NCBI GenBank assembly: GCA_043737035.1
Contig: JAYTBK010000317.1
Coordinates: 1 to 35,140 of the forward strand
Source of the DNA: Bacteroidota bacterium
GTDB taxonomy: Bacteria; Bacteroidota; Bacteroidia; B-17B0; Aurantibacillaceae
Direction: 5' to 3'
Length of the DNA stretch: 35,140 nt
Shown: positions 1 through 35,140 of the stretch, piece after piece
Layout of the letters: each line of letters begins with the position of its first letter
Position numbering within the stretch: position 1 is the first letter of the stretch
Made by a program: the position numbers and the translations under genes
The notes under the pieces: generated by a model
The model's input: the letters and a program-made list of their open reading frames with translations, nothing else
What the model was told of the DNA's origin: nothing
The model's database searches: none

Positions 1-33
1 AAACTTATTAGTCCTGCAAAATATGGTATTATA

Positions 34-219
34 TCAATCACTTTTTTTACTTTGAATTAGTTTTAAATAAATACCGAAAGCTAGAATTGAAGGGACCCAA
101 ATTCCTATAAAAGTTGCATCATCTTTATTCCCTTGAAAATATAAAACTTCACAGAAAATTAATGAAAGAAGAGCTGCTATGAATAGAAGCTTATCTGCTA
201 AAGTAAATTTTTTAAACAT
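34..219 (-). CDS. small hypothetical membrane protein (two predicted TM helices)
   Basis: 61-aa ORF with an ATG start and two hydrophobic stretches (LLFIAALLSLIF, GIWVPSILAFGIYL). No family recognised. Confidence 0.35.
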   Translation of the reverse strand: MFKKFTLADKLLFIAALLSLIFCEVLYFQGNKDDATFIGIWVPSILAFGIYLKLIQSKKSD

Positions 220-714
220 GGTGCTAATTTTGTGTTTTTTTGTTAAAGTTTGCTTAGCAAAGCTACTAATTTAAATTGTGATATCTGTGATTTAAATATT
301 TTCATATAAAATTAATTATCAATTTATTATGCGTCAAATCTGATCATTATACGGATTTTTGAATTATCACATTAACTAAGTGCTTGAACATCTAAAATGC
401 GGCATATCACACCAAACGATGTGAGAGAATTCGGCGGAGCGATTATTTGATGATTGGCTTTACGGGCAAGTATTCATTTACCCAACGGAGCCGAATCTTA
501 TTATGCCGCAAGAGGTTTCCGAGGCTCTTTAAGGTGTTAGTGTAATAAAAGTATTGAGCTTTATTTTTACGATGATTGTAACCGTAACAAATTCTAGCGA
601 AGTTCTGTTATTTCAATGAGTTCGTTCCGTATTATTTCCGTCGGGAACACAAACCCCGGCACTACTTAATTTCTAGAAGCCGAGCTTTTGTTTTTTTAAA
701 CTAAATTTATCGTC

Positions 715-2061
715 ATGCAAAAACCAACCATTCTAATTGTAGATGATGAAGATAGATTTCGTCAGTTGCTTTCACGTATTATTTCATTGGAAGGTTTTAT
801 AGTAGTTGAAGCCGGCACTATTAGCGCGGCGCTTAAAATTATACAACAACAAATTATTGATATTGTATTAACGGACGTGAAGTTGCCCGATGGTAACGGA
901 ATTGATATACTCGAAAAAATAAAAGTCGTTAATCCACAATGTGAAATTATAGTAATGACTGCCTATGGCACCATTCACGATGGTGTTAAAGCAATTAAAC
1001 TGGGCGCTTTCGATTATTTTACCAAAGGCGATGATAACGACCAAATCATTCCATCATTAAACAGAGCTGCCGATAAAATTAAATTACAAAAACGTGTACA
1101 CGAATTAGAAAGCAGGTTAGAAATTAAATTTGGCTTTGATATTATTATCGGAGAATCTGAAGCGATTAAACAAACCATTGCACTTGCTAAAAAAGTTTCT
1201 CCTACCGATTCAACCGTTTTATTAGAAGGCGAAACCGGTGTAGGAAAAGAGTTGTTTGCACAGGCTATTCATTATTCGAGTCCCCGAAAAACCAAACCAT
1301 TTGTTGCACTAAATTGTAGTTCTTTTGCGAAAGATTTACTGGAGAGTGAATTATTTGGACATAAAAAAGGAGCGTTTACCGGAGCCTTTGCCGATAAAAA
1401 AGGCTTATTTGAAGAAGCCAGTGAAGGAACCATTTTTTTGGATGAAATGGGCGAGATGAATTTGGATTTACAAGCTAAATTATTGCGCGTTTTAGAAATG
1501 CAATCATTTATTAAAGTTGGCGATACAAAGCCTACTAAAGTAAATGTGCGTGTTATTGCTGCCACTAACCGCAAGCTGCAAAACGAATGCGAAAAAGGAA
1601 ATTTTAGATTAGACTTATATTATCGCCTGTCGACTTTTAAAATTAATATTCCCTCATTAAAAGAGCGCAAAGAAGATATTGAAGCCTTAGCAAATTATTT
1701 TATAAATTTTTACGGCATTAAATTAAAAAAACGCATTTCAACGATTGATAACGATTTACTAAAAATCTTGAAAAAGAATAATTGGAGAGGAAATATCAGA
1801 GAACTAAAAAACTGCATTGAAAGAGCGGTGATTTTGGCTGACTCCGAAATTCTTACTTACGATTTACTGCCGATAGAAATATTAAACTCAGAATTTACCA
1901 CTACCGAAAATTCGTTAACCAGCTTGGCTGCTATGGAAAAAAGCCATATTCAAAAAATATTACTTTTGGCGAAAGGTAACAAAACAAAAGCTGCGGAGTT
2001 ACTAAGCATTGGCTTAACTACGCTTTATCGAAAAATGGAAGAATACAGTATCAATAAATAA
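715..2061 (+). CDS. sigma-54-dependent response regulator (NtrC-family bacterial enhancer-binding protein)
   Basis: N-terminal receiver (ILIVDDE, acceptor context VLTDVKLPDGNG). AAA+ core with Walker A GETGVGKE, the sigma-54 contact loop GAFTGA and Walker B IFLDEMGE. C-terminal Fis-type HTH (NKTKAAELLSIGLTTLYRKM). Confidence 0.93.
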   Translation: MQKPTILIVDDEDRFRQLLSRIISLEGFIVVEAGTISAALKIIQQQIIDIVLTDVKLPDGNGIDILEKIKVVNPQCEIIVMTAYGTIHDGVKAIKLGAFDYFTKGDDNDQIIPSLNRAADKIKLQKRVHELESRLEIKFGFDIIIGESEAIKQTIALAKKVSPTDSTVLLEGETGVGKELFAQAIHYSSPRKTKPFVALNCSSFAKDLLESELFGHKKGAFTGAFADKKGLFEEASEGTIFLDEMGEMNLDLQAKLLRVLEMQSFIKVGDTKPTKVNVRVIAATNRKLQNECEKGNFRLDLYYRLSTFKINIPSLKERKEDIEALANYFINFYGIKLKKRISTIDNDLLKILKKNNWRGNIRELKNCIERAVILADSEILTYDLLPIEILNSEFTTTENSLTSLAAMEKSHIQKILLLAKGNKTKAAELLSIGLTTLYRKMEEYSINK

Positions 2062-2085
2062 AAAAACGTTTGTCATTCTAATAAA

Positions 2086-2111
2086 CCCTTCCAAAACGGA
2101 AGGGTTTTTTT
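2086..2111 (+). terminator. rho-independent terminator after the activator gene
   Basis: Stem CCCTTCC / GGAAGGG with loop AAAAC, followed by a T7 run, about 25 nt after the stop codon. Confidence 0.8.
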
Positions 2112-2315
2112 ATTTTCTATAGTTCGAAAAATGCTTTAAAAAAGGCAGAAACAACGGCATTGAAATTTAGAGAAAAAACCAATGTAACTATTTGAAAATA
2201 CTAACCCTTTCAAAATGAAAAACGCTATCAAAATGGCATGATTTAAAATTCCAAAAGTATACATGAAAACAGACCAATTAGCGTAAAAACAATTACTTAC
2301 AATCCATATTATAAA

Positions 2316-2331
2316 TGGCACCGAAATAGCA
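2316..2331 (+). promoter_or_regulatory. sigma-54 (-24/-12) promoter upstream of the porin-SPFH-kup genes
   Basis: TGGCACCGAAATAGCA matches TGGCAC-N5-TTGCW, with GG and GC at exactly the canonical spacing. It lies 26 nt upstream of the ATG at 2357 and directly downstream of a sigma-54 activator gene. Confidence 0.7.
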
Positions 2332-2356
2332 TTACACTGTCGACAACAAAAAAATT

Positions 2357-3718
2357 ATGAAAAAATTATTATTAAGTACCACTATTATTGCAAATGGTTT
2401 TTTTGCAATAGCACAAACAGATTCTGTTCCGGCAGCTAAAATACCTTTTGATGGTATGGATTTAAGTTGGATAAACGGCCAAAGCAGAGTTAAAAACCCA
2501 CCGCTTGTTATGACAGATAAAAAAACAGGTGAACCCCTATTAGTAGGATCTATTTATGTAGACACTTATTACAATTATAATTTTGCAAATCCTGTGGATA
2601 ACACGCAAACCATTTCGTCGTCCATTGGAAGGCATAACGAGTTTCAAATTAACTTGGCTAGTGTTGGCCTCGAAACAAATTATAAAAATATTATTGGTCG
2701 CTTAAATTTGCAATATGGCGGTATGCAGCACATTGTTCAGGAATTGGATGGAAGCGTAAACCGGGGAAGAAATACAGGAACAGGAAATTTAAAATTTATT
2801 CGTGAAGCAGCAGCAGGATACCATTTTGATAAGTGGCACGGAATAAATATTGAAGCTGGTATATTTATGAGTTATATTGGTTTGGAAAGTTATATGCTGC
2901 AAGATAACTGGAGTTACCAGCGTTCAATGCCTTGCGACTTTACGCCATTCTATTTTCAGGGTGCACGAATTCAAATGTACCCATCTAAAAAATTAAAACA
3001 AGAAATTTGGTTATTGAACGGATGGCAAACTTATAATAGTTATAGCAAATCTCCGGGCATTGGAAGTTCAACTTATTGGAGACCCAGAGAAAGTGTTCAG
3101 TTAGTAATGAATTATTATTTAGGCAGAGATACTCAAAATCCCGATACGCTTGGCAATCAATCAAACCGCCTTCGTTTTCATCACGATAATAGTATAGTAC
3201 TTCGTTATTTTAATAAACCGGAGTCAAAAGGTATTTCAAAATGTGCACTAAGTTTAAACTCGCATTATGGATTTCAAAAAGGAACAGATAAAGAAGATAC
3301 AATTACATCAAAACAACATTTTATGTATGGCACTTCTTTATCGAACAGAATTTGGTTTTATAAAAATAAATTGGCTTTAACGTTAAGAGGCGATTATTTG
3401 GCGAATGGCGGAAACTATCTTGCATTCTCGCCTTCACCGATAACACCTAATGATTATTCAAACTCATTTAATACAGATCCATACAAACCCCTTGAAATTT
3501 TACAAGGCACGGCAACCTTAGATGTTATGCCGAATGATTACGTTACCTTTCGTTTAGAGTATGGATACCGACAAGCAAATATTCCTTATTTTACCGGTCA
3601 TGGTGGAACAACTTCTCCGAGTGGCTGGGTAAACGGCCCAACCACACTTACTACATGGAAACCCGATTTGCAAAAAACAGAAAACAGAGTAACTGTTGCT
3701 GTAAATATTCGTTTATAA
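2357..3718 (+). CDS. outer-membrane beta-barrel protein / putative porin
   Basis: Signal peptide (MKKLLLSTTIIANGFFAIAQ). Long Y/G/N-rich sequence with alternating beta-strand-like pattern to the C-terminus. It occupies the position of the porin gene in Bacteroidota kdp-type loci. Confidence 0.6.
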   Translation: MKKLLLSTTIIANGFFAIAQTDSVPAAKIPFDGMDLSWINGQSRVKNPPLVMTDKKTGEPLLVGSIYVDTYYNYNFANPVDNTQTISSSIGRHNEFQINLASVGLETNYKNIIGRLNLQYGGMQHIVQELDGSVNRGRNTGTGNLKFIREAAAGYHFDKWHGINIEAGIFMSYIGLESYMLQDNWSYQRSMPCDFTPFYFQGARIQMYPSKKLKQEIWLLNGWQTYNSYSKSPGIGSSTYWRPRESVQLVMNYYLGRDTQNPDTLGNQSNRLRFHHDNSIVLRYFNKPESKGISKCALSLNSHYGFQKGTDKEDTITSKQHFMYGTSLSNRIWFYKNKLALTLRGDYLANGGNYLAFSPSPITPNDYSNSFNTDPYKPLEILQGTATLDVMPNDYVTFRLEYGYRQANIPYFTGHGGTTSPSGWVNGPTTLTTWKPDLQKTENRVTVAVNIRL

Positions 3719-3835
3719 AAAACTCTATACTAATTACTTTAATCGCAAAACATCCCGATGAATTTCCGAGGTTGTTTGGTTTCTAATGGTGAAGCTTGTG
3801 TACATTTACAATTAAATTATTCATCTAAAACTAAA

Positions 3836-3842
3836 AAGGAGG
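3836..3842 (+). promoter_or_regulatory. canonical Shine-Dalgarno sequence (AAGGAGG) 7 nt upstream of the SPFH gene ATG
   Basis: AAGGAGG-N7-ATG read directly. No other gene start in the window has a comparable motif. Confidence 0.6.
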
Positions 3843-3849
3843 AACTAAC

Positions 3850-4755
3850 ATGTTTACTATTATTCTGGGTCTTATCGTTCTTTTCGTATCTTACTTTGTT
3901 ATAAAAACAAATTATAAAATTAATCGCTTTTACCCTATTGCAAATAGTGTAGCCATACTGCTTATAGTTATTGGAATATTAACCTCCATGGTGAAGCAGG
4001 TGGATGCAGGCCAAACCGGTGTACAAACGCTTTTTGGAAAAGTAAACGACCATGCGTTAGAAAGTGGTTTAAATATGGTAAATCCTTTAGTTGAAGTAAC
4101 CATGTTTGACATCAAAACACAAAACTATACCATGTCCGGTGTTCATGATGAAGGTGATAAAGGCGGAGACGATGCGATACGAGTATTATCCGCCGATGGC
4201 TTAGAGGTTATTATAGATCTAACCGTATTATATCGCGTTGTTCCTACTCAGGCGCCAAGAATTTTAAAAGAAATAGGATCAGATTATAAGAATACAATTG
4301 TAAGGCCAATTACCCGGACTAAAATTCGTGATAATGCCGTTTATTATGATGCTGTAGCTCTTTATTCTACCAAAAGAGATGAATTTCAATCGAGAATATT
4401 TAAAGGGATTGAAAAAGATTTTAAAGACAGAGGCCTTGTTTTAGAACAATTACTTGTAAGAAACATTACGCTTCCACACTCTGTAAAAATCACCATCGAA
4501 TCGAAAATCAACGCTGAACAGGATGCGCAAAAAATGCAATTTGTGCTACAAAAAGAAAAACAGGAGGCAGAAAGAAAACGCGTGGAAGCACAAGGTATTG
4601 CAGACTATCAGAAAATTATTAATACGGGCTTAAGTGATCAGCAGTTACAATATGAAATGATAAAAGCAAATAAAGAAATAGCGACTTCACCAAACACAAA
4701 AATAATTATCATAGGAAATAGTAAAAGTATGCCTTTAATGCTGAACGATAAATAG
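3850..4755 (+). CDS. SPFH/band-7 (prohibitin-family) membrane protein
   Basis: N-terminal TM segments followed by an SPFH-like core (GQTGVQTLFGKV..., RVLSADGLEVIIDLTVLYRV) and a C-terminal coiled-coil (QKEKQEAERKRVEAQGIADYQK). Confidence 0.85.
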   Translation: MFTIILGLIVLFVSYFVIKTNYKINRFYPIANSVAILLIVIGILTSMVKQVDAGQTGVQTLFGKVNDHALESGLNMVNPLVEVTMFDIKTQNYTMSGVHDEGDKGGDDAIRVLSADGLEVIIDLTVLYRVVPTQAPRILKEIGSDYKNTIVRPITRTKIRDNAVYYDAVALYSTKRDEFQSRIFKGIEKDFKDRGLVLEQLLVRNITLPHSVKITIESKINAEQDAQKMQFVLQKEKQEAERKRVEAQGIADYQKIINTGLSDQQLQYEMIKANKEIATSPNTKIIIIGNSKSMPLMLNDK

Positions 4756-4848
4756 TAGTCCATTCGATATAACTGAAATCAACCTGTAAGGATGTAAGTC
4801 TCAAAAAAAAGATCTTGGCAACCTACTAAATTAAACCCAAAGAAGTAT

Positions 4849-6783
4849 ATGGAAAAATTAAATTTACAAAAGTTAAATTATGCGGGCTTTCTTGTTTCAA
4901 TAGGAATTGTTTTTGGCGATATTGGCACGTCCCCGCTTTATACCTATACTGCCATTATAGGAAGTCAACCGATTACTGAGTTAATTGCCTTAGGCGGAGT
5001 ATCTGCTATTTTTTGGACTCTTACGTTTCAAACAACCATCAAATATGTTTTCATCACATTAAGAGCTGATAATAAAGGAGAAGGCGGAATATTTTCTTTA
5101 TACACATTAATTAGAAAATACCGAAGATGGTTACTGTTTCCTGCCATTGCAGGTGGAAGTTTTTTATTGGCGGATAGTATCATAACACCACCAATTTCGG
5201 TATCATCGGCTATGGAAGGCTTAAAACCACATTTTCCCAACATTCCGCTTATGCCATTAGTCATATCCATTTTAATTTTATTATTTGTGTTGCAACGTAA
5301 AGGCACATCGTTTTTAGGAAAACTGTTCGGACCAATTATGATGTTGTGGTTTACAATGATTGCTATTTTAGGTTTTGGAGAATTAATGGGAAATTTTTCA
5401 GTGTTTAAAGCCTTAAATCCTTATTACGCGTTTAAACTTTTATCAGAGCACCCCGGCGGTTTTTGGTTACTTGGTGGCGTTTTTTTATGCACCACAGGAG
5501 CCGAAGCGTTATACTCCGATTTAGGCCACTGCGGAAGAAAAAATATTCAGATTAGCTGGTTGTATGTAAAAGTTTGCTTAATACTTTGCTATTTCGGACA
5601 AGCGGCTTGGTTATTAAATCATGTGGGTACAGTTTTAACTGATGTGAGTCCGTTTTTTGGCTTAGTACCAAATTGGTTTATTTTTCCTGCCATTACTATC
5701 GCCACTTTAGCAACTATTATAGCAAGCCAGGCATTAATCAGTGGTTCATTTACCTTAATAGCAGAAGCCATTCGCTTAAACTTGTGGCCGAAATTAAGAG
5801 TCGTTTTTCCATCCGATGTTAAAGGCCAATTATATATTCCTGCAATAAACTGGCTATTAATGTGCGGTTGCATTGCAGTTGTTTTATTTTTTAAAGAATC
5901 AAAAAATATGGAAGCTGCCTTTGGTTTATCGGTTACACTTACCATGTTAATGACTACGATTTTATTGAGCTTTTATTTATATGTAAAAAAAGTAAACAAA
6001 ATTACCGTATTAAGTTTGCTCTTTATATTTCTTACAATTGAAGGCTCGTTTTTAGTAGCAAACTTAAAAAAATTTATGCACGGTGGCTGGGTTACGTTAT
6101 CGCTCGGCATTTTAATTTTTGCAATCATGTATATTTGGTATAGGGCTGATGAAATTAAACGAAGCTTGCAAAAATTAGTTGATTTAAACCCTTTTATTCC
6201 AGTGCTAAAAGAATTAAGTAATGATGCAGCCGTTTCAAAATATGCAACAAACCTAGTGTATTTGACCTCCTCGGGAAGCAGCCATAAAATTGAAGAAAGT
6301 ACAATACATTCCATTCTTTACAGGCAACCCAAAAGAGCGGATATATATTGGTTTGTGCATATAGATGTGGTTGATGAACCTTTTAAAATGGCTTATACGG
6401 TAAATATTATTGAACCTGAAGGAGTGGTTTACATTACCTTTAAATTAGGATTTAGGGTAGCGCCAAAAATAAATTCGTTGTTTAGAAAAGTAGTTGAAGA
6501 GATGGTATTGAAGAAAGAAGTTAATATTCAAAGTCGTTATACATCGTTAGATAAACACAACATTACCGGCGATTTTAAATTTGTGATTACGCAACGTTTT
6601 TTATCGTTTGAAAATGAACTTTCCTTTAGCAACAATTTAATATTAAAAGTATATTTCTTTTTAAAGAGAATTGGTTTGCCCGACGAAAAAGAATATGGGT
6701 TGGATTATAGTAACTTGCATATTGAAAGACTACCATTAATACTGACACCACCAAAACACTCTGAACTACGACGGGAAGAATAA
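4849..6783 (+). CDS. kup: KUP/HAK/KT family potassium uptake transporter
   Basis: Hallmark N-terminal motif GDIGTSPLYT, about 12 TM segments and a cytoplasmic C-terminal domain. Length 644 aa is typical for Kup. Confidence 0.93.
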   Translation: MEKLNLQKLNYAGFLVSIGIVFGDIGTSPLYTYTAIIGSQPITELIALGGVSAIFWTLTFQTTIKYVFITLRADNKGEGGIFSLYTLIRKYRRWLLFPAIAGGSFLLADSIITPPISVSSAMEGLKPHFPNIPLMPLVISILILLFVLQRKGTSFLGKLFGPIMMLWFTMIAILGFGELMGNFSVFKALNPYYAFKLLSEHPGGFWLLGGVFLCTTGAEALYSDLGHCGRKNIQISWLYVKVCLILCYFGQAAWLLNHVGTVLTDVSPFFGLVPNWFIFPAITIATLATIIASQALISGSFTLIAEAIRLNLWPKLRVVFPSDVKGQLYIPAINWLLMCGCIAVVLFFKESKNMEAAFGLSVTLTMLMTTILLSFYLYVKKVNKITVLSLLFIFLTIEGSFLVANLKKFMHGGWVTLSLGILIFAIMYIWYRADEIKRSLQKLVDLNPFIPVLKELSNDAAVSKYATNLVYLTSSGSSHKIEESTIHSILYRQPKRADIYWFVHIDVVDEPFKMAYTVNIIEPEGVVYITFKLGFRVAPKINSLFRKVVEEMVLKKEVNIQSRYTSLDKHNITGDFKFVITQRFLSFENELSFSNNLILKVYFFLKRIGLPDEKEYGLDYSNLHIERLPLILTPPKHSELRREE

Positions 6784-6950
6784 TGTTTGGAAATATAAAT
6801 AATTGAAAATTAACTTTAGCGCAGACGTACAAGTTAAAATAACCCATCTGTAATTGCAAGCGTTAGTTTAATTTAATAAAGTCCATACTCAGTAATACGA
6901 TTATTGATTACTACAGGTACAAGTTCTCATATCGACTTTATACTATTATC

Positions 6951-8646
6951 ATGATAAAATTGACAATTAAAACCAAACTGAGTTTGGCCTTATTTTTTCT
7001 ATTTGCCGTTATTTTACTATTGGGCGGTGTTGGTATATTTTATACACACGCTATTGCTGAAAAATCAAAAGAGATATTGAAAGATAATTATGAGTCGATT
7101 CAATATGCAAAAGTTATGATGCAGGCAATTGATGTGATAGACAAGGACAGCATCAATTCCTTTAAAACAATAGAAACAAACTTAAAACTACAGCAACTAA
7201 ATATTACCGAAATTGGAGAAAAAGAATATACCGAAGAAGTTGCAGTTCAGTAAACTAAAAGCAAATGGCGTTCTCCATTCAGATTTAAAACTGATTAAAG
7301 CGGCATTATACAAAATAACAGATCTTAACCTGCAAGCTTTATTAAAGAAAAACAATCAGGCACAAGTAACCGCCGATAATGTTTTGGCTACCATTGCCAT
7401 CATTGGGGCGATCTGTTTTCTAATTGTTTTTACTTTCATCATAAATTTTCCAGGTTACATTGCAAATCCGATTAAACAACTTACTGAAAGTATAAAGCAA
7501 ATTGCAAATAAAAACTACCATCAACGCATACATATTAAATCAAACGATGAATTTGGCGAACTGGCTGAGGCATTCAATTCAATGGCTGAAAAATTAGAAC
7601 AATATGAAAACAGCAATTTGGCAAAAATTATGTTCGAAAAAACCCGTATTGAAGCCATCATAAATAATATGAACGATGCCATTATTGGCTTTAATGAAAA
7701 CGATATTATTTTATTTACTAATATCCGGGCAGCGCAATTATTGGGAATATCCCAAAAAAATATGGTTGGGAAATATGTCTCGCATATAGCGGAGAATAAC
7801 GATTTGATGAAATTTTTATTAACTAAAAATATTTCGAGTGATGCAATAAAAATCTTCGCAAACAATAAAGAAAGTTATTTTACGCAGGAAAATATTTTAA
7901 TTACATCAGAGGAAAAGTCAATTGGAAAAGTTATCCTATTAAAAAACATTACACAGTTTCAGGAATTAGATAAGGCAAAAACAAATTTTATTGCAACCAT
8001 TTCCCACGAACTCAAAACACCCATTGCTTCAATAAAACTAAGTTCTAAATTATTGCAAGATGAAAGAGTTGGGCAACTTAACCCGGAACAACAAGAATTG
8101 ATAAATAATATTAAAGATGACTCGGAAAGATTACTAAAGATTACGGGTGAAGTGTTGAATATGGCGCAGGTTGAAACAGGTAAAATTCAATTAAAGTTTC
8201 AAAAAGTTGCAGCTCTTGATATCGTTAACTACGCCGTAAATACGGTAAAATTTCAGGCTCAACAAAAACAAATTACCTTCAATATAAATATGAGTGAAAA
8301 ATTACCGCACGTAATCGCGGATATGGAAAAAACCGCTTGGGTAATGGTTAATTTACTTAGCAACGCCATTCGGTATTCGCAAGAAAATTCATCAATTAAA
8401 ATAAAGGTAATTGAACATCAAAATGCGGTTCAATTTTCAATACAGGATTTTGGAAAAGGCATAGATCCTAAATACCACGATAAAATTTTTGATAAATATT
8501 TTCAGATTCCGGGAAGCAGTAAAACCGGAACAGGTTTAGGTTTAGCAATCGCCAAAGAATTTATTGTAGCGCACAACGGGCAAATTGGTTTAGAAAGCGA
8601 GCTGAATGAAGGAACCACATTTTATTTTAATATTCCCAAAGCTTAA
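6951..8646 (+). pseudogene. membrane sensor histidine kinase (TM-sensor-TM-HAMP-PAS-HisKA-HATPase) split by a frameshift near 7201-7253
   Basis: ORF 6951..7253 encodes only TM1 plus the periplasmic sensor. ORF 7213..8646 has a TTG pseudo-start in another frame and continues with TM2, HAMP (DEFGELAEAFNSMAEKL), PAS, H-box ISHELKTPIASI, N-box LLSNAIRYS and G-boxes DFGKGI and GTGLGLAIAKE. The two frames overlap by 41 nt. Confidence 0.8.
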
Positions 8647-8668
8647 AACATTTAAAAACACATCGCAT

Positions 8669-9811
8669 TTAAGTCAGTTGTTTATTTAAAGTAATCCTAA
8701 GGCCAATTAGTCCCACAATAGCTGACGCTAAAGAACCGATAATAACGGCTATCTTCGAAACATCAATCGTTTCCGGATCGGTAAAGGCTAAAAGGGTTAT
8801 AAAAACGGACATTGTAAAGCCGATACCCGCCAAAAAGCTTATCCAAATTATATGTTGTTTTGTAACACCGCGCGGTAGCTTACACCATCCAAAATAAATT
8901 GTAAAAAAAGAAAATCCAACAATTCCAATTGGTTTTCCAAATAATAAGGCTAACATAATACCATAACAATTACTATTGGAAAGGCCCGCTGCTATATTTA
9001 CCGGAATATGAAAAGCTGTATTAGCAAGCGCAAAAACCGGTAATACAAAAAATGCGACAGGGAGATGTAGTTGTTGCTGTAATTTATGCGATACCGATGT
9101 TTGATTATTATTGCCGAATGGAATAACAAACGCCAGCAAAACACCGGTTATGGTTGCATGCACTCCCGACCGGTACATAAAAAACCACATGATGATGCCA
9201 AGTAACAGATATATTCTAATTTTAAAAACTTTTATTTTTCTAAGCAAAAGCATGATAAAAAAAACCAGACCCGCTAATCCGAAAAACAACATCGAAAATT
9301 CATTAGAGTAAAATAATGCAATTACAATAATGGCGCCGAGGTCATCAATAATTGCTAATGCAGTTAAAAATATTTTTAAAGGTGCTGGCACTCTGCTACC
9401 GAGCAAAGAAAGTACGGCCAACGAAAAAGCGATGTCGGTTGCCATAGGAATTGCAAAACCATTTTGAGTTTCACTTCCTTCATTAAAAGCCAAATGAATC
9501 AATGCCGGTACAAGCATCCCTCCTACTGCTGCTACGATCGGCAGTATCGATTTTTTAACGTCGGAAAGTTCGCCTATATAGAATTCCCTTTCGATTTCGA
9601 GGCCTACCAGCAAAAAAAAGACAGTCATTAAACCATCGTTAATCCAAAATTCTAATGGTTTCGAAAACACTTCAAAATGCCAAAATTGTATGTAACTATT
9701 TCCAATTGAAGAGTTACTTATTAATAGTGAAAGCGCGGTACAAATTAGTAAAATGATGCCGGAAGCTTTTTCACTATTCGTAAATTCGGTGTAAAGTTTA
9801 CGCAACATCAT
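8669..9811 (-). CDS. nhaA: Na+/H+ antiporter NhaA
   Basis: Polytopic 380-aa protein carrying the NhaA signature ALAIIDDLGAIIVIALFY (the twin-Asp ion-binding site). Confidence 0.92.
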   Translation of the reverse strand: MMLRKLYTEFTNSEKASGIILLICTALSLLISNSSIGNSYIQFWHFEVFSKPLEFWINDGLMTVFFLLVGLEIEREFYIGELSDVKKSILPIVAAVGGMLVPALIHLAFNEGSETQNGFAIPMATDIAFSLAVLSLLGSRVPAPLKIFLTALAIIDDLGAIIVIALFYSNEFSMLFFGLAGLVFFIMLLLRKIKVFKIRIYLLLGIIMWFFMYRSGVHATITGVLLAFVIPFGNNNQTSVSHKLQQQLHLPVAFFVLPVFALANTAFHIPVNIAAGLSNSNCYGIMLALLFGKPIGIVGFSFFTIYFGWCKLPRGVTKQHIIWISFLAGIGFTMSVFITLLAFTDPETIDVSKIAVIIGSLASAIVGLIGLRITLNKQLT

Positions 9812-9968
9812 CGATCAAAAATAGTGATTCTATGAAATATCCGGCAATAACATATTGAGGTACACTTTTCTATCTTCAATTTTTTTTATTAAAGTAATTT
9901 AAAATATTTTATATTTTTAAAAAAATAATCAGCCAATCAATTAATATAAAAAAGAAATTAAAAAAAAA

Positions 9969-10487
9969 TTCAACCCAAAAGTTGATTTTTACTTTTTAAA
10001 AGTAGAAAAACTGGCGGCAAGAGGTTGCGATATTACGCGATATTTGTTAAGCCAATGACCTAACTGAAGAATTAAAGTGAGGAGTTCCTTGTTATACAAA
10101 CAACTAAAGTAATATCGTTTTAATTCATGTATTTAAAAATTATTGTGCACTCTTGTTTTTTCAGGGGGCGTTGTTAGCCGATCCAGCCAACAACTCGATT
10201 CAATAAACAAAAATGTACAAAGCGCCCGTAAATTAAGGTTTACTTCGGTACAGGAAATAAAAAATGGGCCTGAAATTAAAACGTTTATTAAAGAGTCAAT
10301 TCAAAATGAAATTAAAAGCGCTTTACTATCATCAAAAGAATTACAAAAAGAGTTTGAAAGCTTAACGTCAAGGCAACAAAGTTTATGTTTACTGTTCTTC
10401 GCAAGTGCCAAACAAAGTAAAACTCGTAAAAGGCGGATAAAGGAGTATACTTCCAATATTTTAAATGGCAAGGGTTTAAATGATTAA
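9969..10487 (+). pseudogene. decayed YdeI/OmpD-associated (DUF1801-type) family gene
   Basis: Family-like peptide pieces are spread over two reading frames. They read NPKVDFYFLKVEK, then KNWRQEVAILRDIC*ANDLTEELK*GVPCYTNN*SNIVLIHVFKNYCALLFFQGALLADP..Q*, then the ORF 10143..10487 ending ...AKQSKTRKRRIKEY..ILNGKGLND. The start codon is lost, and there are at least 4 in-frame stops and at least 2 frameshifts. Confidence 0.7.
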
Positions 10488-10611
10488 AAAAGGCTCTGTT
10501 CAATTTCCGTTTAATAATAAGCCTAATATCCGGATAAAAATCTTATTATAACGGTTCGGGCACTGCTTTTTTAAAACTAATTTCATTTACTCCGGTAGTT
10601 AATCATGTTTG

Positions 10612-10627
10612 TGGCATATATGTTGCG
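10612..10627 (+). promoter_or_regulatory. sigma-54 (-24/-12) promoter upstream of the multi-PAS histidine kinase
   Basis: TGGCATATATGTTGCG matches TGGCAC-N5-TTGC with correct GG/GC spacing. It lies about 108 nt upstream of the ATG at 10736. Confidence 0.65.
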
Positions 10628-10735
10628 GCTATAATTTTTACTTAAAAAAACGGCGGTTTTACCTTAAATATTTGTTTTTACAATATAAATGATATAAAAT
10701 TAGAGCTTATTAAACCTCATTAATTTTGTCAACCT

Positions 10736-13114
10736 ATGCCAACAATAAACGATTTTTTTAAATACCCGTTGCCATATGGAAATGAACAAATAAAGGAGAA
10801 TTGGCTGCAACAATCTTCTGGTGTCGTTCAAAGCGGATTATTAGACCACTCAACTCAATTTTTAACAGCGCTTCAAATAATTTATTATTCTCAAGACCCA
10901 AAAATGATAGTTTGGGGTAAGCAACATCACGTTTTTTTTAATTGTGCCGCTCAACAAACCTTTGGATTAGCCGCTATGTTGCAGGGCAAAAAACCTGATG
11001 CTGATTTAAATCCTGTCTTAGTCGCCGGTCTTAATTTTTTATCTCATGTTCAAAAAAATGTTCATTTAAATCAAATTACGCCACAAAGCATTCAGATTAA
11101 AGGTAAGGATTACAAAGTCCATTACTCACCTGTTGATTTCGAGCATAATGGTTTGCTTGCTTGCTTCGATACTTTAATGCTTAGCCAGAACACCGAAAAC
11201 GATTTAACAAGTAAACAACGACTGGAAGTATTTGTAGAAACAAGCGAACTCGGAACTTGGGAATTGAATATAATAACAAATCATATGGAGGTTTCAAAAA
11301 GATACCTTCAGATTATGGGTTTCGCAGAAGATGAACTCTATAATCGGGAGGAGTTTATAAAACGGGTTCATCCCGATGATTTAAAGATGCGTGATAATGC
11401 CTTAGCGAGCGCGTTAAAAAGCGGGATTATCAACTTTCGGTCGAAGTTTCTTTGGCGGGATGGTTCACTACATTGGTTTGAAGCAAAAGGGAAAGTTTTG
11501 TACGACAGCGCACAAACGCCTCTCAAAATGGTGGGAACGGTTCGCGACATTACATCCGAAAAAAAACACAAGCAATGCATTGAAGAGAATGAGCTAAGGT
11601 TACACACTACCGCCCTTTCAAGTGAACTCGGAACTTGGGAATATGATCCGTTAACCGGAACAATGAGATGGGACGAAGCCTCTCGGAAATTATTTGGTGT
11701 TGACCCAGAGACTGAAATTACTACAGAATTATTTATGAACAAGATCCACCCGGATGATCGCGAAGCTGCATTAAGCAAAATGCAAGATGCGCTCAACCCG
11801 GATATAAATAGCACTTATGATATGGAGTACCGAACCGTAGCTTGGCCAAATGATGAAGTAAGATGGATACATGCTAAAGGAAAGGCGTTTTTTAATGAAC
11901 ATAATATTCCTTTTCATTTTTCTGGCACCGTGCTCGATATAACCGAGAAACGTGGTGCGCTGGAAGAGTTAAAGGAAAATGAGCAAAAGTTTCGGTTGCT
12001 TGCTAACTCAATGACGCAGTTTGTTTGGACTAGTGATGAAAACGGTAATCTTAATTATTTTAATCAGTCGGTTTATGATTACTCGGGGTTAGCGCCGGAA
12101 AAAATAAATGCTGAAGGTTGGCTCCAAATTGTTCACCCCGACGAGCAACAACTAAACATTGATAAATGGATTGAGTCTGTAACCACCGGAAAGGATTTCT
12201 TGTTTGAGCACCGGTTTAAACGTTATGATGGTGAATACCGTTGGCAATTGAGTCGCGCCATGGCACAAAAAGACGCTTACGGTAAAATACAAATGTGGGT
12301 AGGTACCAGCACGGATATCCATGATCAAAAAACTTTTGCTCGCGAACTGGAACATAAAGTGGAGGAACGTACAAATGATTTACAACTTGCAAACAAAGAA
12401 CTAGCGCGTAAAAATGAAGAGTTAGCTTCGTTTGCCTATGTTTCGAGCCACGATTTACAAGAACCTTTACGAAAAATACAAACTTTTGCTGCACGCATTT
12501 CTGAAAAAGAAATCCTGACAGATGCAGGGAAAGATTATTTTGCACGGATGCAAAACGCGGCACAACGCATGCAACTTTTAATAGAAGATTTGCTTGCATA
12601 CTCGCGAACAACTACTGGCGAAAAGGTTTTTGTAAAAACTGATCTACACCAAATTTTAACTGAGGTAACAACCGATTTGGAACAAGTTATAAAAGAAAAA
12701 AAAGCAGTGATAATTTCCGAAAATTTACCTGAAATAAATTGTATTCCTTTTCAATTCAGGCAACTGTTTACAAATATTATTTCAAATGCATTAAAATTTT
12801 CAAAGGCTGGTGTAGATCCCGAAATTCGTATTTCTTCGGAATTAGTAAACGACCCTTTACAACTGAGCGAAAACGAAATTCAAAAACAATGTTATCAAAT
12901 AATAATTTCCGATAACGGAATAGGATTTTCTCCAGAATATAATTCCCGCATCTTTGAAGTATTTCAGCGTCTTCATGGTAAACACGAATATAAAGGAACG
13001 GGCATTGGCTTGGCAATTTGCAAAAAAATAATGGATAACCATAACGGTTCGATCACTGCCGTTGGCAATCCAGACGTTGGTGCTACATTTCGCATCACAA
13101 TTACTAAAAATTAG
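10736..13114 (+). CDS. cytoplasmic multi-PAS sensor histidine kinase
   Basis: No TM segment. Repeated PAS/PAC units (GTWELN.., GTWEYDP.., FRLLANSMTQFVWT..), a coiled-coil linker, H-box SSHDLQEPLRKI, N-box NIISNALKFS and G-boxes DNGIGF and GTGIGLAICKK. Confidence 0.9.
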   Translation: MPTINDFFKYPLPYGNEQIKENWLQQSSGVVQSGLLDHSTQFLTALQIIYYSQDPKMIVWGKQHHVFFNCAAQQTFGLAAMLQGKKPDADLNPVLVAGLNFLSHVQKNVHLNQITPQSIQIKGKDYKVHYSPVDFEHNGLLACFDTLMLSQNTENDLTSKQRLEVFVETSELGTWELNIITNHMEVSKRYLQIMGFAEDELYNREEFIKRVHPDDLKMRDNALASALKSGIINFRSKFLWRDGSLHWFEAKGKVLYDSAQTPLKMVGTVRDITSEKKHKQCIEENELRLHTTALSSELGTWEYDPLTGTMRWDEASRKLFGVDPETEITTELFMNKIHPDDREAALSKMQDALNPDINSTYDMEYRTVAWPNDEVRWIHAKGKAFFNEHNIPFHFSGTVLDITEKRGALEELKENEQKFRLLANSMTQFVWTSDENGNLNYFNQSVYDYSGLAPEKINAEGWLQIVHPDEQQLNIDKWIESVTTGKDFLFEHRFKRYDGEYRWQLSRAMAQKDAYGKIQMWVGTSTDIHDQKTFARELEHKVEERTNDLQLANKELARKNEELASFAYVSSHDLQEPLRKIQTFAARISEKEILTDAGKDYFARMQNAAQRMQLLIEDLLAYSRTTTGEKVFVKTDLHQILTEVTTDLEQVIKEKKAVIISENLPEINCIPFQFRQLFTNIISNALKFSKAGVDPEIRISSELVNDPLQLSENEIQKQCYQIIISDNGIGFSPEYNSRIFEVFQRLHGKHEYKGTGIGLAICKKIMDNHNGSITAVGNPDVGATFRITITKN

Positions 13115-13139
13115 GGTTTTATGTATTTTCTAAAATAAA

Positions 13140-13167
13140 AAACCATTCCGAATTAACGAAATGGTTT
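13140..13167 (-). terminator. hairpin terminator between convergent genes (mainly serving the fasciclin gene)
   Basis: 11-bp stem with one mismatch (AAACCATTCCG / CGAAATGGTTT) and a 6-nt loop. A T-rich tract follows on the minus strand. Confidence 0.55.
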
Positions 13168-13193
13168 CTCCAAAAAATAATCTAATCCAAAAA

Positions 13194-13766
13194 CTATTTG
13201 TGCATTACTACAGTATTTACTACATGTATTACACCGTTACTTTGGTTTACATCTTTAATCGTTACCATTGATGTACCGCCTTTTTCGTCAGTTAGTATTA
13301 AATCTTTTCCTTTCATGGTAGCAGTTAACATACCACCTTGTACGGTTTTTAATTCTGCTTTACCATTTCCTTTTTTTATTAACGCTGCTATATCCGAAGA
13401 ACTGAATTTTCCTGATACCACATGGTAAGTTAAAATGTTAGTTAATGTAGCTTTGTTTTCAGGCTTAACTAAAGTTTCTACAGTTCCTTTAGGCAATTTA
13501 TCAAATGCTGCGTTTGTTGGTGCAAATACTGTAAAAGGGCCGGCACTTTGTAAAGTTTCTACCAAACCTGCAGCTTTAAGTGCCGCTACTAAAGTTGTAT
13601 GGTCTTTAGAATTAACCGCATTTTCAACAATGTTTTTTGATGGGTACATTGCTGCTCCACCAACCATTACCGTTTTTTCTTTTGAATCCATTTTTTGTTG
13701 TGCAAAAGCTCCTTGAGATAAAAGTGTTGCACAAGCCAATACTGCCATTTTTGAGATAATTTTCAT
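13194..13766 (-). CDS. secreted fasciclin (FAS1) domain protein
   Basis: Signal peptide, then FAS1 motifs FTVFAPTNAAFDKLP and NGVIHVVNTVVM. Confidence 0.88.
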   Translation of the reverse strand: MKIISKMAVLACATLLSQGAFAQQKMDSKEKTVMVGGAAMYPSKNIVENAVNSKDHTTLVAALKAAGLVETLQSAGPFTVFAPTNAAFDKLPKGTVETLVKPENKATLTNILTYHVVSGKFSSSDIAALIKKGNGKAELKTVQGGMLTATMKGKDLILTDEKGGTSMVTIKDVNQSNGVIHVVNTVVMHK

Positions 13767-13889
13767 AATTTATTTTTTATAGGTTTTGGTTTATATACGC
13801 CTAAAGTATGAATTTGGATTTACAAATAAACATAATGACAAAATATTTTTTAAAAAGGCAAATCTTCGCAATTTAAATAACGCGCCTAC

Positions 13890-14489
13890 TTACTGTAGAA
13901 CCCCGTTTACCAAAGATTTCCATTGATGTTTTTGAGGATTGAGGTACACCATTAAAGAGCTTAATTTATTTTGTAGAGTCGAAATTGCCGAACCGTTGGC
14001 TTGTTTATGCGGGAATTTTTTGGTTTCCATTTCAAGAACACTCACAAAGGAACCTTGCCGACTAACCATAAAAATGCATTTAAGGGGCACAAAATCTTCA
14101 ATTTTAGTAACGTTTACTTCCTCAGTATTAAATCCGAACTCCTCTGTATCTTTCAATAAATTTTTTTCGCTTATAAACCCTGTTATTTTGTAATATGAAT
14201 ATGTTTGAATGTTACCTACCTGAGGCGCATGAAAACGAACCTTAATAATGTTCCCTGATGCAGGCTCGGACGAATCAATTGAATTGCCTTCAAAATCCGT
14301 TAAATGAAATTCTGCGGGCGAATTTCCACATAATAGTGTCCAATTATTAATGTCGTTTAATCTGCGTTTTGCCGTTTCAAAGCGTACAATTGCCTCGTGC
14401 CTTGTGGTTGCCTCTATCTTCTTCTCCGTGTCCTTCAAGCGGAATACGCGATTCAATGTTCGACTGGCTGTATTTGGAGTATGTATCAT
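13890..14489 (-). CDS. hypothetical protein
   Basis: Long ORF. The first ATG is at 14489; the longer version in the ORF track begins with TTG. No family recognised. Confidence 0.5.
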   Translation of the reverse strand: MIHTPNTASRTLNRVFRLKDTEKKIEATTRHEAIVRFETAKRRLNDINNWTLLCGNSPAEFHLTDFEGNSIDSSEPASGNIIKVRFHAPQVGNIQTYSYYKITGFISEKNLLKDTEEFGFNTEEVNVTKIEDFVPLKCIFMVSRQGSFVSVLEMETKKFPHKQANGSAISTLQNKLSSLMVYLNPQKHQWKSLVNGVLQ

Positions 14490-14607
14490 GGGTATGGATT
14501 TTAAATTTCCGATAAAAATTAATTTCAACTATTGTACCCGCTTAACACCACTTTTTTAAAAAATATGTATGGCATATTAATTTATGAGTAAATGAAAATC
14601 TCGTACC

Positions 14608-14790
14608 ATGAACAGTTTACAAAATAATTCACATTTCACTCCATGCAAAGTTTGTTTACAAACCTGCGACACGTGCATCAAATTGATTAAATCATATAAT
14701 GAATCAAAAAAAAGTGTTTTAAAGTTGGGCAATTACCTGATGCGCGATAATCCTCATAATTATGGAATTAGCAATTTTTTAAATGCATAA
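14608..14790 (+). CDS. small hypothetical Cys-containing protein, possibly a gene fragment
   Basis: 60-aa ORF with CKVCLQTCDTC, which only loosely recalls Cys-rich four-helix-bundle proteins. The rest is low complexity. Confidence 0.25.
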   Translation: MNSLQNNSHFTPCKVCLQTCDTCIKLIKSYNESKKSVLKLGNYLMRDNPHNYGISNFLNA

Positions 14791-15028
14791 AATAATTTAT
14801 TGGTAAACTCGCTAACTTTATTTAATTTATTGGCACTAACTGAAAAATCAGGCAGAACTAAAATCGATTATGGACTTATTTCGCCTTATTGATTTTAAGT
14901 CTTGATTATATAATTAAAGTCGAACCGAGGATGTTATAGATCACGAAATTTTAAGCCAAACTTCTCAATTTGAAGAATTTTTTCTACAGTACTATTTAAA
15001 AAAGTATCACAACGAGTATTTAATTTGC

Positions 15029-15979
15029 ATGAAAAAAATTAATCTGCATTCAAAAAACCTTTGGAAGGTCACAAAAAAAACCGCTAAAGCCTGGATGGCC
15101 GCCGATCCTTTTCGACAGAGCGCGGTGATTGCCTATTACGCCATTTTTTCAATTCCTGCGCTGTTGGTAATTATTATAACCTTGGCGGGATTTGCATTTG
15201 GTAAAGAAGCTGTGCAAGGCGAAATTTCCAGTCAGATAGGATCCGCAATTGGATCTGATGCTGCCGATTCTGTAGAAGAAATGATCGCTAAAGCAGGGGC
15301 ACAAAAAAATTCAATTTGGGCTACTATTATAAGTGTTATTACCTTAATACTTGGAGCAACAGGCGTTTTTGCCCAACTGCAAATTTCTTTAAACCAAATT
15401 TGGGAAGTAAAAGTTACCGCTAAAAAGAAATGGTTAAAAAGTTTGAAAGATCGTTTGTTTTCCTTTGGGCTCATCATTTCGATCGGGTTTTTGTTACTGA
15501 TCTCGTTACTTCTAAGTACAGGATTATCTGCATTTAGCGAATGGATAAAAGTTCATTTACCCGATTTTATGTTGTATGTCTTTCAACTGTTAAATTTCGT
15601 AATATCATTTGGTGTGGTGGCTGTTTTATTTGCCATGATGTTTAAAATTTTACCTGACGCCCGAATACAGTGGCGAGACGTTTGGATTGGAGCAATTGCT
15701 ACTTCGCTCCTATTTGTGATTGGTAAGTTCGCTTTGGGCTTTTATTTTGGAAAAGCAAATCCGGGTTCTACCTATGGTGCGGCCGGCTCAATTGTATTAA
15801 TTATGTTATGGGTTTCATACTCTTGTATGATTGTATTTTTTGGAGCTGAATTTACAAAACAATTCGCCGTATTCAACGGCAGGAAAATAGAACCTGCTAA
15901 CGATGCCGTGAAAATTGAGTTGCCAGCCGATGAGGAATTACTGGCAGAAAAAAAGGAAGCAACCAAACAGGCAAAATAG
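15029..15979 (+). CDS. YihY/BrkB family membrane protein (copy 1)
   Basis: About 6 TM segments and a family-typical N-terminus (FRQSAVIAYYAIFSIPALL). It is collinear with the paralog at 25547..26479. Confidence 0.85.
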   Translation: MKKINLHSKNLWKVTKKTAKAWMAADPFRQSAVIAYYAIFSIPALLVIIITLAGFAFGKEAVQGEISSQIGSAIGSDAADSVEEMIAKAGAQKNSIWATIISVITLILGATGVFAQLQISLNQIWEVKVTAKKKWLKSLKDRLFSFGLIISIGFLLLISLLLSTGLSAFSEWIKVHLPDFMLYVFQLLNFVISFGVVAVLFAMMFKILPDARIQWRDVWIGAIATSLLFVIGKFALGFYFGKANPGSTYGAAGSIVLIMLWVSYSCMIVFFGAEFTKQFAVFNGRKIEPANDAVKIELPADEELLAEKKEATKQAK

Positions 15980-16050
15980 TTTATGTATGTAAAACGTTGG
16001 CGGAATTAATTATTAATTAATTTGCTAAAAACTCAAATCGAAAAGTATTT

Positions 16051-16311
16051 TTAATTCATTAACTGTTGCAACTCTGTTTCTATACGCTTGCAACTAACCA
16101 ACATTGGTTTGTGGCTTATTTCAATGTTTATTTGATTTAGAACAATAGAATAAACGCCCTCAATTTTCCCCAATGATGTAGTAATATGAAAATTACCGTT
16201 TTGATCGTCGCCCTTTAAATTTCCTCCTGCCTTTGTAATTCCGACTCGCGCGCGTTCAATGAGATCGGAACCGTCACCATTAAATTCAATAAAAAAATTA
16301 CAATTTGCCAT
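16051..16311 (-). CDS. small hypothetical protein
   Basis: ORF with an internal ATG (MANCNFFIEFNG...). Soluble, no family confidently recognised. Confidence 0.45.
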   Translation of the reverse strand: MANCNFFIEFNGDGSDLIERARVGITKAGGNLKGDDQNGNFHITTSLGKIEGVYSIVLNQINIEISHKPMLVSCKRIETELQQLMN

Positions 16312-16489
16312 TATGTTTAATGTTTCAAAATAAATATCACTGCTATCAAACATACACATAATTTTATAGCAATATGGGTGTAGATAAATTTGGCCAAAAT
16401 AAATCGTATTAAAAAATAGGCGTCATTTTCTCAAATTTTATGGCTTAAATAGTTCGGAATCGAAATTGATTGGTAATATATAAAAAACC

Positions 16490-18088
16490 ATGGATTCAAC
16501 AGCTAACGTCAATGCCAAACTTACTTCGGGAAACCATCTTCCTTATTGGGTAGGTTCCACAACACCTATTATGTTTTCCAAGTTAACCGAAAATAAATAT
16601 ACAGATGTAGTTATTGTTGGTGGTGGCATAGCAGGCGTTACCATTGCTTATTGTTTAAGCAAAGCCGGCAAAAAAGTTATATTAATTGAAGATGGATTCA
16701 TCGGAAGTGGAGAAACCGGCAGAACTACTGCGCATTTGGCTTCTGCGCTTGATGACCGTTATTATGAACTTGCAAACCAATTTGGCAAAGAAAATACCAA
16801 ACTCATTGCTGAAAGTCATACACTGGCAATAGATTTTATTGAACAAACAATTGCCTCGGAAAATATTGATTGTGATTTTACCCGGTTAGATGGGTATCTT
16901 TTTTTACATCCCACGGATAAAGCGCAACATCTCGAGGATGAACTTAACGCGACGCAAGCGGCGGGTTTAAAAACTAGCTTTACAAACATCGTTCTCGGTG
17001 ACGGAACCCATAAATCAATTGTATTTCCTAACCAAGCGCAATTTCACCCTTTAAAATATATAGCTGCTTTATGCGATGCAATTAAAAAAAGCGGGTGCGA
17101 AATTTATACAAGCACGCGTGCTAAAAAAATAGATGATAAAGGCATCACCACCAGCGATGACTTTACAGTTGAAGCTCAACATATAGTAGTTGCAACCAAC
17201 AGCCCTGTAAACAATAGGTTTGTTATGCATCTAAAACAATATCCTTACCGCACGTATGTAATAGGTGCAAAAATTAAAAAAGGAGTGTTACCCAAAGCGC
17301 TCTGGTGGGATACAGGGAATTTCGAGATGAACTCTGAAATGGCACCATACCATTATGTACGAACACAATACTTGGATACCGAATATGACCTTTTAATTGT
17401 AGGTGGTGAAGACCATGCAACGGGTTTAGCGGATGCTGAAAAGTTGCCGGAGGAGAAACGATATTCAATACTCGAAATTTGGACAAAAAAACACTTTCCG
17501 CAAATTGAAGAAGTGATTTATAAATGGAGCGGTCAGGTGATGAAACCAATGGATTGCCTAGCTTACATAGGCCGTAATCCTTTAGATAAGGATAACGTAT
17601 TTATTGTTACCGGTGATTCGGGAAACGGGATGACACATGGTACCATTGCTGGAATATTAATTACGGACTTAATAACAGGAAAAAAGAACCCGTGGGAAAA
17701 ATTATACAGCCCATCGCGATTTAATATTTTTAAATCAGGAAAAACGTTTATTAAAGAATTGGTGGGAACAATGATCGCGCATATCAAAACTAAACCACAC
17801 CATCTTGAAACTACAGGACTTAAAGATATACATCCTGATGAAGGAAAAATTATTGAATTTAATGGTGAAAAATTTGGTGCTTACCGCGATTCAAATGATA
17901 ACATACATTTTGTAGCGGCCGAGTGTACTCATTTAGGTTGCCTTATAAAATGGAACAACGACGAAAAAAGTTGGGATTGCCCGTGCCACGGAAGTCGGTT
18001 TAATCACGAAGGAAAAGTTTTAAACGGCCCGGCAATTAAAAATTTGGATTATCACACACAAAATAAAACAACAATTAATAATTTATAA
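16490..18088 (+). CDS. FAD-dependent oxidoreductase fused to a C-terminal Rieske [2Fe-2S] domain
   Basis: Dinucleotide-binding motif VVIVGGGIAGV near the N-terminus. Rieske ligand motifs CTHLGC ... CPCHGSRF near the C-terminus. Confidence 0.88.
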   Translation: MDSTANVNAKLTSGNHLPYWVGSTTPIMFSKLTENKYTDVVIVGGGIAGVTIAYCLSKAGKKVILIEDGFIGSGETGRTTAHLASALDDRYYELANQFGKENTKLIAESHTLAIDFIEQTIASENIDCDFTRLDGYLFLHPTDKAQHLEDELNATQAAGLKTSFTNIVLGDGTHKSIVFPNQAQFHPLKYIAALCDAIKKSGCEIYTSTRAKKIDDKGITTSDDFTVEAQHIVVATNSPVNNRFVMHLKQYPYRTYVIGAKIKKGVLPKALWWDTGNFEMNSEMAPYHYVRTQYLDTEYDLLIVGGEDHATGLADAEKLPEEKRYSILEIWTKKHFPQIEEVIYKWSGQVMKPMDCLAYIGRNPLDKDNVFIVTGDSGNGMTHGTIAGILITDLITGKKNPWEKLYSPSRFNIFKSGKTFIKELVGTMIAHIKTKPHHLETTGLKDIHPDEGKIIEFNGEKFGAYRDSNDNIHFVAAECTHLGCLIKWNNDEKSWDCPCHGSRFNHEGKVLNGPAIKNLDYHTQNKTTINNL

Positions 18089-18099
18089 TAAACCATCCC

Positions 18100-18324
18100 A
18101 TGAAACATAAAGATCTCACACTACATCCCGAAGATTTCGAAAATATAAGCTACTGGACTCACAAATGGGGCGTTACCGCTAGGCAAGTAAATTATGCGAT
18201 ACTTGATACAGGCAGTTTAAAAGTAAACGACATTAAAAATTATCTTAGAAAAGATATTTGGTATTACTCGCCTGTTACAGGATTAATAAATTTATTTAAA
18301 GCAAAATTTGGCAGTATAAATTAA
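18100..18324 (+). CDS. DUF3606 domain protein
   Basis: 74 aa with ENISYWTHKWGVTARQVNYAILDTGS, resembling the DUF3606 core. It starts 11 nt after the preceding gene. Confidence 0.7.
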   Translation: MKHKDLTLHPEDFENISYWTHKWGVTARQVNYAILDTGSLKVNDIKNYLRKDIWYYSPVTGLINLFKAKFGSIN

Positions 18325-18350
18325 CGCAGAGAAAATGCAAAGGAATATTT

Positions 18351-19113
18351 ATGTTACAACTTGATCAATTAAAACTTTCGAATAAAAAAATAAAAACCAT
18401 TTTACACGATTCCGAAAAAAGCACTGCTTCAGTAAACTTATTGTGCATGTACGGTAACAAATCCGGGATTAACCGCATAAAAAAACGAAAACATTTTATT
18501 TACATTTCCGAAAAAAAACATATAGAAGATCAAAAAAGTTTAGGACGCATCAAAAAATTAATAATACCACCGGCATGGCAGAATTTATGGATATGTGAGG
18601 CACGCAACGGCCATCTGCAAGCTACGGGAATTGATATAAAATTAAGGAAACAATACAAATATCACACGCTTTGGAATTCGTTGCGTAACAACACCAAATT
18701 TTGCAGACTACATCAATTCGGCAATTCTATAGCAGCCATACGGCGGAAAATTGAGAAATATCTGGCGTTAAGCGGCCTTCTATTGCAAAAAGTTTTGGCT
18801 GCTGTTGTATGTATAATGGAGCGCATGAGCACACGCGTTGCAAACAGCATGCACGAAAAACTGTATGGGTCGTTTTGGTTAAGAACATTTAAGGATCAGC
18901 ACATAAAAATAACCCGTAACAATATGCAGTTTTCGTTTGTTGGAAAAAAACGGGTACCGCATAAAATCAGTCTAGCCAGCAAACGGCTTGAGAAAATTGT
19001 GCAAGAAGGGCAATGGATTAGTACACCATATTACTGATTACAAACATTGATTGAGCGCAGAAGAAAAATTGCTTATGAAAATTTTGGAAGAAGAAGGACT
19101 AACTTTAAAATAA
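18351..19113 (+). pseudogene. DNA topoisomerase IB remnant with an internal deletion that removes the catalytic C-terminal part
   Basis: The N-terminal two-thirds is recognisable (IPPAWQNLWICEARNGHLQATGIDIKLRKQYKYH, YGSFWLRTFKDQHI, FSFVGKKRVPHKISL). The ORF stops at 19037 at 228 aa, before any Tyr active-site region. A short, possibly C-terminal-like peptide (LSAEEKLLMKILEEEGLTLK*) follows in a different frame and ends at 19113. Confidence 0.65.
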
Positions 19114-19117
19114 AATT

Positions 19118-19906
19118 ATGAGACCCATTTGGACAGGTGCTATTGGTTTTGGTTTGGTAAATATACCGGTAAAATTATACAGTGCTACTGAAACAACCAA
19201 CATCGCTCTTGACATGCTCGATAAAAAAGATAATTCGAACATACACTTTATGCGTGTGAATAAAAAAACGGGAAAAGAAGTAAAATGGGAAAATATTGTA
19301 AAGGGATTTAAGTTACCTAATGATAACTATGTGGTGCTATCTGATAAAGATTTTGAAAGCGCCAATGCAAAAAAAACGCGAAGTATCGATATATCAACTT
19401 TTGTAAAAGAGGATGAAATTGAAAGCATGTATTATGAAATACCTTACTATCTTGAACCCGATAAATCGGGTATACGCGCATATGCTTTACTCCGCGAGGC
19501 ACTTTTAAAAACCGGTAAAGTTGGCATTGCTACTTTTGTAATGCGCAATAAAGAAGGGCTCGCCATATTAAGAGCAAATGATAAAGTTATTGTTTTAAAC
19601 AGGATAAGGTTTGAAGAAGAAATTCGCGATCCTGCTGAGCTAAATTTGCCTGAAAAAACTGAAGTGAAAGCTCCCGAGCTCAAAATGGCTATTACATTAA
19701 TTAATCAGCTATCCGAAAAATTTGATATCAGTAAATATAAAAACACTTACACGGAAGACTTAATGAAGCTGATAAAAGCAAAAGCCAAAGGTGTAAAAAC
19801 CAAGGAGCCGAGTTTAAAAGTTGTACATAGTAACACGAAAGATATCATGGAACAATTGAAAGCTAGTTTAACTTCTAAACCAGTAAAGCATAAAAAAGCT
19901 TCCTAA
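19118..19906 (+). CDS. ku: Ku protein (non-homologous end joining)
   Basis: Canonical bacterial Ku N-terminus MRPIWTGAIGFGLVNIPVKLYSAT, length 262 aa, and a Lys-rich C-terminal tail. Confidence 0.93.
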   Translation: MRPIWTGAIGFGLVNIPVKLYSATETTNIALDMLDKKDNSNIHFMRVNKKTGKEVKWENIVKGFKLPNDNYVVLSDKDFESANAKKTRSIDISTFVKEDEIESMYYEIPYYLEPDKSGIRAYALLREALLKTGKVGIATFVMRNKEGLAILRANDKVIVLNRIRFEEEIRDPAELNLPEKTEVKAPELKMAITLINQLSEKFDISKYKNTYTEDLMKLIKAKAKGVKTKEPSLKVVHSNTKDIMEQLKASLTSKPVKHKKAS

Positions 19907-20044
19907 ATGTTGGGGAAATTAATCCTCAATGTATAAATCGACTTTATATTAAAAATATTAAAATTGTTTGTTTGTTAAAAATACGGAATGGCACATTATT
20001 ATCTATATTTCCAAAAAACTTCAAATTAAAACACCTTAAATAAT

Positions 20045-21145
20045 ATGAAAGAAACTTTGTCATTACCCTATTACCTGAAAAGTGCCCAAATAATAATGGG
20101 ACTACTCGCGTTTTTTTATATTATGTATATAGGTCACGATGTTATTGCGCCTTTAATTTTTTCTACCATACTTGCTATACTTTTAAACCCGGTCGTAAAT
20201 TTTTTGTCGCGCAAAATTAACCGTGTCATTTCTATTTTTATTGCCGTAGTATTGGCCATGGCACTGGTAACAGCTTTATTTTATTTTATAGGGTCGCAAC
20301 TTGCAATGTTCAGCGAATCGTTTCCTTTGCTAAAACAAAAATTTACGGAATATTTTAAAGATTTAATTGCGTGGGTTTCCGAAACTTTTAATGTTAGCAA
20401 ACCGAAAATAAAAGCGTGGATCGACAAAACAAAAAGTCAGGGAGTTGAAGGTGGTGGTTCCGTTATTGGTCAAACACTTTTATCGGCTTCCGGGGCTTTG
20501 GTGGTAATATTACTTATCCCCGTTTATATTTTTCTTATTCTATTTTATAAACCTTTATTGCTCGACTTTATAGCGATGTCTTTTGCATCATCAAAACATG
20601 CAACCGTAGCCGAAGTGCTATTAGAAACACGTAAATTAATACAAAGTTATTTGGTGGGTTTGTTGCTAGAAGCGGCTTTGGTTGCAACATTAAATTCGGT
20701 TGGGTTATTAATAATTGGAGTGCAGTACGCTATTCTCCTAGGAATAATAGGCGCAATTTTAAATTTGATACCTTACATTGGCGGTATCGTTGCCATTTCG
20801 TTGCCGATGATTGTTGCACTTACAACACAGTCGTCGGGCGCGGCCGTAGCAGTTTTAATTTTATATTGCGTGGTGCAGCTGTTAGATAACAACTTCTTTG
20901 TACCTAAAATCGTTGCTTCCAAAGTGAAGATTAATGCATTGATATCGATTATTGTGGTATTGATTGGTGGTGCGATTTGGGGTGTTGGCGGTATGTTTTT
21001 AGCGTTGCCACTTACAGCCATTGTAAAAGTAATTTGCGATAAAGTTGAAGGATTAAAATCACTAGGTTTTTTATTGGGCGATACAATGCCGGTAATTGGA
21101 AATAATTTATTGAATTTTAGAAAACTTTCGCAAAACAAAAAATAA
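20045..21145 (+). CDS. AI-2E (PerM/UPF0118) family transporter (copy 1)
   Basis: About 8 TM segments and a family motif region (LNLIPYIGGIVA ... FLALPLTAIV). Confidence 0.85.
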   Translation: MKETLSLPYYLKSAQIIMGLLAFFYIMYIGHDVIAPLIFSTILAILLNPVVNFLSRKINRVISIFIAVVLAMALVTALFYFIGSQLAMFSESFPLLKQKFTEYFKDLIAWVSETFNVSKPKIKAWIDKTKSQGVEGGGSVIGQTLLSASGALVVILLIPVYIFLILFYKPLLLDFIAMSFASSKHATVAEVLLETRKLIQSYLVGLLLEAALVATLNSVGLLIIGVQYAILLGIIGAILNLIPYIGGIVAISLPMIVALTTQSSGAAVAVLILYCVVQLLDNNFFVPKIVASKVKINALISIIVVLIGGAIWGVGGMFLALPLTAIVKVICDKVEGLKSLGFLLGDTMPVIGNNLLNFRKLSQNKK

Positions 21146-21148
21146 TTC

Positions 21149-22543
21149 ATGAAAGATCCACAGGTTAAAACACCGTTAATAAAGCGCGTTTACCAATTGC
21201 TGTTGGTTATTGCTCTTATTCCAATTTTAGCGTATGCGGTGTTTTGTGGCATTAATATCCGCAAGTACTCTCACGAACGAGCTGTTATCCGAAAAGATTA
21301 CAGCGAGATGAACAATATACAGTATGGGCTACTTTCTGTAGATGCTTGGAAGAGCAACATTTTAGAAATTGTAGACACACAAATACAACAATTTGAATTT
21401 AGTAGCGAGCAGGAAGACACTCTAAAAAAAGAGTTGAATAAAATTTTGGGGGCACTTGTAAATAAGGCCGAGAATATGGTCACAAAAAAGCAAACAACGT
21501 TTAAAGGAAAAATTACAAAGTTTGCGGTGAAAAATTTTGTGGATGTTGAAGGCTACAAAAAAAGGATGCCCGAATTCAGTCAAAAAATTATTGATGAATT
21601 AAAAAAGCCTGAAAGTAAGGAGCGTATACGGTTTTTAGCACAAGATAAGTTAAATGAATTTGCTGAAGCCACACACGATAGCGTTAACAATAAACTCAAA
21701 CTCCAAATTATTATGTCAACCTATCATGCAAGCGACATTAAACAATTTAATCAATTCGTAGAAAGACGCATCAACGAATTGCAGGAGCAAACGTACCTAA
21801 ATACATTTATTTTAATTGGATGCCTTACTGTGTTTTTAATTTTATGGGTGATTTTTAGAAATAGAAAAAATATGTACACGCCGTTATTTACCATGTCGGT
21901 ATTGATGGCCTTAATCGTTTTGGCTATTGGTTTAATGGCGCCGATGATAGAGATAGATGCCCGAATTAAAGAATTGAATTTTGAATTGATCGGAAAACAT
22001 TTAATATTTAATGATCAGGTGATTTTTTACCAAAGTAAAAGTATTTTGGATGTGGTCCATATTTTAATAGCGGCCGGCAAACCCGATTCGATTTTTGTAG
22101 GAATATTAATTTTAATTTTTAGTGTACTATTTCCGGTAACCAAGCTCATTTCAACTAAAATATATTTATTAGGGAACGAAAAATGGAAAAAAAATAAAAT
22201 CATCTATTTCTTTGCTTTTAAATCCGGTAAATGGTCGATGGCGGACGTAATGGTTGTTGCTATTTTTATGTCGTATATTGGTTTTAAAGGCATTTTGGAA
22301 AATCAAATGGCGCACTTAAACATTAAAACAAAATCTCTCGCAACTATTGCTACAAACGAAACATCGTTGCAGCCTGGCTTTATTTTATTCATCGCTTACG
22401 TTATATTTGGTTTGATACTGGGAGTAATCCTTAAAAAAATAACATCGGAGGAACCGTTGGGAGGCCGTTTAAAATACTACGCACAAAAGCTTCAAATAAA
22501 TAAAATATTTCTTAAGAATAAAAAACAGGAAGCGATTAAATAA
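21149..22543 (+). CDS. membrane protein with a PqiA-like (paraquat-inducible protein A) C-terminal domain
   Basis: N-terminal TM helix, a long helical soluble region, then several TM segments including KWSMADVMVVAIFMSYIGF, which resembles the PqiA core. It starts 3 nt after the AI-2E gene, so it is probably in the same operon. Confidence 0.45.
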   Translation: MKDPQVKTPLIKRVYQLLLVIALIPILAYAVFCGINIRKYSHERAVIRKDYSEMNNIQYGLLSVDAWKSNILEIVDTQIQQFEFSSEQEDTLKKELNKILGALVNKAENMVTKKQTTFKGKITKFAVKNFVDVEGYKKRMPEFSQKIIDELKKPESKERIRFLAQDKLNEFAEATHDSVNNKLKLQIIMSTYHASDIKQFNQFVERRINELQEQTYLNTFILIGCLTVFLILWVIFRNRKNMYTPLFTMSVLMALIVLAIGLMAPMIEIDARIKELNFELIGKHLIFNDQVIFYQSKSILDVVHILIAAGKPDSIFVGILILIFSVLFPVTKLISTKIYLLGNEKWKKNKIIYFFAFKSGKWSMADVMVVAIFMSYIGFKGILENQMAHLNIKTKSLATIATNETSLQPGFILFIAYVIFGLILGVILKKITSEEPLGGRLKYYAQKLQINKIFLKNKKQEAIK

Positions 22544-22546
22544 ACA

Positions 22547-22909
22547 TTAATTTGGAGTGTATTTTTTAATCAAATCAACAACGCCCTGAACTTTGATTGG
22601 TTTGATTAAATAATGAACATTGTGACGATTATCGGTGTGTGGCGAATCAGGGTTAGCACTAATTTTAATAATGTGAATACTTTCATTGGTCGCTAAAATA
22701 TCATTTGCTTTTTCCCATCCTAAACCGTCTGGCAAATTATTATCAATGATTACCCAATGCGGCTTGTTTCCCAAAATACCGTCGAAACCGTCTTTTACTG
22801 TATGATAATAATTTACTACATAACCTTGCGCTCTGAGCATCCCAGACAATAAAAAACATAGATCCGCCTCATCATCAATTATTAAAATCTTAATTAATTC
22901 ATTTTCCAT
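22547..22909 (-). CDS. stand-alone response-regulator receiver protein
   Basis: ILIIDDEAD, acceptor context WVIIDNNLPDGLG, and a conserved Lys region (YLIKPI). There is no output domain. Start taken as the ATG at 22909. Confidence 0.85.
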   Translation of the reverse strand: MENELIKILIIDDEADLCFLLSGMLRAQGYVVNYYHTVKDGFDGILGNKPHWVIIDNNLPDGLGWEKANDILATNESIHIIKISANPDSPHTDNRHNVHYLIKPIKVQGVVDLIKKYTPN

Positions 22910-23060
22910 ATGCTGAGTATAAATATCTACAATTAAAAATTTAATCCACAAATTTATTTCACATTAATCCAATTACTACTGTAATAGTGTGGCATTAATT
23001 TATAAATGTGAACGTATATACAATACAATATAAATATAAACCAATTAAAAAATTAAGATC

Positions 23061-23330
23061 ATGACAAGTGGTGCAAAAACAATTTTAGGCCTTTTAGCTG
23101 TTGGTGCAGCGGGCGTAGCAGTAGGTATGTTATTGTCTCCTGATAAAGGAACTAACATCCGCCAATCAATTAAAGATACAATAGGCGATTTAACTGAAAA
23201 ACTAACAGACTTAATCGCTGAAGGAAAAGAAAAGCTAGCTGATGTTACTGAAGAAATTACTTCACACGCATCGAACATTAAAAAAGAAGTTAAAGCGGGT
23301 ACAGAAAGTACTAAACAAGCTTTATCTTAA
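23061..23330 (+). CDS. YtxH domain protein
   Basis: N-terminal TM helix followed by SPDKGTNIRQSIKD and a charged helical tail, which is typical YtxH architecture. Confidence 0.8.
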   Translation: MTSGAKTILGLLAVGAAGVAVGMLLSPDKGTNIRQSIKDTIGDLTEKLTDLIAEGKEKLADVTEEITSHASNIKKEVKAGTESTKQALS

Positions 23331-23335
23331 ATTTT

Positions 23336-23368
23336 AATTCCGGTACCCTTGAGTACCGGAATTTTTTA
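23336..23368 (+). terminator. strong rho-independent terminator after the YtxH gene
   Basis: 11-bp perfect stem AATTCCGGTAC / GTACCGGAATT with loop CCTTGA, followed by a T-run. Confidence 0.85.
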
Positions 23369-23390
23369 CACCTTTACAAAAATAGATATA

Positions 23391-24107
23391 ATGGAAAAAG
23401 TAGGAGAAATAGTAAACAACCTTTATACAAACACTCAGGAGTATGTTGAGTTACAAGCTAAATCAGCCAAACTCGAAATCTATGAGCGTATTACAACGCT
23501 TATCTCAAGCGGCATAACTGGCGGATTTATTGCTTTATTCGGACTTTTTTCCTTTCTATTTATCAATTTTGGATTTGCCTATTATTTAAGCGATAAATTT
23601 GATTCGCGAACTATGGGTTTTTTCTCGGTAGGCGGATTTTACTTTTTAGTTTTAGGACTTTATATTTTAATTAAAGATAGAGTTTCGAAAAACAAGATTA
23701 AAAATGCAATCTTACTTAAAGTAAGTAAAACAATGGACGATTTCGACCAGCTTTTAAAAGAGCAGGATATTGTTCATGCGGCAGTTGCGCACAAATCAAA
23801 TGAATTAAAACAAAATTTCACCGAATTAAAAGATAAAATACAAGAAGTTAAGGACGATGTGGCTAAGTTTAAAGGTAAATTTATAAAAGATGAAAACGCT
23901 ACCGTTGGCCCTAAAATACCGCGTGCTGCAATGACTTCTGTTCTCGATTTTGTTTTAAAAAATATAGTGCTGAAAAATTCGGGTTTCCTGATACGAAACG
24001 TTATCCCGGTAGTTGCGAATACTCTTTTAACTTCAATGGTGTTTAATGAGGATAAAAAGACCAGTTTAGTAGAGAATATTAAACTAAAAATTTCTAAATT
24101 TCTTTAG
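23391..24107 (+). CDS. membrane protein, holin-X/DUF1469-like, commonly partnered with YtxH
   Basis: Start taken as the ATG at 23391, because the longer TTG-started ORF would run through the terminator hairpin. Two central TM helices and a coiled-coil C-terminal region. Confidence 0.5.
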   Translation: MEKVGEIVNNLYTNTQEYVELQAKSAKLEIYERITTLISSGITGGFIALFGLFSFLFINFGFAYYLSDKFDSRTMGFFSVGGFYFLVLGLYILIKDRVSKNKIKNAILLKVSKTMDDFDQLLKEQDIVHAAVAHKSNELKQNFTELKDKIQEVKDDVAKFKGKFIKDENATVGPKIPRAAMTSVLDFVLKNIVLKNSGFLIRNVIPVVANTLLTSMVFNEDKKTSLVENIKLKISKFL

Positions 24108-24510
24108 TGATTAACAGCTAAAGCTTTAAAGATTTTTACTAGTTCAATTAGTTTCTCAAAATTCGATTGCTTCACAAAAAAATCGTTTACGCCAAGTTCC
24201 TTACATTTATTTTTCTCAATATCATTATTGCTTGTAGTGAAAATAATAGTAGCAAAATTTTTTTTAAGCGATAATTCTTTAATAGCTTCCGTCCCGTTTT
24301 TCTTAGGCATATTTAAATCTACCATCAACAATGATGGTAGATTTTTTAATTCACCTGATTCGATTCGATTCGAATAAAATGATCAATCAGCTCAATTCCA
24401 TTTGTAACGAATGTTATGCTTAGATTATTTCCAATTTCTCTAAACGCCGAAGTCAACAAAAACCGATCATCTTCATCGTCTTCAGCAATTAAAATATAGT
24501 TCGTTTGCAC
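24104..24510 (-). pseudogene. stand-alone receiver protein interrupted by a frameshift at a pentanucleotide tandem repeat
   Basis: The N-terminal half starts at GTG 24510 (VQTNYILIAEDDEDDRFLLTSAFREIG...LIDHFIRIES) and stops at 24346-24348. The C-terminal half (..GELKNLPSLLMVDLNMPKKNGTEAIKEL...) is in another frame. Deleting one GATTC unit joins them into an intact receiver. Confidence 0.8.
24357..24371. repeat. (GATTC)x3 tandem pentanucleotide repeat at the frameshift point
   Basis: Read directly: GATTCGATTCGATTC followed by GAAT. Confidence 0.95.
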
Positions 24511-24615
24511 AATTCAAATATACTAAAAGTAGGATTTTGGGGAAATATTTGTGCAGCAAATTGCCCAGAATCAAGCCATTTCCACTATTTTAAGTTCAAA
24601 ATCTCGAAATGGAGA

Positions 24616-24631
24616 TGGCATCTTTTTAGCA
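24616..24631 (+). promoter_or_regulatory. sigma-54 (-24/-12) promoter upstream of a small lipoprotein gene
   Basis: TGGCATCTTTTTAGCA has GG and GC at the canonical spacing and the same TAGCA -12 element as the site at 2316. It lies 35 nt upstream of the ATG at 24666. Confidence 0.65.
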
Positions 24632-24665
24632 TTGTAGATGTAATTAAATTCTAATTAAATTAAAA

Positions 24666-24905
24666 ATGAAAAAATCAGTTATCGCTATTATAGCCCTAGT
24701 TACTTTAAGTCTTGCTTCATGCAAAAAAGATTATACATGCGAATGTAAAAAAACAAGAACAGGTGGTTCTTCTACTCTTACCACAGACGATGGTAAATAC
24801 ACTTATAAAGACACCCGTGCACGTGCCGAATCACGTTGCCAGGATCAGGAAAGTACAGGAGCGGACGGGTTTGGAAACTACACCAGAGATTGTGAGATTA
24901 AATAA
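24666..24905 (+). CDS. small Cys-rich lipoprotein
   Basis: Signal peptide with lipobox LASC. The mature part of about 60 aa has 4 further Cys residues. A strong terminator follows. Confidence 0.75.
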   Translation: MKKSVIAIIALVTLSLASCKKDYTCECKKTRTGGSSTLTTDDGKYTYKDTRARAESRCQDQESTGADGFGNYTRDCEIK

Positions 24906-24925
24906 TCCTAACACTTTATTAATAA

Positions 24926-24957
24926 AAAAACGCTTTTTTTCAAAAGCGTTTTTTTTA
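24926..24957. terminator. bidirectional rho-independent terminator between convergent genes
   Basis: 12-bp stem AAAAACGCTTTT / AAAAGCGTTTTT with a 4-nt loop. It is flanked by an A-run and a T-run. Confidence 0.8.
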
Positions 24958-24968
24958 TGAGCAATAAA

Positions 24969-25433
24969 TTATTTAGATTGAATTTCTGATTTTAAATTGT
25001 GCTTTTCCACCGCTTCATCAATTGAATGCGTTGTATGTAAATCTTTCTCTTTAGACGAAAGCGCCGCGAGTTTCACATAATACGTTTTTAATACTTCTAT
25101 TTCATCTGAAGTAAGATCTTCGATATCGATCAACCTGTTGCTTGCCATTTTATTACAGGCAATAAGCTCATTTAGTTTCAAATGTAAAGCCTTGGTATCC
25201 TTATTTTGCGACTGCTGAATAACAAAAACCATTAAAAAAGTAATAATTGTTGTACTTGTATTTATTACTAATTGCCATGTATCTGAAAAATTGAAAATAG
25301 GTCCGGATAAAGCCCATATTAGTATAACAATAAAGGCGATCGCAAAAGCGAAAGGGCTGCCTGTAGCAGAAGTAACTTTTGTTGAAAAGGAATCGAATGA
25401 TTTTTTCATAGTGTATGTTTTCTGGATTTTCAA
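24969..25433 (-). CDS. low-affinity iron permease family protein
   Basis: Core FSDTWQLVINTSTTIITFLMVFVIQQSQNKD matches my recollection of the family signature (DTWQL-INT-TTI-TFL). Two TM helices, about 150 aa. Confidence 0.78.
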   Translation of the reverse strand: MKIQKTYTMKKSFDSFSTKVTSATGSPFAFAIAFIVILIWALSGPIFNFSDTWQLVINTSTTIITFLMVFVIQQSQNKDTKALHLKLNELIACNKMASNRLIDIEDLTSDEIEVLKTYYVKLAALSSKEKDLHTTHSIDEAVEKHNLKSEIQSK

Positions 25434-25546
25434 TTAAATTTTTACGTTTTTTTCAGCAATCGGAAAGCTTTTTTCGCGATACTTTTTATTAGATACGGGT
25501 TTACGTTCAATATAATATTGAAACGGTTTTGAAAGATTGTAACGCA

Positions 25547-26479
25547 TTATGTTTTTCCGGGAATTACTTTCTCAATATATTCAACCCGTACCGAAAACTT
25601 ATTTGGGTGTATGCCATGGCCGTGTTTAAGCGCATATAATTTTGTAAATTCTGCTCCAAAATATAAAAGTATGGATGAATAATATATCCACAATAATAAA
25701 ATAATTACCGAACCTGCCGCCCCATAAGCACTCGCACTGCTCGAACTGGCAAGGTAAATTCCAATCAAATATTTTCCAAGTAAAAATAGTAACGATGTAA
25801 ACAACGATCCAACCCATGCGTCTTTCCACTTTACCACAGAATCTGGCAAATATTTAAAAATTACTGCAAATAAAAGCGAGATAATAAACAGTGCTACCGA
25901 GTTGTTTACTATAACTATTATAAAAGTTGTATCGGGCAAGTAAGTATTTAATTTAGCGTTTAAAATGCCAATTATTGTACTTGCCAATAATGAAACGACC
26001 ATCAAAAAGCCTATAGAAACCACCATTGCAAAAGACAACAAACGGTTTACAAGATATTTAACAAGTCCTTTTTTTGGTTTTGCTTTTAATCCCCATATTT
26101 TATTAATGGTTGATTGTATTTCGCCAAAAACACCTGTAGCGCCAATTATAAAAACCATAACCCCTACAACCGTTGCAAGTACATTATTTTTACGTAAAGT
26201 TGTATGTTTTAGCATATCTTGTATTTGCAAAGCCGCTTCGTTACCGACAATACTGTTTATTTCCTCAAATAAATGCCCTTCAATGGCCGCCCTTCCAAAA
26301 ATAATACTGCCAATCGATATCGCCATTATTAACATGGGCGCAACAGAAAATATGGTGTAATAGGAGAGCGAGGCGCTGTATTTTAAAACATCATCATTTA
26401 TAAAATGAACGCCGCTGTCTTTTATAAGAACGAAAAAATTTTTAGTTCGTTTTTTTATCTTGTATTTTATAAGATTCAT
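25547..26479 (-). CDS. YihY/BrkB family membrane protein (copy 2)
   Basis: SASLSYYTIFSVAPMLI and about 6 TM segments. It is collinear with, but diverged from, the copy at 15029..15979. Confidence 0.85.
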   Translation of the reverse strand: MNLIKYKIKKRTKNFFVLIKDSGVHFINDDVLKYSASLSYYTIFSVAPMLIMAISIGSIIFGRAAIEGHLFEEINSIVGNEAALQIQDMLKHTTLRKNNVLATVVGVMVFIIGATGVFGEIQSTINKIWGLKAKPKKGLVKYLVNRLLSFAMVVSIGFLMVVSLLASTIIGILNAKLNTYLPDTTFIIVIVNNSVALFIISLLFAVIFKYLPDSVVKWKDAWVGSLFTSLLFLLGKYLIGIYLASSSSASAYGAAGSVIILLLWIYYSSILLYFGAEFTKLYALKHGHGIHPNKFSVRVEYIEKVIPGKT

Positions 26480-26646
26480 TGTAATGATTGAAAGGCCTAC
26501 GTCTATGCAAATGTATTAAAACAAACTTGTTAATGGCTCTTGCGGGGAAATTTTTACCCGTTGTATTTAAAGGTAAACATAAATTCGTAGTAATAGGCGT
26601 GTAAAAACTCAATATTGCAGGAACAATAATTTCAATACAGCGTAAT

Positions 26647-27765
26647 ATGGAAACAGACAAAACCATTAACAAATACATCTACGCATTTTTTATTTTATCG
26701 CTTGGAGTTTTTATTTTTTTTGGATTGCACGAGTTACTGAATGCGTTTTTAGGAAGCGTTGTATTTTATGCGCTCTTTAAAAATTTTATGCATTTTTTAA
26801 CCCGCAGGCGGAAATTTAAACGTTCGTTTTCCGCAGTTATTATCATCCTCATTTCTTTCGTTATTGTGGTTTTGCCAATATCAATTTTACTTGTTATGCT
26901 TTTTAATAAAGCCGGGCAAATGGCAGGTCATCCCGAAGTGCTTTCACAATACGTTGATAAATTTACAGTTAAACTTAAATCACTCCCTTTTGATGTTAGC
27001 GCCGATAGTTTAGGCGTAAAAGTAAAGTCATACCTTGCCGCGCATTTAGGAGGCCTGTTAAGTACATCTTTAAGCACTATTGGAAGCGTATTGATGATGT
27101 ATTTTTTTCTGTATTTTTTACTCATCAACACCAACTCAATGGAAGCACGCATTGTGCATTTTCTCCCGTTTAAAAAGTCAAAAATATTGCTCTTTGGTAA
27201 AGAGCTCGTTGATCAAACCTACAGTAATGCAATTGGAGTGCCGTTGGTTTCGGTGGCGCAAGGAATATGCGCTTACTTGTGCTATAAAATTGCCGGTGTT
27301 AACGATGCCGGGCTTTGGGCAATATTAACAGGTTTTGCTTCTATTATTCCTTTAATTGGTACGGCTTTAATTTGGCTTCCGGTTGCCTTAGTTTTATTTG
27401 CCGATAATCGTTTTTGGCAAGGAGCCTTTGTAAGTGTTTACAGCATCATTATATTAAGTAATATTGATAATCTCGTTCGTATGATTGTGTCGAAAAGAGT
27501 TGGAGATGTGCACCCTGTTATTACAGTGTTAGGGGTAATTATTGGCTTGCAGTTTTTTGGTTTGCCGGGCTTGGTTTTTGGACCACTTATCATTTCCTAT
27601 TTTATTATTTTACTTAAATTATTTTACATGGAATATTCTCAAAAACCCATAACAGTGCTACCTGAACCTCAATATAAATTTGAAACCAACGTTATTAAAT
27701 TACTTTTAAAACAACTCGACAATCTAAATCCAATAAGTCCTCCGCGTAAACAAAATATAAAATGA
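26647..27765 (+). CDS. AI-2E (PerM/UPF0118) family transporter (copy 2)
   Basis: Polytopic, with the motif region SIIPLIGTALIWLP ... GLPGLVFGPLI. It is divergently placed next to YihY copy 2. Confidence 0.85.
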   Translation: METDKTINKYIYAFFILSLGVFIFFGLHELLNAFLGSVVFYALFKNFMHFLTRRRKFKRSFSAVIIILISFVIVVLPISILLVMLFNKAGQMAGHPEVLSQYVDKFTVKLKSLPFDVSADSLGVKVKSYLAAHLGGLLSTSLSTIGSVLMMYFFLYFLLINTNSMEARIVHFLPFKKSKILLFGKELVDQTYSNAIGVPLVSVAQGICAYLCYKIAGVNDAGLWAILTGFASIIPLIGTALIWLPVALVLFADNRFWQGAFVSVYSIIILSNIDNLVRMIVSKRVGDVHPVITVLGVIIGLQFFGLPGLVFGPLIISYFIILLKLFYMEYSQKPITVLPEPQYKFETNVIKLLLKQLDNLNPISPPRKQNIK

Positions 27766-28469
27766 AATATATATTGATTTTCATTTCTGTACTCGCTTTC
27801 AATTCACTTTTTTCTCAAAAAAAATACAGTCGAAAACAGTTTCGCATAGATTCGTTAAAAATAGTGCGGCCAAGACTGGTACGACCACAGGTTCGTCTTG
27901 ATAATAAAACGCTTTTTTATCAAGGAGAAGTATATAACATTAACGGATTTGATTTTGGAGCGATAATTAAAGAGAAAATAAGACTTACTTTGGGGTACTA
28001 TTATTTAAACGATTTTTTAAATGATCATGTACGTTCCAATAATACGTTCGACAGACATTTAAATTTAAAATACGGCAGTTTAAACGCTGAATTTATTTAT
28101 TTAAACACGCGATTTTTTACGTTAGGGATTCCATTCGAATTTGGGTTCGGCGGTAACACTCTACGTTATAAAATTGATTTGGCTGATGAAAATTACCAAA
28201 CAACTTCGGGTTTTGTATCGTCTTTAGATGTGGGTTTATCCGGAACTTTCAAACCAATAAGGTGGATAAATGTAAGATTGGTTGCCGGCTATCGTAAAAC
28301 ATTAATTAATCAGGTTGATGATTTAAAATTTGAAGGGGCACTTTTATCGTTTGGTATTGGCGTAAACATTAGAGAAGTTAGTAAAGACATCCGAATGTTT
28401 GCTTTGAAGAAAAAATATAAGAGATTGGGGAATCCACTTGATACAGCGGTTGACCTGATAACCGACTAA
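27762..28469 (+). CDS. secreted hypothetical protein, possibly a small outer-membrane beta-barrel
   Basis: Signal peptide MKYILIFISVLAFNSLFSQ and alternating beta-like segments (LNAEFIYLN, LDVGLSGTF, LLSFGIGVNI). An ATGA start/stop overlap with the upstream AI-2E gene suggests translational coupling. Confidence 0.4.
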   Translation: MKYILIFISVLAFNSLFSQKKYSRKQFRIDSLKIVRPRLVRPQVRLDNKTLFYQGEVYNINGFDFGAIIKEKIRLTLGYYYLNDFLNDHVRSNNTFDRHLNLKYGSLNAEFIYLNTRFFTLGIPFEFGFGGNTLRYKIDLADENYQTTSGFVSSLDVGLSGTFKPIRWINVRLVAGYRKTLINQVDDLKFEGALLSFGIGVNIREVSKDIRMFALKKKYKRLGNPLDTAVDLITD

Positions 28470-28517
28470 AGTTTTTCCCCTCATTCATCGAAAAAAAGCA
28501 GTAAACCCTTAAAAATT

Positions 28518-29021
28518 TTAAACCCAATAACGTAAAGCAAAATAAGTAACTAAACCCATGGCAGTAAACGTTAAGAAAAATACAATCATAAACACATTAA
28601 TTCCGAATTCCGCAATAAAGTATCGGATGGGTTGTTGTATTGTTTGATCAATAACATTTAAAATCTGTTGCCATGCTCCGCGTTCATTCCGTATATAATC
28701 GCGTGCGCCATGTTTTATAGCATCCACTGCAAGCGCCACATTTTCATCGGATGATAAAATAATTACTTCAGTACGCGGATTTTTTTCTTTTACCTTTTGT
28801 AACATGTCGATGCCAGCAATTCCTGTATGGGAACTTTCTTTTAGGTAATCGTCTACCACTACCAAGTCCACATGTTCGTTAAGCATGCGAAGACAGCTCC
28901 GACTATTGAAAAAAAGTGAAATAGTTAACCTTTCACCAAATCGTTTTTTAAGATAGCGACGTAATTTACCGGCCACCATTACATCATCATTTAAGATGAA
29001 AACATTTAAACTGGTATTCAT
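28518..29021 (-). CDS. receiver domain protein with a C-terminal transmembrane anchor
   Basis: Receiver motifs (FILNDD, DLVVVDDYL, IILSSD, AIKHGARDYI) followed by a single hydrophobic helix INVFMIVFFLTFTAMGLVTYFAL. No other output domain. Confidence 0.8.
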   Translation of the reverse strand: MNTSLNVFILNDDVMVAGKLRRYLKKRFGERLTISLFFNSRSCLRMLNEHVDLVVVDDYLKESSHTGIAGIDMLQKVKEKNPRTEVIILSSDENVALAVDAIKHGARDYIRNERGAWQQILNVIDQTIQQPIRYFIAEFGINVFMIVFFLTFTAMGLVTYFALRYWV

Positions 29022-29375
29022 AACGTTAAATTTTAGTATTAATTAAAATGCTTTAATTCCGAGTCGGCCAAATAAGAGTTAAAATGGCAACAACTACTAT
29101 TATCACCAATACAATCCACCAAACCGTATGTGCTTTAAAAGCTCCGCCTACGGAAACTCAGTTTTGGAGTGCAAAAAGCAATATAGCAATTATCGAATAT
29201 AGCAATGCATTTTTCCATGTAAATGAGTTTGTAATAATTACTGCAATTATGATTCCATCACGCGCATCCTGAAAAGTGATAAGTATACAACATTCAATGA
29301 GTAAAAAGTAGAATTTTATACACGCCAAAAACGCTTCAGTTAAAAAGCGCTACGGTAAAATGAAAAATGAAAAGA

Positions 29376-30854
29376 TTATGCCGCTTTCCTAAAATTTTTG
29401 CTCGGAATATTCAATTCTTCACGGTATTTGGCTACAGTACGGCGGGCGATGCTGTATTTTTTTTGAATTAGTTGTTTCGCTATTTCTTCATCACTTAACG
29501 GGTTCGATTTGTCTTCGGCCGATACACATTCCATTAATATTTTCTTCACCTCGTTGGTACTAACTATTTCTCCGGTAGTAGTACTTAAACCTTCAGCAAA
29601 TAAGCCTTTCATCAATATAGTGCCATAAATAGTTTGAATATATTTACTGTTTACAATACGCGAAATAGTGGAAATATCAGAATTAATTTCCTTAGCAATG
29701 TTTTTTAGGATTAAAGGCTTCAGGTCAGATTCTTCACCGGTAATAAAATATTTTTTTTGATGCTTAACGATTGCTTTGGCAACTGTTACCATTGTTTTTT
29801 CTCGCTGTTGCAATGCATCAATAAACCATTTAGCACTTTCAATTTTGTTTTTGATAAAACCCGATGCTTCACGCGCACTTTTATCTTTCGATTTTGAGTA
29901 CGATTGTAGCATCTCAACATAACCTTCGCTAATTTTTAATGGCGGATGTTTAGATGAATTTAAAAACAATTCCACATTATCACCGGTTACTGAAACAGCA
30001 AAATCAGGTTGTATGGTAATAGCTTTACTCCCGCTTTCGCGTGAAGATCCTGCAGGTGCTGGGTTTAATCGCTTTATCTCGCTTAAAGCATCGCGCATAT
30101 CTTCGTCGTCAAGTTTCAATGTTTTTTTAATCAATTCGAAATTTTTACCTGATAAAGCTTCCATGTAATTTTCAAGTATGGTAATAGCAGTATAAGTGTC
30201 TTTTGTTTTTTGCTTTTTTGATTTCAATTGTACGATTAAACATTCCTGCAAATTTTTACATCCCATTCCTATAGGCTCCAAAGTTTTAATTTTTGACAAA
30301 ACTTCGTCAAGCTCTTCTTCCGTTACAAATGTGTTTTGCACAAAAGATAATTCATCCGAAATATCACTTAGCGTGCGGCGCAAATATCCATCACTTTCTA
30401 ACGTATTAATTAAATAATAGCCTATTTCTTTTTGCTTATCCGTTATCGGTAACAATTTTAATTGATCGATTAGCGGCTCCGTAAAATCATGACTTTCTAA
30501 AAATACCTGCTCTCTTTTTTCATCTTCGTTAACATGGTTATTTGATTCGTATTTATAATCGTCGAGCGCGTCCTTGTCCATATAATCGGTGTAATCGTAA
30601 TCTTCCCCTAATTTGCCTTCCGATACATTATCATCGTCACCATCGTTTTGCGTGTCCGCATCAGCATCATTATTCTCATCCGCATCTCCCGGAATTTCAT
30701 CCATTTCATACTCAAGTGCAGGATTAATGGCCATTTCTGCAGCAATGCATTGTTCTAAAGCAACCGTTGGTAAAGATAACATGTTAAACAGCTGTATTTG
30801 CTGTGAGGTAAGTTTTTGAGTTTGCCTTTGAGATTGAGATTGAATAATTGCCAT
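29376..30854 (-). CDS. rpoN: RNA polymerase sigma-54 factor
   Basis: Gln/Leu-rich region I (QSQRQTQKLTSQQIQLFNMLSLP), a long acidic region II, a core-binding region, and a C-terminal HTH plus RpoN box ARRTVAKYRE. Start taken as the ATG at 30854, because the GTG at 30893 lies inside a terminator hairpin. Confidence 0.93.
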   Translation of the reverse strand: MAIIQSQSQRQTQKLTSQQIQLFNMLSLPTVALEQCIAAEMAINPALEYEMDEIPGDADENNDADADTQNDGDDDNVSEGKLGEDYDYTDYMDKDALDDYKYESNNHVNEDEKREQVFLESHDFTEPLIDQLKLLPITDKQKEIGYYLINTLESDGYLRRTLSDISDELSFVQNTFVTEEELDEVLSKIKTLEPIGMGCKNLQECLIVQLKSKKQKTKDTYTAITILENYMEALSGKNFELIKKTLKLDDEDMRDALSEIKRLNPAPAGSSRESGSKAITIQPDFAVSVTGDNVELFLNSSKHPPLKISEGYVEMLQSYSKSKDKSAREASGFIKNKIESAKWFIDALQQREKTMVTVAKAIVKHQKKYFITGEESDLKPLILKNIAKEINSDISTISRIVNSKYIQTIYGTILMKGLFAEGLSTTTGEIVSTNEVKKILMECVSAEDKSNPLSDEEIAKQLIQKKYSIARRTVAKYREELNIPSKNFRKAA

Positions 30855-30882
30855 AACCTTATTTTGTATATTGATTTTAATT

Positions 30883-30913
30883 AAAAAAACCACATAGCAA
30901 TTAAGCCATGTGG
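30883..30913 (-). terminator. rho-independent terminator after the DUF1328 gene, about 30 nt upstream of the rpoN start
   Basis: On the minus strand: ACCACATGG-CTTAATTG-CTATGTGGT, a 9-bp stem including one G-U pair, followed by T7. Confidence 0.7.
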
Positions 30914-30918
30914 TAATT

Positions 30919-31095
30919 TTATTTATTTCGTTTTAGTAATGTGCCGCCTGCAATAAGCGTAATTAAAAACAATACGATGAAAATGAAAAATAAAATTTTG
31001 GCTATTCCTGCGGCACCTGCGGCAATTCCGGTAAAGCCAAATAGTGCTGCAACTATAGCAACTACTAAAAATATTAAGGTCCAACGTAACATCAT
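30919..31095 (-). CDS. DUF1328 (YtjA/UPF0391-like) small membrane protein
   Basis: This 58-aa ORF is below the ORF-track length cutoff. It reads [58 protein letters not shown], the characteristic two-helix, Gly/Ala-hinge pattern. Confidence 0.8.
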
Positions 31096-31551
31096 TTAAA
31101 ATTTAATTGGTTTATATTACAACACACTTTGAAACAATAGTGCCGAAATTTATGTGTAGTTAACCATTTAAAAATCAGTAACTTGAGCAAGTATTAAATT
31201 TTATGTAAGATTGTTAAGTGGGGAAAATTGTACACATATTTAATTCTTTTTATGTATTATTGCATAAATATCAAAAAAGTTAGGATATGAAAAGCCCTCA
31301 TCCGGTGAAATCAAACAAGATGTTCAAAAAAATCCACTGTTTTTCATCACAGGGCATCTAATTTGATTGCGATACACACGTTGCGCCGGATATTATAAAA
31401 AATTTGTGGATAATTTACCCGATCGATCAAAACGCAATAAACGCACTCTGAAACAAAAAATGCGTATTGTATATTAATTATGAAAATAGAATGAACCTTC
31501 CAAAGGTATAAAGTCGCGAACCGTTAGAACGAATTTAAAAAAATCCCTATT

Positions 31552-33012
31552 ATGAATATTTTAGTAATTGATGATGATGCCGATATCTGTATGTTACTTA
31601 ACAGGTATCTTTCTAAAAACGGGTTTATTGTAAGAACAGCGTATACCGGTAAAGCGGCGTTGGAAAGCATAATAAATGAAATACCTGATATTGTTTTGTG
31701 CGATTTTAGGCTTGACGATATGAACGGGAGCGAGCTGCTTGAAAAAATAAAACAGATAAATACAGCAATTCCTGTAATTATTATGACGGGTTATAGCGAT
31801 GTTCGCACCGCCGTAAATATTATGAAATCCGGAGCATTTGATTATGTAACAAAACCTTTATTACCCGAAGAAATTTTACATACTTTAAAACGGGCACTTA
31901 ACGAAAGCAAAATTAATAACGAAACGCAGGAACCCGCTGTTAAGGGAACTACTCCGGAGAGCGAACCTAAAAAAGTAAAAAAATATAAAAGCAAATATGT
32001 ATTTGGTAAAAGTCCCATTTTTAAAATCATACTTGAGCAAATACAACTCGTAGCCCCAACTAACTTTAGCATTATTATTTATGGCGAAAGTGGAAGCGGC
32101 AAAGAATCAGTTGCTAACGAAATCCATAATAACAGTATAAGGGCGCACAAACCCTTTGTAGCAATTGATTGCGGCGCACTATCTAAAGAGTTAGCAAGTA
32201 GCGAATTATTTGGTCATGAAAAAGGTTCCTTCACCGGTGCGATCAATCAAAAAATAGGAAGCTTTGAACTTGCAAATGGTGGTACCATTTTTTTAGATGA
32301 AATAGCCAATCTTTCTTACGAAATACAAATGGCATTGCTGCGAGTTGTGCAGGAACGCAAAATGCGCCGCGTGGGCGGAGTTAAAGATATTGACCTTGAT
32401 GTTAGGATTATTGTTGCAAGTAACGAGCGGTTATCGGAATCGGCTAAAAAAGGAAAGTTTCGCGAAGATCTTTATCACCGGTTTAATGAATTTAGTATAG
32501 AAGTTCCCCCATTGCGCAACCGACGTGAAGATATTATGTTATTTGCAGAAGTGTTTTTAGAGAAAACAAATGGCGAACTCAACAAATCGGTTAAAGGTTT
32601 TTCTGAAGAAGTAACGCGTATTTTTAATCAATATTCATGGCCGGGTAATTTGCGCGAACTTAATAATGTTGTAAAACGCTCTACATTATTAACGCTGGGC
32701 GAAGAAGTACAGGTTTCATCTCTGCCCTTTGAAATAACTCATTTCGATCAATTAAACTTTGAAGCTGAAAACGCAGCGCAAGCCGAGGTTAAACCAACCG
32801 CCCCTATAATGGCCGAGCCCCCCAAAAAAGTTTTGCCATTAAATGATCAGGGGATGAAGCACGCATCCATCGATGCCGAATTTGAATTGATTGTTGAAGC
32901 ATTAAAAAAATGTAATTACAATAAAAGCAAAGCAGCCCAATTATTAAACATCGACCGAAAGACGCTTTATAATAAAATGAAGCAGTATAAAGAATTTAAT
33001 GGCGAATTTTAA
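31552..33012 (+). CDS. sigma-54-dependent response regulator (NtrC-family enhancer-binding protein), second copy
   Basis: Receiver (ILVIDDD, VLCDFRLDDMNG). AAA+ core with GESGSGKE, the loop variant GSFTGA and IFLDEIAN. Fis-type HTH NKSKAAQLLNIDRKTLYNKM. Confidence 0.93.
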   Translation: MNILVIDDDADICMLLNRYLSKNGFIVRTAYTGKAALESIINEIPDIVLCDFRLDDMNGSELLEKIKQINTAIPVIIMTGYSDVRTAVNIMKSGAFDYVTKPLLPEEILHTLKRALNESKINNETQEPAVKGTTPESEPKKVKKYKSKYVFGKSPIFKIILEQIQLVAPTNFSIIIYGESGSGKESVANEIHNNSIRAHKPFVAIDCGALSKELASSELFGHEKGSFTGAINQKIGSFELANGGTIFLDEIANLSYEIQMALLRVVQERKMRRVGGVKDIDLDVRIIVASNERLSESAKKGKFREDLYHRFNEFSIEVPPLRNRREDIMLFAEVFLEKTNGELNKSVKGFSEEVTRIFNQYSWPGNLRELNNVVKRSTLLTLGEEVQVSSLPFEITHFDQLNFEAENAAQAEVKPTAPIMAEPPKKVLPLNDQGMKHASIDAEFELIVEALKKCNYNKSKAAQLLNIDRKTLYNKMKQYKEFNGEF

Positions 33013-33074
33013 AAATTTATTATTTCTTCCAAAACTCATTAAGGTAATTATCTCCAAACTAAGCGCATTATAAT

Positions 33075-34502
33075 ATGGTACCCGATTTAAAAATTTTGAT
33101 CATAGATGACGATGAAGACGATTTTTTTATTACCTCGCAATACCTCGAAACCATCGAGGCGTTTAATGTAAACTGCAGTTGGAGTTACAACATTGCCGAC
33201 GCCCAAAAAAAACTCGCTTCAAACGCGTATGATATTTATTTTTTAGATTACCGGCTCGGTGCTAAAACAGGCTTGGAGTTATTAGTAGACGCAATAGAAA
33301 ACGGATCGTACAAACCTATCATTTTACTTACGGGAAAAGGAACTGTTGAAATAGATAAACTTGCAGTTGAAAATGGTGCGTACGATTATTTGGTTAAAAG
33401 CGACCTCACCGCTGAAAAACTGGAACGTTGCATTAGGTACGCTTACGAAAGGTATCGAAGCTTTAAAGTTATTAATGATAATGAAAAAAAGTTCAGACTG
33501 ATTTTTGAGAACGCCTTGAGTTTTATTTTTACATGCGATCCGTTACTACATTTTAGCGATGCAAATCCTGCATCCGAATACTTGCTCGGCTATCTTCCGC
33601 ACGAACTAAAAGACCGTTCGTTTTTTAATATTATAGACGAAGCGGATAAGCAAAATCTAAAAAAATTGCTTGTCGAGAAAAAAGGTATTTACAATCTTAA
33701 TGTACGGCTTGTAACAAAGCACAACGAAATTAAAACCGGAAACCTTTCATTAAATTATTTTGAAAGCGATAACGAAGGCTCGTATTGGCAAGGGATCATT
33801 TACGATGAAACCATTCGGGTACAGGCTGAGTTGGCCAAACTTCAATCAGAAAAACTGGAAGCTACATATAGGCTGGTTCGTACGTTAGCCCACGAAATAA
33901 GAAACCCGCTTACTAACATTGGCTTATCGTTAGAAGGCTTAGTTGAAAAAGGAATTCAGGATTCGCAAAAACCATATGTGGATATTATTAAGCGTGGGGC
34001 CAAGCGAATTAACGATATCATTACCGAATTACTGCAATCGAGTAAAGCCATCGAAATAAAACCCGAATTGGTTGACCTCAATGCTTTACTAAAAGAGGTG
34101 ATTAGCATTGCACAGGATAGAATTGAACTTAAAAAAATAAAGACTAAAATTTCACTGCTCGATTTTCCAGTAATTCGAGCGCTCGATAAAGAAAAATTTA
34201 AAATCGCCATTCTAAACCTTGTAGTTAACGCGGTAGAAGCAATGGAAAATGAAGGCAGTTTGCTAACCGTTAGTCTTAGTCAAAACCTCGAGCATACTGT
34301 AATTTTAATTAAAGATAACGGATCTGGAATTAAGGAAGAAGATCTAAAAATGCTTTTTGAACCCTATTTTACAACAAAAAAAACCGGAATGGGATTAGGC
34401 CTAGTTTCTACTTTAAACATTATAAAATCACATAAAGCTAAAATTGAGGTGGACTCGAAAATTGGTGTAGGCACAACCTTTAAAGTTACTTTTCCGAATT
34501 AA
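33075..34502 (+). CDS. cytoplasmic REC-PAS-HisKA-HATPase histidine kinase (N-terminal receiver)
   Basis: ILIIDDDEDD and IYFLDYRLGAKTG (receiver), a PAS region, an NtrB-like H-box LAHEIRNPLTNI, N-box LNLVVNAVEAM and G-boxes DNGSGI and GMGLGL. No TM segment. Confidence 0.9.
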   Translation: MVPDLKILIIDDDEDDFFITSQYLETIEAFNVNCSWSYNIADAQKKLASNAYDIYFLDYRLGAKTGLELLVDAIENGSYKPIILLTGKGTVEIDKLAVENGAYDYLVKSDLTAEKLERCIRYAYERYRSFKVINDNEKKFRLIFENALSFIFTCDPLLHFSDANPASEYLLGYLPHELKDRSFFNIIDEADKQNLKKLLVEKKGIYNLNVRLVTKHNEIKTGNLSLNYFESDNEGSYWQGIIYDETIRVQAELAKLQSEKLEATYRLVRTLAHEIRNPLTNIGLSLEGLVEKGIQDSQKPYVDIIKRGAKRINDIITELLQSSKAIEIKPELVDLNALLKEVISIAQDRIELKKIKTKISLLDFPVIRALDKEKFKIAILNLVVNAVEAMENEGSLLTVSLSQNLEHTVILIKDNGSGIKEEDLKMLFEPYFTTKKTGMGLGLVSTLNIIKSHKAKIEVDSKIGVGTTFKVTFPN

Positions 34503-34751
34503 TTTCTTTAAGGGGCAAAATTTTTCCCTTCAATAGGCCGGTTCCTCGTTTTAAAAGTGAATTATGTTGGCATTTTGTTTGATTTACTTAATCGAATAAA
34601 TTAAGAACATTTTTTAAAAAACTAAATTTTCAAAATAAGTAGGGCAAACTAATTTATAGCTTTTAAAGTTAAACACTGTATTTATATTTGTCTCATTGTT
34701 GGTTATGAATGGGGGCTGAACTAGCCTTCATTTTTTTAAATTTATAAAATA

Positions 34752-35140
34752 ATGAATACTTTAACGAAGCACATAAACATTAAGCGGCTACTTGGTTCCA
34801 TTGCATTTTGTGAAATGGTGGGAGTTGCAGCCGCATTATTTACAATGGACGCCATAAGGAATTGGTATGTTGATTTAAATAAACCGGATTTTAATCCGCC
34901 AAATTGGATTTTCGGTCCGGTTTGGACATTGCTTTATTTTCTAATGGCCATTAGCTTTTACAACAACTTACAAACCAAGATTAAAGATTTAAATTACAGA
35001 CGCACGAACGTATTTTTTACAATACAATTAACTCTAAATTTTTGCTGGACGGTGGCATTTTTCGGCTTACGTAATCCAACATTAGCTTTTGCCGTTATAC
35101 TTTTGCTCATTACAAGTACATGTTTTTGGATCTTACATTT
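34752..35140 (+). CDS. tspO: TspO/MBR (tryptophan-rich sensory protein) family, 3' end outside the window
   Basis: WYVDLNKPDFNPPNWIFGPVWTLLYFLMAISFY is the family signature. The ORF runs off the window end. Confidence 0.85.
   Translation, partial: MNTLTKHINIKRLLGSIAFCEMVGVAAALFTMDAIRNWYVDLNKPDFNPPNWIFGPVWTLLYFLMAISFYNNLQTKIKDLNYRRTNVFFTIQLTLNFCWTVAFFGLRNPTLAFAVILLLITSTCFWILH

Follow-up and report, generated by a model that had tools for sequence, protein, structure and literature searches.

A divergent rpoN type and a candidate sigma-54 regulon in a stress-type gene island of Bacteroidota

The window analysed here is the whole 35,140-nt stretch of contig JAYTBK010000317.1 from a Bacteroidota bacterium (GCA_043737035.1), in which a sigma-54 gene, rpoN, lies among genes of general-stress or dormancy type. 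This raises the question of whether the gene is the housekeeping rpoN in a chance location or an extra sigma factor that governs its neighbours, as was proposed in the original prediction for positions 10527-35140. To our knowledge, Bacteroidota are without RpoS-, SigB- or EcfG-type systems, and the organisation of their general stress and stationary-phase responses is poorly understood. The genes concerned are the following, with rpoN of the window called rpoN2.

715-2061: EBP1, REC-AAA+-HTH activator (Pfam)
Downstream of EBP1 (+): porin-SPFH-Kup genes, outside the predicted range (Pfam)
10736-13114 (+): triple-PAS kinase (Pfam)
15029-15979 (+): YihY/BrkB 1, with a 60-aa ORF, downstream of the 14570 site
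16490-19906 (+): FAD/Rieske (DAO+Rieske) oxidoreductase, DUF3606, truncated TopIB, Ku (Pfam)
20045-22543 (+): AI-2E 1 and PqiA-like protein, downstream of the 19989 site
22547-22909 (-): stand-alone receiver REC134, divergent from YtxH (Pfam; kept in relatives)
23061-24107 (+): YtxH (89 aa) and Holin-X-like membrane protein (252 aa) (Pfam)
24104-24510 (-): receiver pseudogene, frameshifted by an insertion of 5 nt (ORFs in two frames; alignment)
24666-24905 (+): 79-aa lipoprotein, downstream of the 24616 site (ortholog in relatives)
24969-26479 (-): low-affinity iron permease family protein and YihY/BrkB 2 (Pfam; kept in several relatives)
26647-28469 (+): AI-2E transporter 2 (Pfam) and a conserved 235-aa protein with no family match; kept in relatives
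28518-29021 (-): stand-alone receiver REC167 (Pfam; kept downstream of rpoN in relatives)
29376-30854 (-): rpoN2-type sigma-54, 492 aa (Pfam, translation, database record)
30925-31098 (-): DUF1328/YtjA-like small membrane protein, leading the DUF1328-rpoN2 unit (NCBIfam PRK13682)
31552-33012 (+): EBP2, REC-AAA+ (GSFTGA loop)-HTH_8 sigma-54 activator (Pfam; loop motif)
33075-34502 (+): REC-PAS-HisKA-HATPase soluble hybrid kinase (Pfam; conserved beside EBP2)
34752-35140 (+): TspO, running off the window end (translation; kept in relatives; family name as in the original prediction)

The window-type sigma-54 gene and its clade

We found that rpoN2 encodes an activator-interacting region, a core-binding domain, an HTH and the RpoN box ARRTVAKYR. 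Region I is matched by PF00309 (E = 1.5e-10, residues 18-61 of the GTG-start ORF), the core-binding and DNA-binding domains are both matched (PF04963 and PF04552), and the HTH, SDISTISRIVNSKY, was aligned to K. pneumoniae sigma-54. The start is ATG, the exact protein being on record only in that form; the GTG start at 30893 was rejected, as no such protein is on record.

The window RpoN shares 40-45% identity (maximum 48%) with mainstream Bacteroidia RpoNs, which are 54-68% identical among themselves. An exhaustive search against 50% representatives scores 577 bits for the representative of the window clade itself and drops to 382 bits at the next cluster. All 100 bootstraps of an NJ tree recover the clade as monophyletic, and its long stem arises within the mainstream sequences. 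The mainstream genes stand in housekeeping contexts, either beside a class II aminoacyl-tRNA synthetase gene, presumably asnS, or in the order tyrS-rpoN-folD; the context in locus L059 is fabH/ispF. Both types are present on a single JGI contig, Ga0456370_0000002 (1,429,376 bp), with the mainstream "rpoN1" (P0506) at 308,481-309,974 and the window-type gene (P0018, whose product has 71% identity to the window RpoN) at 1,382,484-1,383,962. The NCBI accessions of this pair, MCD6067300 and MCD6065805, differ by 1,495, which fits a joint submission from one MAG. By computation, the clade is a paralogous one, and the window rpoN itself looks like an extra divergent paralog type and not the housekeeping gene, the two-copy genome being that of the 71%-identical relative. 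The original prediction had asked for exactly this distinction, and the isolated clade, the ceiling of 48% identity and the relative with both types all speak for a paralog.

Tetranucleotide similarity did not pick out the lineage of a housekeeping rpoN copy, because the GC content of the clade spans 31-47%, and no cultured names occur among the nearest 120 homologues of the window RpoN. Comparison of the HTH and RpoN-box residues revealed no clear paralog-specific change, the D-I-S-T-V-S-R helix of the HTH being common to the window type and the mainstream copies. The replacement of H-E-S (K. pneumoniae) by D-I-S was considered as such a change and rejected, since it is phylum-wide.

Gene content and conservation of the island

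Most of the inventory in the original prediction is borne out by Pfam and NCBIfam, including rpoN, EBP2 and the second activator EBP1 at 715, Ku, the TopIB remnant, DUF3606, the FAD/Rieske oxidoreductase, YtxH with its membrane partner, DUF1328, the iron permease, and two copies each of YihY/BrkB and AI-2E. Three stand-alone receivers had been counted, and all were found at 22547, 24104 and 28518, the one at 24104-24510 being a frameshifted pseudogene whose counterpart in relatives is intact in a single frame. Of three histidine kinases, the two described as soluble lie in the range, and neither the triple-PAS nor the REC-PAS kinase has a hydrophobic segment; the third (6951-8646) falls outside it and is split in two ORFs. 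The multi-step phosphorelay that had been proposed to connect these parts is not supported in its classical form, as no Hpt domain was found by Pfam in the scanned window ORFs, those below 60 aa being partly scanned.

The two activators both carry Walker A and match REC, AAA+ and HTH_8, and they share only 36-38% identity. Their loops also differ, reading GAFTGA in EBP1 and the variant GSFTGA in EBP2. No Pfam or NCBIfam model matched the 235-, 212- and 102-aa proteins, and the window contains no tRNA or Rfam family.

We compared the window with 12 related MAG loci, which are GTDB species representatives down to 61% RpoN identity. Eleven of them have DUF1328 linked to rpoN, as does L062, and EBP2 adjoins rpoN in nine (70-89% identical to the window EBP2), with the longer loci also retaining the REC-kinase, the receivers and YtxH. 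Neighbourhood conservation, another check suggested with the original prediction, is thus seen across these species representatives, with rearrangement in L062, the relative that carries both rpoN types (71%-identical RpoN). There, DAO/Rieske-DUF3606 adjoins rpoN2, in company with DUF1328, Dps and DUF2383, and the 10 kb around the gene hold neither EBP2 nor kinases. The DAO/Rieske, DUF3606, TopIB and Ku families are found together again in other metagenome loci, and, given their tight spacing, the window genes possibly form one unit. TopIB is truncated in the window, at 228 aa against 365 aa in L016. Two kinases retained by relatives, one a CHASE3 membrane kinase and the other a further PAS kinase, are missing from the window. 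With several of its genes broken or lost, the window's island is partly decayed, and the system itself may be decaying here.

A second rpoN clade sits in an analogous cassette, where the activator is 54% identical to EBP2 and the YtxH/Holin-X pair recurs. GSFTGA is kept in most EBP2 orthologs, including those beside this second clade. The two rpoN clades were sister groups in 0 of 100 bootstraps, so that a single origin of the cassette's sigma, which we had considered, is not supported.

Promoter-like sites and candidate enhancer boxes

We observed ten oriented -24/-12-like intergenic sites preceding transcription units in the window, at distances of 35-184 nt from the start codons.

2316-2331 (+): TGGCAC-CGAAA-TAGC, upstream of porin-SPFH-Kup, outside the predicted range (pattern)
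10612-10627 (+): TGGCAT-ATATG-TTGC, canonical-looking, 124 nt upstream of the triple-PAS kinase (pattern)
14570-14585 (+): TGGCAT-ATTAA-TTTA, upstream of the 60-aa ORF and YihY/BrkB 1 (pattern scan)
16455-16470 (+): CGGAAT-CGAAA-TTGA, 35 nt upstream of DAO/Rieske; weaker, with A at the fourth position; TGTAGAT 76 nt upstream
19989-20004 (+): TGGCAC-ATTAT-TATC, upstream of AI-2E 1 and PqiA-like (ortholog site in L002); TGGGGAA 78 nt upstream
22990-23005 (+): TGGCAT-TAATT-TATA, upstream of YtxH-HolinX (conservation)
24616-24631 (+): TGGCAT-CTTTT-TAGC, upstream of the 79-aa lipoprotein (pattern); TGGGGAA box 78 nt upstream
29242-29257 (-): TGGAAT-CATAA-TTGC, upstream of a small membrane ORF and REC167 (conserved block)
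31130-31145 (-): CGGCAC-TATTG-TTTCA, predicted -24/-12-type promoter of DUF1328-rpoN2 (conservation, pattern scan)
34568-34583 (+): TGGCAT-TTTGT-TTGA, upstream of TspO (pattern)

The original prediction named the sites at 10612 and 24616, the first of which matches TGGCAY-N5-TTGC exactly while the second reads TAGC instead, and the signal is in truth wider. All ten sites share GG at -24 and the spacing, and four have GC at -12 (10612, 29257, 2316 and 24616), the rest reading TTTC, TTGA, TATA, TTTA or TATC. A genome-wide scan for TGGCA[CT]-N5-T[TA]GC had been suggested with the original prediction; here the window was scanned. The strict TGGCAY-N5-TTGC form with one mismatch, taken window-wide, is not significantly enriched (10 hits against 4.7 expected; 4 of 100 shuffles reached 10). 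With the broader pattern, 12 intergenic matches occur where 0.88 are expected (0 of 2000 shuffles reached 12), and seven of eight TGGCAY-N5-T[AT][TG] matches fall between genes and face one at a distance of 38-184 nt, these patterns and that of the box having been defined after looking at the data. The density of intergenic sites is 7x expectation in the related loci and 10x in those of the second rpoN clade, counts in which orthologous sites are not independent observations, and 2.4x (3 hits) in housekeeping rpoN loci. No predicted site was found for the AI-2E 2/235-aa unit (26647-28469) or for the iron permease/YihY 2 unit (24969-26479).

Across relatives, GGCA at -24 is invariant and the -12 element degenerate. 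Upstream of DUF1328-rpoN, GGCACTATT is invariant in 12 loci with varying flanks, and TGGCA upstream of YtxH is likewise invariant in nine loci down to 61% RpoN identity, again between variable flanks. A TGGAAY-N5-TTGCA block is shared by the window, L002, L004, L005 and L007 inside an otherwise unalignable spacer; the lipoprotein promoter keeps TGGCA as its -12 varies; and the equivalent of the 34568 site precedes a PA2169-family gene adjoining TspO. In L062, the narrow pattern finds no intergenic site, and looser ones were seen by eye (CGGCAC, or TGGCAT with TAAC). A conserved AGGCATTTAATTTGC near EBP2 in relatives was rejected as a promoter, lying inside CHASE3-like kinase coding sequence (codons S-K-L-N-A-L). 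The promoter check, the third computational one put forward with the original prediction, also favours the hypothesis in silico: putative sigma-54-type promoters precede most of the transcription units of stress type, and relatives conserve them.

Exact palindromic enhancer sites are not shared by the regions upstream of the ten promoters, and TGGGGAAA with one mismatch is not enriched window-wide; enrichment is seen only for a degenerate box and its position. This candidate box, TG[T/G][A/G]GA[A/T], occurs 26 times in 35 promoter-upstream regions against 3.2 expected, and four promoters of the window each have one, at 76, 78, 78 and 80 nt upstream.

A proposed circuit, its alternatives and known systems

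The best explanation overall, which we favour by a modest degree, would be a dedicated rpoN2/EBP2 cassette that drives the linked stress-type genes. It has to be weighed against the reading that TGGCAY is bound by some other regulator, or serves a different sigma factor as its upstream element, and that the A/T-rich 'TATAA' is an element apart. Bacteroidota promoters are generally unusual, which counts for this reading, as does the absence of the -12 GC at most sites, many of which read TATAA, TTTAA or TTGAA. Nevertheless, we regard it as quite improbable, considering the invariant GG with a conserved T at fixed spacing, the canonical or near-canonical TTGC/TTTC at three sites (10612, 29257 and 31145), a spacer of 5 nt that is incompatible with -35/-10 geometry, the co-location of the sites with rpoN and an activator, and distances to start codons that fit promoters. 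Of still lower probability, in our estimate, is that the window rpoN is the organism's only sigma-54, relocated and fast-evolving, with stress neighbours that have no regulatory meaning. Most bacteria do have a single rpoN, as does F. psychrophilum (PMC9723704), and the two-copy evidence comes from a relative and not from the window's own genome; against this stand the clade member with both types on one contig, the isolation of the clade, and the promoter-like sites that are enriched and conserved at neighbouring genes.

A closer competitor, though still an unlikely one, accepts the sigma-54 promoters as real and has housekeeping RpoN1 recognise them in concert with EBP2, leaving RpoN2 redundant, a back-up, or in service of a different small promoter set (for example only its own). 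The RpoN box and the HTH recognition helix are nearly alike in both types, rpoN2 is not beside EBP2 in L062, and the promoter consensus sequences of the Bradyrhizobium RpoN copies differ at one position only (PMC3162934). The porin promoter linked to EBP1 has the same relaxed -12 as the island sites, which means that RpoN1 and RpoN2 cannot be told apart by the motif. What opposes this reading is that rpoN2, EBP2 and the target genes stay linked across wide divergence, and that a cassette of this kind, including an ortholog of the activator, surrounds an unrelated rpoN clade, both of which are hard to explain if the extra sigma is irrelevant to the target genes.

In the dedicated cassette that we prefer, the receiver domain of EBP2 would be phosphorylated by sensor kinases, in the window the soluble triple-PAS and REC-PAS kinases, to which the CHASE3 membrane kinase and the other PAS kinase would add input in relatives. 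EBP2 would bind the candidate enhancer boxes about 75-80 nt upstream of -24 and, by ATP hydrolysis, open sigma-54 holoenzyme complexes at some ten -24/-12-type promoters. Small membrane proteins (YtxH/Holin-X, DUF1328, the lipoprotein and TspO) would be among the targets, along with AI-2E and YihY transporters, FAD/Rieske with DUF3606 and Ku, the PAS kinase and a receiver. The DUF1328-rpoN2 operon would be a target as well, so that RpoN2 would either activate its own synthesis or follow RpoN1 in a cascade, and the single-domain receivers probably tune the flow of phosphate or drain it. We infer the assignment of the sites to RpoN2 and EBP2, the wiring of the kinases to EBP2 and the stress or dormancy physiology. 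A bolder version, which we offer tentatively and consider doubtful, would make RpoN2 the autoregulated general stress/dormancy sigma of a Bacteroidota lineage, fired by a GSFTGA-loop activator under PAS, CHASE3 and REC kinases, a counterpart of RpoS/SigB/EcfG whose cassette architecture was assembled at least twice around unrelated rpoN lineages. The cassette brings together an extra sigma-54, an activator, sensor kinases and about ten target units, making it a concrete candidate for a general stress role in Bacteroidota; if true, an unusual all-or-none, ATP-gated sigma-54 switch would govern survival genes.

RpoS (Gammaproteobacteria), SigB (Bacillota) and EcfG (Alphaproteobacteria) belong to the sigma-70 family and are controlled by anti-sigma factors or proteolysis, whereas the candidate here is a sigma-54 in need of an ATP-dependent activator, with a putative stress role. 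The likeness lies in an alternative sigma with multi-kinase input and single-domain receivers, for which PhyR/EcfG partner switching and the RsbU/V/W inputs are parallels. Compared by gene family only, their regulons share with the island YtxH, DUF1328/YtjA, Dps (in L062), Ku, PA2169/DUF2383 and small membrane proteins.

Proteobacteria with sigma-54 paralogs (Rhodobacter sphaeroides RpoN1-4; RpoN1/RpoN2 in Xanthomonas, Ralstonia and Bradyrhizobium) similarly have more than one rpoN per genome, as seen here in a relative, with one of the copies dedicated to a given set of genes and given activators, as proposed here. Promoter differences between such paralogs are subtle, at -11 in R. sphaeroides and at -12 in B. 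japonicum (PMC3162934, PMC12316311). Unlike these systems, the present one belongs to another phylum, its linked genes are stress/dormancy-type small proteins, transporters and Ku instead of flagellar or nitrogen-fixation genes, and, as known from co-location and conservation, the extra copy physically shares a single conserved cassette with an activator, kinases and target genes.

Within Bacteroidota, a connection with protein-quality and envelope stress has already been described for the sigma-54 of Flavobacterium psychrophilum, which drives GroESL, DnaK, Lon and genes for envelope proteins; its regulon is induced by osmotic pressure, plasma and blood agar, and its -24/-12 promoters, mapped by 5'-end RNA-seq, have a 'typical' motif (PMC9723704). 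It resembles our case as a Bacteroidota sigma-54 with stress-related genes, but it is a single sigma-54 whose regulon comprises protein quality control and gliding, not the YtxH/DUF1328/Ku/AI-2E/TspO set, and no dedicated paralog or cassette is described for it (PMC9723704). The theme of specialised sigma-54 paralogs is already known, and multi-copy rpoN in cultured Bacteroidota is already tabulated (PMC12316311), with two to three genes in Niastella, Filimonas, Flavisolibacter, Flavihumibacter, Paraflavitalea, Pseudobacter, Emticicia, Runella, Arcticibacterium and Haliscomenobacter (S5 Table), given there as counts without context, regulon or function. Since cultivable Chitinophagia and Cytophagia are thus known to carry two to three rpoN genes (PMC12316311), the idea is open to genetics there, provided that the extra copies sit in similar islands. 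Set beside these systems, the island suggests a dedicated stress regulon around what looks like an extra sigma-54, in a phylum without an established general stress sigma factor.

Gene content of the window and partial decay of its island

We mapped the window genes using Pfam and NCBIfam scans of its ORFs. The GC content is ~34%, and we found 0 tRNA genes and 0 Rfam families across the whole window.

Genes of the window: coordinates, strand and product
Outside 10527-35140, the range of the original prediction:
715-2061, EBP1, REC-AAA+-HTH sigma-54 activator
2357-3718, BBP2 porin
3850-4755, SPFH protein
4849-6783, Kup K+ transporter
6951-7253 (+), split sensor kinase, 4HB_MCP sensor ORF
7213-8646 (+), split sensor kinase, HAMP-PAS-HisKA-HATPase ORF, overlapping the 4HB ORF
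8669-9811 (-), NhaA
Within that range:
10736-13114, triple-PAS kinase
13194-13766 (-), fasciclin protein
15029-15979, YihY/BrkB 1
16490-18088, DAO + Rieske oxidoreductase
18100-18324, DUF3606
18351-19037 (+), TopIB, truncated
19118-19906, Ku
20045-21145, AI-2E 1
21149-22543, PqiA-like membrane protein
22547-22909 (-), receiver REC134
23061-23330, YtxH
23349-24107, Holin-X-like protein
24104-24510 (-), receiver in two frames
24666-24905, 79-aa lipoprotein
24969-25433 (-), low-affinity iron permease family protein
25547-26479 (-), YihY/BrkB 2
26647-27765, AI-2E 2
27762-28469, 235-aa protein, no family assigned
28518-29021 (-), receiver REC167
29376-30854 (-), RpoN (RpoN2), ATG start
30925-31098 (-), DUF1328
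31552-33012, EBP2, REC-AAA+-HTH sigma-54 activator
33075-34502, REC-PAS kinase
34752 to the window end, TspO

The gene inventory of the original prediction, which described a sigma-54 stress hub, agrees with these scans apart from four corrections. The third kinase placed inside the hub actually lies at 6951-8646, outside the range and split; the TopIB remnant is indeed truncated, with 228 aa vs 365 aa in the metagenome locus L016; the receiver at 24104-24510, taken as stand-alone, is frameshifted; and RpoN starts at an ATG, not at the upstream GTG. The split of the kinase suggests that a further signalling gene is interrupted by a frameshift or stop. Separately, EBP1, the porin, the SPFH protein, Kup and this kinase form a cluster of their own (715-8646) with a -24/-12-like site (TGGCAC-CGAAA-TAGC at 2316, 41 nt 5' of the porin gene), possibly a K+/envelope sigma-54 unit.

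The window island is a partly decayed version of the island found in its relatives. The receiver frameshift is a 5-nt insertion inside CGAATCGAATCGAAT, a CGAAT x3 run, and is absent from four relatives in which the gene is intact; the split gene may be either a pseudogene or a switch prone to slippage. Furthermore, three genes kept by all close relatives at corresponding positions are missing from the window, namely those for a CHASE3-like membrane kinase (divergent from EBP2), a PAS kinase (located between EBP2 and the REC kinase) and a PA2169-family protein (5' of TspO), with no remnants detectable when window positions 31099-31551 and 33013-33074 were compared with positions 5534-9570 of the relative L002. 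Between rpoN and REC167, relatives also carry a conserved ~54-aa ORF for a membrane or lipoprotein-like product; its window equivalent (29030-29240, -) is out of frame and disrupted, and a 62-aa ORF on the opposite strand (29084-29272, +) is probably spurious. The window TopIB retains its N-terminal domain and the beginning of its catalytic core but then stops short, presumably without the catalytic tyrosine region. Full-length homologs follow DAO/Rieske in L016, where no DUF3606 match was detected, and DAO/Rieske-DUF3606 in the metagenome locus L018.

Divergence of rpoN2 and conservation of its neighbourhood

Among the best 120 database homologs of the window RpoN, identity declines continuously from 100% to 60%. 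When 50%-identity representatives were searched exhaustively, the one standing for the window clade scored 577 bits, and the next cluster dropped to 382 bits (45% identity). Mainstream Bacteroidia RpoNs (from Flavobacteriales, Chitinophagales and Bacteroidales MAGs) share 54-68% identity among themselves and only 40-45% with the window clade. They occur in housekeeping contexts, adjoining a class II aminoacyl-tRNA synthetase gene that we take to be asnS (P0217), between tyrS and folD (P0242), or adjoining tyrS with glmS downstream (P0424). Both types are carried by one JGI contig, Ga0456370_0000002 (1,429,376 bp). Its mainstream copy P0506, retrieved with the nearest mainstream protein as query and named 'rpoN1' at NCBI, lies at 308,481-309,974 amid fabH, ispF and gld genes. 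Its window-clade copy P0018 (1,382,484-1,383,962; 71% identity to the window RpoN) is flanked by DUF3606, DAO/Rieske, NUDIX, a DUF1328-like gene, NDH-2, Dps/ferritin and DUF2383, and the two NCBI accessions differ by 1,495, as would fit one MAG submission. In a neighbour-joining tree the window clade is monophyletic (100/100 bootstraps), with a long stem and nested among mainstream sequences, as expected of a duplicated, fast-evolving copy. An extra rpoN paralog is directly observed in this relative, and we infer that the window organism likewise has a second copy.

The neighbourhood is conserved in related genomes. Scanning one genome per GTDB species, we found 12 loci with an RpoN 61-86% identical to the window's, all in uncultured Bacteroidota/Bacteroidia MAGs, and tblastn of the window proteins recovered an arrangement much like the window's, with DUF1328-rpoN in nearly all and EBP2 in nine. 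The longer contigs also share the REC-PAS kinase, REC167, the 235-aa protein, AI-2E 2, the iron permease, the lipoprotein, an intact counterpart of the receiver at 24104-24510, Holin-X, YtxH, REC134 and the PqiA-like protein; AI-2E 1 and Ku were seen in L002 only. Even at 61-62% RpoN identity (L009-L012), EBP2, rpoN and nearby receivers remain together, with YtxH retained in L009 and L011.

RpoN2 shows no change in region I, HTH or RpoN box, and should therefore depend on an activator and bind the same -24 element. Its recognition helix D-I-S-T-V-S-R also occurs in mainstream Bacteroidota copies, and clade-specific changes fall in the first HTH helix and the turn. EBP1 carries the loop GAFTGA (1354) and EBP2 GSFTGA (32209); the latter is found in most EBP2 orthologs (L002-L013, L051), including those of the second rpoN clade described below, and GAFTGA in L010, L012 and L019. 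The proposed multi-step phosphorelay is unsupported as such, because no Hpt domain turned up in the scanned ORFs; the REC-kinase and single receivers suggest branched or buffered phosphotransfer.

Sigma-54-type promoters and a candidate enhancer box

The two -24/-12 sites originally predicted (10612, 24616) are present, and TGGCAY-N5-T[AT][TG] has 8 matches in the window, 7 of them intergenic and each directed at a gene 38-184 nt downstream: the porin, the PAS kinase, a 60-aa ORF 5' of YihY1, AI-2E 1, YtxH, the lipoprotein and TspO. T[AT][TG] follows at -12 spacing in 7/9 intergenic TGGCAY hexamers vs 1/26 in coding sequence. A broader pattern adds sites before DAO/Rieske (16455), the small ORF and REC167 (29257) and DUF1328-rpoN (31145), giving 12 intergenic matches vs 0.88 expected (maximum 6 in 2000 shuffles), with the patterns having been defined after data inspection. 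GC at -12 occurs in only 4/10 window sites, most others having TTGA, TTTA, TATA or TTTC. Presumed effector genes are preceded by such sites; none precedes the regulators EBP2 + REC kinase, or REC134.

Conservation makes a stronger case for these predicted promoters than the window counts. Upstream of YtxH, TGGCA is invariant across nine loci with variable flanks. In front of DUF1328-rpoN, GGCACTATT does not vary and a TT(T/A)-type -12 comes after it (TTTCA in 10/12 loci), a conservation extending to the two-copy genome. TGGAAY-N5-TTGCA is conserved inside an otherwise unalignable spacer upstream of the small ORF and REC167, and the lipoprotein site keeps TGGCA with a drifting -12. Intergenic site density is 7x the shuffle expectation in window-clade related loci, 10x in second-clade loci (an independent check) and 2.4x (3 hits) in housekeeping rpoN loci. 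Just 3' of the DUF1328-rpoN promoter, most of the 12 aligned loci also show a conserved TA(C/T)(T/C)GTATAAT block (window 31100-31130, -), which may represent the region of the start site or an additional -10 element of sigma-70-like type.

No exact palindrome shared upstream of the promoters was found. Between -130 and -25, however, a TG[T/G][A/G]GA[A/T] box occurs 26 times in 35 promoter-upstream regions vs 3.2 expected (maximum 13 in 2000 shuffles). Measured upstream of the -24 T, window boxes lie at 76 nt (DAO/Rieske), 78 nt (AI-2E 1 and the lipoprotein), 80 nt (DUF1328-rpoN) and 46 and 65 nt (YtxH), which would fit an activator site ~100 nt 5' of the transcription start. The PA2169 promoters of relatives carry GTTCC(A/C)CA at a fixed position.

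A second rpoN clade and known sigma-54 systems

A metagenome search with the DAO/Rieske protein recovered L022, whose RpoN is only 36% identical to the window's and neighbours Ku, DUF421, a Holin-X-like gene, AI-2E, DUF4142, DAO/Rieske and a small YtxH-like ORF (a weak tblastn match only). Its clade (seen in L022, L051, L052 and the P0127 context) is small and isolated, with 47-100% identity inside and ~41% to everything else. Two further members have YtxH, Holin-X, a hypothetical gene, either DUF748 or a CHASE3 kinase, rpoN and a REC-activator, with a DUF2383 or AI-2E gene nearby; in one of them (P0150) the activator is followed by a MASE3-PAS kinase, a REC-PAS kinase and a REC. Gene order and strand differ among these loci. 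The activator is 54% identical to EBP2 (EBP1 vs EBP2, 36-38%) and the REC-PAS kinase 41% identical to the window's. The two rpoN clades group as sisters in 0/100 bootstraps of the neighbour-joining tree, so the cassette logic exists around two divergent, unrelated sigma-54 lineages. Additionally, DAO/Rieske, DUF3606, TopIB and Ku co-occur in unrelated metagenome contigs (L016-L023 and the P0018 locus, L062), in L019 with an EBP2-like activator, which suggests that this set of stress genes is mobile or has been put together repeatedly.

Overall, the sigma-54 stress-hub observation is largely upheld, and its interpretation is consistent with every computational test run. Judged from sequence, the feature is best described as a putative rpoN2-type sigma-54 cassette that has its own activator, input from several kinases and about ten predicted sigma-54-type promoters on stress-type genes, its own operon included. 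RpoN2, rather than RpoN1, would read the island promoters, the kinases would connect to EBP2, and the cassette may serve a stress or dormancy role. Full-text literature searches found no paper in which an rpoN paralog from Bacteroidota is tied to a stress island. Flavobacterium psychrophilum has one sigma-54 with typical -24/-12 promoters, from which groESL, dnaK, lon and the genes for gliding and exported proteins are expressed, with induction under osmotic or host-like conditions (PMC9723704). Chaperone genes dependent on sigma-54 are reported for Bacteroidota in a comparative study from 2025, which also lists genomes with multiple rpoN copies (PMC12316311), with two or three rpoN genes tallied, without context or function, in several cultured Chitinophagia, Cytophagia and Haliscomenobacter (PMC12316311 S5). 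Single-nucleotide promoter differences between paralogs are described in R. sphaeroides and B. japonicum (PMC3162934), and the cassette fits this known theme of specialised sigma-54 paralogs.
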